The notes below the pieces were generated by a model. It was not told where the DNA came from. It was given only the letters and a program-made list of their open reading frames with translations, and searched no databases. 64,000 bases of DNA from the NCBI GenBank assembly GCA_964653555.1, contig CAZZFT010000009.1:1040-65039 (forward strand), given 5' to 3'. This DNA is from an uncultured Spirochaetales bacterium (lineage in GTDB: Bacteria; Myxococcota_A; UBA9160; SMWR01). The translations under genes and the position numbers were made by a program. How positions within the stretch are numbered: position 1 is the first letter of the stretch; each line of letters opens with the position of its first letter. Shown here piece after piece: positions 1-64,000 of this stretch.

Positions 1-56
1 AGGTGCTGGTGGACGCGCGCGTGTCCGGCGAGGCGCTCGAGTTCCGCAGCGCCTGA
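1..56 (+). CDS. 3' end of an upstream gene (partial, product unknown)
   Basis: Open frame enters the window, ...VLVDARVSGEALEFRSA*, TGA at 54-56. Too short to assign. Confidence 0.25.
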   Translation, partial: VLVDARVSGEALEFRSA

Positions 57-124
57 CGCTCCGCCCGGCGCGAGGGCGCGGACCCGGACGGGGCGCCATC
101 CTCCCGGGCCGAGGCCCTCCAACC

Positions 125-1372
125 GTGATCCTGCCCCCGAGCGCCAACCCGCTGGCGTACCGACTGATCGCCGCGCGCGCGCTGCGCGGCTTCGCGGACG
201 GCTTCGCCAGCGTCCTGCTCGCGGTCTACCTGACGGCGCTCGGCATGACGCCGACGCAGGTGGGCGCCCTGGTGACGGCGACGCTGCTCGGCTCGGCGGC
301 GCTGACGCTCGCGGTGGGCCTCGCCGGAGGGCGGGTCGCGCCGCGGGGGGTGCTGCTCGGCGCCTCGGCGCTGATGCTCGCCACCGGCCTCGGCTTCGCC
401 CTGCTCACGGACTTCTGGCCCCTCGTCCTGGTGGCCTTCGCGGGGACGCTGAACCCCACCGCAGGCGATGTCAGCGTGTTCCTGCCGACGGAGCAGGCGC
501 TGCTCGCCGAGAGCGTCGCCGACGGCGACCGGACGTCCGCGTTCAGCCGCTACAACCTGGGCGGCGCGCTGCTCGGCGCACTCGGCGCACTGGCGGCGGG
601 TCTGCCCGAGCTGGCCGTGCGACAGCTCGGTGCGGACGCGCTGGAGACCCTGCGCGGCGCGTTCATCGCCTATGCGCTCGTGGCGGTGGGCGTGATGGCT
701 CTCTACGCCACCGCGCCGGCACTGCCCGCCCGTCCGCCGTCGCACGGCGCGCCCCTCGCCCGCTCGCGGCGGATCGTTCTCGAGCTCGCCGCCTTGTTCA
801 GCCTCGACTCCTTCGGCGGCGGCTTTGCCGTGCAGTCCCTGCTGGCGCTCTGGCTGTTTCAGCGCTTCGAGCTCTCTCTCGCGGCCGCCGGTTCCTTCTT
901 CTTCACGGCGGGCGTGCTGGCCGCATTCTCCCAGCTCGTCTCCGCGCACATCGCGCGCCGCTTCGGGCTGATCCGGACGATGGTGTACACGCACCTGCCG
1001 GCGAACGTCTTCCTGATCCTGGCCGCGTTCATGCCGAACGCCGGGCTGGCCATCGCCTGCCTGCTGGCGCGGATGTCGCTCTCCCAGATGGACGTTCCCG
1101 CGCGGCAGTCCTTCGTGATGGAGATGGTGCCCGCCGAGGAGCGGTCGGCTGCCGCCAGCGTCACCAACGTCCCGCGCAGCCTGGCCACCGCCCTCGCGCC
1201 GCTGCTCGCCGGCGCGCTGCTCGCCCGCACGAGCTTCGGCTGGCCGCTCGTGATCGGGGGCAGCGCCAAGATCGTCTACGACCTGCTGCTGCTCTCCCGA
1301 TTCCGCCACGCCGAGCGCGAGCTCGCCGGCTCCTCTCTCAACGCCCTGCGAACCCGATCCCCGCACGGGTGA
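125..1372 (+). CDS. MFS transporter
   Basis: 415-aa ORF, GTG start. Multiple hydrophobic helices, Gly/Ala/Leu-rich MFS-like N-terminus (RALRGFADGFASVLLAVYL). Confidence 0.8.
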   Translation: MILPPSANPLAYRLIAARALRGFADGFASVLLAVYLTALGMTPTQVGALVTATLLGSAALTLAVGLAGGRVAPRGVLLGASALMLATGLGFALLTDFWPLVLVAFAGTLNPTAGDVSVFLPTEQALLAESVADGDRTSAFSRYNLGGALLGALGALAAGLPELAVRQLGADALETLRGAFIAYALVAVGVMALYATAPALPARPPSHGAPLARSRRIVLELAALFSLDSFGGGFAVQSLLALWLFQRFELSLAAAGSFFFTAGVLAAFSQLVSAHIARRFGLIRTMVYTHLPANVFLILAAFMPNAGLAIACLLARMSLSQMDVPARQSFVMEMVPAEERSAAASVTNVPRSLATALAPLLAGALLARTSFGWPLVIGGSAKIVYDLLLLSRFRHAERELAGSSLNALRTRSPHG

Positions 1373-1847
1373 GCGGCAGATCGAGAGCGCTGCGCAGCCC
1401 CGGCGGCGCCTCGCAGACGGCGGGCACGGCGTTCACCGCGTGCATCGCGGTGGCCACGTCGGCGGCGTGGACGTGCTCGTCCAGGGTGGCGTCGCGGCGC
1501 TCGAAGCTGGCCAGGTTGACGAGGTGGAGCTGTGGCGAGGGATCGCCCTCGATGCGGACCGTCCAGCCGTCGCGCGGGCGCGGCCAGGACGCGGGATAGT
1601 CCGTGCCCACCGTCCACAGCGCCTCGATCTCGATCAGCGCGCGCCCATCGGCGACGCCGCACCAGCGGTAGCGCTGGCCGCACACGGTTCCCGCCGCGAT
1701 GCGCCCGCCGCGGATCTCGAACGCCTCGCTGGCCGTGACCGGCTCCTGGTGCTCGGTCACCGCGTCGAGGGTCGCGCCGAGGCCGGCGGCCAGCAGCGGG
1801 ATCTGCTGCTGAAACAGGCCGCGGTTGAAGCGAGCGAAGGGGTTCGC
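1338..1847 (-). pseudogene. C-terminal fragment of a DapB-like NAD(P)H-dependent amine dehydrogenase / dihydrodipicolinate reductase family protein
   Basis: Only the last ~170 aa of ORF 1338..2159 look protein-like (...WTVRIEGDPSPQLHLVN...AMHAVNAVPAVCEAPPGLRSALDLPL). The upstream part of the ORF is Arg/Pro/Gly junk with no N-terminal Rossmann region. Confidence 0.4.
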
Positions 1848-1876
1848 CGCGAGCGTCGCCTGCTCGGGCGGGCGGC

Positions 1877-1999
1877 GCGGTGGATCGCCACCACGGCCGC
1901 CTGGTAGTGGCCGCGGAACCGCGCCTCGCGCAGCGTCTTCCCGGCCAGGGGCGAGCCCTCGCCGATCACCGCCTCGAAGAAGGAAGCCCGGTCCGCCCG
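1877..1999 (-). pseudogene. Isolated TrkA-C (RCK C-terminal) domain fragment
   Basis: ~41 aa inside ORF 1757..2425: RASFFEAVIGEGSPLAGKTLREARFRGHYQAAVVAIHR, a typical TrkA-C signature. No transporter body on either side. Confidence 0.5.
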
Positions 2000-2096
2000 C
2001 ACGGCTCGCGATCCGATCGCCGCGGACCCCCGGACACGCGGCGGGAGGCTGGCTCGTGGCGGGCGTCCGGGACCAGCGGGAGGACGATTCCGTGTC

Positions 2097-2385
2097 GGTG
2101 TGCTTCGACAGCGAGCCCTGCGCGAGCGCACCGAGATCCTGGGCGCGCCCGCGCTGCACCTCGCGCTCGCCTCGGACCAGCCGCTCGCCCTGGTCGTGGC
2201 GCGCCTGTGCGACGTGGTCCGGACGGGTCGTCGACCCGCGTGAGCTACGGGATCGCCAACCTCACCCACGCACCCGACCACGCGTCCTGGGCCCCGCTCG
2301 TCCCGGGTCGTCCGATTGAGGTCGAGCTCCGCCTGAACGACGTGGCCCACGCCTTCCCGGCCGGACATCGGCTGCGCCTGGCCCG
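2097..2385 (+). pseudogene. CocE/NonD-family hydrolase C-terminal fragment, frameshifted
   Basis: LRERTEILGAPALHLALASDQPLALVVARLCDV in one frame continues as PDGSSTRVSYGIANLTHAP...VELRLNDVAHAFPAGHRLRLA in another. 2-nt offset at 2217-2218. The catalytic N-terminal part is absent. Confidence 0.55.
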
Positions 2386-2598
2386 AGGGGATCTGAGCGC
2401 GGGCGCGGCGACCGAGAGGCCACACATGTGGCGGATCGCCTCACCGTGGCGTGACAGGCGGGGCACATCGCCCGCCGCGAGACGGACCGATCCCGCCGGC
2501 GCAGGCGCGCGGATCGCTCACCGTTGCCCGGAGCGACACCGATCGCGGTCGGCGGCTTGGAACGGGACGTGCAGAACGCGGGTCGGAGGGAAGACACC

Positions 2599-3075
2599 AT
2601 GCACGGAAGCAGAATCCAGACGATTGCCACGGTCGCCGCGCTGGGCATGTTCGCCGCCGGCTCCCAGCTCTCGGTGGCCGAGACTGCCGTGGCGCAGTCC
2701 TCGACGCCGATCAAGAAGCTGATGGGGGAGAACTTCGGAGGACTCCAGACGATCCTCTATCAGCTCATCAGCGCGAACTACGGAGCCATCCCGGAGCAGG
2801 CCGAGGTGATCCGCCAGCACGCCCTGAAGCTCACGAGCATGGTCCCCGAGTCGGCGAAGAACGATCGGGAGCGCTTCCTCGCCTACGCCAACAACCTGGC
2901 GGCCCACGCGCAGGACATGAAGACGATCTCGCAGACGCTGATCGAGCACGATCGAGGGAAGTCCACGATCGGCGCCGACTATCTGCGCGAGGCGCTGGCC
3001 TCGCACTACGGAGGCATGGTCACGATGTGCGTGGCCTGCCACAACCGCTACCGGCCGTGGCCGGTCCAGCCGTAG
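2599..3075 (+). CDS. Periplasmic class II (c'-/c556-like) cytochrome c
   Basis: ATG at 2599 after a GGAGGG RBS. Signal peptide (IATVAALGMFAAGSQLSVAET), helical body, single CVACH heme motif at the extreme C-terminus. Confidence 0.6.
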   Translation: MHGSRIQTIATVAALGMFAAGSQLSVAETAVAQSSTPIKKLMGENFGGLQTILYQLISANYGAIPEQAEVIRQHALKLTSMVPESAKNDRERFLAYANNLAAHAQDMKTISQTLIEHDRGKSTIGADYLREALASHYGGMVTMCVACHNRYRPWPVQP

Positions 3076-3215
3076 CCGCGCCTCGGAGGTCGGGGGGCGA
3101 TCCCGGGAAGCGGCGCGGTCCGGCGTCGGGACCGGGCGCGCGACACGGTGTACGATCCGTCCGCCTCGGGATGGGCCCGATGGCACGCCCGCTTCGCGAA
3201 GCTCCCGGAGGATCC

Positions 3216-3515
3216 ATGCCCGCGTACCTGATCGTGAACTACAAGGTCGACGACCCCGCTCTCTACGGCGAGTACGCGAGGAGCGCGGGCCCGGCGATGA
3301 AGATCGGGAGCGAGTGCGAGATCCTCGCCCTCGACTCGGCCACCGATCGCATCGAGGGCAACTCGGCTGGGCACCAGACGGTGATCCTCAAGTTCGATTC
3401 GAAGGAGAAGGCGAAGGCCGTCTACGAGTCGAAGGAGTACCAGGCCGTGGTCGGCAAGCGCCTCGACGCGACCTCCCAGCACTTCGCGGTGCTGGTGGAG
3501 GGGATCCCCGGCTGA
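3216..3515 (+). CDS. DUF1330 domain protein
   Basis: 99 aa, MPAYLIVNYKVDDPALYGEY...AVYESKEYQAVVGKRLDATS..., RBS GGAGGA upstream. Confidence 0.75.
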   Translation: MPAYLIVNYKVDDPALYGEYARSAGPAMKIGSECEILALDSATDRIEGNSAGHQTVILKFDSKEKAKAVYESKEYQAVVGKRLDATSQHFAVLVEGIPG

Positions 3516-3549
3516 GCCGGGACCGTCAGAACACCCGGATCGGGTGAGG

Positions 3550-3860
3550 CGTCGGCGCGGGCGGGCTCGAGGCCCAGGGCTACTGCGTGATCGAGGCCAC
3601 CACCGTCCGCGAGGGGATCGCCCGCTCAAGATCTCGCCGACGGGGTTCGGACTGCTGCGGATCCTCGTCCACCACGCGGGACGCGTCGTCACCCACGAGC
3701 AGCTGCTGAACGAGATCTGGGGCCGGTGCACGAGAGCGACACCCAGTACCTGCGCGTCTACGTCGGGCAGCTGCGAGACAAGCTCGGCGACGATCCCGCG
3801 CGCCCCCGATTCATCGAGAACGTGCCCGGCGTCGGCGATCGCTTCATCGAGTCCGATTGA
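3550..3860 (+). pseudogene. KdpE/OmpR-family response regulator remnant (internal deletion plus frameshift)
   Basis: 26 aa of receiver N-terminus (LEAQGYCVIEATTVREGIAR) are joined directly to the winged-helix part (LKISPTGFGLLRILVHHAGRVVTHEQLLNEIWG). A frameshift follows into ...DTQYLRVYVGQLRDKLGDDPARPRFIENVPGVGDRF..*. Confidence 0.6.
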
Positions 3861-3920
3861 GCGGCGAGCGCGTGGGGCGGGGCATCCAGGGGCTCCGGCA
3901 CCAGCCCGAAGCCCCGCGGA

Positions 3921-4883
3921 TTGTGGAAATGGCGCCGGTACACCGGCGGTGACCCCACGCCCAGCTGCTCGCGCAGGGCACCGAGCGGCGCGGGCAGCAG
4001 CGCCTCCCAGTCCAGGGCCGGCGGCCAGGGCGCACGTCGAGCGACCCCGCACTCGGACTGCGCGTCGTCGAGGACTTCGAGGTGGAGCGCTTCAGCCTGT
4101 TCGGCCTACCTCGCGGCGACGAGCGAGACACCGCGACGCGCCTTCGAACGCGCCACGCGTTACGTGCGCATCACCCACGACCGTCTCGACCTCGAGCTGC
4201 GCACCGAGGGTCCGCTGACGGTCTGCCGCACCGGTCTGATGGGATACGAGCGAAGCCGCTCCGAGATCGAGTCCGCCGTGGGCCTGATGGCCAGGCTCGC
4301 GCCTTTCATCGTCGGAGACCTCGAAGAGCTCACGGTGTGGTTCCGCCACCCGGCGACCCACTACTCCGACGAGGTGACTGCGGTGTTCGGCTGTGACGCC
4401 CACTACGACCAGCGCTTCGACGGCATCGCGGGGCCCAGCGAGGGGCTCGACCGGCCGCTCCCGCGCGCGGATTCGGCGCTGTGCGCGCTGCTCGAGGAGC
4501 ACGCCGCGAGCCTGCTCGCCCGCGTGCCGCAGCCCGCGGGCTTCACCGACCGCGTCCGCGAGCGCATCTCGGGCCTGCTGCCGCGCGGCCAGGCCAGCGC
4601 CGAGGGGGTCGCCGAGGCGATGGGGATCAGCCCGCGCACGCTGCGCCGCCGACTCGCCGAGGCGGGCGCGGGCTATCAGCAGGTCCTGGACGAAGTGCGC
4701 TTCGGGCTGGCCGAGAGTGCGATCTCCCCGAAGGGATTGTCGGTCAACGAAGTCGCCTTCCTGCTCGGCTACTCCGACGCCTCGGCCTTCCACAAGGCGT
4801 TCCGTCGCTGGACGGGACGCAGCCCCGGAGCCTACGCGCGCGCGGCGCGATCGGGGCCGGGGCCGGATGGCGCGTCGACCTAG
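3921..4883 (+). CDS. AraC-family transcriptional regulator, 5' part disrupted
   Basis: C-terminal AraC HTH (GISPRTLRRRLAEAGAGYQQVLDEVR...VAFLLGYSDASAFHKAFRRWTGRSPGAY). Homology starts near 4080 (ERFSLFG / YLAATSETPRRAFERATRY lie in different frames). The first ~50 codons of the ORF are not protein-like. Confidence 0.6.
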   Translation: MWKWRRYTGGDPTPSCSRRAPSGAGSSASQSRAGGQGARRATPHSDCASSRTSRWSASACSAYLAATSETPRRAFERATRYVRITHDRLDLELRTEGPLTVCRTGLMGYERSRSEIESAVGLMARLAPFIVGDLEELTVWFRHPATHYSDEVTAVFGCDAHYDQRFDGIAGPSEGLDRPLPRADSALCALLEEHAASLLARVPQPAGFTDRVRERISGLLPRGQASAEGVAEAMGISPRTLRRRLAEAGAGYQQVLDEVRFGLAESAISPKGLSVNEVAFLLGYSDASAFHKAFRRWTGRSPGAYARAARSGPGPDGAST

Positions 4884-6442
4884 GACGCGATCCGGGGCAC
4901 CACGTCGCCCGCGGCGGAGCGCGAGACCTCCGCCTTCCGCCGCTCGCCGGGCTTCGCGCGCGTCTTCTTCCGCTTCGCAGAGGCGGGCGGGGTCTCCACC
5001 GCGATCTCGACCGCCGCCGTGCGGTCCGCCATGTAGCGGTTGACGGTGGCGCGGCGCAGATCCTCGAAGGCGACGCAGACGTCGTCGTGGAAGGCACGGA
5101 TGTCGGGAACCAGCTCGTAGTCCGCGTTGAACCCCCAGCACAGCTTGCCGTCGTAGCTGAACAGCGCGATGCCGAGCCCGACGCCGGGGATCAAGGGCAC
5201 CATCGGGTACATGCCGAGCATCGGAGCGCCCACCACGTAGAGCGGAAACTGCGGTCCGGGGATGTTGGTGACGATCGTGTTGGCCGGCCCGTTGGCGATC
5301 GACACCCCGAGCTCGATCAGCGCCGGGGGGAGCCACTCGGCGATCTTCATCACGGTGTCCGCACCGAGCACCGCCTCGGAGCGCTTCAGCTCCCCGGTGC
5401 GCCGCGCGATCGCCTCGATCTGGGCGAGCGGATCCTTCTCGGCGAGCGGCAGCGCGACGATCCAGGTCGAGACGTGGTTGCCCTGACGGCGCTCGTCCGA
5501 GTCCTTCCGCACGCTGACCGGCGCGGCGACGCGGAAGTCGAGCTTCGCCGGGTCGACGCGGCGGCGGAAGAAGTAGCGGCGCAGCGCGCCGGTCACCGTC
5601 GCCAGCACCACGTCGTTCACCGAGCAGCCGAGCACGGCGCGCAGCTCGAGAACGTCGTCGAGCGGCATGGTGAGCCAGTCGAAGCGCCGGTGCGGGCTCA
5701 GATCGCCGTTGAGCGGCGTCTGGGAGGCGGGCTCCAGCGTGAAGCGCGCGAGTTCGGCGAGCGCGCGCGCCCGGCGCAGCAGGTCGCTCGCCAGCGGGGG
5801 ATCGCCCTCCGCGCGCGCCAGCAGCTTGCGGACCGCGTCGAAGGGCTGGCGGATCCGTTCGGCGATCGAGTCGAGGAGCAGCTCCGTCCCGCTCGGCGCC
5901 GGCCGCGGCATGTAGGCGAGCGGCTCCTGGAAGTCGATCGCCGGCGAGGGCGACATCAGGATCTGGGCCAGGTCGGCTCCGGCGACGCCGTCGATCATGC
6001 AGTGGTGCACCTTGTTCAGGAGCGCGAACTGCTCGCCGCCCTCGAGCCCCTCGATCACCCAGATCTCCCACAGCGGGCGGGAGCGGTCGAGCCGCCGGGC
6101 GAGGATGCGGCTGGCCAGCTCGCGCAGCTGCTCGAGCGTGCCCGGGCGCGCCAGCGAGAGGTGGCGCACGTGGTAGCCGATATCGAAGTGGCGGTCGTCC
6201 ACCCAGACGGGCCAGCCCTCGACCGGCGTCCAGGCCAGCTTCTGGCGGTAGCGCGGGATCCAGTGCAACACCGACTCGATCGCGCGCCGGTAGCGCGAGA
6301 CATCCACGCCCCCGTCGCCGTTGCGCAGCGTTCCCGACTCGAGGATCGCCACCGCCCCGACGTGCATCGGCGCGTTCTCGCGCTCGGCCCACAGGAACGT
6401 CGCGTCCAGTGTCGAGAGGCGCTCGTAGGTGTATCGAGCCAC
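4880..6442 (-). CDS. Wax ester synthase / diacylglycerol acyltransferase (WS/DGAT) family
   Basis: GTG at 6442 after GGGAGG. N-terminus RLSTLDATFLWAERENAPMHVGAV, catalytic HHCMIDGVAG (HHxxxDG). Confidence 0.8.
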   Translation of the reverse strand: MARYTYERLSTLDATFLWAERENAPMHVGAVAILESGTLRNGDGGVDVSRYRRAIESVLHWIPRYRQKLAWTPVEGWPVWVDDRHFDIGYHVRHLSLARPGTLEQLRELASRILARRLDRSRPLWEIWVIEGLEGGEQFALLNKVHHCMIDGVAGADLAQILMSPSPAIDFQEPLAYMPRPAPSGTELLLDSIAERIRQPFDAVRKLLARAEGDPPLASDLLRRARALAELARFTLEPASQTPLNGDLSPHRRFDWLTMPLDDVLELRAVLGCSVNDVVLATVTGALRRYFFRRRVDPAKLDFRVAAPVSVRKDSDERRQGNHVSTWIVALPLAEKDPLAQIEAIARRTGELKRSEAVLGADTVMKIAEWLPPALIELGVSIANGPANTIVTNIPGPQFPLYVVGAPMLGMYPMVPLIPGVGLGIALFSYDGKLCWGFNADYELVPDIRAFHDDVCVAFEDLRRATVNRYMADRTAAVEIAVETPPASAKRKKTRAKPGERRKAEVSRSAAGDVVPRIAS

Positions 6443-6587
6443 GACCTCTACCCTCCCCGTCCCGCTGAAGCAAGGTCGGTGCCAGAGGTCGGGCCGTGCC
6501 GGGCGCGAGCGGGCCACGCGCTGCCCGGGAAAGGACCAGCGCCTGCTCAGAAGGCGGGCATCGGCGCCGCGCGGCGTCGGCGCCGCG

Positions 6588-7271
6588 TCAGGACACCTCG
6601 AGCTCGCCGCGGCTCGCCATCACCCGCCGCGACACCAGCACGTAGAGCGCGAAGCCGGCGAGGCACGCCGGCGCGATCCAGTGCAGATTGCGGGAGACAG
6701 CCTCCTGTCCGCGGTAAACCAGCTCGGCATAGCTGAGCTGCGCGGTCTGGCGGCCGATCGAGAAGCCGATCGCCGTCAGGATCGCGCACCAGGTTCCCGC
6801 ACCGAGACCGGTCCAGAGCGAGAAGCTCGCGAGCGGCATCCGGGCGATGCCGGCGGGGATCGAGATCAGCTGCCGGATCGCGGGCAGCAGCCGACATACG
6901 AAGGTCGCGCCGGCGCCGTAGCGACGGAACACCTCCTCGGCCCGGTGCAGCTTGGACGGAGGCAGGAAGAAGTAGCGCCCGTAGCGCTCCAGGAAGGCCC
7001 GGCCCAGCCGCAGCGACAGGAAGTAGTTCAGATAGGCACCGGCGAGCGATCCGGCGACCCCGCAGGCGAGGGCGAGCAACGCGTCGGGGAGTGGCCGACC
7101 GAGGGAGAGACCTCCGCGCGCCGCCAGGAAGCCGGCGGGGATCATCACCACTTCGCTCGGGAAGGGGACGAAGGAGCTCTCGACCGCCATGAACAGGAAG
7201 ATCAACAGGAAGCCCCAGACGGGGGCGAGGGCGGCGATCGCTTCCAGGTGGCGAACGAGCAGGTCCGTCAT
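6588..7271 (-). CDS. DedA-family membrane protein
   Basis: 227 aa, FLFMAVESSFVPFPSEVVMIPAGF...RLLPAIRQLISIPAG. The ATG overlaps the stop of the upstream RND gene (ATGA). Confidence 0.85.
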   Translation of the reverse strand: MTDLLVRHLEAIAALAPVWGFLLIFLFMAVESSFVPFPSEVVMIPAGFLAARGGLSLGRPLPDALLALACGVAGSLAGAYLNYFLSLRLGRAFLERYGRYFFLPPSKLHRAEEVFRRYGAGATFVCRLLPAIRQLISIPAGIARMPLASFSLWTGLGAGTWCAILTAIGFSIGRQTAQLSYAELVYRGQEAVSRNLHWIAPACLAGFALYVLVSRRVMASRGELEVS

Positions 7272-9601
7272 CGAGAGTCCGGTGGCGAGGGGAGCGGTGA
7301 CCGCGACCGCGAGGAGTCGGCGCACGACGATACCCCGACCGGAGCGCCGACCGCCCGGCCACCCGTGACGAGCAGCAGCGCCGGCAGCAGCGTCACGTCG
7401 GCCAGCAGCGCCACCACCACGGTGGCCGCGGTCAGCAGGCCGAAGTTCCGGGTCACGGCGAACTCGGACAGCCCGACCACGCCGAAGCCGATCGCCACGG
7501 CGATCGTGGTCAGCAGCACCGCCGGCAGCATGCCCTGGAGGGTGTCGCGCAGCGCGGCCGGTGGGTCGCTGCGGTGCTGCGGGTGCGCGACGAAGGTGGT
7601 GAGCAGGTGGATCGTATCGTCGACGGCGATGCCCAGGGCGAGACAGCCGACCACCACCGTCGCTGCGTCGATCGGAATGCCGGCGAAGCCCATCGCGCCG
7701 AAGGTGATCAGCAGGGGGCTGACGTTGGGGATCATCGCGAGCAGCGCGACGCGCAGCGAGCGGAAGATCACCGCGGCCAGCCCGGCGATCACCATCAGCG
7801 ACGCGCTGAGGCCACGCAGCTGGCCCCAGGCGATCTCGTCCTCGGCTGCCGCGAACTCGTACATGATCCCGGTGGTGCGCGCGCTCGCGTCGGCGTCGCC
7901 GTGCTCCCGCCACCAGCCCTCGGCCGCCCGGGCGATGTCGAGCAGGTTGTCGGAGCTGTTGTCGTCGATGCGCAGCAGCACGTTGGCGCCCGCCCGATCG
8001 CTGCGCAGCACGTCGTCGAGGCGGTCGACCGAGGAGAGCAGCACCAGGTACTGCTCGATCTGGGCCTTCGTGCTCGGGAGCCCGACCGCGTCGGTCCCGG
8101 CGAAGGCGGCGTGGATCTGGCGCAGCGGGTCGGCCATCGAGAGCACCTTCCCCACGTCGGGCCGTTCGGAGAGGAAGTGGCTCAGGCCGTCGATCGCGGC
8201 GACCATCCGGGGCTCGGTCATCGACACGCCGTCTCGTGGGGTGAGCACGACGTTCATCGGGCTGATGCCGGACAGCCGCGCTCGGATCGCCTCGTAGGAC
8301 TCGCGCACCTCGTTTCCCCGGGCGAACCAGCGCGTCGCGTCGGTTTCCACCGACATCCGGGGCAGGCCGAGCAGAGCCAGCGCTGCCAGCGCGAGCCAGA
8401 TGCCCACCAGTGCCTTGCGCCGCCGTTGGATGAAGCCGAACAGGGCCGGAGCGAGGTCGCTCCCCACCCAGGAGAGCGGGCGCCCAGCGCGGGGCGCGAG
8501 CGGCGCCAGACGCAGCGCCGCCGGCGCCGCCGACAGGGCCGCGCTCACGACGGCCATCGCCCCGACCGCTCCGAAGAGCCCCAGATCGCGGATCGCGTCG
8601 ATACGCACCAGCGCGATCCCGAGGAAGCCGATGGCGGTGGTGAGACCGGACAGGGCGATCGGCCGCGCGACCCGCAGCAGGCTCTGCTCGAGCTCCTCGG
8701 CCGAGACGGCGCCGCGGGCCGCGTCCAGGACGTGGACCGTGTACGCGCTGCCGAGCGCGAGCAGGAGCGGCGGCAGCACGATCGTGGAGAACGAAAGCGG
8801 CGTGCGCGTGACGCCCATGGCACCGAGCGCGCACAACGTGCCCAGCCCGCTCGCACCCAGGGAGATCCAGACCACGCGCAGGGAGCCGAAGGCGGCGGCC
8901 AGAAGCGCCGCGATCGCCGCCACCGTCAGCGGGACGAAGAGCAGGATCTCGCGCTCGTTGGAGCGGTTCGACTCGATGCGGAAGACCGGCACCCCGGAGA
9001 CCCAGGCCGCGCGTCCCGCGACCTCCCGCCGGACCTGGTCGATCGTGGACTCGATCTCGTGACCGATCACCGGCTCGAGCAGCAGGTTGATCGCCAGGAC
9101 CCGTCCGTCCGCGGAGACCAGGCTCCCTGGCGCCAGGCGGTCGCCGGCGAGCTGCTGGGGCACGCGGGCGAGAGCGGGATCCCCGGGCCGCACGACCTCC
9201 GGCAGCACCGGATCGAGGCGCAGCGCGTCGTCGTCGCCCAGGCGGATCACCGGGACGGTGGCGAGGCTGTCCACCCGGCGCACGCCGGGCAGGTCGGCGA
9301 AGCGCTCGGACAGCCGCGCGATCTCGCCGAGCAGCGCGGGATCGAAGGGCCGCTCGCTCTCGAGAGCCACGACCAGCACCTCGTCCCCCCCGTAGTCGGC
9401 GAGGCTCTGCTGGTAGAACTGCCAGTCCGCACCCTCCTGGACCAGGATGCTCGCGGTGCTGGGATCGAACTCGAGGTGGGTCATTCCCGCAGCGGCGAGC
9501 AGGGACGCCCCGAGCCAGCCCGCCAGGACCGTGCGCGGGCGGTGCACGCTCCCGCGCACCAGCCACGCCAGGAACGGGCCGGTCGGAGAAGCGGAGATCA
9601 T
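7268..9601 (-). CDS. RND-superfamily exporter (MMPL / HpnN-like, two SSD-type transmembrane blocks)
   Basis: 777 aa. Two 5-6-helix hydrophobic blocks, each preceded by a soluble loop. GIAVDDTIH motif in the C-terminal block. Confidence 0.8.
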   Translation of the reverse strand: MISASPTGPFLAWLVRGSVHRPRTVLAGWLGASLLAAAGMTHLEFDPSTASILVQEGADWQFYQQSLADYGGDEVLVVALESERPFDPALLGEIARLSERFADLPGVRRVDSLATVPVIRLGDDDALRLDPVLPEVVRPGDPALARVPQQLAGDRLAPGSLVSADGRVLAINLLLEPVIGHEIESTIDQVRREVAGRAAWVSGVPVFRIESNRSNEREILLFVPLTVAAIAALLAAAFGSLRVVWISLGASGLGTLCALGAMGVTRTPLSFSTIVLPPLLLALGSAYTVHVLDAARGAVSAEELEQSLLRVARPIALSGLTTAIGFLGIALVRIDAIRDLGLFGAVGAMAVVSAALSAAPAALRLAPLAPRAGRPLSWVGSDLAPALFGFIQRRRKALVGIWLALAALALLGLPRMSVETDATRWFARGNEVRESYEAIRARLSGISPMNVVLTPRDGVSMTEPRMVAAIDGLSHFLSERPDVGKVLSMADPLRQIHAAFAGTDAVGLPSTKAQIEQYLVLLSSVDRLDDVLRSDRAGANVLLRIDDNSSDNLLDIARAAEGWWREHGDADASARTTGIMYEFAAAEDEIAWGQLRGLSASLMVIAGLAAVIFRSLRVALLAMIPNVSPLLITFGAMGFAGIPIDAATVVVGCLALGIAVDDTIHLLTTFVAHPQHRSDPPAALRDTLQGMLPAVLLTTIAVAIGFGVVGLSEFAVTRNFGLLTAATVVVALLADVTLLPALLLVTGGRAVGAPVGVSSCADSSRSRSPLPSPPDSR

Positions 9602-9619
9602 CCCCGCGCGCCCGGTCGC

Positions 9620-10618
9620 CTAGAAGGCTCCAGCTCGCGCCACCCCGCTGAAGTCGATGAAGCCGTCGCGCGAGTAGCCGCACGCGAGCTCGGGCCGCTC
9701 GAGCAGCAGGTCCGCGCTGCGCTGGTCGAGCGCATCGGTGCCCAGCCGCTGGGGCAGCTCGCGCGCGCGGGTCAGGGCGCGGCTTCCGCGCTCGAGCGCG
9801 TCGCGGTCGTCGCGCTCCCGTCCGATGCAGGTCAGAACCACACCGAGCTCGAGGTTGTAGTCCACGCGATCGGGGGAGATCGCCAGGGCTTTCTCGATGT
9901 AGCCGAGCGCGCGGTCCTTGTCACCGTGGACGCCGATCATCCAGTCGAGCCAGGGCCAGTCGGGCAGCAGCCGGTAGAAGGCGGAAGAGGCGAAGTACAG
10001 GTTGCCGAGCGTGTGGTTCCACTCGTTGTCCGCGTAGGTCGGCTGGAGCGCGATCGCGCGGTCGATCAGATCGGCGATCGGCCGGGCCATCGAGGCCGAT
10101 CGCACCGCGCCGGACGAGGTCGCCAGACGTCCCATCGAGGACATCTTCCAGAACACGCACTCGCCGCACTGCGGGTCCGCCGCCAGCGCCCGGTCGGCCC
10201 AGGCGAGGGCTTCGGCGTAGGCCGCCTGGCGACCGGGCTTGTCCTCTCGCGGCATCCGCTCGCCCGCTCGCCAGAGATTGCGCGCGACGCGCCAGGCCAG
10301 GAAGGCGGAGGACGGATGCGCGCTCACGAGCGACTCGTAGCGCGCATTCGCCTCGCGCAGCGCCTCCTGCTCCTCGAGCGCATTGCCCTCGCGCCAGAGC
10401 GATAGCTCTCCCTCGTCCAGCCCCAGGCTGGCGATCGCCGCCGGCAGCACGGGGGCCTGCTGTGCGCGACCCGCTCCCGCGATCGCCATCAGCACCACGG
10501 CCCACCCCGCCGCCCTCCACCCGGCGCGGCGGGACCCACTCCTCGGAGCCTGCGCGACCGCCAGGGGCCGCGGGCCGGCATCGGTCGGGGTGGCCATGGA
10601 GGGCACACCGTACGCCAC
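9620..10618 (-). CDS. Secreted TPR-like helical repeat protein
   Basis: Signal-like AGWAVVLMAIAGAGRAQQ, then helical repeats. 18 nt upstream of the RND gene on the same strand. Start uncertain. Confidence 0.5.
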   Translation of the reverse strand: MAYGVPSMATPTDAGPRPLAVAQAPRSGSRRAGWRAAGWAVVLMAIAGAGRAQQAPVLPAAIASLGLDEGELSLWREGNALEEQEALREANARYESLVSAHPSSAFLAWRVARNLWRAGERMPREDKPGRQAAYAEALAWADRALAADPQCGECVFWKMSSMGRLATSSGAVRSASMARPIADLIDRAIALQPTYADNEWNHTLGNLYFASSAFYRLLPDWPWLDWMIGVHGDKDRALGYIEKALAISPDRVDYNLELGVVLTCIGRERDDRDALERGSRALTRARELPQRLGTDALDQRSADLLLERPELACGYSRDGFIDFSGVARAGAF

Positions 10619-10666
10619 CGCCCGGCGGCTCGCCGGCCCGGCCCGGTCACCCCCGGGGAGGCCGAA

Positions 10667-11305
10667 TCAGGCCCGTTCCAGCCGCGCGCGGAGCTCCTCG
10701 CGCCACACCGCGGCGAGGGCCGGGTGCTCCGCAGCGCGTCGCAGGAGCGCCGCGTCCCCGGCCCCGCGCGCCAGCCCCTGCACGTCGGCCACCGAGAGGC
10801 CGTGGGGATCGGCCGAGACGCGCTCGATCGCATCCCCCGCGCCGATCTCGCCCTCCTCGACCACCCGGAAGTAGACCCCCGAGCGCCCGCTCTGGAGGAA
10901 GTGCTTGGGCAGGTCGACCCGCTGGTGTCGCGCCGCCAGGTTCTGACAGGGAATGCGCGGCTGGCTCACCTCGAGCACCGCGTCGCCGATCCGGAACCGG
11001 TCGCCGATGCCCACCTCCGACTCGCGCATGCCCTCGGTGCTGAGGTTCTCGCCGAAGGCGCCCCAGGGAAGCGCGGAGACACCCAGCCACTCGCACCAGA
11101 ACGAATAGTGCTCGGCCGGGTAGGCGTAGACGGCCTTGTCGGCGCCGCCGTGCACGGTGAGATCGGCCTGGCGGTCGCCGGCCAGGTTGTGTCCGCGCAG
11201 CGCCACGCGCCCCGTCACCGCGTCCTTGAAGATCGCCGTGCGCAGCGTCCGATCGCGCCAGGAGACTTCGCGCGGCAGGCCGACGTTCACCGAGAGCACC
11301 TTCAC
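10667..11305 (-). CDS. MOSC domain protein (YiiM-like)
   Basis: GTG at 11305. VKVLSVNVGLPREVSW...GDRQADLTVHGGADKAVYAY...LEVSQPRIPCQNL. Confidence 0.8.
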   Translation of the reverse strand: MKVLSVNVGLPREVSWRDRTLRTAIFKDAVTGRVALRGHNLAGDRQADLTVHGGADKAVYAYPAEHYSFWCEWLGVSALPWGAFGENLSTEGMRESEVGIGDRFRIGDAVLEVSQPRIPCQNLAARHQRVDLPKHFLQSGRSGVYFRVVEEGEIGAGDAIERVSADPHGLSVADVQGLARGAGDAALLRRAAEHPALAAVWREELRARLERA

Positions 11306-11405
11306 ACGCGCCAGGCTAGCGAAGTGCGGTGCGGCCTCCGCGCTTCGCGGGGCGCTCGCCGAGCCCCTATCGTCTGGCCCCGTCCGCGCGCCGAGGTGCC
11401 CACCC

Positions 11406-12017
11406 ATGCCCCGCACCCTGGAGTTCTTCTTCGACTACGGGAGCCCCTACAGCTACATCGCGAACGCGTTGCTGCCCGGCCTCGCGCGGCGGTACGGCGC
11501 GCCGCTGCAGTATCGACCGATGCTGCTGGGCGGCGTGTTCCAGGCCACCGGAAACCGCTCGCCGGCCCAGGAGCCGATCGCGGCGAAGCGCGCCTACGGC
11601 GGGCTCACCCTGGGGCGCACCGCCGCCCACCACAACGTCCCATTCCGCCTGAATCCGCACTTCCCGATCAACACCCTCGCCTTGATGCGCGGCGCGGTGG
11701 CGGCGCAGCGAGCGGGGGTGTTCGACGCGTTCCACGCCGCGATCTACCCGGCGTTCTGGGCCGGGGGACGCGACCTCGGCGACCCGTCGGAGGTCGCCTC
11801 GGTGCTCGCGGCGGCCGGCGTCGACGCCGCCGCGCTCGCCGAGAGCGCGGCCCAAGACGAGGTGAAGCAGGCGCTGCGCGCCAACACCGACGAGGCGGTC
11901 GCCCGCGGCGCCTTCGGCGCGCCCACGATCTTCCTGGGCGACGCGATGTACTTCGGCGTCGACCACCTGCCCTACCTCGAGCGCGCGCTGGAGGAGGGCT
12001 CCCCCCGCTCCGGCTAG
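11406..12017 (+). CDS. 2-hydroxychromene-2-carboxylate isomerase / DsbA-like thioredoxin-fold protein
   Basis: MPRTLEFFFDYGSPYSYIA...GAFGAPTIFLGDAMYFGVDHLPYLE. Confidence 0.8.
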   Translation: MPRTLEFFFDYGSPYSYIANALLPGLARRYGAPLQYRPMLLGGVFQATGNRSPAQEPIAAKRAYGGLTLGRTAAHHNVPFRLNPHFPINTLALMRGAVAAQRAGVFDAFHAAIYPAFWAGGRDLGDPSEVASVLAAAGVDAAALAESAAQDEVKQALRANTDEAVARGAFGAPTIFLGDAMYFGVDHLPYLERALEEGSPRSG

Positions 12018-12068
12018 CCCGGGAGGGGTCCGCCTTCGCTCGGCTTCGGCTCGCTGCGCCTCGGCCGC

Positions 12069-13547
12069 CTAGCGACCGAGCGCGAGCACACCCTCCGCGT
12101 CGAGGCGCGCGGAGCGGCCGCAGAACTCCTCGCGCGTCATCGCGGAGGCGGCGTCGCGGTCGCTGACGTTGCCCCAGGCGCGCCGGCCGTCGGGCAGGCG
12201 GCAGGCGACGTGCGCGATCTCGGGCGCGCCGTCGGCGCCGTACATCACGCTGTAGGCCTCGATCGCCACGGGGCCCGTGTGCGCGAGGGCGACGCCTCGC
12301 TTCGGCAGCGCGTCCACCTCCGGCTGGGGCTCGACGTGGCGGAAGGGGCGCTCGGGAGGAGCGGTCGAGTACACGCAGAAGGAGTGCTTGCTCAGATAGC
12401 CGCCGTTGCCCGTGACCAGCCCGACGGCACCGGGGTCGTCGCGCAGCACCTCGGCCATGCGCGCGATGCCGTGCATCGTGTAGTTGTTCATGGGACCGCC
12501 GCCGAAGGTGAGGCCGCCGGTCACGGTGAGCGGCTGCGACGTGTCGAGACCCAGCTCCTGCGCCGACACCTGCACCGCGCTCGGGAAGCAGCTGTAGAGG
12601 TCGCGGTGGGCCAGGTCCTTCGCCTCGACCCCGGCGAGTTCGAGGGCGCGCCGGCCGGCGATCCGGATCGCCGGCGAGCGGTGGAGCTCCTCCCGCTCGG
12701 AGACGAAGAGATGGTCGTGGGCGTCGCTGGCGGCCCACGGGTAGACCCACTTCTCGCGCGGCACGCCCATGCGCGCCGCCATCTCCTCGTGGGTGACGAG
12801 CAGGGCGGCTCCCATGTCCACTCGCGAGTTCGAGTTCAAGAGCATCGGGTAGGGAAAGCTCACCGGCCGGTTCTCGGGACCGGGCGTGCGGATCTGTGCG
12901 GCGCTCTTGCGCTCGCGGATCCACGCGCTCGGGTTGCCCGCCGCCACGGCGCTGAACCCCGCCCACAGCTCCGAGATGCGCTGGAGGTGGCCCTCCACCG
13001 ACTCGCCGCGCGCGGCGCGCAGCGCGATCTCGAAGATCGGATACATCTGGATCGGCTGGCGGATCCCGCGCGCGAGCTCGGCCTCGTGGGAGAGCACCAG
13101 GTCCTCGCCGATCGTCTCGTCGGGCGTGCCCGGGGCGGCGCTCCAGCCGGTGAGGCGTCCCCGCTTCGAGAGCTGCGCCCAGGTCCGGCCGCACTCGGCG
13201 CCGGTGAGCAGGGCGACGTCGAGGGCGCCGCGCTGGACGTCGAGGAAAGTGCGGCTGGTCGCGGTCTGGGCGTAGTTGCCGCCGTACTGGGTGAGGGCCG
13301 TCCGGGCGCTCGGGCAACCCAGTCGCTCCGCGAGGGCGCGACCCGGATCGGTGTAGCGCCACATCCCGCGCACCACGCGCACGGCCTCGGCCCGGGCGAG
13401 CCAGGCGCGGCTGCCGGCGTCCTCGGCGGCGCGCTGGCAGGCCAGGACCATCAGATCCAGGGGCTCGTTCGCGGCGTCGAGATCGTCGGTGCGCTGGAGC
13501 ACCTGGGCGACGCCGACCAGGACCGGCACCCGGGTCTTCGCGCTCAC
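12069..13547 (-). CDS. Thiolase-like (acetyl-CoA acetyltransferase family) protein
   Basis: 492 aa, ...DLYSCFPSAVQVSAQELGL...LTVTGGLTFGGGPMNNYTMHGIA. The GTG start overlaps the upstream stop (GTGA). Confidence 0.7.
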   Translation of the reverse strand: MSAKTRVPVLVGVAQVLQRTDDLDAANEPLDLMVLACQRAAEDAGSRAWLARAEAVRVVRGMWRYTDPGRALAERLGCPSARTALTQYGGNYAQTATSRTFLDVQRGALDVALLTGAECGRTWAQLSKRGRLTGWSAAPGTPDETIGEDLVLSHEAELARGIRQPIQMYPIFEIALRAARGESVEGHLQRISELWAGFSAVAAGNPSAWIRERKSAAQIRTPGPENRPVSFPYPMLLNSNSRVDMGAALLVTHEEMAARMGVPREKWVYPWAASDAHDHLFVSEREELHRSPAIRIAGRRALELAGVEAKDLAHRDLYSCFPSAVQVSAQELGLDTSQPLTVTGGLTFGGGPMNNYTMHGIARMAEVLRDDPGAVGLVTGNGGYLSKHSFCVYSTAPPERPFRHVEPQPEVDALPKRGVALAHTGPVAIEAYSVMYGADGAPEIAHVACRLPDGRRAWGNVSDRDAASAMTREEFCGRSARLDAEGVLALGR

Positions 13548-14437
13548 GGGAGGTGGCGCCTCACGAAGGCCCCCGCCCGCTCGAGCGACTCGCGCCCCTC
13601 CGGAATCAGGTCGGAGAGACCGTGGAAGCCGTGGATCATCTCGGGCACGACCTCGAGCGTCACCGCCACCCCGTCGCGGCCGGCGCACGCGGCCAGGCGA
13701 GTCGAGTCGTCGCGCGTGATGTCGATCTCGCCACAGGACAGGAACATCGGCGGCAGCCCCGAGAGATCGGCGTGGATCGGCGAGAGCAGCGGATCGCGCA
13801 CGTCGCCATCGGGGCCGGCGTAGTCGCGGCCGCGCGCGCGGATCCAGTCCGGGTCCACGTAGGGATCGACGCCGCGCGGGTGGCGCGCCGAGTCGCCGCT
13901 CATCTCGAGGTCGTACCAGCCGGTCAGCCCGACGAAGGCGGCGGGCAGGGGCGACCCCTCGTCGCGCAGACGCAGCAGCAGCGCGACGCCGATCCCGCCG
14001 CCGCAGGAGTCACCGGAGACGACGATCCGGTCGGGCGGCGTGCCGCCGGCGAGGAGCGCGCGGTAGACCGCGTGGGTGTCGTCGAGCTGGGCCGGAAAGC
14101 GGTGCTCGGGAGCGAGCCGGTAGCCATAGACCACGGCGCGCGCAGCGAACGGGCGCGAGAGGCGGGCCGCATAGGGGATGTAGTGCTCGACTCCGGTCGA
14201 GACGAAGGCGCCGCCGTGCACGTGGAGCAGCACGCGGGTCGAGCCCTCGCTCTCCGGCGTGCCGATCCAGGCGGCGTCCACGCCGCCCAACGCCGTCCGC
14301 TCCACCGCCACGTCCTTCGGGTACTGGGTGGGATGGATGCGGTGCATCTTCTCCCGCACCAGCTCCGGCGGATCGCCGGGAATCGCCAGGCCCGGCTTCA
14401 ACGCCTTGCGCAGCTGCTCGTACTGGGGGCTCGCCAT
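13544..14437 (-). CDS. Alpha/beta hydrolase (HSL-type esterase/lipase)
   Basis: ATG at 14437 after GAGGAAGA. HVHGGAF oxyanion motif and GDSCGG nucleophile elbow. Confidence 0.8.
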   Translation of the reverse strand: MASPQYEQLRKALKPGLAIPGDPPELVREKMHRIHPTQYPKDVAVERTALGGVDAAWIGTPESEGSTRVLLHVHGGAFVSTGVEHYIPYAARLSRPFAARAVVYGYRLAPEHRFPAQLDDTHAVYRALLAGGTPPDRIVVSGDSCGGGIGVALLLRLRDEGSPLPAAFVGLTGWYDLEMSGDSARHPRGVDPYVDPDWIRARGRDYAGPDGDVRDPLLSPIHADLSGLPPMFLSCGEIDITRDDSTRLAACAGRDGVAVTLEVVPEMIHGFHGLSDLIPEGRESLERAGAFVRRHLP

Positions 14438-14549
14438 CTCTTCCTCGCTCGTCGCGCGCCACGGCGCTGGGCGCGGCGGGCGATCATAGACGATCCGCGC
14501 GCGATCGGGCTGGACTTCACCCGGGTCACCGAGCAGACTGCCGACGGAA

Positions 14550-15227
14550 ATGATCTTCGATCTCCTGAGCGCGGCCCTCGGCACCTTCGTCGGCCTGCTT
14601 CCGATCGCCAACCCCTTCAGCACCGCGGCCGTGTTCGTGGCGGTCACGAAGCGCTTCACCGAGGCCCAGGCCCAGGACCAGGCCCGACGCGCCTGCATCT
14701 ACATGGCGATCGTCCTGCTGGTCTCGCTGTTCGCGGGGGCGCTGGTGATGGAGTTCTTCGGGATCTCGATCCCGGCGCTGCGCATCGCGGGCGGGCTGAT
14801 CGTCGCGCGCATCGGCTTCGGCATGCTGAACCCCGAGCCCGAGGAGGACGTCGGCGAGACGGCAAAGGAGGAGGCCCTGCACATGGCCGACCTGGCGTTC
14901 ACGCCCCTGGCCATGCCGATGCTGAGCGGCCCCGGCTCGATCGCGGTGACGATCGGCATGGCGGCGGGAGCCGAGACCGTCGGGGAGTACCTGGCGATCG
15001 CCTTCGGCATCGTGCTCGTCTCCTTCGTGTCGTGGTTGGTGCTGCGCAGCTCCCGTCGCATCGTCGCGCTGCTCGGCCCGACCGGCATGACGGCCCTGGT
15101 GCGGGTGATGGGCTTCCTGCTGGTGTGCGTCGGCGTGCAGTTCGTCGGACTGGGCGTGATCCAGGTGCTCTCGGACGAGCACGCGCTGCGCGCGGTGCTC
15201 GAGGGGCTGGACGCCGCCCGGCACTAG
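14550..15227 (+). CDS. MarC-family (UPF0056) integral membrane protein
   Basis: 225 aa, LLPIANPFSTAAVFV...MPMLSGPGSIAVTI. Confidence 0.85.
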   Translation: MIFDLLSAALGTFVGLLPIANPFSTAAVFVAVTKRFTEAQAQDQARRACIYMAIVLLVSLFAGALVMEFFGISIPALRIAGGLIVARIGFGMLNPEPEEDVGETAKEEALHMADLAFTPLAMPMLSGPGSIAVTIGMAAGAETVGEYLAIAFGIVLVSFVSWLVLRSSRRIVALLGPTGMTALVRVMGFLLVCVGVQFVGLGVIQVLSDEHALRAVLEGLDAARH

Positions 15228-15257
15228 CCCGGCAGGAGCCCGCGAGCGCGCGCTCCG

Positions 15258-16241
15258 CTAGTCGGACTCCGCCCAGAAGTCGTACCAGTTGAACCACTGG
15301 TACGGAGCGCGGAAGCACATCTGCTCCAGGTGGCGCACGAAGCGCCCGAGCATCTCCCCAACGACGACGTCGCGCTCGGCGCGCGGGACGCGACCCCCCG
15401 AGTAGAGCGGAGCGGACTCGACCCGGTAGCGGCCGTCGCCGATCCGGCGCGCGCACGCCACGATCACCGGGCAGCCGATCAGCGCCGCCAGCTGGAAGGG
15501 CCCCTCGGAGAAGCGCGCGGGAGCCCCGAGGAAGGGCAGCGAGCGCGCCCCGCCACCCGAGAGCGGCACACGATCGCCCATGATCGCGACGAACTCGCCT
15601 CGCTCGATCGCCGCGCGGATCTCGAGGGCCGAGCCCGACTCCTCCGGGCGCACGTGGATCATGCGCAGGCGCAGACTCGGGTTCAGGGTGGCGAGGACGT
15701 CGTTGATCGCCCGGGCGTTGTCGTCGTGGATCACGACGCTCACGGGCACGTCGGCGTCCAGGCAGATCGATCGCATCATGTCGAAGCAGCCGTGGTGCGC
15801 GCCGACGATCAGCGCGCCGCACTTGCCCAGGGCATTGCGGTTCGCGCCGCGGCCGTCGGGGAGGTGCGCGAAGTGTTCCTCGCCACGGTGCTCGAAGACG
15901 AAGGCGTCGTCCACGCCCGCGAACACGCACACCCGGTCGAGGATCGCGACGGAGAACTCGAACACCTGCCGGTAGGTATCGATCCAGCCCGGCGGGTGAC
16001 CGAGGGCGGCGCGGCCTTCGGGTGTCGCACACAGCCGGTGTAGGTATGCGCGCGACGCCCGCCGCGCGGCCGGATCGGTGAGCACGAAGTAGGCGGCGAT
16101 CGGCCTCAGCAGCGCCTGCGCCGCGGGGCGTCCGATCCACCGGATCAGCCTCACCAGCAGGCGCAGGCTCGCCGCGGTGCCCCGTTCGGTCTTCGCCGTC
16201 CAGGGTGGACGGCCCACGGTGTCCGGCTCGCCGGAGGCCAC
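15258..16241 (-). CDS. LpxL-/lysophospholipid-type acyltransferase-like protein
   Basis: C-terminal third of ORF 15258..17660: ...GALIVGAHHGCFDMMR...FVAIMGDRVP...GPFQLAALIGCPVIV. GTG at 16241 assumed (alternative 16217). Confidence 0.5.
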   Translation of the reverse strand: MASGEPDTVGRPPWTAKTERGTAASLRLLVRLIRWIGRPAAQALLRPIAAYFVLTDPAARRASRAYLHRLCATPEGRAALGHPPGWIDTYRQVFEFSVAILDRVCVFAGVDDAFVFEHRGEEHFAHLPDGRGANRNALGKCGALIVGAHHGCFDMMRSICLDADVPVSVVIHDDNARAINDVLATLNPSLRLRMIHVRPEESGSALEIRAAIERGEFVAIMGDRVPLSGGGARSLPFLGAPARFSEGPFQLAALIGCPVIVACARRIGDGRYRVESAPLYSGGRVPRAERDVVVGEMLGRFVRHLEQMCFRAPYQWFNWYDFWAESD

Positions 16242-16252
16242 CGAGACCCCCG

Positions 16253-16900
16253 TCAGGGCTTCCGGGCGACGGGGCACTGGTCGCTGATCTCCCCGAGGTC
16301 CTCGGAGCGGACCTCGAAGTGCGCCACGGGCGGGTCGCTCCAGTCGATCGCGATCACGAACACGGTGTCGTAGTCGCTGTTCTTCCAAGCGGGTACCGAC
16401 GCGGTGCTGCCGAGCCGCTTCAGCACCACCTCCGCGACGGAGACGATCTGGAGGTGCTCCCAGGCGACGTAGATCGTCGCGGACCGGTACGCGGGCGCGA
16501 GCAGCTCGTCGGCGAGCCGTCCGGGATCGTTGAAGGGAAGCTGGGTGTCGATCGGGAGCTCCAGGCGGATCGCCGTCGGGGCGATCGTGAGCAGGGGCCG
16601 GACGTAGTCGTAGCGGAGGCCGTCCCCGTGGATCTCCGTCGCCTTCACGGAGGGATCGGGGGCGAACACGTAGTCGGGCGCCGGGAAGTGCTCGGCGAAG
16701 AAGTCGGGGAGCAGCAGGGCGCGGTTGAGCCCGCGGCAGGTCAGCTGGCCGAGACCCTCGGGCGGCTTCTCGCCGTGCCGCACGATCACGATCGTCTCGA
16801 CGGGGACCCTCGACCGGGCCTCCTCGGCGCGCGCGGGAAGGAACGTCGTCGACGCGAGGAGGAGCGCGGTCAAGGCGATGCCGGAGACGGGGCGGTGCAC
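16253..16900 (-). CDS. Secreted histidine-phosphatase-superfamily protein
   Basis: Signal peptide (IALTALLLASTTFLPARAEE), then IVIVRHGEKP (RHG motif). Confidence 0.6.
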   Translation of the reverse strand: MHRPVSGIALTALLLASTTFLPARAEEARSRVPVETIVIVRHGEKPPEGLGQLTCRGLNRALLLPDFFAEHFPAPDYVFAPDPSVKATEIHGDGLRYDYVRPLLTIAPTAIRLELPIDTQLPFNDPGRLADELLAPAYRSATIYVAWEHLQIVSVAEVVLKRLGSTASVPAWKNSDYDTVFVIAIDWSDPPVAHFEVRSEDLGEISDQCPVARKP

Positions 16901-16966
16901 GTCCCCAGACCTCTAGCCTTTCCCGGGAGCGGAAGGAAGCCGGCAGGGAGCCGGCGCGCTCCGGCG

Positions 16967-17419
16967 CTAGCGGCGGCGCAGACCCAGTGCGACGAGACCG
17001 AAGCCGAGCAGCAGCGCCGTACCCGGCTCGGGGACCACCACCACGCTGAACACGCTGTTGAAGGTCGCCCGATCGCCGGCGGAGAGCGTGAAGCGGTGCG
17101 TGATGCCGATGTCGCTGGAGGCGCCGGGTCCGGGAATCGACCCCGGGGCCACGCCTGCCGACTGGTTGTCGACGGCCGTGCCGAGCAGGCCCGCTACCAA
17201 GCTGTAGGGATCGCCGTAGAGCGACAGCGCGCCGCTGCCGTCGATCTCTCCGTTGTAGAGCGGGGTGGCCGGTGACGGTGCCCAGGGTGGCCGATCCCGA
17301 CCCGTTCGCGTCGGACACCGAGAGCGCCGACGACACGTACATCAGCGACGTGGGCAGCACCGGCAGCACCGGCACGGACACCGAAAGCGTGAAGGTCTGC
17401 GTCGGCGCACCGCGGCCGC
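16967..17419 (-). pseudogene. PEP-CTERM protein remnant (no N-terminus, frameshifted)
   Basis: ...TFTLSVSVPVLP...SDANGSGSATLGTVTG in one frame continues as TPLYNGEIDGSGALSLYGDPYSL...VVVVPEPGTALLLGFGLVALGLRRR* in another (shift near 17262). It starts directly at the stop of the upstream gene with no signal peptide. Confidence 0.6.
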
Positions 17420-17890
17420 TCAGGGAGACCCCTGGCGATCCGGCGGCTGCAACCCGGCGGCGAGCGACAGCCGGTTCCAGGCGTTGATCGCCGCGATCGC
17501 GAAGACCAGTCCGGCCAGGGCCTGGGGCTCGAAGAGCCGACGGGCGGCGCTCCACGCCTCCCCGTCGAGCCCGCGCTCGGCGGCGAGCGTGAGCGACTCG
17601 CCGAGGGCGAGGGCGGCGCGCTCGCGCTCGTCGAAGAAGGGCACCTCGCGCCAGGCGCACAACACGTCGAGGCGCTGGGCGTGCTCACCGGCCTCGCGCG
17701 CCTCCCGGTGATGCATGTCCAGGCAGAAGGCGCATCCGTTCAGCTGGGATACGCGGGTGCGCACCAGCGCCAGCAATCGCGGCTCGAGACAGGCGCTCGC
17801 GACGGCGCCCTCGAGGTCGTTCATGGCGCGGTAGGCGTCGGGCAGCTCGCGAAACAGGTTCAGGCGCGAGATCGAGGGCTTCGGCGTCAT
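17420..17890 (-). CDS. Carboxymuconolactone decarboxylase / AhpD-like family protein
   Basis: 156 aa, ATG at 17890, VSQLNGCAFCLDMH (CxxC) motif. Confidence 0.8.
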   Translation of the reverse strand: MTPKPSISRLNLFRELPDAYRAMNDLEGAVASACLEPRLLALVRTRVSQLNGCAFCLDMHHREAREAGEHAQRLDVLCAWREVPFFDERERAALALGESLTLAAERGLDGEAWSAARRLFEPQALAGLVFAIAAINAWNRLSLAAGLQPPDRQGSP

Positions 17891-17967
17891 GGGCCCGCAA
17901 GGTCGAATGCCGCCGCGGCGCCGACAAGAGCCACATCCGCTTCGCGCGACGGGTCCACCCGCCGCCG

Positions 17968-19731
17968 TCAGACGTCGAGCGCCCGGTGCTGGTAGAGCTC
18001 TCCATCGCGGAAGCCGAGCCTGCGGTAGTAGGGGCGCGTTCCGACGGCCGAGATCACGGCGAGTCGCGCGAAGCCGGCCTCGGCGGCGAGCCGCGCCGCC
18101 TCCGCCACCAGCGCGCGTCCGAGACCGGCGTGCTGGGCGGCCGATTCGGCGCGCTCGCCCAGTGGCAGCGACGCGCCGTACACGTGCACCTCGCGGATCA
18201 GGGCGCAGCCCTCGATCTCGGGCACGGGCGCCGTGCCGCGGGGCAGAGCGAGGCGGAGGAAGGCGGCCAGGCGGTCGTCGCGGGTGACCCACTCGAGGAA
18301 GCGCTCGCCGCCGATCGACGTCGCGTAGGCCGTCTCGCGCAGGTACAGGCCGCCGGCGCCGCCCGCTCCGGCGCGGATCTCGCGACTGCGAATCTCGCGC
18401 GCGACGCCGCCGCGCCCGGCGAGCGCGCGCTCGGCCACCTCGCGCAGGTTGGCAGTGTGCGTGCCGGCGGCGACGTCGCGGGCCGAGAAGTCGCGGATCA
18501 CGCGCGTGAGGCGACACCAGCGCGGTGTCGCCTCGATGCAGTCGGCGAGCAGCGCGACCAGGGTGGCGTCGTCGTAGGGGAGCCAGGCGCCGCGCGCATG
18601 GTAGGCGGCGAGCTCGGCGCTCTCGACCAGCAGACAGGGATAGAGCTTCAGCTCGTCCGGGCGGAAGTCGGGATCGTCGAACAGGCGGCAGTAGTCGCGG
18701 GCGTCCCGCTCGGGATCGGCGCCGAGCAGGTTCGGCATCCAGTGCGCGTGCAGCTTGAAGCCCGCAGCGCGAAGCCTTCGGAAGGCCCGCCTCGTGGTCG
18801 CGACGTCGTGGCCGCGGCGGTTCGCGGCGAGCACCGCATCGTCCAGGCTCTGGACGCCGAGCTGGATCTTCGTGGCGCCCAGCCGGCGGAGGCGGCGGAT
18901 CTCGTCGTCGTCGATGCCGTCGGGGCGGGTCTCCAGGGCGAGCCCGACGCAGCGCGCTCTCGCCGTCTCGTTGCGCCGTTGGACGGCGGCGAGCGCCTGC
19001 CAGCTCGAAGCCTCGCTCGAGTCGAGCAACGAGCCCGCGTGCTGCGCGGCGAGATGTCGGGCCACCACCCGGTTGTACGCTCCTGACCCCAACGATCGCC
19101 CCTTCGGCGCCGCGAGCTCCCGGTAGCGCGCTGGCGCGGTTCCCGCCTCGTCGCGGCCGTCCACGCCGGCACCGAAGTCGTTCATCGCCTCCAGACAGCG
19201 CCGGACGAACCACACCTGGTAGGTCTCGGGATAGTGCGACCAGGTTCCGCCGAGCACGATCAGCTCGACCTTGTCGGTGGGGTGCCCCATGCTCCGGTAG
19301 GCGGCGAGGCGGCTCCAGGTCTGGAGATAGGGGTCGAAGCGGTTGTCCTCGGCCCGTTGCGCACCCGGCTCGTCGGCGAGGTAGCTCTTGGGCATGCGCA
19401 CGTCGTTGGGACAGAAGATGCACGTCCCCGGACACGGAAAGGGCTTGGTCAGGACGGTCACCGGAGTGACACCGGAGAGCGTGCGCACCGGTCGCAGCCG
19501 CAGCCGACGCACGAACTCGTCCTCGGACAGCGCGCCGCCGAAGGCGCGAAAGCCGGCGATGATCTCGCTCTTCGAGTACAGACCGCCCCGCTTCGGATGG
19601 CGCTTCACGATGCGATCGAGCGCGGGCGCATCGAGCTCGGGGATCCGCGCGATCTCGGCGATGATCGCACTCAGCTCCGCGCGGTGCGGAGCGGGATCGA
19701 AGTCGGCGCGGGGCCTTCGCAGGGGCTGCAT
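17968..19731 (-). CDS. elp3: Elp3-like radical SAM + GNAT acetyltransferase
   Basis: 587 aa from ATG 19731. PCPGTCIFCPND radical-SAM cluster motif. C-terminal GNAT (HAGLGRALVAEAARLAAEAGFARLAVISAVGTRPYYRRLGF). Confidence 0.8.
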   Translation of the reverse strand: MQPLRRPRADFDPAPHRAELSAIIAEIARIPELDAPALDRIVKRHPKRGGLYSKSEIIAGFRAFGGALSEDEFVRRLRLRPVRTLSGVTPVTVLTKPFPCPGTCIFCPNDVRMPKSYLADEPGAQRAEDNRFDPYLQTWSRLAAYRSMGHPTDKVELIVLGGTWSHYPETYQVWFVRRCLEAMNDFGAGVDGRDEAGTAPARYRELAAPKGRSLGSGAYNRVVARHLAAQHAGSLLDSSEASSWQALAAVQRRNETARARCVGLALETRPDGIDDDEIRRLRRLGATKIQLGVQSLDDAVLAANRRGHDVATTRRAFRRLRAAGFKLHAHWMPNLLGADPERDARDYCRLFDDPDFRPDELKLYPCLLVESAELAAYHARGAWLPYDDATLVALLADCIEATPRWCRLTRVIRDFSARDVAAGTHTANLREVAERALAGRGGVAREIRSREIRAGAGGAGGLYLRETAYATSIGGERFLEWVTRDDRLAAFLRLALPRGTAPVPEIEGCALIREVHVYGASLPLGERAESAAQHAGLGRALVAEAARLAAEAGFARLAVISAVGTRPYYRRLGFRDGELYQHRALDV

Positions 19732-19761
19732 CGGCGCTCTCGAGCGGGCACCAGCATAGCG

Positions 19762-20511
19762 ATGAACGACGCGACGGTACGCGCGCTGGCCGAGATCAAT
19801 CGCACCTTCTACCGGGAGCGGGCGCGGGAGTTCAGCGCCGCGCGAGCGGCGCCCTGGCCGGGCTGGCAGGCCCTGGTGGCCCCGTTGCGCGAGCGCGCCG
19901 GAGCGGAGCCGCTGCGCGTGCTCGACGTCGGCTGCGGCAATGGCCGCTTCGCCCGCTTCCTCGCGAGCGCCCTGCCCGACCAAGCGCTCGCTCTCTGGGG
20001 CGTGGACGCCAGCGAGCCGCTGCTCGACGAGGCGCGCCGGGCGGGTCCGGAGGGCGCCCGCTGGCAGCCGGGCGACATCGTGGCCGAACCGGAGGCGCTG
20101 CCGGCGGGACCCTTCGACGCGATCGCCCTGCTCAACGTGATCCACGGCGTGCCGGGCCGCGCGCGGCGCCGCGACCTGCTGGCCGCCTGCGCCCGCCGCC
20201 TCGCGCCCGGCGGGCTGCTGGTCCTCACGACCTGGCGCTTCACCCGGGACGAGCGCGTGCGCGGACGGGTCCTTCCGTGGAATGCCTACAGTTCCCGGGC
20301 ACCTGTGCCGATCGATTGCTCACAGCTGGAGCCCGGTGACCACCTGCTGCCCTGGGGCGACGGCGACCAGACGGTGCGTTACATCCATGCCTTCGACGAC
20401 AGCGAGATCGCGGCCTGCATCGAGACGCTTCCCCTCGCCCTGGAGCGCCGCTACACCGCCGACGGCCGCACGGGCGACCAGAACGAGTACTTCCTCCTGC
20501 GCGCCCCGTGA
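19762..20511 (+). CDS. Class I SAM-dependent methyltransferase
   Basis: VLDVGCGNGRFARFL motif I. Divergent from elp3 with only 30 nt between the start codons. Confidence 0.75.
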   Translation: MNDATVRALAEINRTFYRERAREFSAARAAPWPGWQALVAPLRERAGAEPLRVLDVGCGNGRFARFLASALPDQALALWGVDASEPLLDEARRAGPEGARWQPGDIVAEPEALPAGPFDAIALLNVIHGVPGRARRRDLLAACARRLAPGGLLVLTTWRFTRDERVRGRVLPWNAYSSRAPVPIDCSQLEPGDHLLPWGDGDQTVRYIHAFDDSEIAACIETLPLALERRYTADGRTGDQNEYFLLRAP

Positions 20512-20527
20512 CCCTTCCGAGGCCCGG

Positions 20528-21265
20528 ATGACCCGAGACGGCTCCGCCGAGGCGGTCCGCCAGCGCGTGATCGGAGTCGCCGCGATCGGGCGCGCGCTCG
20601 ACGCGGGCGATCCGGTGCAGTGCCTGGTGGTACCCGAGGGCCCGATGGCGCCGGAGCTGTCCCGGCTGTGCGAGCGGGCGGAAGCGGCGGGCGTCGAGGT
20701 CGTGCGCGGCGGCGAGCGGCGCCGCGTCCGACTCGCCGGCGGCGCCGAGGCCGTCGCCCTCGTCGGTCCGCCCCGCGACGTCGACCTCGACACCGTGATG
20801 GCGCGGGGCGGGGCCGTGTGGCTGCTGGTCGGCGCCGCCTACCCGGGGAACGTGGGCGCCGCGATCCGCACCACCGAGGTGAGCGGAGCCGACGGCGTCT
20901 ACATCGACAACGCCTTCGACCACGCGCAGCGCCGCGAGGCGCGCCGCGCGTCGATGCGCGCCGACCGCTTCCTACCCGTCGCCTGGGAGCGCGCCGGCGC
21001 GGTGATCGGCGCGGCGCGCCGCGCCGGGAAGACCGTGATCGGAATCGAGGACAGCGGCACGGCGCCGCCCTGGCGGACGGCGCTCGCGGGCCCGGTGCTG
21101 CTGATCGCCGGCGCCGAAGCCGACGGAGTACCGGCGGCCCTGCTGCGCCGCTGCGACGCGGTGACGCGCATCCCGATGGCGGGGTTCGTCGCGTCCTACA
21201 ACCTGCAGGCCGCGGTGGCGATCGTCGCCGCCGAACGGCTGCGCCAGCGGGAGGATCGGCGATGA
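20528..21265 (+). CDS. SpoU/TrmH-family RNA 2'-O-methyltransferase
   Basis: ...LLVGAAYPGNVGAAIRT...VIGIEDSG...LLIAGAEADGV...RIPMAGFVASYNLQAAVAI. Confidence 0.8.
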   Translation: MTRDGSAEAVRQRVIGVAAIGRALDAGDPVQCLVVPEGPMAPELSRLCERAEAAGVEVVRGGERRRVRLAGGAEAVALVGPPRDVDLDTVMARGGAVWLLVGAAYPGNVGAAIRTTEVSGADGVYIDNAFDHAQRREARRASMRADRFLPVAWERAGAVIGAARRAGKTVIGIEDSGTAPPWRTALAGPVLLIAGAEADGVPAALLRRCDAVTRIPMAGFVASYNLQAAVAIVAAERLRQREDRR

Positions 21266-22002
21266 TGAGCATCACCCGGGATCGCTTCGGCCTGCTTCCG
21301 ATCTATCTGTCCACCCGCCAGACGGCCCAGCGCGTCGGCGCCGTGTTCGTGCTCGCCGCCGCGGTGAGCTGGATCGCCGCCGGCTACGACCTGGGCGAGG
21401 TGCGCACGCTCTCCGCCATCCAGGCCGGCTCCTCGCTCGACGCCGCTCAGCGCGTCGCCCACGCCCGCGCCGGGTCGCTGCTCACGGCGGCCCAGCTCCT
21501 GTGCGCCGGGCTGGCGTGCGCCGCCTTCGTGCCCTGGCTGTACCGGGCGCGCTGCAACCTGCGCGCCCTGGGCGTGCGGCGGCTGCGCTTCCGACGGGAG
21601 TGGGCCTACCTGGGCTTCTTGATCCCGCTGCTCAACACCTACCGTCCGTATCAGGTGATGAGCGAGGTGTGGCGCGGGAGCGACCCGGACAGCAGCGACC
21701 CGATCGCGTGGCTGCGCATGCGTGCCCCGCTGCTGGTGGTCGCCTGGTGGGTTCTCTTGCTGGCGTGGGTGGCGATGGAGCTGCTCGCGGCGCTGATCCT
21801 CGAGCTGGCGACGGGCCTGCCGCGGATCCAGCTGGCCCACGCCATGCACCTCGTCGCCGACGTGTGCGCGGCGACGAGCGCCAGCCTCGGCTACTTCGTG
21901 GTGACGAGCGTCTCCCGGGCCCAGGACGAGAAGTGGCGCGCGACGGGCGGCGCGACCGACGAGCGGGCGCTGCCGCTGGAGCGCGGTCCGGTGACCGCGT
22001 AG
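21262..22002 (+). CDS. DUF4328-like membrane protein
   Basis: The ATG overlaps the trmH-like stop (ATGA). ...WLYRARCNLRALG...WAYLGFLIPLLNTYRPYQVMSEVWRGSDP. Confidence 0.6.
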   Translation: MMSITRDRFGLLPIYLSTRQTAQRVGAVFVLAAAVSWIAAGYDLGEVRTLSAIQAGSSLDAAQRVAHARAGSLLTAAQLLCAGLACAAFVPWLYRARCNLRALGVRRLRFRREWAYLGFLIPLLNTYRPYQVMSEVWRGSDPDSSDPIAWLRMRAPLLVVAWWVLLLAWVAMELLAALILELATGLPRIQLAHAMHLVADVCAATSASLGYFVVTSVSRAQDEKWRATGGATDERALPLERGPVTA

Positions 22003-22007
22003 TCGCG

Positions 22008-23366
22008 TCACTCGCGCGCCGCCACCGGCTCGGGCGGCGACGTGCCCGCGAGCACCACCGCGGCCACCAGCGCGACCGCCACCAGCACCCCGAGGCCGAA
22101 GGGGTAGCCGCCTCGGATCGCGTACAGCGCGCCGAGGGCGAGCGGTCCCAGGCCGCTCGCCGTCTGCGTGACCATCTGGAGCAGGCCGAGCACCGCTCCG
22201 AAGGAGCGCACGCCGAACAGGTCCGCCACGAACAGCGGCTGCAGCATGAACAGGTTGCCGATCGTGAAGCCGAAGCACGCCGAGGCGATGAACAGCACCC
22301 CCGCGGACTCGGCGAGCGCGAAGGTGGACACCGCTCCGGCCTGGAGCACGATCAGTGCCACGCCCAGCCTCCGCTGATCGACGCGATCGGCGAAGCGTCC
22401 CACCACCAGCCGCGCCACGATGCTGCCCCCGGCCGTGGTGGAGAGGGCGAGCGCGGCGAGCTGCGGATCCATGTGGGCGCGCAGGATCGAGATCTGGTGC
22501 ATCGCCGTCGCCACCTGACAGAACAGGATCCCGCCGAATCCGCCCACCAGGCGCCAGAAGGTCGCCGTACGCAGCGCCTCGCGCTGGGTCCAGACGCGGC
22601 CGAGCGGCGCGGACGGGCGCCGGGGGTCGGGGGGCGCGCCGCCGTCCGGGAACAGGCCGAGCGGGCGCGGGTCGTCGCGCAGGACCCAGGCCGTCACCGG
22701 CAGGACGATCGCAACGACGAGCAGCGCCAGGAGCTGCGTCGCCCGGGCGAGTCCCTGCTCGTGGACGATCCGGCTGACCAGCGGAACCAGGACGACGCCG
22801 CCCACCGAGACGCCGGTCTGGGCGATGCTCATCGCCTGGGCCCGCCGCGTCTCGAACCAGCGCGTGATGATCGCGGCGGCCGGGATCGCCCCGGCCATCG
22901 CGAAGCCGACCGCGAGCAGCGGGTAGACGGCCCACAGCTGCCACGGCTGCGAAACCCGCCCGACACCGATCAGCGCACCCGCCATCACCAGCGAGCCGGC
23001 CGCGATCCAGATCCGGGGTCCTGTGCGGTCGACGGCGCGCCCCACCCACGGCCCCACCAGCCCCGTCGTGACGAAGTAGAGCGTCGTCGCGAAGGAGACC
23101 TGGGTGCGAGGCCAGCCGCGCTCGCTGCACAGCGCGTCGAGGAACACGGCCATCGCGTAGAAGCCGATGCCGACGACGATGAAGGCGTTGAGCGACGCTC
23201 CGAGCGCCAGGATCCAGCCGTAATAGTGGCCGGGGGCGAGGCGCTGGAGCGGCGGGCGACCTGCGAAGGGGGGCAAACGGGATCTCGGGTGCGCGCGGTG
23301 CGCGGACGCTAGCCCGCAATCCGCCGCCGGGCGCCCGCGACGGCCCGGCGGGCCCACCGGCAACAT
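22008..23366 (-). CDS. MFS transporter (OFA-like)
   Basis: 12-helix hydrophobic profile. The first ~35 codons from ATG 23366 are not MFS-like, so the true start may be TTG 23276. Confidence 0.75.
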   Translation of the reverse strand: MLPVGPPGRRGRPAADCGLASAHRAHPRSRLPPFAGRPPLQRLAPGHYYGWILALGASLNAFIVVGIGFYAMAVFLDALCSERGWPRTQVSFATTLYFVTTGLVGPWVGRAVDRTGPRIWIAAGSLVMAGALIGVGRVSQPWQLWAVYPLLAVGFAMAGAIPAAAIITRWFETRRAQAMSIAQTGVSVGGVVLVPLVSRIVHEQGLARATQLLALLVVAIVLPVTAWVLRDDPRPLGLFPDGGAPPDPRRPSAPLGRVWTQREALRTATFWRLVGGFGGILFCQVATAMHQISILRAHMDPQLAALALSTTAGGSIVARLVVGRFADRVDQRRLGVALIVLQAGAVSTFALAESAGVLFIASACFGFTIGNLFMLQPLFVADLFGVRSFGAVLGLLQMVTQTASGLGPLALGALYAIRGGYPFGLGVLVAVALVAAVVLAGTSPPEPVAARE

Positions 23367-23434
23367 GGCGTCGCAGCAGCCCGTCCCGCTTTTCTCAACC
23401 GACGCGCGCGCCCGTCCGATGAAGATCGGGAATC

Positions 23435-26047
23435 ATGCCGTCCTCGCGCACCGTCGCCGCCCTGCTCGCGCTCGCACCGTGCGTGCTGATCGCGGCGGGC
23501 GTGGCTGCCGACCCGCCGGCGGATCCGGCGCCGGGTGCCCTGAGCATCGAGCAGGCCGCGGACTGGATCGAGTCGGACGCGCGGAGCGCGGACGCACCCG
23601 CGCCCGCTGCGCCGGGCCGGGCCGGGCTACGCGCCGAGCGCGGCTGGCGATCGGGGCCCGACGGTGACTGGCGCCGGCGCGCCGAGGGCGTGGCCCGGCG
23701 CGTGTCGGCGCGCCTGCCGCCCTTCCTGAGCGACGGACTCGAGCAGCTCCAGCGCGGCGAGCTCACGCGGCACGCCCAGCGCATGCTGGCCCTGATCGGC
23801 GTGCTGCTGCTGCTGCTCGGCGCGCTCGCGCGCCGCTCGCGCGGACACGGCGCGATCGCGGTCCGCATCGATTATCCCGCCGGGCTGCGCGGCACCTTCT
23901 GCGTGCGTCTCCGGTCGCGCTCGGTCGGCGCCTCGCGGGCCGGGAAGGTCTCCTCGCCCAGCGACGCCGAGCGGGCGCGCCACGCCTCGGCGAGCGCGAC
24001 CCGCACGGCGCACTATGGCGTCTCCCGCGAGACGCTCTTCCTCGCCGTTCCCTGCCGGCGGCACTACGTCACCGTGGACGGCTACCTCCAGACCTCCGAG
24101 AGCGAGGACATCGTCGCCGCGCACGTCGCCGAGCAGCAGGTGGTGCCGAGCCGCGACGCCACGGTGCGCATCGCCTTCGACTTCGCGCCACACGCCTGCC
24201 CCGTCGAGGTGCGCGTCACCTGGGACCGGCGCGCGGTCGAGGAGGCGCGCATCGCCCGCTACGGCGCTCCCGGATCCCTGCGTTTCGCGCGCGGGCCGGT
24301 ACAGTTCACCCTCGACCGGGGCGTCCACAAGCTGCTCGCCGGCCGCAACGACCGCGTGGCCGAGGCGACGGTGGAGGTCGACTCCTTCGAGCCGCGCGTG
24401 CTGGTAATCGATCTCGGCGAGCGCTCCCAGCTGCTGTTCTCGGGCTGCCCCCAGGCCGTCGAGCCCTATCTGAACGGCGACGTCGCCACCGCCGCGCGCG
24501 CCCTCGAGCGCGACGGACAGACCGAGACGGCGAACCTGCTGCTCGCGCGCTTCCACGAGGAGCACGGGCAGCGAGAGAGCGCGGCGCGCCACTACGAGCT
24601 GGCGGGCCGGCACGCCGCCGCCGCCGAGCACTACGAGACGCTGGGCCAGTACGCGCGCGCGGCGACCCTGTTCGAATCGATCGGCGAGGACGAACGCGCC
24701 GGCGCGATGTTCCGCTCGGCCGGTGAGCTGCTGCGCGCCGGCGAAGCCTACGTGCGCGCCGACGCCTTCGACAGCGCCATCGAGTGCTTCCGCCGCGCCG
24801 GCGACGTGACGCGCTGGATCGAAGCGCTCTCGAAGCACGGCGACCACCTCGGCGCCGCGGAGGTGGCGCTCGAGCGCGGTGATCGCGCCCAGGCGATCTC
24901 GTGCCTGAACCGCGTGTCCGTGTCGGCGGCCGAGTATCCCCGGGCCGTGCTGCACCTGGCCGAGGCCTACGAGCGGGAGGGCCACCGCGACCTCGCGATC
25001 CGCAAGCTCGAGGAGATGATGGCGACGCGCCCCGAGGCGGAGGTGCCCAACGAGGCGCTCGACCGCCTGGCCAGCCTGTGCGAGGCCACGCGCGACTACC
25101 AGCGCGCCCTCCAGCTCCTGGATCAGCTGCGCATGCGCGACGCCACCTGGCCGCACCTCGCCACCCGGGTCGAGGCGCTGCGCAAGGCGCGCAGCAGCCA
25201 GACTACGAACCCGGACAGCTCGCCGGTGGGCCACGTCGCCGAGGGCTTCGGCGAGGCCTTCCGCTACGAGATCGTCGAGGAGGTGGGCCGCGGCGGCATG
25301 GGCGTCGTGTTTCGCGCGCGCGACCGGCGCCTCGGCCGCGAGGTGGCGCTGAAGCGGCTGCCCGACAACCTGCGCAATCACCCGAAGGCGATCGAGCTGT
25401 TCCTGCGCGAGGCGCGGGCCGCGGCCGCGCTCAACCACCCCAACATCGTCACGCTCTTCGACGCGGGACGGGAGGGCGACACCTTCTATCTCACGATGGA
25501 GCTGCTGCGCGGAAGCCCACTCCAGCGGATCCTGCGCGAGAAGGGACGACTCCCGGCGAGCGCCGTGGCGAAGATCGGCGGCCAGGTGGCGAACGGGCTC
25601 CAGTACGCCCACGAGCAGGGCATCGTCCACCGCGACGTGAAGACCGCCAACCTCTTCTTCACCGACAAGAAGGTCGTGAAGATCATGGACTTCGGTCTCG
25701 CGAAGATGGTGGAAGAGGTGCGGCGCAGCTCGACGGTGATCGGCGGCACGCCCTACTACATGGCCCCCGAGCAGAGCGCCGGCGAGCAGGTGGACCACCG
25801 CGCCGACCTCTACGCCCTCGGCGTCACCTTCTTCGAGCTGCTCACCGGCAGCGTTCCCTTCAAGGACGGCGACGTCGCCTTCCACCACCGGCACACGCCG
25901 GCGCCAGGTGTGCGCGACCTCGCGCCGGGAACGCCCGAGCCGCTGGCCGCCCTGGTGGCGGGCCTGCTCGCGAAGCGCCCCGCCGACCGCATCCGCTCCG
26001 CGGGCGAGGTGGTGCGCCGACTGGCCGAGATCGCGCGCACGCTGTAG
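23435..26047 (+). CDS. Membrane Ser/Thr protein kinase: signal peptide, TM helix, unknown domain, TPR-like repeats, C-terminal Hanks kinase
   Basis: 870 aa. Kinase motifs GRGGMGVVF, ALK, HRDVKTANL, DFGLA, APE are all in the last ~290 aa. TM segment MLALIGVLLLLLGALA near residue 120. Confidence 0.85.
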   Translation: MPSSRTVAALLALAPCVLIAAGVAADPPADPAPGALSIEQAADWIESDARSADAPAPAAPGRAGLRAERGWRSGPDGDWRRRAEGVARRVSARLPPFLSDGLEQLQRGELTRHAQRMLALIGVLLLLLGALARRSRGHGAIAVRIDYPAGLRGTFCVRLRSRSVGASRAGKVSSPSDAERARHASASATRTAHYGVSRETLFLAVPCRRHYVTVDGYLQTSESEDIVAAHVAEQQVVPSRDATVRIAFDFAPHACPVEVRVTWDRRAVEEARIARYGAPGSLRFARGPVQFTLDRGVHKLLAGRNDRVAEATVEVDSFEPRVLVIDLGERSQLLFSGCPQAVEPYLNGDVATAARALERDGQTETANLLLARFHEEHGQRESAARHYELAGRHAAAAEHYETLGQYARAATLFESIGEDERAGAMFRSAGELLRAGEAYVRADAFDSAIECFRRAGDVTRWIEALSKHGDHLGAAEVALERGDRAQAISCLNRVSVSAAEYPRAVLHLAEAYEREGHRDLAIRKLEEMMATRPEAEVPNEALDRLASLCEATRDYQRALQLLDQLRMRDATWPHLATRVEALRKARSSQTTNPDSSPVGHVAEGFGEAFRYEIVEEVGRGGMGVVFRARDRRLGREVALKRLPDNLRNHPKAIELFLREARAAAALNHPNIVTLFDAGREGDTFYLTMELLRGSPLQRILREKGRLPASAVAKIGGQVANGLQYAHEQGIVHRDVKTANLFFTDKKVVKIMDFGLAKMVEEVRRSSTVIGGTPYYMAPEQSAGEQVDHRADLYALGVTFFELLTGSVPFKDGDVAFHHRHTPAPGVRDLAPGTPEPLAALVAGLLAKRPADRIRSAGEVVRRLAEIARTL

Positions 26048-26303
26048 GCGAGCGTTGCGAACTCGATCCCCCAGCCGAAGCCGCCAGTGACGCGCGCGAG
26101 GCTTTCGACGCAAACGTCAAGAGCGACTCGCCGCGTTCCACCGCGAAGGCCATCGGTCGGTCACGCTTCGGATGCGGGATGCATCGCAGATCGGCGCGTT
26201 CATGCCTTCGCTCCGGCGGGGGTCCTTCGGAACGAACTCCCCGCGCGGACGGGATCGCGGTCGCAGATCGGACGCGCCGAGAGTCCCGCGCAGGCGAGGA
26301 CTC

Positions 26304-26567
26304 GTGCGCGGAGGGGGGAGTCTACTGCGAACCCTGGTCCCGGTCGCCCGCCGACGTCTCACCGCGGAGCTCATCGACCTGCTGCTGCTATGCGGCACCT
26401 CCCTCGCCCGGGCCGACTGGGTGCCGAGCCTGGTCAGCAACGCCCTGGCGAACGAGTTTCGACCCGCCATCTCGGGCACGACCGTGGTCTGGCACCGGGG
26501 CGACGGCACCTACGCCCACGTCTTCGTCTGGGACGGGACGACCACGAGCCAGGTCAGCAACTCCAGG
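26304..26567 (+). pseudogene. N-terminal fragment of a secreted protein, cut off by repeat copy 1
   Basis: Signal-like LIDLLLLCGTSLARA, then ISGTTVVWHRGDGTYAHVFVWDGTTTSQVSNS. The reading frame runs straight into the repeat at 26568. Confidence 0.35.
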
Positions 26568-26601
26568 AGGATAGGCAGTCTAAGCTCTGGATTCGCGCCA
26601 G
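26568..26601 (+). repeat. Copy 1 of the AGGATAGGCAGT... terminal repeat (34 bp retained)
   Basis: aggataggcagtctaagctctggattcgcgccag. The outer boundary is identical to copies 2, 4 and 5, and CAGG upstream is shared with copy 2. Confidence 0.8.
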
Positions 26602-26900
26602 CCGGACCGATCGACAACCTCGTTCTCGTGGAGCTCGCCAGCGACGGCACCACGGCGGACCAGATCGTCCGCGTAGGCCGCGAAATCGTCGCCGAAGTCG
26701 AAGCCGGCGCAGAAGCTCCGGCCCGCGCCGCGCAGCACGATCACGCGGACCCCGGGATCGCGGTTGGCGCGGATCACCGCGGCCTCGATCTCGTCCGGCA
26801 TCGGCGACACGATCGTGTTGAGCCGCTCGGGACGGTTGAGCGTGATGCTGGAGACCGGACCGTCGGTCGCGTACAGCAGGGTCTCGAATGCCTTTTCCAT
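26580..26900 (-). pseudogene. Enoyl-CoA hydratase/isomerase (crotonase) family, N-terminal ~90 aa only
   Basis: MEKAFETLLYATDGPVSSITLNRPERLNT...VIVLRGAGRSFCAGFDFG, then it degenerates and stops inside or next to repeat copy 1. A full crotonase is ~260 aa. Confidence 0.7.
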
Positions 26901-26949
26901 GACTCTCTCCCTTCCTTTGTCTCGTTCGCTTGACGGAGTAAAGTGAATC

Positions 26950-26970
26950 TACTTCACTTTTCAAGAGCGA
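26950..26970. promoter_or_regulatory. 8-bp inverted repeat AAAGTGAA-N5-TTCACTTT in the divergent intergenic region (operator candidate)
   Basis: Perfect palindrome in an AT-richer 80-nt gap between the crotonase remnant and the SDR gene. TTGACG (-35-like) at 26940-26945. Confidence 0.3.
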
Positions 26971-27016
26971 CCAGCGCCGCGTGGAGGTTTCACACAGCCA
27001 GGTGTCGGAGCGCAGC

Positions 27017-27805
27017 GTGGGACTCGAAGGAAGGACGGCCCTGGTGACCGGCGCCGCGCGCGGGATCGGGCGCGTGATCGCCCGGGTTCTGGCGGAGTCG
27101 GGCGCGCGGGTGGCGCTGGCGGACCGCGACGCCGACGTGAACCGCACGGCGGAGGATCTGCGCGCGCGCGGATACCCGGCTTCCGGCGTCTGCTTCGACG
27201 TCGCTTCCGCTGACGCGGTGCGCGACGGTGTCGAGCGCGTGCGCAGCGAGCTAGGCGCCATCGACGTACTGATCAGCAACGCGGGCATCGTCGACCACAT
27301 CGCGCCGCTAACGAAGATGAAGCCGGAGCGCTGGGCCCGGGAGCTCGACGTCAATCTCGGGGGAGCCTTCCACCTGCTCCAGGCCCTGCTGCCCGGGATG
27401 GTCGAGCGGCGCCACGGCCGCATCGTCCTGATCTCGTCGGTGGCGGCCGTCGGCGGGCTCCATCACCAGGCCGGCTATGCCGCCAGCAAGGCGGGGCTGC
27501 TGGGCCTGGCCAAGACCGTCACCCTCGAGCACGCGCGCCATGGCATTACCTGCAACGTCGTGCTGCCGGGCCTGATCGAGACCGAGAACGTGGCGGCGAT
27601 GCCGGCGGAGATCCGCGAGGCCTCCATCGCGATCACCCCGGCGCGTCGGCTCGGCCGGATGGAAGAGGTCGCGCAGCTGGTGGCCTTCCTCGCGTCCGAC
27701 GAGGCGGGCTTCATCAACGGCGCCGAAATCCGGATCGACGGGGGCTTCAGCCTCAACACCGCGACGCTCGGCAGCCGCAAGGAGCTGCGCGGCGCGGGGT
27801 CCTGA
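27017..27805 (+). CDS. SDR-family oxidoreductase (FabG-like)
   Basis: TALVTGAARGIG, NAG, YAASKAG motifs. GTG 27017 follows GGAG; the ORF-track start GTG 26981 is the alternative. Confidence 0.85.
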   Translation: MGLEGRTALVTGAARGIGRVIARVLAESGARVALADRDADVNRTAEDLRARGYPASGVCFDVASADAVRDGVERVRSELGAIDVLISNAGIVDHIAPLTKMKPERWARELDVNLGGAFHLLQALLPGMVERRHGRIVLISSVAAVGGLHHQAGYAASKAGLLGLAKTVTLEHARHGITCNVVLPGLIETENVAAMPAEIREASIAITPARRLGRMEEVAQLVAFLASDEAGFINGAEIRIDGGFSLNTATLGSRKELRGAGS

Positions 27806-27857
27806 AGCCGCGGAAGTGCCGGCGCGAGCCGGCGCGCAAAGACGGAGGCCGGGATTC

Positions 27858-29462
27858 ATGGCGCAGCGATGCACGCAGTCGCAGATTCCGTTGAAGCCGG
27901 TCTACGGCCCGCGGGATCTCGAGGGATGGGATCCGGCCGAGAGGCTCGGGGATCCGGGCAGCTTCCCCTACACGCGCGGCGCGCGGGCCCACCCGGAGGA
28001 GCGCGGCGGCTGGATCCAGCGCGAGCTATCCGGCGAGGGCGATGCAGCGCGCTCGAACGCGCAGTTCAAGTATCTGCTCTCCAAAGGGCAGACGGGCCTC
28101 GACATCATCGGCGACACGCCCACCATGGGCTGCCTCGACCCGGACCACCCCTTCGCCGAGCACGCGGTCGGCACCCAGGGCGTGTCGCTGTGCCGCCTGG
28201 ACGACTACCGCGAGCTCTACCGCGATCTCCCGCTCGACAGGATCACGCTCTCCCATTCGCTCCAGCCGACCTTCGCGCTGGCGGGGCTCTACTGTGTCGC
28301 CCGCGAGCGCGGGATCCCACCGGCCAGCCTGCGGGGCTCCGTGCTCCAGGTGCCCTTCTATTGTGAAGACACCGGCTACGCGATCCACATGCCCTTCGAT
28401 CTGCGCCTGCGCCTGGCCGTGGATTCGATCGCCTTCTGCAGCCGGGAGATGCCCCGCTTCCACTCTTTTCTGGAGGACACCTACTACATCAGCGACGGGG
28501 GGCTCGACGCGGTCGAAGAGATGGCCCTCGGCTTCGTCGAGATCCGCGGCATCGTGCGGGCGCTGCTCGCGCGCGGCGTCGCAATCGACAGCTTCGCACC
28601 CCGGATCGCCATCCTCGTGAACTGCCGCATGGACTTCTTCGAGGAGATCGCCAAGATCCGAGCTACCCGTCGGCTCTTCGCCCGCATGCTGCGCGACGAG
28701 TTCGGCGCCCGGGATCCCCGCTCGCTGGCGGTGAACGTGGCCGCGCACACCTCCGGCCTCTCGCTCACCGCGCAGCAGCCCGTGAACAACGTGGTGCGCG
28801 GCGCCACCCAGGCCCTCGCGCTCGCGCTCGCCGGCGCCCAGGCCATCGAAGTCTCCACCTTCGACGAGGCCTTCCGGATTCCGAGCCCCGAGGCGCACCT
28901 GGTCGGGCTGCGCACCCAGCAGGTGATCCAGCTCGAATCGGGCGTGACGCGCGTCGCCGATCCCCTCGCCGGCTCCTACTTCGTGGAATCGCTCACCGAC
29001 GAGATGGAGCGGCGGATCGAGGAGCGGGTGCGCCAGATCGAGGCGGTGGGCGAACCCGCGCAGCTGTGCGAGTCCGGTTACTTCCGGAAGATCTTCCTGG
29101 GCGCGATGGAGCGCTACGCGCGGGAGCTGGGCGACGGCACGCTGCCCAAGGTCGGCGTGAACCAGCACGTGATCCCCGAGGAGGAGGACCTGCTGCTGCG
29201 CGAGGTGGCCGAGGAGAAGATCGAGCCGTTCCGGGAGCGGATCGCGGCGGTCCGCGAACACCGGAAGCGGCGCGATGCCGCGCAGGTGAGGAGCGCCCTC
29301 CAGTCGCTGCATGCCCGCGCCTCCGACCGCGCCGCCAACCTGATGGGAGACGTCGTGGCGGCCACGCAGGCCGGCGCCACGCTGGGAGAGATGGCCGGGG
29401 TGCTGCGCATGGCCTACGGCCAGCCCGCCGATCCCTTCGGATTGCTCGAGGATCCGATCTGA
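27858..29462 (+). CDS. Methylmalonyl-CoA mutase family, catalytic (large) subunit
   Basis: 534 aa from ATG 27858 (GGAGG RBS). ...PGSFPYTRG..., ...NNVVRGATQALALALAGAQAIEVSTFDEA... Confidence 0.85.
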   Translation: MAQRCTQSQIPLKPVYGPRDLEGWDPAERLGDPGSFPYTRGARAHPEERGGWIQRELSGEGDAARSNAQFKYLLSKGQTGLDIIGDTPTMGCLDPDHPFAEHAVGTQGVSLCRLDDYRELYRDLPLDRITLSHSLQPTFALAGLYCVARERGIPPASLRGSVLQVPFYCEDTGYAIHMPFDLRLRLAVDSIAFCSREMPRFHSFLEDTYYISDGGLDAVEEMALGFVEIRGIVRALLARGVAIDSFAPRIAILVNCRMDFFEEIAKIRATRRLFARMLRDEFGARDPRSLAVNVAAHTSGLSLTAQQPVNNVVRGATQALALALAGAQAIEVSTFDEAFRIPSPEAHLVGLRTQQVIQLESGVTRVADPLAGSYFVESLTDEMERRIEERVRQIEAVGEPAQLCESGYFRKIFLGAMERYARELGDGTLPKVGVNQHVIPEEEDLLLREVAEEKIEPFRERIAAVREHRKRRDAAQVRSALQSLHARASDRAANLMGDVVAATQAGATLGEMAGVLRMAYGQPADPFGLLEDPI

Positions 29463-29475
29463 TGGGAGACGCGCC

Positions 29476-36492: not shown

Positions 36493-38613
36493 TCACAGGA
36501 ACGGCTGGGCGCGCTCGAGCAGCTCCGCGAGACCCGGCTCCTTCGGATCTCGCGGCTTCCCCGGGTGGATGATGCCGACCTGACAGCTCTCCGCGGCCTC
36601 GACGAGGTCTCGGTAGCTCCCGGCATCGACGTCCGCGATGTAGGCCTGCTTGTTCTCGTCGTAGGCGAACATCTTCGCATTGCGCTGCGTGCACTCGTCG
36701 CAGGTCGTGCAGCGGGCGGTCTCGATGTACGCCTCGTCCGGGTCCCGCAGGGCCGCCGACTCGGCGACCGGCTCCTCCACCCCGACGTCGCGCGTCTCCC
36801 CTCCGCACGGCTCCGGCGCCGCGGATATCGGTGAGCGCTCCTCGCGCTCCTGCTCCCAAGCCGACCGCTCTTCCTCGATCCGACGCCGAAGCCACTCGTC
36901 GCGCACGCCCGTGAGCTCCTGGAGACCGCGCCAGCGCTCGCGACAGCGCTTCGCCGCGCGGATCAGCGCGAGGTCGACGCGGGCCCGCTGCAGCCGGTCC
37001 TCCGCGTCGACGACCCAGACGTAGGGGGACTTGTCGCGGGCGTCGTCCTCGTCGAGCGCGAGATAGTGCGACACGGGCACCAGGCGCTCGTCCCGGTCCT
37101 CCGGTGCGACGCGCTCGAACCAGCGCGCGCAGCGCCGATCGGAGACGGCGAAGTCGACGAAGGTGAACGCGACGTCCTCGCCGCTCCGGCGAAGCGCCTC
37201 GTCCTCGTACTCGAGGCGGAAGATCGGCCAGTCCCGCTCGGGCTGGGGATCGGCCTCGAGGCGGAGGCGATCCCGCCAGCCGCCCCCGGCGTCGGGGTCG
37301 TAGCTGAAGCCGGGAAACGCGCGCGACTCCGTGGCGCTCGCCGCCCGCAGGTAGGGCGGGAGCGCGGGGACCTGCTCGGCAGATCCCACGAACACGCTGA
37401 ACAGCGCCGGGCCCGACCGGGCGAGACCCTCCCGGATGCGATCGTGGACCCGATACAGGCTCGAGCTGGCCGCCTGCAGCACGTAGGGCGCGCCCAGCGC
37501 GATTCCCATCGCGGCCAGAGGGACGCTGGCCGGCCCCTGATCCGACCCGCCGCCGAGCGTGCCGGTCAGGACGTCGTCGCTCGGGAAGAGCACCTTGATC
37601 GGCAGGCCCGAGGCGAGCAGCTCGAGGACCTCCGCCATCTCGCGCGCGCTGCCCGGCTTCGCGGGCAGGGTGACCAGGTAGGAGGGGAAGCGCGCCAGAT
37701 CCTCCGGCTCGAGCGATGTCTCGTCGAAGCGCGCGAAGAGGGCGTCGTGCTCGGCCTCGCGATAGCGGTTCGCGGCCTCGAGCTCCGCGATCGCCATCGC
37801 GCGCACGAGCTCGGCCATCTCGGCCCTGCGCTCCCGGAAGGCCTCCGCGGCATCAGCGCCGTTGCGGAACGAGAACCCGTGCGGCGACGGATCGCCGCCC
37901 TCCCCCTCGCCCGCACCGGACCTCGCGAAGAAGCGCTGGGACCGGAGCACCGCGAGGGTGGAGCGGATCCGCTCGCGCCGCGCCGTGGAGATCCGCTCCT
38001 CGGGTCGTTCCAGGAGCTCTGACCACGCCCCGAAGTCGAAGCCCTCGGCATGCGTCGCTCCGACGGAGTGCGCGACCACCTGCGGAGCGCGGGCATCCGC
38101 CGACTTCGAGAAGTCGACGGCGAGGATGCCCTCGAGCTTCGAGATCAGACCCTCGAGCTCCTCGCATGCCGCGCGGGCGCGCTCGCGCTCGATCGCGGTC
38201 CACGCGTGCCGCACCAACGCGGCGGCGCCCTCCTCGTCGCAGTCGACGAGCGCTCCGTCCAGGTGCAGCGCCGCACGGGCGCGGCGCAGGCTGTCCTCCA
38301 GCCTCTCCTCCGCGGCTCCGGGCTCGGCGCAGAGCTCTCTCGCGCACAGCTCCCAGAGCGCGTGGAGCGATCCCCTGGCCCCCGCAGCCACTCGCGACCG
38401 GATTCCGGATTCGAGCCGCAGTACGTGCTGGCGCATCCGCTCGCCCGCTGGACCCGGCGGGGCGATCTCCCGGAGCAGCGCGTCGATGGCATCCGAGAGC
38501 GAGCGCGCGAAGTCGTCTCCGGTCGCGTCGTCGGCGAGGATCAGGGGATAGTCGTAACGAAGCCGCGACAGGTCCCGGTAGCCGGCCAGCTGTGCGGAGC
38601 GAAGCGTCGTCAC
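36493..38613 (-). CDS. Uncharacterised 706-aa protein with C-terminal single-cluster ferredoxin domain
   Basis: The GTG start overlaps the korB stop (GTGA). The last ~70 aa are YIETARCTTCDECTQRNAKMFAYDE...LVEAAESCQVGIIHPGKP. The N-terminal 630 aa have no motif I recognise. Confidence 0.7.
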   Translation of the reverse strand: MTTLRSAQLAGYRDLSRLRYDYPLILADDATGDDFARSLSDAIDALLREIAPPGPAGERMRQHVLRLESGIRSRVAAGARGSLHALWELCARELCAEPGAAEERLEDSLRRARAALHLDGALVDCDEEGAAALVRHAWTAIERERARAACEELEGLISKLEGILAVDFSKSADARAPQVVAHSVGATHAEGFDFGAWSELLERPEERISTARRERIRSTLAVLRSQRFFARSGAGEGEGGDPSPHGFSFRNGADAAEAFRERRAEMAELVRAMAIAELEAANRYREAEHDALFARFDETSLEPEDLARFPSYLVTLPAKPGSAREMAEVLELLASGLPIKVLFPSDDVLTGTLGGGSDQGPASVPLAAMGIALGAPYVLQAASSSLYRVHDRIREGLARSGPALFSVFVGSAEQVPALPPYLRAASATESRAFPGFSYDPDAGGGWRDRLRLEADPQPERDWPIFRLEYEDEALRRSGEDVAFTFVDFAVSDRRCARWFERVAPEDRDERLVPVSHYLALDEDDARDKSPYVWVVDAEDRLQRARVDLALIRAAKRCRERWRGLQELTGVRDEWLRRRIEEERSAWEQEREERSPISAAPEPCGGETRDVGVEEPVAESAALRDPDEAYIETARCTTCDECTQRNAKMFAYDENKQAYIADVDAGSYRDLVEAAESCQVGIIHPGKPRDPKEPGLAELLERAQPFL

Positions 38614-39605
38614 GGCGAGCGCTCCGCGCCGGCAGGCCACACCGTGAACCGGTCGAACTCGCCCTCCACTCCCCGGCGAATCCGCTCGGGCGTGCGCACG
38701 CCCTGCGGCCTGCGGAGATCTTCGTAGCACGGCACGGACTCGTCCCGGTACAGGATGCCGACCGGGATCCGGTCTCGCAGCGCGGCGATCTCGCGGGCGC
38801 GCCCGAGGTCCCCGGGGTCGTGCACCTGCTGCCGCGGGCAGGTCTGGGACAGGCCGGGGCCGGGCTGGATCCCGTCCGCGTGCGTCAGCAGCAGGATGCT
38901 CTCCGGGTCGTGCAGCCACGGATCGAAGAGCAACGGCAGGAACTCCGGACAGCGTTGCAGCACGCGGACGAACGAGAGGCCCCTGTGGTGGAAGGCCCGG
39001 GCGAAGATCTCGTGGAAGAGCTCCGGAATCCAATCCACGGACTGTGCGACGAAGGAGACGTTGGCCACCCCGAGCGTGGTGCTGAGCGGGTCGATCGGCT
39101 CCAGCCAAGCGCCCCGCGGCGTGGTGCGGGTGACGAGCCCCTGCGGCGACGTGGGAGAGGCCTGCATCTTGGTCAACCCGAAGATGTGGTTGTCGTGCAG
39201 CACCACAGTCATGTTCATGTTGTATCGGATCGCGTGGATCCAATGGGCGGCCCCGATGCTGCAGCAGTCGCCGTCACCCATGTTCACGAACACGTGCAGG
39301 TCGGGGCGCCGGATCGCGACCCCCTCCGCGATCGGCAGCGCGCGGCCGTGGATCCCGTGGAAGCCGTAGGTCCGCATGTAGTGCGGGAAGCGGCTCGAGC
39401 AGCCGATCCCCGACACGAACACCACCCTCTCGGGCGGAAGCTGCTCCTCGCGGCACAGGCGCTGGATGCCGGCGAGCACCGCGTTGTCTCCGCACCCCGC
39501 GCACCAGCGGGGCGTCGCCGCCTGGTAGTCCTCGAGATCGTAGTGATCCGCCGCGGCCTCGCCGAGGCGCAGACACGTGGGGTTGAAGTGAAACGGCGCG
39601 CTCAC
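38610..39605 (-). CDS. korB: 2-oxoacid:ferredoxin oxidoreductase, beta (TPP-binding) subunit
   Basis: 331 aa, WCAGCGDNAVL, GIGCSSRFP, VNMGDGDCCSIG. The GTG overlaps the korA stop (GTGA) and follows a GGGAGG RBS. Confidence 0.85.
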   Translation of the reverse strand: MSAPFHFNPTCLRLGEAAADHYDLEDYQAATPRWCAGCGDNAVLAGIQRLCREEQLPPERVVFVSGIGCSSRFPHYMRTYGFHGIHGRALPIAEGVAIRRPDLHVFVNMGDGDCCSIGAAHWIHAIRYNMNMTVVLHDNHIFGLTKMQASPTSPQGLVTRTTPRGAWLEPIDPLSTTLGVANVSFVAQSVDWIPELFHEIFARAFHHRGLSFVRVLQRCPEFLPLLFDPWLHDPESILLLTHADGIQPGPGLSQTCPRQQVHDPGDLGRAREIAALRDRIPVGILYRDESVPCYEDLRRPQGVRTPERIRRGVEGEFDRFTVWPAGAERSP

Positions 39606-41476
39606 GATCGCGTTCCTCCCAGCCGCTCGCGGATCGCGCTCTCGATCAAACCGGGCGAAAGCGGCTCCCCCCTCACCTGCCCCCAGCAGTCGATGTCCAC
39701 CAGGCAGCGCGCGCGGAGCAGCCAGCCGAGGTTGGAGTAGCGGCGGTTGTCCTCGTCGACCCACCCGTCTCCGGGGCGGTCGCACCAGTTGTTCTCGGCA
39801 GTCATCACCCGTTCGAAGCGCTGCATGGCCGCCCGGATCCCCGGCGCCATCGGCTGCAGGAAGCGCAGATGCATCGACGACACCCGGTGCCCCTCGGCCC
39901 GCACGCGCGCGACGGCCTCCTCGATCGCGCCCTTCGTGGATCCCCAGCCCACGACCAGTAGGTCGCCCTCCGGGTCCCCGAAGATCGGAGGCGGACGCAG
40001 CGTCTTCTGGAACGCGATCAGCTTTTGGCTGCGGTGTCGGATGGCGTCCTCGTTGACGGTCGGCGCATAGGCGACGTGGCTCTCGCGATCGTGGGCGAGC
40101 CCGGTCACCGTGTGCATGCCGCCCGGTCTCCCCGGCACGAAGCGGGGCGCGAGGCCGGTCCGCTCGTCCCAGTCGTAGGGGGCGGCGCCCTCCGGCACCG
40201 GGCTCTGGTCGACGGGAGGGGCCAGCCATGCATCGTCGAGCTTCGGCCGCGGGAAGGGCTGCTGGGCGGTCGCCAGGCTGGCATCCGAGAGCAGCACCAC
40301 GACGGTGCGCAGCGTCTCGGCGATCTTGCGCGCGGTGATCACCGAGTGGAAGCAGTCCTCCACGTCCGAGGTGGCCATCACGACCTTCGGGGCGTCACCG
40401 TGGCTGCCGAAGCACGCGGCGAGCAGATCACCCTGCTCGGCCTTCGTCGGCTGGCCGGTGCTGGGCCCCCCGCGTTGGACGTTGATCACGACGAGCGGGA
40501 TCTCGGCCATGACGGCGAGCCCGATGCTCTCCTGCTTGAGCGAATAGCCCGGGCCCGAGGTGATCGTCACCGCGCAGCGTCCGGCGTAGGAGGCGCCAAT
40601 CGCGAACGCACAGGCGGCGATCTCGTCCTCTGCCTGGTGCACGATGCCACCCATCCGCTCGAACGCCTCGCTCAGATAGTGGGAGACCGAGGTGGCGGGC
40701 GTGATCGGGTACATGGCGCAGACGTCCATGCCCGACGCCATCACCCCGAGCGCGAGCGCCGTGTTCCCGTTCACGACCAGACGCGGCTCGCGGATCGGCG
40801 CGGCCGAGATCCGGAAGGCGAGATCGAGGTTGGCCCTGGCCCACTCCCAGCCGGCGTCGAGCAGGCGCTGGTTGGTGGCGATCACCTCCTCGGACTTGCT
40901 CGCGAAGGTCGTGGCCACCTGGCGTCGCGCCCGCTCGCGGTCGAGCCCGTAGATCCGGCACAGAAGACCCAGCGCGAACATGTTCTTCCCGCGCCGCGGG
41001 TCGTCGATGTGCTTGCGACACTCGACCTCGATCGGTACCTCGTAGACACGATGCCCACGCTCGACCAGCTCGGCGTGCGCCGCGGCGTAGGAATCGGCGA
41101 TCTCCCGGTTGGCGTGCGTCCGCCACTTGTTCTCGATGAGCACGATGCATCCGGACGCCAAGTGATCGATCCGCCCGAGCAGCACCTTCTCGTTGAAGCT
41201 CACCACCAGATTCGCCGCATCGCCGCCGTTGCGGACGTCGCCGGCGCCGATCCGCACGCGAATCCCGCTGGCTCCAGCGATGCTCCGCGCCGGCGGCTGG
41301 ATCTCCGCCGGAATGATCTCGACGGTCCAGACTCCGTTGCCCATCGCCGCGGCAATCGAGGCGAACGACTGGCCGCATTTCTGCGCCCCCTCGCCGGAGT
41401 CGCTGATGACCTCGAGCACGTGCTCGTCGATCACCTCGGGCGCCTTCCCGCTCGACTTCGCTCGCGTCCTCGCCAT
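39602..41476 (-). CDS. korA: 2-oxoacid:ferredoxin oxidoreductase, fused gamma/alpha subunit
   Basis: 624 aa. N-terminal gamma-like part (ISDSGEGAQKCGQSFA) followed by the alpha part (YPITPATSVSHYL, QAEDEIAA). Alternative ATG at 41491. Confidence 0.85.
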   Translation of the reverse strand: MARTRAKSSGKAPEVIDEHVLEVISDSGEGAQKCGQSFASIAAAMGNGVWTVEIIPAEIQPPARSIAGASGIRVRIGAGDVRNGGDAANLVVSFNEKVLLGRIDHLASGCIVLIENKWRTHANREIADSYAAAHAELVERGHRVYEVPIEVECRKHIDDPRRGKNMFALGLLCRIYGLDRERARRQVATTFASKSEEVIATNQRLLDAGWEWARANLDLAFRISAAPIREPRLVVNGNTALALGVMASGMDVCAMYPITPATSVSHYLSEAFERMGGIVHQAEDEIAACAFAIGASYAGRCAVTITSGPGYSLKQESIGLAVMAEIPLVVINVQRGGPSTGQPTKAEQGDLLAACFGSHGDAPKVVMATSDVEDCFHSVITARKIAETLRTVVVLLSDASLATAQQPFPRPKLDDAWLAPPVDQSPVPEGAAPYDWDERTGLAPRFVPGRPGGMHTVTGLAHDRESHVAYAPTVNEDAIRHRSQKLIAFQKTLRPPPIFGDPEGDLLVVGWGSTKGAIEEAVARVRAEGHRVSSMHLRFLQPMAPGIRAAMQRFERVMTAENNWCDRPGDGWVDEDNRRYSNLGWLLRARCLVDIDCWGQVRGEPLSPGLIESAIRERLGGTRS

Positions 41477-41501
41477 CCGATCCTTGCCCATCCTTCCGAT
41501 C

Positions 41502-43013
41502 TCACGCCACGCGCAGGCGCACGAAGTTGCGCTCCGCCGGGTCGATCCCGAAGCGCCTGCCCTCACCGTCCGTCATCGCCGGCCGATAGATGCGATTCGT
41601 ATCGCGAATGCCCAGGTAGGCTTTCATGCTGCGCGCGGCCCGACGGCCCGCGCCCATCGCGAGGATCACCGTTGCCGCGCCCGTAACGATGTCGCCCCCT
41701 GCGTACACGCCGGCGAGCGAGGTTGCGAGGTTCTCGTCGGTGCGGATGTAGCCCCGCTCGTCGAGCTCGAGCTTCGATGTCTGGCCCAGGACCGGGTTCG
41801 CGTTGGTGCCGATCGCGTAGACGACCGTCTGCACCTCGACCTCGTACTCACTGCCCTCGATCGGGACCGGACGCCGTCGCCCCGACTCGTCGGGATCGCC
41901 GAGCTCCGTCCGCTGGCAGCGGACCGCGCGCACCACCCCCTCCTCGTCGCCCAGGATCTCCACGGGGGTGGTGAGCCAGTGGAAGTCGATGCCCTCCTCC
42001 TCCGCGTGGTGGAGCTCCTCCTCCCGCGCCGGGCTCTCGTCGCGGCTGCGCCGGTAGAGGCAGCTCACCCGCTGCGCACCGGAGCGGAGCGCCACCCGCA
42101 TCGCGTCCATCGCGGTGTTGCCCGCCCCGATCACCGCGACGTGGGCGCCGAGCTCGAGGGGCGTGTCGTACTTCGGGAACTCAGTGGCTCCCATCAGATT
42201 GCAGCGGGTCAGGAGCTCATTGGCCGAGAGCACGCCGTGAAGCGACTCGCCCGAGATGCCCATGAAGCTCGGATAGCCGGCCCCACTCGCGATGAACAGC
42301 GCGTCGAAGCCGAGCTCTCCGAGCAGCTGATCGAGGGTGAACAGCCGCCCGATCAGCGTGTTGCACTCGATCCGCACACCGAGCCGCTTCAGGTTGTCGA
42401 TCTCCGCGTCGATCACGGCGTTCGGCAGCCGGAACTCGGGAATCCCGTAGCGGAGCACACCGCCCGGCGCGTGCAGAGCCTCGAAGATCGTGACCTCGCA
42501 GCCGGCCTTCGCCATGTCGGCGGCGCAGGCCATCCCGGCGGGACCCGAGCCCACGATGCCGACCTTGAAGCCGGTGGAGGCGATGTAGGGGCGGCTGCTC
42601 CACCCCTCGGCGATCGCCAGGTCGCCGACCCAGCGCTCCAGCCGACCGATCGCCACCGGCTCCAGCGTGTCGCCGACCGTGCAGACGCCCTCGCACTGGT
42701 CCTCCTGCGGACACACGCGTCCACAGACCGCGGGGAGGAGGTTCGCGTCACACAGCACGTCGTAGGCGCCGCGGAAGTCCTTCTCGTTGATCCGCCCGAT
42801 GAAGCCCGGAATGTCGATCGCCACCGGACAGGCGTCGACGCAGGTAGGGTGCTCGCAGAGCAGGCAGCGCTGGGACTCGATCAGCGCGTCCTCCGGGCGG
42901 TAGCCGAGCGCCACCTCCTCGAAGTTGTGCACCCGCTCCGCCGCCGGCTGCTCGGGAATCGGCGTACGCTGCTGGGGAATGGTGCGGATGGTCCTCTTCT
43001 TCGGTCTCGCCAT
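41502..43013 (-). CDS. GltD/NfnB/SudA-type NAD(P)H oxidoreductase (glutamate synthase small-subunit-like)
   Basis: 503 aa. Two Cys clusters (CLLCEHPTCVDACP, CGRVCPQEDQCEGVC). GIVGSGPAGMA and VIGAGNTAMD dinucleotide folds. Confidence 0.8.
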   Translation of the reverse strand: MARPKKRTIRTIPQQRTPIPEQPAAERVHNFEEVALGYRPEDALIESQRCLLCEHPTCVDACPVAIDIPGFIGRINEKDFRGAYDVLCDANLLPAVCGRVCPQEDQCEGVCTVGDTLEPVAIGRLERWVGDLAIAEGWSSRPYIASTGFKVGIVGSGPAGMACAADMAKAGCEVTIFEALHAPGGVLRYGIPEFRLPNAVIDAEIDNLKRLGVRIECNTLIGRLFTLDQLLGELGFDALFIASGAGYPSFMGISGESLHGVLSANELLTRCNLMGATEFPKYDTPLELGAHVAVIGAGNTAMDAMRVALRSGAQRVSCLYRRSRDESPAREEELHHAEEEGIDFHWLTTPVEILGDEEGVVRAVRCQRTELGDPDESGRRRPVPIEGSEYEVEVQTVVYAIGTNANPVLGQTSKLELDERGYIRTDENLATSLAGVYAGGDIVTGAATVILAMGAGRRAARSMKAYLGIRDTNRIYRPAMTDGEGRRFGIDPAERNFVRLRVA

Positions 43014-43025
43014 GAGCTCCCGGCG

Positions 43026-43865
43026 TCAGCCTCCCGCCGCCTCCCCTTCCTTCTCTGCGCTCCAGACCTCGAGAGCCCGCTGCTCTTGAGGCCTGAAGCG
43101 ACGGAGCCGGCTCATCAGATCGTCGAAGTCGACCTGGTGGCCGTCGAACTCCGGACCGTCCACGCAGGCGAAGCGCACCCGGTCTCCGACGCGCACCCGG
43201 CAGCCGCCGCACATTCCGGTGCCATCCACCATGATGGGATTGAGGCTCACCGTCGTCGGAACGCCGCGGATCCGGGTGGTCTCCGCGCAGGCCCGCATCA
43301 TGACGGGCGGCCCGATCGCGACCACTCGATCGACGTCTCCATGTGCCTCCAGGGCCGCTTCGACGCCCTTCGTCACGAGCCCGCGGATGCCCACCGAGCC
43401 GTCGTCGGTGCAGACGATCAACTCGTCGCTGTACTTCGAGAGCTTCTCCTCCCAGAACATCAATTCGCGGCTCTTGAAGCCGACCACGCCGATCGTGTAG
43501 GCGCCCCTCTGCTTGAAGGCACGCAGCTGCGGAAAGATCGCCGCGATTCCGAGGCCCCCGCCCACGCAGACCACCTTCGAGATCCCGTCGATCTCGCTCG
43601 GGATGCCGAGGGGGCCCACCACGCTGTACAGGCGCGTGCCCGCCCGGCAGCGCCGCTGGATCTCGCGGGTGGTCTTGCCGACCGCCTGGACGACCAGCGT
43701 GATGGTCCCGGCCTCGCGATCGAAGTCGGCGATGGTCAGGGGAATGCGCTCCCCGTGCTCGTGGGAGATCACCACCACGAATTGTCCCGGCGCCGCGGCG
43801 CGCGCCAGCCAGGGGTGGTGGATCTCGAGCAGGTAGGTGACGTCCGAGAAGTCGTCTCGGCGCAC
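43026..43865 (-). CDS. NfnA/SudB/PyrK-type FAD + 2Fe-2S electron-transfer subunit
   Basis: GTG 43865 assumed. PGQFVVV, VVGPLG, CVGGGLGIA, DGTGMCGGCRV. The ORF stays open upstream into an unrelated integrase fragment. Confidence 0.75.
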   Translation of the reverse strand: MRRDDFSDVTYLLEIHHPWLARAAAPGQFVVVISHEHGERIPLTIADFDREAGTITLVVQAVGKTTREIQRRCRAGTRLYSVVGPLGIPSEIDGISKVVCVGGGLGIAAIFPQLRAFKQRGAYTIGVVGFKSRELMFWEEKLSKYSDELIVCTDDGSVGIRGLVTKGVEAALEAHGDVDRVVAIGPPVMMRACAETTRIRGVPTTVSLNPIMVDGTGMCGGCRVRVGDRVRFACVDGPEFDGHQVDFDDLMSRLRRFRPQEQRALEVWSAEKEGEAAGG

Positions 43866-43928
43866 GACCTCGAAGCCGTCGGCGCAGGTGGGCGCCGCGC
43901 GCGCGGCCGGGTAGGTCCGGCAGGCCTC

Positions 43929-44132
43929 CTCCTGCTGCGCGCGTGCCGCGTCGATGCGCTCGCGGAACTCGGCGACCACGGGCCAGCGCGCCTGCCTCGC
44001 CTCCTCGAGGCTCCGGAGGCGGAGCGAGCGGCGAAGGTCGTGGCCGAGCGCGCTACGAAGGCTCGCCGGGACGGCGACCTTCACCCACCAGTTGCCGTTG
44101 CGCTGGAAGAGGTAGCGTCTGTCGCTCGTCGT
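43929..44132 (-). pseudogene. Tyrosine-integrase N-terminal (DUF6538-type arm-binding) fragment
   Basis: DRRYLFQRNGNWWVKVAVPASLRSALGHDLRRSLRLRSLEEARQARWPVVAEFRERIDAAR. No catalytic domain follows, and it is in frame with and directly upstream of the nfnA-like gene. Confidence 0.45.
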
Positions 44133-44277
44133 TCCCACTCCACTCGCCCTCCCCGCTCCTCCTGGGCCTGCGTGTACCTTTCGACCGAGGCCGGCTCGCG
44201 CGCCTGTACCTTTCCCGTTGCAACCCCTGTACCCGCGGCATCGGCCACACGACCCCGCGACCCGGCTCCGGACGGTG

Positions 44278-44309
44278 TCGATGCCCCAATCGAGGGCCTC
44301 GATGCCCCA
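44278..44309. repeat. Direct repeat TCGATGCCCCA (x2) flanking the palindrome ATCGAGGGCCTCGAT
   Basis: Read directly: tcgatgcccca-atcgagggcc-tcgatgcccca. Lies ~150 nt upstream of the integrase fragment. Function unknown (arm-site or att-like?). Confidence 0.35.
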
Positions 44310-44640
44310 CCCCTCGGCCCGGGCGAGGCGGAGTGCCACAGGAGCGCGGGAGCCCGCGATCAGCCGGCCTCGCTCCAGGTTAGTTCCGCGCGACGGTGTT
44401 CCGCAGGTGCAGTCGAGCAGACGCCAAGATCGGCGTGGGTTCATGTGGTTCCCTCCACGAGGTTGCCGATTGACTTCGATGCAACGCGTCGAAGCAAATC
44501 GGGAACTACATCGGGAGGTCAGCGGTATGAAAAATGGCCTCTGGAGTAGTGTGATCGCGGCGTGCCTGGTGATGTGTTCCTTGCCAGCGATTGCCCAGAA
44601 CAGTCAAACGTAAAAACGCCAGATACCCGCTGCGGGGTTT

Positions 44641-44710
44641 CGCCGCGGGTTCAGTTGACGTGATGCCACGTCTCGGCCCCGGCGAGAATCCGGCTTGTAC
44701 TGCCTATCCT
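44641..44710 (-). repeat. Copy 3 of the terminal repeat, inverted orientation
   Basis: The reverse complement reads aggataggcagtacaagccggattctcgccggggccgagacgtggcatcacgtcaactgaacccgcggcg. The terminus is at 44710 and the interior points to lower coordinates. Confidence 0.8.
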
Positions 44711-44904
44711 AGAACCGCGCGCAGCTTCCACCAGTCCTGCATGCGCGGGGGCTACTACCAGTTCGGTGGGCCGACTGCTACGGCGCGTGTGCTCGATCGC
44801 TCGCTCGAAGCTCCCGTACCCGCAGGGTGTTCTTGACCTGGGTTGACCATCGGTGTTACACGGAAACGCGTGGTCAACACCGTCGTGACCCGAGGAGGTT
44901 TCCC

Positions 44905-45612
44905 ATGCGCGTTCAGATCACCGCCCTTCTCATGCTCCTCTCGATGGCGTGCGCATCGCCGCCCCCGCCTCCGGAGAGCCCGGACCTCTCGGTGATCGGA
45001 GCTCGCGTTCGGATCACGCGGGCCGTGCTGGGTCCGCAGCGTACCGACTATGCCTACTTCGTGCGCCTCGAGGAAGCCGGCGAGCTCCCTTTCGCGGGAG
45101 AACTCATCCGGTCGAACTTCGCGAAGGACGGATACGCGTTCCTGTTCAATGCACCTCCCGGCCGTTATGCGGTGATCTCCGCCGGCTACTTCGTCGAGAC
45201 CGAGGGAAGTGCCATGACATCGGTCGGAGGCGGAATCAGCGTCGGCCCGGGGCTGTCCCTCCACAGCACGATCAACATCTACCTGCCCGAGACTTCGATC
45301 GAGAAGACGACCGTCTCCGTGGAAAGTGGTGAATGGGCCTTCCTGGGCGACGTCGTCCTCGATCGTGTGGACTGGGAGCAGGCCGACGAGGCGCAACGGC
45401 GCTACTCCGAGCGGCTGGTTCCGGGATACCAGGACATGAACATCCTGGAGAAGGCGTTCAAGGTGGGACGTCACGACCCCGGAACGGAGCGTTCCCTCGA
45501 CCGGAGCGACGCGGGTCTGGCGAGCTTCATGGAGACCTCGCGCGAGATCGCGGGCGAGGAGTGGGCGCACACGCTTCGGAGTCCGGTGGCGGCGGCGCCT
45601 TCCGAGGACTGA
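44905..45612 (+). CDS. Hypothetical lipoprotein
   Basis: GAGGAGG RBS. MRVQITALLMLLSMACASPPPPP (lipobox LSMAC). Confidence 0.6.
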   Translation: MRVQITALLMLLSMACASPPPPPESPDLSVIGARVRITRAVLGPQRTDYAYFVRLEEAGELPFAGELIRSNFAKDGYAFLFNAPPGRYAVISAGYFVETEGSAMTSVGGGISVGPGLSLHSTINIYLPETSIEKTTVSVESGEWAFLGDVVLDRVDWEQADEAQRRYSERLVPGYQDMNILEKAFKVGRHDPGTERSLDRSDAGLASFMETSREIAGEEWAHTLRSPVAAAPSED

Positions 45613-45639
45613 GCCGCTACCTGCGTTTCACCCCGCATG

Positions 45640-46010
45640 GGGCGCCGCGGGCCCGGCGCGCCGATGCCGCTGTACCAGTAGCGGTTCTGAAGGCCGCGGC
45701 TCTCGAGCTCCGAGACCGGAAGCAGATCGAAGAGCTCGTAGCTCTTCGTCACGGTCAGGCTGGGATCCCGCTCGATCGTCAGCGTGCCGAACGGCAGCTC
45801 GTGGATCGGGGGCGCCTGGAGGCCGACCGTGCCCTCCTTCGTGCGCGCGAGGGCCAGCACCAGGGCGCGGTTGTAGAGGTCGGCAGCGACGTACTGGTGC
45901 GCGTCGAAGATGCCGCTCGGCTGGCGGCCGTCCTCCGCGAACAGGAACGAAGCCTTGTCGAATCGATTGCCGGCCCGAAGTTGGGCGTGGCCGCAGATCC
46001 CGTCGAGCGT
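45640..46010 (-). pseudogene. Start-less gene fragment of unknown family
   Basis: Protein-like frame ...GICGHAQLRAGNRFDKASFLFAEDGRQPSGIFDAHQYVAADLYNRALVLALARTKEGTV...LQNRYWYSGIGAP. It begins at the codon after the stop of the upstream OMP gene, and its 3' end overlaps the lipoprotein gene. Confidence 0.3.
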
Positions 46011-46607
46011 TCAGAAGCGGTACTGTAGGCCCGCTGTCCCCGACACGTAGTCGAGGTATTTCACGGAGCCGGTCGGCAACACGTACGAGGCCCCGACGGT
46101 CACGGTGATGTTCTTCGTGATGTAGACGTCGACCCCGGCGCCGAAGCGAGCGGCGAAGCCCGTCGCATCTGCGGAGGTTCCGAGCCCCAGAGAGTCGTTG
46201 AAATCTGCCCCGAGGACGCCCGCGCCGGCGAGCAGAAAGACCTGTCCATTCCTCCAATGCGGCAGGAATAGCTTGGCGTCGGCGGTCAAGCTCCAGACCT
46301 TGATATCGCCGATCTTTACAGGTCCTTCGACTTTGAATTTGGCCAGCCATTCGAAGTCCGCTTCCACGCCGAGGAGCGGATGGAATCGATAGCCCGCTCT
46401 CGCCTGCAATCCCGGGCTCAGATTGGTGTCGGTATTGACACCCGTTTCATCTTTGATCTCATCATCCAGCCTCACCATACCGGCCAGGGCGGCCGCGAAC
46501 CCGATGTACGGACCTGAACGATCGACGTAGCCATAGGGATTCCCGGCTGCGGCAGGCGATGGAACTGCAAGTGTCAACAAAGAAAAGATCAGTGCGAAAC
46601 GAATCAT
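46011..46607 (-). CDS. Outer-membrane beta-barrel protein (OmpA-like barrel / OMP_b-brl)
   Basis: 198 aa. Signal peptide MIRFALIFSLLTLAVPSPAAA, alternating beta-strand pattern, C-terminal ...GLQYRF. Confidence 0.7.
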   Translation of the reverse strand: MIRFALIFSLLTLAVPSPAAAGNPYGYVDRSGPYIGFAAALAGMVRLDDEIKDETGVNTDTNLSPGLQARAGYRFHPLLGVEADFEWLAKFKVEGPVKIGDIKVWSLTADAKLFLPHWRNGQVFLLAGAGVLGADFNDSLGLGTSADATGFAARFGAGVDVYITKNITVTVGASYVLPTGSVKYLDYVSGTAGLQYRF

Positions 46608-46630
46608 GCGTTCCCCCAAGAAGTGGCTAG

Positions 46631-47602
46631 TCACCCTGTCCCTGCGCGCCTTCGCTGTACTCCGATGCCGATCAGCCCCGCCGCGACGAGGAGGCCCGTA
46701 CCGGGCTCGGGGACGCTGGCGACGCGAAAACCCACCCAGTTGAACTCGTTCGATGGGTCGCCGGCGAACCGGCTCGTCACTCCGAGGCTGATCGGGCTGC
46801 CGTAGGTCTGGAACCCCCCGCCCCGCAGGCCACGGTCCGAGCCGATGATGATGGCCTCGGTCCACTCCCAGATATTCCCGCCCTGGTCGAAGGTGCCGTA
46901 GGGGCTCGCCGAGCCCGTGTAGCTGCCCACGTCGGTCAGGTCACCGACCGCGTTGAGGCAGTTGGCGGTGTTCGCCGTCGCCCCCGGCGCGGCGCACACG
47001 GTCTGCGTGTCCGTCCCGGCGGGATAGTCGAAGTAGCTCGTGGTCAGCGCGTCGTAGTACGCTGCCTTGTACCACTCGTCCTCGCTCGTGAGGAAGATGT
47101 TGGCGCCGGCGTTGCGCGTCACTGTCAGGCCGTTGCTCGGGGCCGCGGTCCCGCCGAGCAGCGTGTAGGCCCCCGTCTCCGTGTCCCCGCTCCCCTGGCC
47201 GTTGTGCAGCCAGTTCGCGAAGCGCAGGCTGTCGAAGAACGACACGTAGTTCACCGGCTTGTTCTCGCGGCCGCCGATGGCGCTGTACGTGAAGCTCCCC
47301 GAAGTGCCGCTGCGCGTGATGCCGCCGAAGCCCGAGCCCATGCCCGTGTTGTAGAGGCCCAGCGGGTCCGCGGCGGCCTTCGCGTTCAGGAACTCGGCAT
47401 ACTGGGCGTTCGTAACCTCATACTTCGAGATCTGATACACGTGGCCAACGGCACCGAAGCAGCCCAGCGCCCCTTGTACATCACAGGCGTTGCCCGGGTT
47501 GCCCACGGTGACCCAGTCGATCGCGACGGCCGAGGCCGCGTTGGGATCGATCAACAGCAAGAGAGCCAACAGCACGGAGTAGCGCGAAAGCAGGGCGGTC
47601 AT
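46631..47602 (-). CDS. FGE-sulfatase (SUMF1) domain protein with PEP-CTERM anchor
   Basis: ATG 47602. YEVTNAQYAEFLN, GGNIWEWTE, RGGGF. C-terminus VPEPGTGLLVAAGLIGIGVQRRR. Confidence 0.75.
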   Translation of the reverse strand: MTALLSRYSVLLALLLLIDPNAASAVAIDWVTVGNPGNACDVQGALGCFGAVGHVYQISKYEVTNAQYAEFLNAKAAADPLGLYNTGMGSGFGGITRSGTSGSFTYSAIGGRENKPVNYVSFFDSLRFANWLHNGQGSGDTETGAYTLLGGTAAPSNGLTVTRNAGANIFLTSEDEWYKAAYYDALTTSYFDYPAGTDTQTVCAAPGATANTANCLNAVGDLTDVGSYTGSASPYGTFDQGGNIWEWTEAIIIGSDRGLRGGGFQTYGSPISLGVTSRFAGDPSNEFNWVGFRVASVPEPGTGLLVAAGLIGIGVQRRRAGTG

Positions 47603-48252
47603 TGCCGTCTCCTCCCCGGTATCGTGCGTCCAGCCTACACCCGCTTGAGATACTGCTGGGAGGCACCAATCCAGTTCCAGAGCCCGCGGGGGGGCTAAGG
47701 TGACGATCCTCGACGCCATGGCCGACGTGGCTCTGTTTGGCCGCTGGTTCCAGGCCCCGACGAATAACCACGCCTTGAGCGCCAGAGTCCAGAGCGCATC
47801 ATTTGATCCCTCCGATCCTTTCTTTGTCGGTGCTGCATATCGCGTGCCATGCGAGTGGAGACTTTCCAACACAGCTCAATGGCTTTGGCGCGACATAGCG
47901 CCCCAACGGCCAAATTCGTGCGGCCAAACGCCCGCCGTGATTCTCGTCGAGGGTGAGCGGATCGCGGCGATGAACCCCGCCATCGTCCCGAAGAGGGCAG
48001 CAGGGTGACGCCGCCCAGGTCGATCTCGCGGCCCGGGTCCCCGGTCTGGCCGGGTGGGCTGCGGTCGGCCTGGCCCTGGCGGCGGGACGGGCGCGGGGGG
48101 CGGTCCGGCCCCGTTGAGGCGCCCGGCGGCATCCGGTTCGCCGGCTCAGCCGACGGAGTCGTCGGAGGCGCTCGGGAATCGGGCTCGATCCCGCTTGACC
48201 TCGAGGTCCTCCCGTGTTCCTCTTGGAAGTGTCACCTCACGAGAGGATCCGG

Positions 48253-48645
48253 ATGCGCCGCGCGACCCTCCTGGCATGGCTGACCCCACTCCTGACCGGG
48301 CCGCTGGCCCTGCTCGTGCTCGTACACCCGGTCGCCGCCGACGTCCAGGCCGCCACCGGACGCCTGGTCGGCCTGCTCGTCGTCGAGCCGACCTCGAACG
48401 AGTACGGCCTCTACCGCGGCTCGATCACCGTGGGCGACTCGATCGGCGGCTTCGCCACCTACCACTGGGGCGGATCGTACTGTCCCGGCAAGGATCTGTC
48501 GGAAGCCAGCGTGGCCGCTCTCCATCGGGCCCTCGATAACCCGCGCGTCGTGGTCCAGCCCTTCACCCTGAACGGGCAGGGCGGGGCGCTGTGCGTCGTG
48601 GCCGTCCGCTACATCCTGCGCAGCGAGCAGGGTCTGTTCCCGTAG
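48253..48645 (+). CDS. Small secreted hypothetical protein
   Basis: 130 aa, signal peptide MRRATLLAWLTPLLTGPLALLVLVHPVAAD. Confidence 0.5.
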   Translation: MRRATLLAWLTPLLTGPLALLVLVHPVAADVQAATGRLVGLLVVEPTSNEYGLYRGSITVGDSIGGFATYHWGGSYCPGKDLSEASVAALHRALDNPRVVVQPFTLNGQGGALCVVAVRYILRSEQGLFP

Positions 48646-48658
48646 GCGGGACGTGGGC

Positions 48659-49465
48659 ATGCGCCGCGCCCGCCGCGTGCTTCCGCTGCTCGCGACCGCG
48701 CTCGTCGCGCCCGCCGAGGCTTTACAGCTCTCCGTGGGCGACTGGGTGATCGCCGATCCCGATGCGAACGCGGTCTATCGCGTCGATCCCAACGTCGGCA
48801 GGCCCGAGCCGATCTCGCAGGACGGTCTCTTCCGCCAGCCGACGGGCGTGGCCATCGAGGCATCGGGCGACATCCTCGTCGCCGATCCGGAGGCCAACGC
48901 GATCTTCCGGGTCGACCCCGCCACCGGGGACCAGAGCGTGGTTTCCTCCTCCGGCAGCTTCCGCTGGCCGACCGGTGTCGCCGTCGACGCGGGCGGCGAT
49001 CTGCTGGTGAGCGATCCGGACGCCGACGTGGTCTTTCGTGTCGATCCCGCGACGGGCGACCAGACGCTCGACACCGTCGCAGCCGACGCGGGCGCCGTCT
49101 TCGCGGCCGGCGTGACGGTGGAGTCGTCAGGCGACTACGTCCTCGCCGACCCGGACGCGGCCGGCCTGCGGCGTTGGGATCCCGACGCGACCACGGGATC
49201 GACGGTCTCCGCCGGCGGGCTCTTCCTCTGGCCCACCGATGCGACGGTCGACGACGGCGACGATCTGCTCGTCGCGGATCCGGATGCGAACGGATTCGTG
49301 CGCGTGGATCCGGCGACCGGAGACCAGACGAGCGAAGGCCCCGGGGATGCGTTCCTCTACCCGACCGGAATCGCCTTCGTGCCCGAGCCGGGCGCCACCT
49401 GGCCGCTGGCGGGAGGCCTGGCGATGCTCGCCCTCGCGGGGTGGGCCAGGCGTTCCCGGACCTGA
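48659..49465 (+). CDS. NHL-type beta-propeller repeat protein with PEP-CTERM anchor
   Basis: Repeated ...PTGVA.D..GD.LV.DPDAN.VFRVDPATGDQ... units. C-terminus VPEPGATWPLAGGLAMLALAGWARRSR. GTG 48653 is the alternative start. Confidence 0.6.
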   Translation: MRRARRVLPLLATALVAPAEALQLSVGDWVIADPDANAVYRVDPNVGRPEPISQDGLFRQPTGVAIEASGDILVADPEANAIFRVDPATGDQSVVSSSGSFRWPTGVAVDAGGDLLVSDPDADVVFRVDPATGDQTLDTVAADAGAVFAAGVTVESSGDYVLADPDAAGLRRWDPDATTGSTVSAGGLFLWPTDATVDDGDDLLVADPDANGFVRVDPATGDQTSEGPGDAFLYPTGIAFVPEPGATWPLAGGLAMLALAGWARRSRT

Positions 49466-49557
49466 AGGCGTCTTCGCTCCAGAACGAGCCCGCTGGGCTT
49501 GCGGACGCCGCCGGCTCGCCAGGGTCCGGTCCAGCGTGTCATGATGCGCGCAACACG

Positions 49558-49870
49558 CGTGCGGTCGCCTCCCGCGGCGACTGGATGGGGGTTTGTCCTG
49601 GCGTCCGGAGATCGCGAGCTCGAGATCGTCGTCTGGGGAGCCACCGGCTTCACGGGGCGGCTCGTCGCCGAGTACCTGCTCGAGCGCTACGGCACCGAGT
49701 CCTTCCGCTGGGCTCTCGGCGGCCGGCAGCTGCGCAAGCTCGAGAGCGTGCGCGACGCGCTCGGCCCGGCCGCCGCGGTGCTCCCGCTCGTGACGGGCGA
49801 CGCCGCCGACCCCGGATCCATGGCCGCGCTGGCCTGCCGCACGCGCGTCGTGTGCACCACGGTGGGTCCG
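49558..49870 (+). pseudogene. Saccharopine-dehydrogenase-like / trans-acting enoyl reductase N-terminal fragment, cut off by repeat copy 4
   Basis: ELEIVVWGATGFTGRLVAEYLLERYG...LPLVTGDAADPGSMAALACRTRVVCTTVGP, then the repeat. Such proteins are ~400 aa. The start codon is uncertain. Confidence 0.6.
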
Positions 49871-49927
49871 AGGATAGGCAGTATCAGCTCGCGCCAGGGC
49901 CGAGAAGCAGAGTTATGTCAACCGCGG
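49871..49927 (+). repeat. Copy 4 of the terminal repeat (internal 9-nt gap)
   Basis: aggataggcagtatcagctcgcgccagggccgagaagcagagttatgtcaaccgcgg. Confidence 0.8.
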
Positions 49928-50211
49928 AGTTCGACTGGAGCTTCATCGCGGACCGCGACGTGACCGCTGGCGACGGCAAGTTGGGCTCGGGCAACCGGCG
50001 CAACGACGCCACCACCGCCCAGACCGATCCGCCGCTCGGCCAGCCCCTCAAGGTGAGGTTTCCGCTCGAGGCGAAGCCCGAGATCAACATCGTCGGCGAC
50101 TCGGTCTGGCTCCACGCGGACCTCTACGGGTGCGGAACCAAGCAGGACTCGATCAAGCGCGACATCCAGCGCCTCTACTCCGCCGAGGGCGAGGCGCCCT
50201 GGTCGATCTGA
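49915..50211 (+). CDS. Hypothetical 98-aa ORF initiating at the ATG inside repeat copy 4 (possibly a captured C-terminal gene fragment)
   Basis: MSTAEFDWSFIADRDVTAGDG...INIVGDSVWLHADLYGCGTKQDSIKRDIQRLYSAEGEAPWSI*. No family recognised. Confidence 0.3.
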   Translation: MSTAEFDWSFIADRDVTAGDGKLGSGNRRNDATTAQTDPPLGQPLKVRFPLEAKPEINIVGDSVWLHADLYGCGTKQDSIKRDIQRLYSAEGEAPWSI

Positions 50212-50386
50212 GCGGATCCGGCGAATCTGCCCGTCCGCCCCCGGGGATGCTTCGGCGTCCGCTGGGCCCCGGCGCCGCCCTGATCCCCCGACCGCCCCGC
50301 TCTCGCAGCTCGGGACCCATGTTCCCGGGCCCGCGGTCTAGACTGGTCCCCGGGCCCGCGGAGGGCCTACACCCGGGAGGGGTCCC

Positions 50387-52774
50387 ATGCGCTGCATCCG
50401 GAATGGCATCGGCGCGCTGGCCCTTGCCCTTGCGAGTGGTTCGGGGGCGGTCACCTTCAGCGTGAACTCCGACGACGACGCTGCGGACAACAACGTCGGC
50501 AACGGCTCGTGCTGGACCGGCTCCGTCGTCTCTGGACCGGGCGGGCTGCTGATTCCGGAGTGCACCCTCCGCGCGGCGATCATGGAGACCGACGCGCTCG
50601 GCAGCAGTGACACCATCGTGTTCGGGTCCTCCATCCCGACGGATGGTCTCGGCTTCGTGCGCATCTCACCCGGCTCGCCCCTCCCCGCGATCACCTCCCC
50701 GCTCGTGATCGACGGCACCACGGCTCCGGGCTACGACACCGGCGATCCCGCGCAGGTGCCGATCATCCAGATCGACGGCAGCGGCGCGGGATTCACACCG
50801 GGTCTCACCCTGAGCGTCGCCGACGGCAGCGAGATCCACGCCCTCGCGCTCCACGACTTCTCGAGCCACGGCCTCCACATCCTGACCAGCGACCACGTCG
50901 TCGAGGGCTGCCACATCGGCATCACGAGCGGCACGACAGTGGCTGGGAACGGCGGCGACGGCATCCAGATCGCCGTCACGTCGCAGCGCGTACGGATCGG
51001 TCCCTTCTGCACCCCGACCCTGGGCTGTGTCGGACGCGGAAACGTCGTCTCCGGAAACGCCGGAGACGGCATCGACGTCCGCGGCCTGTTGACGATCATC
51101 AACGGCAACCGCATCGGCACCCGCGCCGACGGACTCGGCATCGTCGCCCTCCTGGCCCCGACCGGAAACGGAGGCTGGGGCGTCCGGACGCTGCCGGATG
51201 CTCTGGGGCTGAGCTCGACCCAGGTCGGGTCGTTCGTCGAGACCATCGACGGCCCCGAGACGTCCGGGAACCTGATCTCGGGGAACGGAGCGGGGGGCGT
51301 CCTCTTCGAGGGCAGCGGCAACCGGGTACAGGCAAGCCTCATCGGAACGCTGATCTCGGGCTCGGGAGACGCCGGAAACACGGGCCCGGGGGTCGAGGTC
51401 CGTGGCCACAACAGCTTCGTGGGACCGTCGCCGAACTTTGCCTTCGCCGGCAACGTCATCTCCGGGAACGACGGCCCGGGCGTCCTCGTGAGCCCGTCCA
51501 CCTATACGCCGACGTTCAACATCTCGATCCAGACCAGCATGATCGGCACCGACAGTACCGGCAGCGTGGCGATCGCCAACGACGGAGGCGGCATCGAGCT
51601 GACGACCGGAAGCGAAGTCGTCATCTTCGAGAACACGATCTCGGGAAACCTGCTCTACGGCATCGCGGGTTCGAGCGAGACCGTCTACATCTTCGGCAAC
51701 CGCATTGGCACGAACGCCTCGGGTCAATGCCTCGGCAACGAGGGCAACGGCATCCTCGCCCAGGGTCCCGGCTGGCTGATCGGCTCCCCTCCGGCCGGTC
51801 CCGTCGGGAGCTCCCCGAACGTGGTGGGATGCAACGGCGACCGGGGCATCTTCATCGATTTCGGCGCTCCCGATGCCCTCGTGCAGGCGAACTACGTGGG
51901 TACGGACGCCCTCGGCGCCGCCCTCGGCAACCTTTCCCACGGCATCGAGATCGGCTCCAGCGACGCGCAGATCGGCGGCTCGATGGACGCGGGTGAAGGC
52001 AACGTCATCGGGTTCAATGAGCACGGCATCTTCACCAATTCGTCCTCGTTCGGAAGCCGCATCCGGGGCAACCACATCGGAACCGACGCCGCCGCAGACG
52101 ACCTCGGAAACACGCTGAGCGGCGTCTTCATCGGCAGCAGCGCGCAGCACCGGGTGGGCGACCTGTCGCTCGCCGGCGGCCAGAACGAGATCGCCTTCAA
52201 CGGCATGGGCGGTGTGTACGTCTTCGGCGCGACAGCCGTGACGAACCCGATCCGGGGCAACTCGATCCACGACAACACGGGCCTGGGCATCGAACTCGAC
52301 CCGCTCGGCGCAAATCCCAACGACCCCACCGACGCCGACAGCGGACCGAACCGGCTCCAGAACTACCCGGTGCTCGACCCGGCGAACGCGACCTACGACA
52401 CGGTGCTCGACCAGGTCTCGATCGACTTCGACATCGACTCGCAGCCCCCCTTCTCCACCTTCCCGCTGGCCATCGACTTCTACGTGGCCGATGCCTCGGG
52501 GGAGGGTGAGGCCTGGATCGGAAGCGTGAGCGTCGGCGCTCCCGGCCCCGCCACGGCGATCTTCGCGCCGACCCCGGGCGTGGATCTCCTGGGCGTGAAC
52601 GTGGTGGCGACGGCGACCACCGGCGACTTCGGTGGCGAGGGCAGCACGAGCGAGTTCAGCGCGTCGGTGCCCCTGCCCGAGCCTTCCGTGGCGTCGGGTC
52701 TGGCCGCGGGCGCGCTCCTGCTGCGCGCGTTCGCCGTCGCCCGCCGCCGGCGGATCCCGGGAGACAGTCGATGA
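50387..52774 (+). CDS. CSLREA-motif, right-handed beta-helix repeat protein with PEP-CTERM anchor
   Basis: 795 aa. Signal peptide, CTLRAAIMETDA (CSLREA-like), many G-N/G-D beta-helix repeats. C-terminus VPLPEPSVASGLAAGALLLRAFAVARRRR. Confidence 0.75.
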   Translation: MRCIRNGIGALALALASGSGAVTFSVNSDDDAADNNVGNGSCWTGSVVSGPGGLLIPECTLRAAIMETDALGSSDTIVFGSSIPTDGLGFVRISPGSPLPAITSPLVIDGTTAPGYDTGDPAQVPIIQIDGSGAGFTPGLTLSVADGSEIHALALHDFSSHGLHILTSDHVVEGCHIGITSGTTVAGNGGDGIQIAVTSQRVRIGPFCTPTLGCVGRGNVVSGNAGDGIDVRGLLTIINGNRIGTRADGLGIVALLAPTGNGGWGVRTLPDALGLSSTQVGSFVETIDGPETSGNLISGNGAGGVLFEGSGNRVQASLIGTLISGSGDAGNTGPGVEVRGHNSFVGPSPNFAFAGNVISGNDGPGVLVSPSTYTPTFNISIQTSMIGTDSTGSVAIANDGGGIELTTGSEVVIFENTISGNLLYGIAGSSETVYIFGNRIGTNASGQCLGNEGNGILAQGPGWLIGSPPAGPVGSSPNVVGCNGDRGIFIDFGAPDALVQANYVGTDALGAALGNLSHGIEIGSSDAQIGGSMDAGEGNVIGFNEHGIFTNSSSFGSRIRGNHIGTDAAADDLGNTLSGVFIGSSAQHRVGDLSLAGGQNEIAFNGMGGVYVFGATAVTNPIRGNSIHDNTGLGIELDPLGANPNDPTDADSGPNRLQNYPVLDPANATYDTVLDQVSIDFDIDSQPPFSTFPLAIDFYVADASGEGEAWIGSVSVGAPGPATAIFAPTPGVDLLGVNVVATATTGDFGGEGSTSEFSASVPLPEPSVASGLAAGALLLRAFAVARRRRIPGDSR

Positions 52775-52917
52775 CCGCTTCTTCCCTGTAGAGCGCCGCG
52801 ATCGGGGGTCCCACGGACCCTTACGTGACGCCCCTACCGGCACGTCGAGCCAGAACGCAGCTCGAATCTCCACGCCGCGGCGCACGGACTTCAGCCCGCG
52901 ACCGTCGCGGACCAGCT

Positions 52918-54219
52918 CTAGATGTCGATTACCAGATCTTTCCGGGGGCGAGAGCAGCAAGTCAACAGGTTTCCGGCCGCCGGAGGCTCGAGCGGTTCGG
53001 GATCATACTTCACCGACCCAGAGATCAACCCGCACTCGCACGTATGGCAAACCCCGGTCCGGCAAGACCACCGGACCGGGACGTCACAGGCTTCGGCGAG
53101 TTCCAGCAGGCTGTGGAACTTCGAGTCCCAGGAAACCGTAAGCCCGGCGCGAGCAAATGAAATTCTTGGACCTTCGCCGGGCGACCCGGCAGGGGCGTGC
53201 GGTAGGCGGCGCGGCGCCTTCTTCACACCCGGCGTAAGGGAGTTGCCTGAACCGAAAATCTCCGTGTGGATGCGATCACGGACCACGCCCCAACCAGCGA
53301 GCCCGGCCGTGAAGTCCTCAAGGAAGGCGGGAGGGCCGCACAGATAAAACTCGCATTCGCGGGGTACGCCCAGTTTTTGGAGGACCGTGACAGTCAGCCG
53401 GCCGGCAGCATCGTAGTCAACGCCCAGCCGGTCAGTCGCGTCGGGCCGGCTGTACTGGACATGGCTTCGGGCGTGGGGCAGCTTAGCCAGCAAATCGCGT
53501 GCCTCTCGGGCAAAGGGATGATCCAGGCGGTTGCGGGCTCCATAGATCCACCAGACCGGGCGCGGCGATGCGTGTGCTGCTAGCGCGTGGAGCATCGCCA
53601 TCACCGGAGTCGCGCCCACGCCGGCGCTCAACAGCACCACAGGAGACTCGCCGGGTCGCAGGATGAAGGCGCCGCGGGGTGCGCTGACATCCAGGACATC
53701 GCCTGCACGAAGCCGCGTGCTCAGGTAAGTGCTGGCGATTCCGTGCGGTTCCTCCTTAATGGTTATGCGATAACGACCGGCATCCGGCAGATCGGACAGC
53801 GAGTAGCTGCGCAAGACCGGAGGCGGGTCGCCTTGGGGACGGAGTCGCAACACCACGAACTGCCCGGGCAGAGGGACGGTCAAAGGACGATCGTCCACCG
53901 GCTCCAGCACCAGTGAGACAACACTGCTGCTCTCGCGATCCATGCTGGCCACTCGCAGAGGCCGGAATCCGGGGACAGCCGTGAGCATCTGCTCAGGTAG
54001 CGCTAGTCCGGCATTCCCTGTGCGCGACCCCGGCTGCGTCATCTGCCGGAGAAGAGCCTCAAAGGAAGACTTCCAGCCCGGGCTCAGGGACGGAATGCGC
54101 AAAGCCCGCTCAAGCTCTTCTTTGGCGGGTCCGGGAAGGTAGAGCAGCCCGTCGACCGCGGCGACCGTGAGGCGTTCAGGGCCCTCGGCGACTTTGACGA
54201 TTTCATCGCTGGCGCCCAC
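52918..54219 (-). CDS. FNR-like FAD/NAD-binding + C-terminal 2Fe-2S ferredoxin module (3' part of a frameshifted MOSC fusion gene)
   Basis: RSYSLS, LLSAGVGATPV, C-terminal CRTGVCHTCECGL. The N-terminus (G)ASDEIVKVAEGPERLTV is the normal continuation of the MOSC domain ORF. Confidence 0.75.
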   Translation of the reverse strand: MGASDEIVKVAEGPERLTVAAVDGLLYLPGPAKEELERALRIPSLSPGWKSSFEALLRQMTQPGSRTGNAGLALPEQMLTAVPGFRPLRVASMDRESSSVVSLVLEPVDDRPLTVPLPGQFVVLRLRPQGDPPPVLRSYSLSDLPDAGRYRITIKEEPHGIASTYLSTRLRAGDVLDVSAPRGAFILRPGESPVVLLSAGVGATPVMAMLHALAAHASPRPVWWIYGARNRLDHPFAREARDLLAKLPHARSHVQYSRPDATDRLGVDYDAAGRLTVTVLQKLGVPRECEFYLCGPPAFLEDFTAGLAGWGVVRDRIHTEIFGSGNSLTPGVKKAPRRLPHAPAGSPGEGPRISFARAGLTVSWDSKFHSLLELAEACDVPVRWSCRTGVCHTCECGLISGSVKYDPEPLEPPAAGNLLTCCSRPRKDLVIDI

Positions 54220-54682
54220 CTCGCCCTCTTTCTAGGACGCGAAAATAGAACCCCGGGCGGTGATGAGCGACCAGCAAAGCCGCCATCCTGGGCTCATCCA
54301 TTCGTATGCCAACGCGGTAGCAGGTCACACGCGGCTGCGTAACTTCGAACAGGGCGCCGCCGATGCGATAGCGATCGCCGACGCAGACCTCGCTGTCGGC
54401 CAGGCCTTCCACCGTGAAGTTCTCTCCGAATTGCCCGAATTCGAAATCGGCTCGCTTCAGTTCGCGCTGCCAATAGTGATAGGAATCCATCTGGTAGACA
54501 AACACAGCCCGGTGTTCTCCACCGTGACCGGCCAGATCACCCTGTGCGTCACCATCGATGTTAAGCCGCCGAACCAGGCGCCGTCCCTGCACCGGCTCCT
54601 TCCACACGGACGTGAAGACAGTCTTACCGCGCCACGTGATCTCGCGCGGAAGACCCACGTTGACTGACAACAACCGTGCCAT
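54203..54682 (-). CDS. MOSC domain (5' part of the same frameshifted gene)
   Basis: MARLLSVNVGLPREITWRGK...GDLAGHGGEHRAVFVY...FEVTQPRVTCYRVG...PGFYFRVLE, then premature RGRGGRQR*. GAGGAGG RBS. Confidence 0.75.
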   Translation of the reverse strand: MARLLSVNVGLPREITWRGKTVFTSVWKEPVQGRRLVRRLNIDGDAQGDLAGHGGEHRAVFVYQMDSYHYWQRELKRADFEFGQFGENFTVEGLADSEVCVGDRYRIGGALFEVTQPRVTCYRVGIRMDEPRMAALLVAHHRPGFYFRVLERGRGGRQR

Positions 54683-54719
54683 ATGGACCCTTACCTCCTC
54701 ATTTCCCTAGGTCCAGGAT

Positions 54720-54761
54720 GATGAGATCATGATGGGGCCCTTTCACGCAGCGGATCTCATC
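54720..54761. promoter_or_regulatory. 9-bp inverted repeat GATGAGATC-N24-GATCTCATC between mug and the MOSC gene
   Basis: Perfect arms read directly. No U-run follows on the transcribed strand, so it is not a classical intrinsic terminator. Confidence 0.2.
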
Positions 54762-54862
54762 TCCAGCCCCCACGTCACCCTCGACCTCGATTCGTAACCA
54801 AGACCCCGGTTTTCGTTCATGCGATGCGACCGACGGCAGGTGATTTCCAGATAGCACTCTTG

Positions 54863-55516
54863 TCAGGGCGACCGCCGTGTTCGAACTCGCGCACCGGACC
54901 GACCTTGAGAGAACTGGGAAATGGGGCGCGTGTTTGCGCGGCGCCCGTGCTGTGCAATGGCCCAGAGGCGGAGGTCTCCGAAGAGTTGTGCGAGGGCAGC
55001 GGGCTGATAGTGGGCGTTGAGGCCGCTCGGGTTGGGTAGGACCCAGGCGTGGCTGCCGCCGAAGGGGGCCTTTTGGAGGCCGACGCGAGCGTCTTTGATG
55101 CCGGAGATTATGCGGTAGGGGCCGATGCCGACGAAGGCGACGACGGTGGGGCGCCAGCGTTTGACTTTGGCTTGGAGGCGCTGGCCACCGGCGCGAAGTT
55201 CGTCGTCGGTGAGTTCATCGGCGCGGGCGGTGGCGCGTTCGACGATGTTGGTGATGCCGAATTCGAGGTCGAGAAGGAGGGATCCTTCAAAGGGGGAGAA
55301 GAGGCGCGGGGTAAAGCCGCCGCCGTGGAGGGCGGGCCAGAAGCGGTTGCCGGGGCGGCCGAAGTGGCGGCCGATGGCGGCGGTGTAGAGGCCGGGGTTG
55401 ATGCCGGCGAAGAAAACGATGAGGTTTTTGGCGACGAGATCCGGGACGACCTTGTTGTGCGCGGCGAGGAGCTGGGCTTTGGTGGGTTCCCAGGGAGTGG
55501 GCAATCTCCGATTCAT
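54863..55516 (-). CDS. mug: G/U mismatch-specific (family 2) uracil-DNA glycosylase
   Basis: FFAGINPGLYTA (GINPG) and LPNPSGLNAHY (NPSGLN) motifs. Confidence 0.75.
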   Translation of the reverse strand: MNRRLPTPWEPTKAQLLAAHNKVVPDLVAKNLIVFFAGINPGLYTAAIGRHFGRPGNRFWPALHGGGFTPRLFSPFEGSLLLDLEFGITNIVERATARADELTDDELRAGGQRLQAKVKRWRPTVVAFVGIGPYRIISGIKDARVGLQKAPFGGSHAWVLPNPSGLNAHYQPAALAQLFGDLRLWAIAQHGRRANTRPISQFSQGRSGARVRTRRSP

Positions 55517-55590
55517 AGGGCAGCGTCCTTGGAGGCTATTTTGTCCTCGCCGATGGTCGTGTTTGTGGTCATGACGAAAGCTCCTTCCAA

Positions 55591-56319
55591 TTACCAGCGG
55601 CCGAAATGAGCGCCGCCATCGACATACAGGATGTGGCCAGTGACCGTCGCGGCGTCGGTCAGGTACATGACCGCGTCCGTGATGTCCTTGACTGTCGAGG
55701 GCCGACCCATCGGCGACAAGCTCTCCATCACCTCCTTCGGAGTCTCCCGGTGAAGCGGCGTGTCGACGACGCCCGGCGCGACGGCGTTCACGCGGATGCC
55801 GTCTTTCGCATACTCCATCGCTAGATGCTGGGTGATCGTTTCGAGACCGCCCTTGGTGATCATCGGCACCGCCGCCGTCACACCCCGGAGCGGGTTGCGA
55901 GCCAGGGCCGCCGTAATCGTGACAATGCTCCCGCCTGTCTTCTGCGCCAACATTTGCTTGACGGAGAGTTGGGTGACGTACAGGAAGCCCTCGACGTTCG
56001 TCGAGACAAGCGACTTGAAGTCTTCGGCTGTGTAATCCGTGAACGGCTTGGCAAAGAAGATGCCGGCGTTATTGACCAGTACATCGATCGACTTGAAACG
56101 AGACAGCGCTGTTTCGACGATCTTGGCGGCGGTTGCCGGCTCGCCAATGTGGCCGTCCACCGGAGCGACCCGGTCGGAAGCCGCGACCTCGGTGGATTGC
56201 GTCATCTTCCGAGAATTGGCAACGACGTTGAAACCCCGTTCGACAAAACCTTTCACGATTCCCGCGCCGATTCCCTGCGAAGCTCCGGTCACGATTGCTG
56301 TCTTCCGTGGTCCGCTCAT
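55591..56319 (-). CDS. SDR-family oxidoreductase
   Basis: AIVTGASQGIGAG, NNAG and a P-G-x-V-x-T-P segment. 242 aa. Confidence 0.85.
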   Translation of the reverse strand: MSGPRKTAIVTGASQGIGAGIVKGFVERGFNVVANSRKMTQSTEVAASDRVAPVDGHIGEPATAAKIVETALSRFKSIDVLVNNAGIFFAKPFTDYTAEDFKSLVSTNVEGFLYVTQLSVKQMLAQKTGGSIVTITAALARNPLRGVTAAVPMITKGGLETITQHLAMEYAKDGIRVNAVAPGVVDTPLHRETPKEVMESLSPMGRPSTVKDITDAVMYLTDAATVTGHILYVDGGAHFGRW

Positions 56320-56499
56320 GGTATTTACCTCGAGATGGTGTTTCTCTGGAAAGAATACGTCCGCGTTGCCTGTGCCGGCGTAGCTGAAACAACATCAAGC
56401 CCGTGCGATCGTCGATCGGAGCAGAGTATCCGTTCGGTCACGCGCGTATGGAGCCGCGAGCGTCTGAGTGCGATGAACCGGGCACACGAGGTGCCTGGG

Positions 56500-56830
56500 G
56501 AAGCGTACGACACGAGAGCAGTGGGCGCGGCACATGCGCGGCCGGCGGCGTAGCGGGCTGACGGCGCGAGAGTTCGCGGCATCGATCGCAGTAGAACCTT
56601 CGATGCTTGGCTACTGGGCCTGGCGACTCGGTCGCGAGCCCGGGCGCCAAGGCGGCAGCCAGCAAGCGCTCGAGGCCGACGGCACCGACATCGTTCATAG
56701 AGATCGTCGCCGAGGCGATGCCGGACGGCCGCGTCGAGCTCGAGCTGGCTGGCGGGGCCACCCTCGACCGTGACGACGTGCAGGCCGCTGCCGGGCGCCG
56801 AGCGCGCCGTGGCCGCGCAGTCAGTCGCGT
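56500..56830 (+). mobile_element. IS66-type accessory protein (TnpA-like) remnant, frameshifted
   Basis: EQWARHMRGRRRSGLTAREFAASIAVEPSMLGYWAWRLGRE, then in another frame SFIEIVAEAMPDGRVELELAGGATLDRDD. No tnpB or tnpC follows. Confidence 0.4.
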
Positions 56831-56866
56831 AGTCCCCACTGTCCCGGGACGCGGAAGACCGAACGG

Positions 56867-57058
56867 CTACGGAGCAGAAGACTGACCAGCATTCTGCAGG
56901 ACTAGCGTAAGAAGCGCCTGAGCTGCGGCTGTTGACGATGCGGGATTCTGCCCGGTGACCAGACGACCGTCGACAATCGCAAAGCTTTCCCAATCTGGAG
57001 CCTTCTCATAGCGGCCGCCGATTCCTTTGAGCTCGTCCTCTACAAGGAACGGCTCGCG
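56867..57058 (-). pseudogene. DJ-1/PfpI (type 1 glutamine amidotransferase-like) C-terminal fragment
   Basis: FLVEDELKGIGGRYEKAPDWESFAIVDGRLVTGQNPASSTAAAQALL. The nucleophile-elbow part is missing. Confidence 0.55.
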
Positions 57059-57207
57059 TTCCCCAGGGCGAACCCGATCGGCGCCCTCTCGCTTCAACGC
57101 GCTGCGTCGTGATTGAGACGACGGCACTTGCGTCTTGACTTCGACCCCCGATGCGGTGTGGAGTCGGGGGAGCCGGCCCGATGGGGAGGCCGGGCGGAGG
57201 AGAAGTC

Positions 57208-59157
57208 ATGAGAATTCGAACCGCGGGGCTCGCCGTCCTCGCCATCGCGCTTGCCGCCGTCTCCGTCCCCAAGGGATGCGGGCGGAACATGGTGCTCGCC
57301 GGCACGGCATCGCGCTCCGTGCTGCCGCTCGTAGACGGCAGCCTTGGCTACCTCGACGCCGGGTTTCCCGATCGCCAGGACCCCACCGACCCCGGCATCG
57401 TCGTGCCCGCCTGGGACGACGGCCGCATCGCGGTGGGCAACGGCGACAACTTCTCGGCGTGGGTCCACGACGACCTGCGGGTCACGGCGCTGGCCATCGA
57501 CGACCCGCGCAGCGCGGACCTCGTCGTGTTCGTGGCGAGCGACCTCTACATGATCTTCCGCACCGACGGCGATGAGATCCGCGCCAAGGCCGCGGCCATG
57601 CTGCCCCCCGGGCTGGCCAATCGCATGCGCGTCCTCATCAGCGCCAACCACAACCACCACGGGCCGGACACCGCCTTCGACGTCAACCACTCCTGGTACG
57701 AGCACATGACGGACCAGGCCGCAGCCGCCGTGGCGGAGGCGGTGCTGTCGCGCCGGCCGGCGCGTCTGAGGGTGGCCGCCGGCGAGCACTGGTTCGGCAT
57801 GAACGACAGCACCGACCCGCAGATCTTCGACCCGCGGCTGAACGCCCTGCAGGTGGTGGACGTGCACGGTGACGTGATCGCCACCGCCGTGCAGTGGAAC
57901 AACCACCCCGAGGGCACCCTGGGCTACCACCCGCCGCAGTCGGAGATCGCCGACGACTGCGTGGTGCTCGGCCTCTCCGGCAGCGACTGCGACGCCGAGG
58001 GCCGCTACTTCACGGCCGACTACCCGGGCGTGCTGCGCCAGGATCTCCAGGCCCGCTACGGCGGCGAGGTGCTCTACATGAATGGAGCCCTCGGCGTGCT
58101 GATCGGGCCCGGCGGCGCGCAGGTCTGGGAGGTGACCGAGGACCATCCGCTGGGCAACCAGATGGTGGCGCCCGCCGGCGCCGAGGCGGCCGGGGGTGGC
58201 AGCGACTACACGGCCCGCAACTTCCGCCGCACCGCCATCGTCGGCGAGCAGCTGGCGCTGGCGGTCGAGCGCATCCTCGACGACGCCGCGCCGGTCGCCG
58301 AGCCGCGGGTCTCGTACGACGTGGAGCCGTTCTACACGCGGCTCAGCAACATCGGCTTCCGCTTCCTGCTCGTGGTCGATCCGAACACGGGCTTTACCGC
58401 GCTCGGCCACAACGTTGCGGTGATGTACACCTGCGATCTCCCCGCCAGCGACGCCACCTGCACGCCGGACGGGGCGGCCGACGAGCCGGACCCGCTGCTC
58501 GGGTCGATCCGCGTGGGCGACCATCTGAAGAGCGCCGTCGAGTACGTGCGGATCGGCGAGGTGGGCATGATGTTCCTGCCCGGCGAGATCCCGGGCGAGC
58601 TCACCGCCGGCCTGCCGTCGGGATTCCGCTCGCACCCGGAGGACTGGTACGAGGAGCCGCCGGGCCGGCACGCCTTCGGCGCCGACTACACCATCCCGGG
58701 CTACACGTCGAACCGCATGGACGACGCCTACCGCTGGACGATCGGCCTGGGCAGCGACGAGCTCGGGTACTTCATCCCGATCTCGAACTTCCGGGTGCTG
58801 TGCGTCGCGGACCAGCTCGCCGGGGACGGCGCCTGTCAACAGCTGTACGACTTCGGCGTCATCGACTTCCCCGATTCCGTCGCCGGCAGCACCTGCAAGG
58901 CCATCACCGAGGACCCCTCGCTGCTGGCGAACTACCCGCCGGACGCCGCGACTGCGCTAGCCGCCAGCTGCCGCTACGGCCAGGCCCTGGGAGAGGCCGA
59001 CGGACACTACGAGGAGACGAACGCGGCCGGCTGGGACATGGCCCAGGACATGATGGATGCCGTGGCCGCCATCACCGGCAACGACGACCCGACCGAGGTG
59101 AACCCCGACTTCCCCGGTTGGTGGCAGGGCTACCTGCCGCCGGGTGACCTGCCGTAG
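57208..59157 (+). CDS. Secreted neutral/alkaline-ceramidase-like hydrolase
   Basis: ATG 57208 after GGAGGAGAAG. Signal/lipobox-like AIALAAVSVPKGCG. ISANHNHHGPD metal-site-like motif. The family call is tentative. Confidence 0.45.
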   Translation: MRIRTAGLAVLAIALAAVSVPKGCGRNMVLAGTASRSVLPLVDGSLGYLDAGFPDRQDPTDPGIVVPAWDDGRIAVGNGDNFSAWVHDDLRVTALAIDDPRSADLVVFVASDLYMIFRTDGDEIRAKAAAMLPPGLANRMRVLISANHNHHGPDTAFDVNHSWYEHMTDQAAAAVAEAVLSRRPARLRVAAGEHWFGMNDSTDPQIFDPRLNALQVVDVHGDVIATAVQWNNHPEGTLGYHPPQSEIADDCVVLGLSGSDCDAEGRYFTADYPGVLRQDLQARYGGEVLYMNGALGVLIGPGGAQVWEVTEDHPLGNQMVAPAGAEAAGGGSDYTARNFRRTAIVGEQLALAVERILDDAAPVAEPRVSYDVEPFYTRLSNIGFRFLLVVDPNTGFTALGHNVAVMYTCDLPASDATCTPDGAADEPDPLLGSIRVGDHLKSAVEYVRIGEVGMMFLPGEIPGELTAGLPSGFRSHPEDWYEEPPGRHAFGADYTIPGYTSNRMDDAYRWTIGLGSDELGYFIPISNFRVLCVADQLAGDGACQQLYDFGVIDFPDSVAGSTCKAITEDPSLLANYPPDAATALAASCRYGQALGEADGHYEETNAAGWDMAQDMMDAVAAITGNDDPTEVNPDFPGWWQGYLPPGDLP

Positions 59158-59553
59158 AGGGCGCACCACCCTGGGGCGCTCGATCGAGGGCGCCGGCCCG
59201 GGGCTCGTCCGGGCCGGCGCGGATCGACGCGAGCACCCCTCTGCCGCGGGTCGCCTGCAGGCTCCCGGCCCTTCATCTGCAATGCCGATGTGTCGACCCG
59301 TACCCCCCAGCAGTGCGGCAACGTGCAGCTCGCACTCGGTCGCTACGGTTCGTCGGCCTCATGCTCCTCCTTGGCACGGTGCCGTCCGCACTCTCGGTAG
59401 CCGAACGTGGCGCGAGCCCGGCCAACTTCGTGGTCATCTTGATCCCGGGCCTTCCGGGCCCCGTGTGTCTTGTGGGCGGTCTACGCTCCACGGCACCCGT
59501 GCGACACTAAGGGGGCTTGGCGCGCAGTCACGGTGCGGCACACTGCGGGTCGC

Positions 59554-59629
59554 AGGATAGGCAGTATAAGCTGTGAATTCTCGCCAGGGCCGACAAGTAG
59601 GGCTATGTCAACCGTGCTGCCCCGCGGCG
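59554..59629 (+). repeat. Copy 5 of the terminal repeat
   Basis: aggataggcagtataagctgtgaattctcgccagggccgacaagtagggctatgtcaaccgtgctgccccgcggcg. Confidence 0.8.
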
Positions 59630-59946
59630 AGCACGCCTTCTTCGAATTGGGTCACTTCGCGCTATCCGAGGCCGAGCGCGAGATGATCCGGCCCGGCATC
59701 GGCAGCGTGCCCGAGCGGGCTGGAATCGTCGAACGCTTCGAGACGTTTCTGGATGAAGGCGCACGCAGGCCGGGAATCCCGATGCTCCGCCAGTCTCTCG
59801 ACTACGTACGGAACGAACTCTCCCTCGACGCCAGCGAGTTCGTTCACGAGATGGTCGACGGGATCCTGGGCGACCACTATCCCGTGCCGGACCGAATCCT
59901 GACGTGTAGTGAGCACGTCATCCGTGCGTATCTGTCACAGGAAATG
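59605..59946 (+). pseudogene. Internal fragment of an aspartate 4-decarboxylase / aminotransferase-family gene, opened by the ATG of repeat copy 5
   Basis: ...PRGEHAFFELGHFALSEAERE...FETFLDE...LDASEFVHEMVDGILGDHYPVPDRILTCSEHVIRAYLSQEM. Both the N-terminus and the PLP-lysine region are absent. Confidence 0.5.
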
Positions 59947-59948
59947 GC

Positions 59949-60032
59949 GAGTCCGAGCACAGTCTCGTAGAAGTGCTGGGATTCTTCGAGGTCCGTGACG
60001 TTGATGCAGTACTGGTCGATGCTGACCTTCAT
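59949..60032 (-). pseudogene. VOC/glyoxalase-family N-terminal 28 aa only
   Basis: MKVSIDQYCINVTDLEESQHFYETVLGL, then it collides head-on with the AspD-like fragment. Confidence 0.5.
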
Positions 60033-60168
60033 GGTTTTGCGGGTCCTTCTTCCTGGAGTGGACGTTGGCCGCAGCCGGAGTTCGACCGGCGCGGACGAGA
60101 AGACGGAATGGGATGATAGGCGGCTTTCTTCGACGCGGGTTCGCTGCGGGGACACGGCCCGTCTCGTC

Positions 60169-61476
60169 TCAATGGGGGAGCCCGAGGAAGCTCGCGAGAT
60201 TGTCCCGCATGATCGCCAACACCTGGTTCTCGGGGAGACCGCCCAGCTGGGCCTCGACGTATTCGCTCGGAAAGGCGAGTCCCTCGCCGTGCGGAAAGTC
60301 CGAGCCGAAGACGATGGGTTCGATGCCCACCTCCGCGATGACGCGCTGCACGTTCTCCTCGGGGAAGGGCGCCACGACGAAGTGCTCGCAAAAGATCTCC
60401 CGAGGCCGCCGATCGAGATCTCCCCAGCGCGCCTTGCGCCCCATCTGGAACGCGTGATCCAGCTTGCGAAGCAGATACGGAAGCCACGGCGTGCCCTGCT
60501 CGGCCAGACACACGTGGATGTCCGGGAAGCGGCAGAACAGACCGTGCATGATCATGCTAGTGACGGTCTCCATCGCCGGTCGATCGCACCAGTAGAGCAC
60601 CCACTGCAGGGCGTCGAAATCACCGAGCACGGCATCCGGATCCTCGCTCAGGTCGGCACCGTACTTCTGGTAGTCGGTCGGTCCGACGTGCGTCGCGACG
60701 CGAACCTTCGCCTCGTTGATGCGGGCCCAGACGGGATCGAACACGGGGTCGGCGATGGAGCGGCCGCCGCGAGGGTTCGTGCGACCGCCGTGGGCATGGC
60801 CGGACACGAAGCCGAGCACGCGGGCGCCCTCGCGGATCACCCGCTCCACTTCCTCGACCGCCAGGTCGACGTCGGCCAGTGGGATATAGGGTGGCAGGAA
60901 CATGCGTTCCTGATGCGCGTAGCCGACTTCTTCGTGTACCCACCGATTGTAGGCGCGGGCATTCGCGTGGATCGCGTCGACATCGGCCTGGAATTCGTAC
61001 TCGAGACTCAGGACATGTCCCGGGAACATGATCGCAGCGTGGATTCCCTGTTGATCCATCAATGCCAGGCGACGATCCCGATCGCCCCAGGCCGCCTCTT
61101 GTCGCTTGAACTCCAGGATGAGTTCCTTGCGGCCCGGCTCGTCGAGGTCCTTGTAGGGATTCAGCCGGTTCAGGAACATGCCCGGAGCGCGAGCCCCACC
61201 GTCACCGGGCTTCGGACCCTCGGGGGAGGCGCTTGCGCCCGCGCTCGTCGTCGCGAGCGCGTCGACCTCCTGCTCGTTGCGCGGCGCGGATTCCCGCGTG
61301 AAGCCGAGCTTCGAGGGCTGGCTCCCGAACAGCTGCACGCGGCGTCCGTCTTCTCCACGCACGAATCGAACCGCCTTGTCCCGAAAGCGTGGGGAGATGT
61401 AGCGCTCGTACATGTCCTCGGGCTCGACGAAGTGGTTGTCGGCATCGTTGATCTCGAAGGGGAGGTCTCGGTGCAT
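60169..61476 (-). CDS. Amidohydrolase_2 (ACMSD-like) family metal-dependent hydrolase
   Basis: 435 aa, FEINDADNHFVEPEDMYERY..., ...GSDFPHGEG. Confidence 0.8.
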   Translation of the reverse strand: MHRDLPFEINDADNHFVEPEDMYERYISPRFRDKAVRFVRGEDGRRVQLFGSQPSKLGFTRESAPRNEQEVDALATTSAGASASPEGPKPGDGGARAPGMFLNRLNPYKDLDEPGRKELILEFKRQEAAWGDRDRRLALMDQQGIHAAIMFPGHVLSLEYEFQADVDAIHANARAYNRWVHEEVGYAHQERMFLPPYIPLADVDLAVEEVERVIREGARVLGFVSGHAHGGRTNPRGGRSIADPVFDPVWARINEAKVRVATHVGPTDYQKYGADLSEDPDAVLGDFDALQWVLYWCDRPAMETVTSMIMHGLFCRFPDIHVCLAEQGTPWLPYLLRKLDHAFQMGRKARWGDLDRRPREIFCEHFVVAPFPEENVQRVIAEVGIEPIVFGSDFPHGEGLAFPSEYVEAQLGGLPENQVLAIMRDNLASFLGLPH

Positions 61477-61648
61477 CGTGGGTCTCCGCTTCTTCGCCTG
61501 CGCCCATGCGAGCGGCGCGTCCGGCCGAGCCCGCCTGTTTCGACGACGCGGGCGGGCGACCCGGCTGCGCTCGTCGGGATCATTCTGCAGGGTCGGGACG
61601 AGCCGTGTCCAGCAAGCGTATCATCGTTGCATCGATCCGCGGGAGGTG

Positions 61649-62473
61649 ATGATGGGAGCCGAGAACGTTCTGACCGAGCTGCGCGACCGCGTCTTGTATC
61701 TCACGCTCAACCGGCCCGCGAAGCTGAACGCGCTCACGGTGGGGCTGATGGACGACCTGATCGATGCCGTGAAGGCGGCCGAGACCGATGCCGCCGTCGG
61801 TTGCGTCGTGCTGCGGGGCGCGGGGCGCGCCTTCTGCTCCGGCTGGGATCTCACGCCGGCTGCCTCGGGTGCGGCCGCCGCGCATGGCGCGCGCCCGCCC
61901 GAGGAGATGAGCTTGCGCGAGGACCTCGACGCGTTGGCGGCGAGGTCCGGTCGCTGGTCGACGCTGTGGGGCCTGACGAAGCCGATCGTCGCCCAGGTTC
62001 ACGGCTACTGCCTGGCGGGGGGCACCGACATGGCACTCAACTGCGACATGATCGTCGCGGCCGAGGATGCCGAGTTCGGTTTTCCGGCGGTTCGCTCGAT
62101 GGGCTCACCGTCGACGCATATGTGGACCTACCTGGTGGGTCCGCAGTGGGCGAAGCGACTGTTGCTGACGGGAGAGCGCATCGACGGGAGGCTGGCGGAG
62201 CGCATCGGACTCGTGATGCAAGCCGTTGCGCCCGCGCAACTCGCGGACACGGTGCACGCTCTCGCCTCGAACGTGGCGCGCGTACCCTACGATCTGCTCG
62301 CCCAGAACAAGTCGATCTGCAACAAGGCCATCGAACTCATGGGCCGCACGCTGCTCCAGGAACTCGCGCGCGAATCCGACGCCATGGCGCATCAGTCTCC
62401 GACGGCGCGGGAGTTCGCTCGGATCGCAAGGCGCGACGGCTTGAAGGCCGCCCTGGAATGGCAGAACCGCTAG
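61649..62473 (+). CDS. Enoyl-CoA hydratase/isomerase family protein
   Basis: GGGAGG RBS. LYLTLNRPAKLNAL, VVLRGAGRAFCSGWDL, GYCLAGGTDMAL. Confidence 0.85.
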   Translation: MMGAENVLTELRDRVLYLTLNRPAKLNALTVGLMDDLIDAVKAAETDAAVGCVVLRGAGRAFCSGWDLTPAASGAAAAHGARPPEEMSLREDLDALAARSGRWSTLWGLTKPIVAQVHGYCLAGGTDMALNCDMIVAAEDAEFGFPAVRSMGSPSTHMWTYLVGPQWAKRLLLTGERIDGRLAERIGLVMQAVAPAQLADTVHALASNVARVPYDLLAQNKSICNKAIELMGRTLLQELARESDAMAHQSPTAREFARIARRDGLKAALEWQNR

Positions 62474-63666
62474 GATCGGTTCCGATGGTCCACTACGATC
62501 CCTTCGGCAAGGACGTCATCCTGGGCGATCCGTACGCGGTCTACGCGCGGCTTCGCGACGAATCGCCGGTCCACTTCCTCGAGAAGTGGGATAGCTGGGT
62601 GCTCTCGCGATTCCAGGACATCTGGGACGCGTGCATGGACACGGAGGCGTTCATCACCTCGCAGGGCACCACGCCGGGACAGCTGCTTACGCGCGTCCAG
62701 CCCGTGACCCCCACGCTGAATACGATCGATCCGCCCGAGCACACGCGATTGCGCGCCGAGATGCGGAAGTTCTTCATGCCGCGTCGACTCGCGGAGTTCG
62801 AGCCGGTCTTCGAGCGCTACGTCGACGAGGCGATCGACGAGTGGGCGGAGCAGGGGGCGTGCGATGCCGTCACCGATTTTGCTCAGCCCCTGGCGACGCG
62901 CGTCGGCTGCAAGGTGGCAGGCTTCCCCGAGGAGGACGGGCCCTTCCTGCGCGGCGTGGTCGATCGCTTCATGGGCCGGGACCCCGAAATCGAGGGTCTA
63001 ACCCCCGACGGGCTCGCGGCGCTCCAGGAAATGTTCGACTACTTCGCGGAGCTGAGCGCCCGTCGCCGGCGCGAGCCGTCGCGCCACGATCCCATCGCGA
63101 TACTCCACGACTTCGAGAGCGGTGGGTGCAAGCTCACGGACGCGGAGGTTGGCTCCCATCTCTTCCTGCTGCTCGTGGGTGGGACGGACACGTTTCCCAA
63201 GGTCTTCGCCAGCCTGCTGCTGCGTCTCTTCCAGCAGCCGGAGACTCGCGAGCAGGTAGCTGCAACGCCCGAGCTCGGCCTCGCGGCCTTCAACGAGACC
63301 GTGCGGATCGACATGCCCACGCAGTTCCTGGGCCGGACGCTGGCTCGGGACCTCGAGTTCCAGGGCCGGCGGATGCGGGCGGGGCAGCCCGTGCTCTTCC
63401 TCTACGCTTCGGGCAATCGCGACGATCGCGAGTTCGATCGGCCCGACCGCTTCGACATCCACCGCAATCCGCCGCGCACGCTGTCCTTCGGTCACGGCGT
63501 TCACGCCTGCATTGGGCTCCACGTCGCCCGGTTGGAGGCGCGAATCGCGCTTCGCAAGCTCCTCGAGCGTTTCCGGCACTACGAGATCGCGACCGATCGG
63601 CTCGAGCGCCACGCCACCGAGTTCGTCCAGGGCTACTCGAGCATGCCGATCCGCTGGACCGCCTAG
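62458..63666 (+). CDS. Cytochrome P450
   Basis: FGHGVHACIGLHVARLE heme-thiolate loop, EXXR (ETVRID), GGTDT I-helix. ATG 62485 is the alternative start. Confidence 0.85.
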   Translation: MAEPLGSVPMVHYDPFGKDVILGDPYAVYARLRDESPVHFLEKWDSWVLSRFQDIWDACMDTEAFITSQGTTPGQLLTRVQPVTPTLNTIDPPEHTRLRAEMRKFFMPRRLAEFEPVFERYVDEAIDEWAEQGACDAVTDFAQPLATRVGCKVAGFPEEDGPFLRGVVDRFMGRDPEIEGLTPDGLAALQEMFDYFAELSARRRREPSRHDPIAILHDFESGGCKLTDAEVGSHLFLLLVGGTDTFPKVFASLLLRLFQQPETREQVAATPELGLAAFNETVRIDMPTQFLGRTLARDLEFQGRRMRAGQPVLFLYASGNRDDREFDRPDRFDIHRNPPRTLSFGHGVHACIGLHVARLEARIALRKLLERFRHYEIATDRLERHATEFVQGYSSMPIRWTA

Positions 63667-63924
63667 CGGCGGCGGCGCGCCGAGTCTTCGCGCAGCGTGG
63701 CGTTCGGGGTGCAGGGCTGACCCGTGTGGCGGACGCCGCGGGCATGGGGCGATCGAGCCTACTACCCCGACAAGAACGCCCTGCTCGCCGACATGGTGGG
63801 CGAGATGCTCGGGCAGGAACGCGCGTTGTTCCGCCATTGCCTGCGCTCCGACGCCCTGCGGATCACCCGCGAGCGGGCATGGCTGTTGGGAAGTCTCGGT
63901 CTGTTCGTGGCGGAGCGGAGCTGA
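63667..63924 (+). pseudogene. TetR-family regulator remnant (no start, frameshift, truncated)
   Basis: AAARRVFAQRGVRGAGLTRVADAAGMGRSS, then in another frame YYPDKNALLADMVGEML...*. ~85 aa compared with ~200 for a normal TetR. Confidence 0.5.
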
Positions 63925-64000
63925 TGGGCATCGCGTCCCGGTCGCGCGACGTCGTGTTCGACGTCCTGCAGACGGCCTTTCGTCTCTTCCCCTGGCCGAC
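63925..64000 (+). CDS. 5' end of a gene running off the window (unknown)
   Basis: ATG 63925, MGIASRSRDVVFDVLQTAFRLFPWP... Confidence 0.3.

Follow-up and report, generated by a model that had tools for sequence, protein, structure and literature searches.

A 2.7-kb stretch of DNA (1338-4100) holds the leftovers of six unrelated genes, which flank two intact small genes. The gene decay here is real and recent, brought about by deletions and single-base indels, and the process is an ordinary one at an unusual local density. We put the probability at about 80% that this part of a Myxococcota-like chromosome is a gene-loss hot spot, where dispensable genes were destroyed in place by deletions and indels. 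A preliminary description had called the region a graveyard of nonfunctional, unrelated relics, and that picture held up: homology is partial, intact syntenic orthologues exist for four of the six, and the sequence is reproducible across assemblies.

Positions refer to the window, which is the whole 64-kb stretch of DNA that was analyzed. The host genome is uncultured, high-GC, and myxobacterium-like. The window's exact proteins are also present in NCBI, JGI, and Logan, on a 73.9-kb contig. The relatives used for comparison (L numbers below) were Myxococcota metagenome contigs, all from metagenome-assembled genomes.

Six gene remnants around two intact genes

125..1372, plus strand: MFS transporter gene, intact, left flank (Pfam MFS_1, E 6.6e-26, profile 3-336/347; Logan gene call of 415 aa)
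1341..1874, minus strand: remnant 1, DAP_DH/DapB-like dehydrogenase, C-terminal ~178 codons only (Pfam DAP_DH_C, E 2.2e-12, profile 63-197/206)
1874..1978, minus strand: remnant 2, TrkA_C stub of 35 aa (Pfam TrkA_C, E 1e-6, 29 bits with a cut-off of 27, profile 2-36/71)
1986..2383 (approximate), plus strand: remnant 3, internal piece of a CocE/NonD-type S15 hydrolase (Pfam PepX_C, E 2.7e-10)
2599..3075, plus strand: cytochrome c556/class II cytochrome c gene, intact, 158 aa, C-terminal CxxCH (homologues; weak Pfam Cytochrom_C_2)
3216..3515, plus strand: DUF1330 gene, intact, conserved locus anchor (Pfam DUF1330, E 5.8e-20, profile 1-93/94)
3557..3860, plus strand: remnant 4, KdpE-like OmpR-family response regulator (two Pfam Trans_reg_C halves, profile 2-38 and 40-74)
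3866..4042, minus strand: remnant 5, Coq4-family gene, C-terminal 59-74 codons only (identity to L093 and L083 proteins)
4037..4883, plus strand: remnant 6, AraC-family regulator (Pfam Arabinose_bd, profile 50-185/185, plus HTH_18)
4880..6517, minus strand: WS/DGAT acyltransferase gene, intact, right flank and synteny anchor (Pfam WS_DGAT_cat and WS_DGAT_C, full profiles)

Profile and homology searches found a genuine gene remnant at all six positions named in the preliminary description. Every one matches a family profile or an orthologue in part, never whole. The spacers at their junctions are 0 to ~10 nt long. GC3 codon periodicity is strong within each fragment, and the frame or strand switches at the junctions. 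DNA and protein alignments to intact orthologues (L082, L083, L093, and L005) revealed disabling lesions of two kinds, namely four 1-nt indels and no fewer than five deletion junctions. None of the four indels lies inside a long homopolymer in the DNA alignments.

The DAP_DH remnant overlaps the 3' end of the MFS gene by ~35 nt and ends at a stop codon at 1338-1340. Its N-terminal Rossmann half is absent, and homology to relatives of 220-293 aa begins exactly at ORF residue 96-98, as fits the DapB-like C-terminus that had been read on the minus strand. Its identity to proteins P0002-P0011, over their C-terminal parts, is 60-71%, and its sole near-identical database entry, P0001, is a 140-aa ORF call of the same remnant. 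The TrkA_C stub, which had been put at 41 aa, is genuine at 35 aa. It is in a different frame from the DAP_DH remnant and has no near-identical protein in a database of 5.8 billion sequences.

The next piece had been described as a CocE/NonD C-terminus with a 2-nt frameshift. It is indeed from CocE and its frame is disrupted, but it is an internal piece with two separate -1 deletions, at ~2123 and ~2216 (DNA alignment). Its 127 aa correspond to residues 366-492 of the 673-residue L082 orthologue, so that both ends are missing, and tblastn matched it to the CocE proteins of L082, L002, and L003 in three successive frames at 65-84% identity.

The regulator remnant is as the preliminary description had it, a bit of receiver domain fused to a frameshifted winged helix. 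Receiver residues ~45-67 (3557-3625) are joined straight to winged-helix residues 176-254 of 254. The N-terminal part is gone, as are 108 internal codons, and a 1-nt deletion at ~3725 (DNA alignment) divides the winged helix into pieces at 3622-3725 and 3726-3860, which have tblastn matches to the L005 and L003 regulators. The receiver piece is identical to L082 DNA at 53 of 67 positions (score 52, compared with 19.9 +/- 2.3 for shuffled sequences; z ~14). When the frameshift was corrected, a phmmer search of the PDB placed the winged helix nearest to KdpE (chains 3zq7 and 4kfc, E 4e-19 to 2e-18; a third KdpE entry is 4kny), with the next OmpR-family members at E 2.5e-10. However, the window copy is a broken relic, and the intact orthologue in L005, L003, and L082 is divergent from a TonB, DUF3450, and ExbD cluster rather than adjoining kdpD or kdpFABC. 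Neither of these was detected in the 7.4 kb beside it, where three ORFs have no Pfam match.

A minus-strand stub at ~3870-4060 had been taken for a possible AraC HTH tail. It is a genuine remnant, but of another family. The stub at 3866-4042 matched neither HTH_18 nor HTH_AraC, nor any other Pfam family at a threshold as loose as E <= 10, whereas it is 68% identical to residues 200-258 (of 261) of the L093 protein (E 3e-22) and 69% identical to the L083 protein (E 2e-30). The intact L093 protein itself matches Pfam Coq4 (E 1e-14). The stub's open frame does not reach a stop until 3758-3760, where it lies antisense to the regulator's 3' end. On the other side of the head-to-head junction, the AraC gene lacks its first ~67-78 codons and has a +1 insertion at ~4103, as judged by alignment to the N-terminus of the L083 AraC protein. 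Correcting that frameshift raised the Arabinose_bd score from 64.9 to 84.8 bits and extended the profile match to 39-185, which agrees with the disrupted 5' end already noticed. A 239-aa ORF (4164-4883) with an intact HTH is left. Coq4 and AraC have also lost their divergent promoter region.

Both small genes between the remnants are intact, as had been stated. DUF1330 covers nearly its whole profile, and the cytochrome gene is full length when set beside its 254 homologues, mostly 150-159 aa, the best of which are 62-65% identical over 96-99% of the query. The name cytochrome c556 is one that some sources give to these homologues.

We consider it very improbable that the region is an assembly artifact, in which a metagenome assembler joined strains or loci into a chimeric contig and the frameshifts are consensus errors. 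The source appears to be metagenome-derived and uncultured, the relatives are all metagenome-assembled genomes, and two Logan contigs meet at 2721-2750, where the assembly graph may branch. However, Logan contigs of run SRR9710542 are 100% identical to 1-2750 and 2721-6421 of the window, and a contig of another run, SRR8557365, is 100% identical to 963-2441. Therefore, all junctions and frameshifts were reproduced by independent k-mer assemblies, which span every junction and the four indels over 1-6421 and 963-2441. The position of the indels outside long homopolymers also argues against consensus errors, and six chimeric joins in 2.7 kb, each inside a gene, would be extraordinary.

Intact orthologues in relatives and a proposed path of decay

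L082, L003, and L005 share the order DUF1330, sigma factor, two ExbD genes, DUF3450, TonB, regulator, and WS/DGAT, with a full or long CocE gene upstream in L082 and L003. In L083 and L093, the order is DUF1330, Coq4, and AraC. Orthologues of WS/DGAT in L002, L003, L005, L071, and L082 are 72-78% identical. Thus, intact CocE, regulator, Coq4, and AraC genes occupy the same positions near DUF1330 and WS/DGAT in relatives, and four of the six remnants therefore decayed in place. Another ~7.4 kb, containing an ECF sigma factor and the TonB/ExbD cluster, is also missing from the window locus. Gene content at the locus differs in every relative examined, which suggests a general susceptibility to indels. 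In the relatives, DnaJ-like and TM2 genes stand where the window has the cytochrome c556 gene. Therefore, deletion alone is insufficient for this locus, which must have undergone at least one replacement or insertion.

The ancestral order can be reconstructed as CocE hydrolase, DnaJ-like, TM2, DUF1330, ECF sigma, TonB/ExbB/ExbD/DUF3450 cluster, KdpE-like regulator, Coq4-like, AraC, and WS/DGAT. From it, at least five deletions of ~0.3 to ~7.4 kb and four single-base indels would have led to the present state. We propose that the ~7.4-kb deletion ran from just past DUF1330 into regulator codon ~45, and that a second removed regulator codons 68-175. A third, of ~1 kb, would have taken the divergent promoter region and the 5' parts of Coq4 and AraC, fusing the two genes head to head at ~4037-4042. 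Further deletions may have trimmed both ends of CocE, and on the left the CocE piece would have been joined to the TrkA_C stub and to the half DAP_DH gene adjoining MFS. The MFS, cytochrome c556, DUF1330, and WS/DGAT genes were presumably kept intact because they are still under selection, and the pieces between the intact genes would be young pseudogene debris that further deletion has yet to clear. The order and number of these events are our best reconstruction. Protein identity to the relatives is only 72-83%, and at that distance the exact ancestral junctions and microhomologies are unreadable. Relaxed selection, together with the usual bacterial deletion bias, is the probable cause.

The left third of the region differs from the rest. 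No relative examined has an intact DAP_DH or TrkA_C gene at the syntenic position, so this part may have arisen by decay in place, by rearrangement, or from captured DNA. One alternative is that the region is a patchwork made by illegitimate recombination or double-strand-break repair, with the DAP_DH half and the TrkA_C stub imported or captured as filler (e.g., by nonhomologous end joining) and then joined to the CocE fragment. It would account for the lack of DAP_DH, TrkA_C, or the window's MFS gene near CocE in any relative examined, and for the placeable DAP_DH homologues all being in other, unrelated contexts. It would also fit three pieces of different origin and frame that abut with ~0-10 nt between them, and a TrkA_C piece of ~105 nt, a typical filler size. 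We nevertheless regard it as unlikely. The protein database also contains the genome's own proteins, yet it holds no near-identical intact source gene: the best full-length DAP_DH matches are 69-71% identical, and TrkA_C has no match at all. This suggests that the two pieces are not recent copies of intact genes. Moreover, deletions in place fully explain the right two-thirds of the region, and two successive deletions in an ancestral neighborhood lost from the sampled relatives would give the same picture on the left.

We also looked for the scar of a mobile genetic element or a genomic island. There was no tRNA or Rfam element anywhere in the 64-kb window, repeats in 1-7000 were at chance level with none significant, and a partial survey of the window's proteins found no transposase or integrase domain. 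Nothing therefore points to a mobile element.

Selection, age, and comparison with known cases of gene decay

The CocE, regulator, and Coq4 remnants have dN/dS values of 0.16-0.30 relative to relatives, and the intact DUF1330 and WS/DGAT genes have values of 0.16-0.35. DUF1330 is 72-83% identical to its closer relatives, with a dN/dS of 0.16 against L082. The remnant values match those of their intact neighbors, and relaxed selection (dN/dS approaching 1) was not observed. This suggests that the inactivations were probably recent relative to the split from the compared relatives. The comparison covers mostly the time before inactivation and is no proof of neutrality; dN/dS well below 1 is also expected if the pieces are still under selection.

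The remnants have probably lost their function, judging from their sequences. The surviving 239-aa AraC ORF with its intact HTH counts against complete loss. The fragments might instead be retained because they serve the two small genes as promoters, terminators, or sources of antisense transcripts, or as small domain-only proteins such as a lone winged helix or a shortened AraC. The low dN/dS and the AraC ORF would fit this, as would the 140-aa DAP_DH_C and 44-aa Trans_reg_C products that ORF callers predict. However, the winged helix, the CocE piece, and AraC are all interrupted by frameshifts, the Coq4/AraC divergent promoter region is deleted, and the short forms are conserved in no relative, since relatives carry full-length genes or none. 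Searches turned up neither promoter-like nor terminator-like sites, nor any RNA family. Retention for function is thus hardly to be believed, and we continue to favor decay in place.

Mycobacterium leprae has a pseudogene-rich genome with recent reductive evolution. Sodalis glossinidius is another such case (PMC7067036). Like both, the region has many recognizable relics with a codon-usage signal, and 1-nt indels mixed with larger deletions. Unlike them, the 64 kb examined have no sign of host association or reduced GC, and no sign of IS expansion, with no transposase in the partial survey. More generally, bacterial pseudogenes are removed by deletional bias (Kuo and Ochman, 2009, PMC2817411; Kuo and Ochman, 2010, PMC2916853; Danneels et al., 2018, PMC6054270). 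The region resembles such cases in that its genes were disabled by frameshift or truncation and then whittled by further deletions, and in having young remnants among intact neighbors kept by selection. It differs in its high density (six remnants in 2.7 kb, several with three separate lesions) and in a host that seems to be a large-genome, high-GC environmental bacterium rather than a host-restricted pathogen or symbiont. As in variable regions or plasticity zones bounded by conserved anchor genes, gene content between CocE/DUF1330 and WS/DGAT differs in each relative, but here no integrase, tRNA, IS element, or flanking repeat marks a mobile island, and the observed variation is mainly differential loss.

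The preliminary description counted about 20 remnants in the window and called this far above normal for a free-living bacterium. A partial survey verified 11 disrupted genes in the 64 kb, at least five of them beyond the six remnants. The claim of an abnormal load is not established by these genes, and in a composition-based comparison with 22 related loci the window did not stand apart from its relatives. It is conceivable, though rather doubtful, that the region is a local sample of recent genome-wide erosion in a high-GC, large-genome Myxococcota lineage, with 1-nt indels and deletions having recently disrupted approximately one gene in every five or six. If so, this would indicate a recent population bottleneck, a lifestyle change (dependence on a host or partner), or a DNA repair defect, and this in a clade that is not noted for reductive evolution. 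Were the same density to hold across the genome, it would point to early genome erosion in an uncultured Myxococcota lineage. On present evidence, a variable locus has undergone ordinary gene decay, a known phenomenon. The region illustrates the loss of bacterial genes cleanly and with good anchors, with the intact orthologues of relatives as the "before" state. A few kilobases combine large deletions, an internal deletion, a divergent-promoter deletion that killed two genes at once, and single-base indels. For annotation, the 140-aa DAP_DH_C, 44-aa Trans_reg_C, and 239-aa AraC ORFs are better treated as pseudogene fragments than as genes.

Gene remnants between the MFS and WS/DGAT genes

The preliminary description read window positions 1338-4100, between the MFS and AraC genes, as a gene graveyard. 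Profile and orthologue matches confirmed six remnants at those positions, with one family call corrected, and reading this locus as a graveyard has support. The flanking MFS and WS/DGAT genes are intact, as are two genes inside it. The features are as follows (L083 and L093 are contigs of relatives).

1341-1874, minus: DAP_DH (DapB-like) remnant; Pfam DAP_DH_C, E 2.2e-12, profile 63-197 of 206
1874-1978, minus: TrkA_C remnant; Pfam E 1e-6, 29 bits (gathering cut-off 27), profile 2-36 of 71
~1986-2383, plus: CocE/NonD-type hydrolase remnant; Pfam PepX_C, E 2.7e-10
2599-3075: intact cytochrome c556, full length against 254 homologues
3216-3515: intact DUF1330, full profile; 72-83% identity to closer relatives
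3557-3625, plus: KdpE-like regulator, receiver piece; orthologue receiver residues ~45-67
3622-3725, plus: regulator, winged helix part 1; residues 176-210
3726-3857, plus: regulator, winged helix part 2; residues 211-254
3866-4042, minus: Coq4-family remnant; 68% identity to L093 residues 200-258 of 261 (E 3e-22), 69% to the L083 orthologue (E 2e-30)
from 4037, plus: AraC remnant; 4037-4102 match L083 residues 79-100, and 4104 onward, in the next frame, residues 101 and beyond

In a GC frame plot, third-position GC was 0.85-1.0 within every fragment, and the frame or strand switched abruptly at ~1860, 1980, 2120, 2220, 3620, 3720, 3870-4040, and 4100.

Only the C-terminal ~178 codons of the DAP_DH gene are present. 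Database relatives, 220-293 aa long, share 60-71% identity with it, and the homology begins exactly at residue 96-98 of the ORF. The TrkA_C remnant covers half of its domain and does not share the frame of the DAP_DH remnant. The CocE remnant corresponds to residues 366-492 of a 673-aa orthologue on L082, another relative's contig, in successive frames 1, 3, and 2. DNA alignment placed separate 1-nt deletions at ~2123 and ~2216, and similarity stopped directly past 2383. A CocE C-terminus with a 2-nt frameshift had been proposed. The fragment is real, but it is internal, and the shift is two -1 events.

The regulator remnant joins receiver residues ~45-67 to residues 176-254, with a 1-nt deletion at ~3725 in the DNA alignment. 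Therefore, ~44 codons are missing from its start and 108 from its interior, and the remainder is frameshifted. The receiver piece is identical to L082 DNA at 53 of 67 positions (score 52, versus 19.9 +/- 2.3 for shuffles), and KdpE structures were closest to the frameshift-corrected winged helix (E about 1e-19). The original account of this gene was accurate.

The corrected family call concerns 3866-4042, which had been taken for an AraC HTH tail. No Pfam family matched this stretch even at E <= 10, so the AraC reading is without Pfam support, and the L093 and L083 matches replace it with Coq4. The intact L093 orthologue is itself a Pfam Coq4 protein (E 1e-14). The remnant is real, but the family was wrong. 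An apparent second copy of the Coq4 tail at 3479-3574 (tblastn E 7e-6) was rejected: most of the match lies antisense to the conserved DUF1330 end, and DNA similarity outside that coding sequence was at shuffle level. L082 has a second, divergent Coq4-like gene (4235-4858; 34% identical to the L093 Coq4) upstream of TetR, a beta-propeller gene, and CocE.

The disrupted 5' end reported for the AraC gene was borne out. Relative to the L083 orthologue, the first ~67-78 codons are gone and there is a 1-nt insertion at ~4103. With the frameshift corrected, the Arabinose_bd score was 84.8 bits instead of 64.9, and the match covered profile positions 39-185 instead of 50-185.

Source and assembly support

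The window has ~70% GC. The closest relatives of its WS/DGAT protein (4880-6517, minus) have 72-78% identity and come from metagenome-assembled genomes of uncultured Myxococcota or "Deltaproteobacteria." Window proteins have exact entries at NCBI, JGI, and Logan (P0001, a 140-aa ORF call of the DAP_DH remnant, and P0030), placed on a 73,938-bp contig. Three Logan contigs match at 100% identity; searching the literature by their two SRA run accessions turned up nothing.

Window 1-2750: contig L101, run SRR9710542
Window 2721-6421: contig L001, run SRR9710542
Window 963-2441: contig L102, from a different run, SRR8557365

All of the junctions and frameshifts discussed are each contained within one of these contigs. 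Therefore, at the level of assemblies, the graveyard structure is not an artefact of one assembler. Long homopolymers were absent at all four indels in the DNA alignment, which argues against sequencing error.

Contigs L101 and L001 meet at 2721-2750, with a 30-nt overlap inside the cytochrome c556 gene. Because one ends and the other begins here, the assembly graph may branch, which could reflect strain variation.

The locus in relatives and its probable history

Relatives' contigs were retrieved by WS/DGAT (genomes) and by DUF1330 (metagenomes). Their gene orders were as follows.

L082, L003, and L005: DUF1330, ECF sigma, ExbD, ExbD, DUF3450, TonB (interspersed with ORFs without a Pfam match), regulator, WS/DGAT
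L082, further upstream: full CocE, DnaJ-like, TM2, then DUF1330
L083 and L093: DUF1330, intact Coq4-like (convergent), AraC (divergent from Coq4)
L002: CocE, TM2, sigma, WS/DGAT
L071: DnaJ-like, TM2, DUF1330, WS/DGAT

The subset of genes lost around DUF1330 and WS/DGAT differs in every lineage, and across the clade the CocE-WS/DGAT locus is a hot spot for indels. Across these seven contigs, the TonB cluster, sigma, DnaJ-like, TM2, DUF1330, and Coq4/AraC were each present in some relatives and absent in others. In L082, L003, and L005, ~7.4 kb separates DUF1330 from the C-terminal part of the regulator. The possibility that this missing segment was a kdp operon was rejected, as the Pfam matches of the L005 genes were TonB, DUF3450, two ExbD, and an ECF sigma factor.

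The window retains relics of the regulator as well as of Coq4 and AraC, so the most parsimonious ancestor would have had all three, in the order DUF1330, sigma, TonB cluster, regulator, Coq4, AraC, WS/DGAT. The most likely course from there is one of deletions and indels. A ~7.4-kb deletion would have begun ~40 nt beyond the stop codon of DUF1330 and ended at codon ~45 of the regulator, and one of ~0.32 kb would have removed DNA within the regulator. Another, of ~1 kb, would have cut ~196 codons from the 5' end of Coq4 and ~67 from the start of AraC, along with the ~215 bp between these divergent genes, leaving the two fused head to head at 4037-4042 with zero spacer. CocE codons 1-365 and 493-673 would have been deleted along with the DnaJ-like and TM2 genes, and the four 1-nt indels would also belong to this history. 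Since cytochrome c556 now lies where relatives carry DnaJ-like and TM2, at least one replacement probably occurred. Repeats were at chance level, and the relatives are too divergent to place the junctions, or any microhomology there, to the base.

The DAP_DH half and TrkA_C stub had no syntenic counterpart in any relative examined. The contexts of DAP_DH homologues had no synteny with this locus, and a protein database search for the gene from which the TrkA_C stub came gave no hit. Full-length DAP_DH matches reached 69-71% identity at best. This and the lack of a TrkA_C match in the database indicate that neither piece is a recent copy of an intact gene. They may have survived from an ancestral neighbourhood not represented among these relatives, or may have arrived through rearrangement or break repair.

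Contexts of cytochrome c556 homologues also lacked synteny with the locus, except for one distant c556 near WS/DGAT genes. On that contig (L105, 6001-10348), the c556 gene (64% identical) adjoins a CBS-domain gene and two WS/DGAT genes, which hints at an older link between the two neighbourhoods.

We calculated dN/dS by the Nei-Gojobori method between window sequences and relatives. The values for the CocE (0.18), regulator (0.30), and Coq4 (0.16) remnants were like those for the intact DUF1330 (0.16-0.35) and WS/DGAT (0.34) genes. This suggests that most of the remnants' divergence built up while the genes were functional and that the breakage is recent. The codon periodicity preserved in the fragments is consistent with recent breakage.

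Dispensable genes in bacteria typically become inactivated and are then worn away by deletions, as textbooks describe (PMC2817411, PMC2916853, PMC6054270), and the graveyard is an instance of this known process. Bacteria that became host-restricted recently have relic-rich genomes of similar appearance (e.g., PMC7067036). There is no sign of a host-restricted lifestyle here. No tRNA or Rfam family was found in the 64-kb window, no integrase or transposase among the window proteins scanned, no meaningful repeats in 1-7000, and no promoter-like or terminator-like sites in 1200-5000.

Disrupted genes elsewhere in the window

A partial Pfam survey covered suspicious short coding pieces outside the graveyard.

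26595-26948, minus: enoyl-CoA hydratase N-terminal stub; profile 6-64 of 251
35647-36319, plus: HlyIII-family gene, apparently split by a frameshift; profile 3-67 at 35647-35904 and 73-224, in another frame, at 35834-36319
49550-49891, plus: NAD(P)-binding N-terminal stub, a weak match; profile 1-70 of 184
52921-54706, minus: MOSC (54215-54706) and YiiM_3-alpha/FAD_binding_6/NAD_binding_1/Fer2 (52921-54231), contiguous in different frames
59880-60089, minus: glyoxalase/Ble-like N-terminal stub; profile 2-28 of 121

The MOSC and reductase pieces are probably one MOSC-reductase gene with a frameshift at ~54225. Together with the six graveyard remnants, this partial survey brings the verified disrupted genes in the 64 kb to at least 11, short of the ~20 remnants originally counted. 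Many other genes look intact, including those for an MMPL transporter, a Ser/Thr kinase, and methylmalonyl-CoA mutase. By a crude metric, a composition-based count of short coding runs, the window could not be told apart from 22 related loci. We consider recent genome-wide erosion in this Myxococcota lineage unlikely.

By eye, 59560-59967 (plus) looks like an aminotransferase N-terminus; it had no Pfam match. GC falls to 0.61-0.67 at 44000-47000 and 53000-57000, versus 0.70-0.75 elsewhere. The second dip, which may be acquired DNA, holds the frameshifted MOSC gene (in a stretch of 0.61-0.65), a UDG-family gene, and an SDR gene. Several predicted secreted proteins (16970-17311, minus; 46634-47677, minus; 48605-49462, plus; and 50369-52771, plus) end in PEP-CTERM-like tails recognized by eye (VPEPG, a hydrophobic stretch, RRR), which suggests a putative exosortase system.

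Follow-up and report, generated by a model that had tools for sequence, protein, structure and literature searches.

Stand-alone oriIS ends of an IS91/ISCR-type rolling-circle transposon recur beside truncated genes in a 64-kb metagenomic window

The window (the whole 64-kb stretch of DNA analysed here) contains five copies of a short repeat that adjoin truncated genes and unrelated sequence. These repeats are real but of a known kind: they are stand-alone oriIS ends of an IS91/ISCR-type rolling-circle transposon. The best explanation, to which we assign a probability of roughly 85%, is that the repeat represents the oriIS module of an insertion sequence (IS) of the IS91/ISCR family and that its 78–81 bp units are one-ended miniature derivatives.

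All five copies reported in a first-pass annotation were confirmed at their coordinates. A 34-nt search allowing up to three mismatches recovered the copies at 26568 (c1), 30370 (c2) and 59554 (c5), with none expected from 100 shuffles, and a profile search of the window returned exactly five copies and none besides (E-values of 1e-27 for c2, 6e-26 for c5, 1e-17 for c3, 3e-15 for c4, and 1e-8 for c1). The constant outer boundary that had been described also held, the edge AGGATAGGCAGT being identical in all five. Four copies share a direct orientation and c3 is inverted. None of these modules has a transposase; besides two complete ones (76–78 bp), there are a diverged subtype and two shortened copies. 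The first copy, c1 (26568..26601, minus strand in IS orientation), is a partial orphan oriIS comprising the outer 34 bp, with position 26568 as its ori terminus. Just beyond this terminus lie 4 nt (CAGG, 26564–26567) that c1 has in common with c2, and the truncation point of c1 (after …CGCGCCAG) recurs at position 2196 of contig L009. The second copy, c2 (30370..30447, minus strand, possibly extending to 30454), is a complete 78-bp orphan oriIS unit whose ori terminus at 30370 adjoins a truncated MaoC-like gene; it is 96–97% identical to units in contigs L004, L008, L009, L010, and L013. An inner extent of more than 300 bp had been ascribed to c2, but its similarity to other copies ends at approximately 30447–30454, i.e., after 78–85 bp, as in most copies elsewhere. 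The inverted copy, c3 (about 44626..44710, plus strand), is an orphan oriIS approximately 78% identical to the remaining copies, with a GC-rich palindrome duplicated at its inner end; it resembles L006 and the L018-type end (GAGAATCCGGCTTGTACTGCCTATCCT), and its ori terminus at 44710 is followed by A-GAAC. The orphan oriIS c4 (49871..49927, minus strand) lacks 7 bp internally and is shortened at its inner end, and its ori terminus at 49871 is followed, in IS orientation, by C-GGAC. The last copy, c5 (59554..59629, minus strand), is a 76-bp orphan oriIS unit 91% identical to c2, with its ori terminus at 59554 followed by G-CGAC in IS orientation.

The minus strand of the unit ends in …GCTTATACTGCCTATCCT, which matches the published ISCR1 oriIS (GTGGTTTATACTTCCTATACCC) at 14 of 16 positions, and the terminal 16 nt of c2 give the same count (14/16 identical). 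We aligned the minus strand of the unit (TTATACTGCCTATCCT) with the ends of ISCR1 (TTATACTTCCTATACCC; PMC13023784, also read directly in plasmid NZ_CP022696), ISCR27 (GAACTTCCTATACC; PMC8894482), and an ISCR2-like element (TTTATACTTCCTATACTC), and CCTAT-C is invariant across all four. Judged by its sequence, the terminus carries the oriIS signature of the IS91/ISCR family. What the first-pass annotation could not place in any IS family is thus recognisable as the oriIS (right) end of this rolling-circle family.

A full-length element, its transposase intact and the exact module in the expected position, occurs in L010, which is a sister contig from the same metagenome. The transposase (526 aa, ORF 6862–8442) contains the domains Zn_Tnp_IS91 (2e-21) and Y2_Tnp (4.9e-27) and shares 37% identity with that of ISCR1 across 520 aa (E = 5e-110). 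The unit lies at 8670–8747, 228–305 bp past the transposase stop codon, and the position and orientation of oriIS relative to tnpA are the same as in ISCR1. From stop codon to terminus there are 305 bp in L010, compared with 230 bp for ISCR1 and 228 bp for the ISCR2-like element, and relatives with 69–71% identical transposases have the same architecture, 202–236 bp past the stop codon. In the relatives L019–L024, the flanks part exactly after CCTATCC(C). In L010, the terminus of the full element is followed by CGAT, a 219-bp rpiB fragment, and a solo unit that is itself followed by CGAC, which is how cargo plus an oriIS inserted at a resident oriIS junction would be expected to look. The left end of the element is placed tentatively: one terIS candidate (L010 6778–6802, GGGTGAAC-ACGCGGCCTCGCGGGCC) is conserved in L017 and L018 and a second lies at 6675–6690, but the left boundary cannot be fixed from a single full-length copy. 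This sole copy is possibly, but not certainly, from the same genome as the window, where no transposase was detected by tblastn and no terIS-like left end was found. It had been proposed to look for a full-length element with two inverted ends and target-site duplications; the full-length relative is of the IS91/ISCR HUH-Y2 type, which has neither, so a search for these features would have failed.

The copies in the window and those on sister contigs of the same metagenome form a set of 17. An inner boundary at 78–81 bp (up to about 87) is common to 11–13 of these, so that variable inner deletions, as initially annotated, are not the main pattern. At least 13 near-identical copies of the 78–81 nt unit are present in roughly 190 kb; copies at unrelated loci are 96–100% identical and share the inner boundary while their flanks are unrelated. 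The units start with (A)CCCG at a CCCGCCGCGGG palindrome, and the 34-bp form has an identical end position at two unrelated places. The shared inner boundary and the recurring 34-bp form favour defined miniature derivatives over random decay. The earlier view of the repeats as decayed ends of a transposable element therefore stands in part: the constant edge is a terminus and the copies are transposase-less relics at gene breaks, but the shared boundaries speak against random erosion from the inner side. No consistent tetranucleotide was found at the inner start of the units, the wild-type left end itself being placed only tentatively, and no known ter-like tetranucleotide explains the 34-bp form. 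In the window and sister loci we found no inverted partner of the unit and no other repeat family. No target duplication was seen at the 17 copies, a weak comparison given that their two flanks are mostly unrelated DNA and that neither an empty site nor an intact target turned up for any of the solo units.

The sequence immediately beyond the terminus is biased. The first flanking nucleotide is C in 14 of the 17 copies, CGA[CT] directly follows the terminus in six (P = 2e-5), and GGAC, CGAC or GAAC occurs at a 1-nt offset in four more. Such a tetranucleotide is missing at seven copies, and no canonical one is seen in the flanks of c1 and c2 (CCTG) and of four units in sister contigs. The flanks of the relatives L019–L024 include CGAC (twice) and CAAG. 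The preference for CGAC, CGAT, GGAC or GAAC in the adjacent flank fits the reported target set of IS801 (GAAC, GGAC, CAAG, and CGAC; PMC3189936).

Genes are truncated on either side of the units, a pattern that one-ended rolling-circle transposition followed by rearrangement would be expected to leave. The clearest case is a MaoC-like (ChsH-type) enoyl-CoA hydratase gene (30042..30369, plus strand), which is cut at approximately residue 118 of about 178 by the terminus of c2. It matches residues 19–118 of the 178 in PDB 4w78_A (ChsH1/ChsH2; E = 4e-24), and an intact 171-aa paralogue in L010 (4045–4557, 86% identical) runs on past the break; the window does not contain the lost 3' portion. Three ORFs had been described as cut on the outer side, and this holds for the break at 30369, whereas those at 26567 and 49870 are only plausible. 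The latter involves an NAD(P)-binding N-terminal fragment (49499..49870, plus strand; saccharopine-dehydrogenase-like according to the first-pass annotation) that ends at the ori terminus of c4. It has a weak NAD_binding_10 match (E = 1e-3) and no PDB match, and its truncation is suggested by ORF length and by high GC3 up to the junction. On the inner side, unrelated sequence adjoins the copies, as previously described. An N-terminal enoyl-CoA hydratase fragment (26602..26948, minus strand; Pfam ECH_1 positions 6–64 of 251, E = 1e-11) runs into c1, and an internal fragment of aspartate 4-decarboxylase (59630..59956, plus strand; NCBIfam TIGR03801 positions 40–149 of 521, E = 5.7e-34) is joined to c5, its reading frame continuous with that of an ATG located within the unit. 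The region also holds relics that lack the unit, namely two DDE transposase stubs, frameshifted genes, and an integrase N-terminus fused to an Fe-S protein.

A degenerate N-terminal DDE (IS481/IS3-like) transposase remnant (30448..30690, minus strand) adjoins the inner side of c2, and c2 had been read as continuing into this rve-type remnant. The translation of this remnant (…WHRQGFRRYW…GRPPIAAKTRALIARMATENP) has no family match itself but is 47% identical over 30 aa to a fragment in L004 that matches transpos_IS481 and transpos_IS3. Its location directly inside c2, together with the mutually inverted arrangement of c2 and c3 (14.3 kb apart), might suggest that the repeat is a terminal inverted repeat of a DDE IS. 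This reading is already contradicted and we regard it as scarcely credible: the N-terminal remnant lies outside the repeat, where similarity among copies has ended, and faces outward, toward the terminus, an orientation that no intact IS could have. Furthermore, no target duplications were seen at the repeat and there is no inverted-repeat pair around an rve transposase, the MaoC-like gene does not continue beyond c3, and the terminus matches oriIS, for which the cognate transposase is of the Y2 type rather than DDE. The remnant is a neighbour from an unrelated IS and not part of the IS91-type element. There is similarly little to recommend a recombination site (attC- or att-like), a structured RNA, or a tRNA-derived or promoter module. 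The discrete size of about 78 bp, the direct orientation of four of the five window copies, the DUF6538 integrase remnant near the units, and the TTGACA and TATACT hexamers and an ATG within the unit could be taken to point that way. However, searches for tRNA and tmRNA genes and against Rfam found nothing, folding is no better than for shuffled sequences (z of -0.6 to -2.7) with no covarying stem, no sigma-70-type promoter or terminator was called in the unit, and the unit lacks attC-like end symmetry and an adjoining intact recombinase. Very unlikely, too, is that the gene breaks are assembly artefacts, with unrelated flanks wrongly joined during assembly at a short dispersed repeat. We checked the junctions against independent k=31 Logan contigs of run SRR9710542, made with a different assembler. 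These break at c2 (a contig stops 22 bp before it) and at c5 (contig L002 begins 10 bp inside it), c2 shares identical runs of up to 47 bases with other copies, and in L019–L024 a single left flank runs into six distinct right flanks, depending on the sample. The single assembly is therefore the sole support for the c2 and c5 junctions, and the outer junction of c5 is without independent confirmation because L002 starts inside the copy. Against an artefact, unbranched Logan contigs cross the junctions of c1 (L003) and of c3 and c4 (both L001), private substitutions or deletions in these three copies tie the left flank to the right, the 78-bp unit is shorter than the read length and can be resolved by spanning reads, and the pattern of truncation on both sides recurs in several JGI contigs.

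A possible but less probable explanation is that the units are IS91/ISCR-type oriIS ends left by decay of full-length copies at each site, through deletion and inter-copy recombination, with no miniature transposition and no cargo capture. Shortened or damaged copies do occur (c1 with 34 bp, c4 with internal deletions, and one of about 60 bp at L013 1762), unit-free relics lie nearby (the DDE stubs, the integrase–Fe-S fusion, and the frameshifted genes), and most genomic IS801 fragments have been attributed to reorganisations by Bardaji et al. (PMC3189936). However, independent deletions would not end at one inner position in 11–13 copies, nor would they give exactly 34 bp twice. The copies are also 96–100% identical, compared to 86–90% for neighbouring paralogous genes, and no internal IS sequence (GCTTGAAATC… or tnpA) is found beside any solo unit.

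Several characterised elements resemble the one-ended oriIS units to differing degrees. The IS91/ISCR-type family is known to move and to truncate neighbouring genes. ISCR1, ISCR2, and ISCR27, of the "common region" branch of IS91, have the same Zn_Tnp_IS91 and Y2_Tnp architecture at 37–41% identity, with the oriIS signature TTATACTNCCTAT(A)CC 200–300 bp downstream of the transposase gene and unrelated DNA adjoining the element. The best NCBIfam model for the L010 transposase is ISCR_clade_Ia, and its score (351 bits) is far below the cut-off (925), which places it in a separate environmental clade with more than 5,000 relatives. Unlike in ISCR elements, the host DNA here is approximately 70% G+C with no link to antibiotic resistance, and most occurrences of the oriIS module are 78–81 bp orphans, densely placed locally. 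No experiment has ever demonstrated transposition of the ISCR elements themselves (PMC6218425). IS91 and IS1294, which are experimentally characterised, have distinct oriIS and terIS ends, a tetranucleotide beside oriIS, and subterminal palindromes (PMC13181058), and the L010 transposase falls just under the NCBIfam transpos_IS91 cut-off (110.9 versus 125 bits). However, their preferred tetranucleotide is CTTG or GTTC rather than CGAY and, unlike in these elements, no orf121-like gene was noted here. The miniatures of IS801 (Bardaji et al. 2011, PMC3189936) likewise consist of the right end only, with a shared ori terminus and differing left ends; IS801 uses the target tetranucleotides GAAC, GGAC, and CGAC, mobilises fragments of neighbouring (upstream) genes, and is without inverted repeats or target duplications. 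Right-end miniatures of 229, 360, and 679 nt arose in 26% of IS801 events and were caught in an entrapment assay, whereas the mobility of the shorter 78–81 nt units is inferred. These units are about the size of a minimal oriIS: 82 bp at the end of IS91 are enough for oriIS to work, and 1–14% of transposition events are one-ended (PMC13181058). Eukaryotic Helitrons (compare PMC4778049) work in a similar way: they are rolling-circle HUH transposons, and their leaky termination picks up pieces of genes and assembles chimeric arrays. They encode a Rep-helicase fusion and belong to another host domain, and the likeness is one of analogy only.

The IS91/ISCR family moves by rolling-circle transposition through an HUH-Y2 transposase. 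For the 78–81 bp units, replication would begin at the ori terminus and stop early at the GC-rich palindrome approximately 78 nt inside, and the small product would be inserted beside a CGAY, GGAC or GAAC tetranucleotide by a transposase supplied in trans. If termination fails, sequence from the inner side would be carried along, often the rest of a previously hit gene. New insertions (some of them into the junction of an oriIS already in place) and inter-copy recombination would then leave units between unrelated gene fragments. Such one-ended movement of an oriIS module would explain why inverted repeats and target duplications are lacking, why the outer edge is constant, and why genes are broken on both sides.

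All five copies of the repeat were recovered at the sites where they had been reported, both by a repeat scan and with a profile made from full-length copies, and neither method found a further copy in the window. The copies lie at 26568-26601 (c1), 30370-30447 (c2), 49871-49927 (c4) and 59554-59629 (c5), with an inverted copy (c3) ending at 44710. A 34-nt query allowing up to three mismatches matched at 26568, 30370 and 59554, compared to no matches in 100 shuffles. The first 12 nt (AGGATAGGCAGT) are invariant across the five copies. c2 had been described as longer than 300 bp, but its similarity to the other copies ends at approximately 30447-30454. A 38-bp direct repeat (26564-26601 and 30366-30403) is made up of c1 and the outer portion of c2; it takes in 4 nt (CAGG) beyond the outer edge and brackets a 3.76-kb block containing a crotonase stub, an SDR gene, methylmalonyl-CoA mutase subunits and a cut MaoC gene. 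A short ORF of 28 codons, encoding a signal-peptide-like sequence (MKNGLWSSVIAACLVMCSLPAIAQNSQT), is located at 44528-44614 and stops approximately 10 bp short of the inner end of c3.

The ends of ISCR and IS91 elements contain the sequence …CTTCCTATAC…. This terminus is confirmed by published oriIS sequences, which are 5'-GTGGTTTATACTTCCTATACCC for ISCR1 (PMC13023784) and GCGGTTGAACTTCCTATACC for ISCR27 (PMC8894482). We also inspected two plasmids directly, reading the ISCR1 end in NZ_CP022696 and an ISCR2-like one in NZ_CP070541. The minus strand of the repeat unit terminates in …GAGCTTATACTGCCTATCCT, and its TTATACT-G-CCTAT-CC stretch is identical to ISCR1 at 14 of 16 positions, precisely where the copies cease to be alike. 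No transposase was detected in the window by tblastn. A tblastn search with the ISCR1 transposase matched positions 6889-8424 of a sister metagenome contig, L010 (E = 2e-98), which has an ORF at 6862-8442 encoding a 526 aa protein with Zn_Tnp_IS91 and Y2_Tnp domains (37% identity to the ISCR1 protein over 520 aa, E = 5e-110). This ORF is followed by a co-oriented repeat unit (8670-8747), with 305 bp between the stop codon and the ori terminus, compared to 230 bp in ISCR1 and 228 bp in the ISCR2-like element. The match at the terminus, together with the arrangement of the ORF and unit in L010, indicates that the repeat is very probably the oriIS end of an IS91/ISCR-family element (probability of approximately 0.85). 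A full-length copy with an intact transposase is present in the same metagenome.

The first-pass annotation interpreted the repeat as the decayed end of a transposable element from no recognised IS family, which was partly right but missed a known family. It had also proposed a search for a full-length element with two inverted ends, an intact transposase and target-site duplications; the L010 copy has the transposase, but lacks inverted ends and shows no target duplication. Inverted repeats were not found at the units in the window or at sister loci, nor were target duplications, although the test for the latter is weak here. IS91, IS801, IS1294 and IS1294b make no duplications, and their oriIS and terIS ends differ from each other and contain subterminal palindromes (PMC13181058). 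A MITE with inverted repeats or target duplications was considered, and neither feature was found. We regard the element as a new member of the IS91/ISCR family, whose orphan oriIS units are unusual in being so small and so numerous.

Database relatives of the L010 transposase number more than 5,400 at E < 1e-40. The closest are 60% to 74% identical and all have Zn_Tnp_IS91 and Y2_Tnp domains; the few with a named source are labelled as Planctomycetota, Deltaproteobacteria or Thermoleophilia MAGs. Its scores against NCBIfam models (351 bits for the nearest, ISCR clade Ia, with a cut-off of 925; 111 bits for IS91, with a cut-off of 125) both fall below the cut-off, which places its membership at the level of the family, in a separate clade. 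A 71% identical relative (L018) and a 69% identical relative (contigs L019-L024) have a common layout 202-236 bp after the stop codon, consisting of GCTTGAAATCG, a GC-rich palindrome, T/CTGACA, (A)CT(T)CTCGG, and GCTTGTATCACCTATCCT or GCTTGAACGCCCTATCC, followed by divergent flanks. CCTAT-C is invariant from the clinical ISCRs through to the window copies (alignment A3). In full-length elements conservation runs inward beyond the unit boundary (GCTTGAAATC), whereas solo units, which have no transposase, lack this stretch and start at the palindrome. We tentatively place the left end of the L010 element at 6778-6802 (GGGTGAAC-ACGCGGCCTCGCGGGCC), a putative end that is conserved in L017 and L018.

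JGI metagenome contigs yielded ten loci in a single pattern scan; seven of these are genuine and three are chance matches. Six of the seven genuine loci come from metagenome Ga0315553. The sister sequences belong to a 104-kb contig (including L004, L010 and L011), an 18.6-kb contig (L009 and L013) and a 10-kb contig (L008). The end of the window (62303-64000) is identical to the first 1,698 bp of L009, and this overlapping contig carries four additional units, giving nine copies within approximately 50 kb. The units are strongly clustered: the first 26 kb of the window is free of them, the next 33 kb holds five, and the overlapping contig adds four over a further 10 kb. The G+C content, which is approximately 70% for the window, falls from approximately 73% to 62-70% across this region. 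No other dispersed repeat families were found in the window or sister sequences. Pattern scans of 185,579 species genomes returned no strict match and one relaxed match. Most of the 17 copies are a discrete unit of 78-81 bp with two sharp ends, and units at unrelated loci are 96-100% identical. A 34-bp form is seen in c1 (26601/26602) and in the L009 copy that starts at 2196 (2229/2230), two unrelated copies that stop at the same internal base, directly after …CGCGCCAG, suggesting that breakage or cleavage is favoured 34 nt in from the terminus.

The flank at the ori terminus begins with C in 14 of the 17 copies and reads CGA[CT] in six (P = 2e-5 in a binomial test with the background CGA frequency set at 0.036). 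In four other copies, c3, c4 and c5 among them, GGAC, CGAC or GAAC is shifted outward by one base. The flanks of c1, c2 and several sister copies are non-canonical. The reported targets of IS801 are GAAC, GGAC, CAAG and CGAC (PMC3189936), and the tetranucleotides of related elements are CTTG for IS91, GTTC for IS801 and IS1294, and GTCC for IS1294b (PMC13181058). Our analysis identifies the solo units as orphan oriIS modules belonging to a rolling-circle IS family; they have a defined size and adjoin preferred tetranucleotides.

The window proteins are on a 73,938-bp contig that is present in NCBI, JGI and Logan. Logan contigs from run SRR9710542 were assembled at k=31 with a different assembler. 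One of these (L003, window 25607-30347) crosses c1, another (L001, window 39390-53013) crosses c3 and c4, and private changes in each of these copies tie both flanks together. These three junctions are therefore sound, and misassembly is excluded as the cause of the gene breaks at c1, c3 and c4. The Logan contigs stop 22 bp before c2 and a third (L002) starts 10 bp inside c5. The c2 and c5 junctions come from a single assembly and may reflect misassembly. L019-L024 (JGI samples 3300041024-3300041087) have an identical transposase and left flank (a Rieske oxygenase gene), with six different sequences past the ori terminus in six samples. The cause is either genuine turnover at this end or ambiguity that the repeat introduced into the assemblies.

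Gene truncation had been reported on the outer side of the copies. This is upheld for the MaoC-like gene at c2, which matches residues 19-118 of 178 of ChsH1/ChsH2 and has an intact, 86% identical paralogue in L010 extending beyond the break point, but breaks are not limited to the outer side. The inner side of c1 adjoins an enoyl-CoA hydratase fragment (ECH_1 positions 6-64 of 251) and that of c5 an aspartate 4-decarboxylase fragment (positions 40-149 of 521). On sister contigs a unit lies between the C-terminal part of an efflux-pump gene and an internal nitronate-monooxygenase-like piece (names read from translations). None of the flank pairs are contiguous, and tblastn found no partner halves of the MaoC, rpiB, crotonase, decarboxylase or other fragments in approximately 190 kb. 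Insertion of c5 into a glyoxalase-type gene was rejected, as its outer flank does not continue the N-terminal stub. This glyoxalase/VOC-type stub (~59951-60033, minus strand; a weak match, E = 0.004-0.006) adjoins the far end of the decarboxylase fragment, a gene break without a unit. Also without a unit at its joint is a minus-strand ORF (43026-44138) that combines DUF6538, a phage-type integrase N-terminal domain, with a C-terminal PyrK/NfnA-like Fe-S domain. A haemolysin-III family gene (35683-36322) matches profile positions 4-67 and 73-224 in different frames, which indicates either a pseudogene with a frameshift or an error in sequencing; an ORF (49915-50211) and a beta-helix ORF (50342-52774) likewise differ in frame. 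A unit-borne ATG is in frame with the captured fragment in two of four testable cases (c4 and c5), which is not significant. An in-frame 26-codon insertion in the style of Rickettsia palindromic elements was dismissed: two forward frames are open, but the flanking genes are unrelated.

How the solo units arose can be considered in light of IS801, for which right-end fragments of 229, 360 or 679 nt made up 26% of trapped insertions, and which also carried along pieces of upstream genes (PMC3189936). For the right end, 82 bp is enough for function, and termination failed in 1-14% of events (PMC13181058). Miniature one-ended derivation has, in our estimation, a slightly better than even chance of being the main source of solo units. 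Replication from the ori terminus would halt at the GC palindrome approximately 78 nt inside, making the unit close to a minimal oriIS. Read-through would take inner-side DNA, often the remainder of a previously hit gene, to the next site, and further deletions and inversions would come from recombination among dispersed copies. A serious, if rather unlikely, alternative is pure decay of full-length copies; it accounts for the damaged copies and is in line with the view that the IS801 authors took of genomic fragments (PMC3189936), but it leaves both the common inner boundary and the near-identity of the copies unaccounted for. In L010, an SDR gene is preceded by a tandem array (8670-9050), in which the full-length IS (ending …CCTATCCT) is directly followed by CGAT, a 219-bp N-terminal rpiB fragment (3-75) and a second, 100% identical oriIS unit (ending …CCTATCCT), then CGAC. 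This fits a product of cargo plus oriIS inserted at a resident oriIS junction. Going further than one-ended derivation, it is possible, and in our view doubtful, that the 78-81 nt unit is the smallest active non-autonomous rolling-circle element yet seen in bacteria: an oriIS alone, equipped with its own stop signal and mobilised in trans, preferring resident oriIS junctions, building tandem arrays of gene fragments and oriIS, and shuffling pieces of metabolic genes. Such mobility would be consistent with the nine units in approximately 50 kb, the L010 array and the unit-borne ATGs at c4 and c5, and would make the unit a bacterial counterpart of Helitrons, which capture gene fragments.

The evidence contradicts an origin from a DDE IS with inverted ends. 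c2 had been read as continuing into an rve-type transposase remnant, but this remnant lies outside the repeat and is an N-terminus reading outward; an IS481/IS3-like fragment in L004 is a relative of it. The same DDE (IS481/IS3-like) transposase has another N-terminal stub at 34700-34935 on the minus strand (…ELALRQQLAVYVQRHPRPRLLPLDRAFWVFFRGLWPPW), and this stub and the one beside c2 (30586-30648) are 92% identical over 64 bp, in the same orientation and 4.3 kb apart. Nor do c2 and c3 form the ends of one 14.3-kb element in the MaoC-like gene, as the gene is not resumed after c3. An apparent extension of transposase homology into the unit (…ENP/RRGAARL) was judged to be chance. There is no support for an RNA, tRNA, attC-like or promoter module. 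ARAGORN did not match a tRNA or tmRNA, an origin suggested by the ~76-bp size, and Rfam gave no match at gathering score in the window and noise alone around the L010 units. Single-strand folds were not clearly above shuffles and their stems lack covariation between subtypes, arguing against a conserved hairpin. Consensus promoter or terminator sites are absent (TTGACA and TATACT are 37 nt apart), and inspection by eye found spacing and symmetry unsuitable for attC, dif or sigma-54 motifs.

Assignment to a family gives this previously unrecognised repeat a corrected search strategy, namely to look for a single conserved end without inverted repeats or duplications. Orphan oriIS units flag pseudogenes and rearrangement joints for annotation, and are break points of short-k-mer assemblies. 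The elements represent an environmental, high-G+C lineage of ISCR-like elements, distant from clinical ISCRs, that leaves many bare oriIS modules at gene-fragment joints. Transposition of ISCR elements has never been directly demonstrated (PMC6218425). If the miniatures are mobile, they would provide a natural system for one-ended rolling-circle transposition and gene-fragment shuffling in bacteria.
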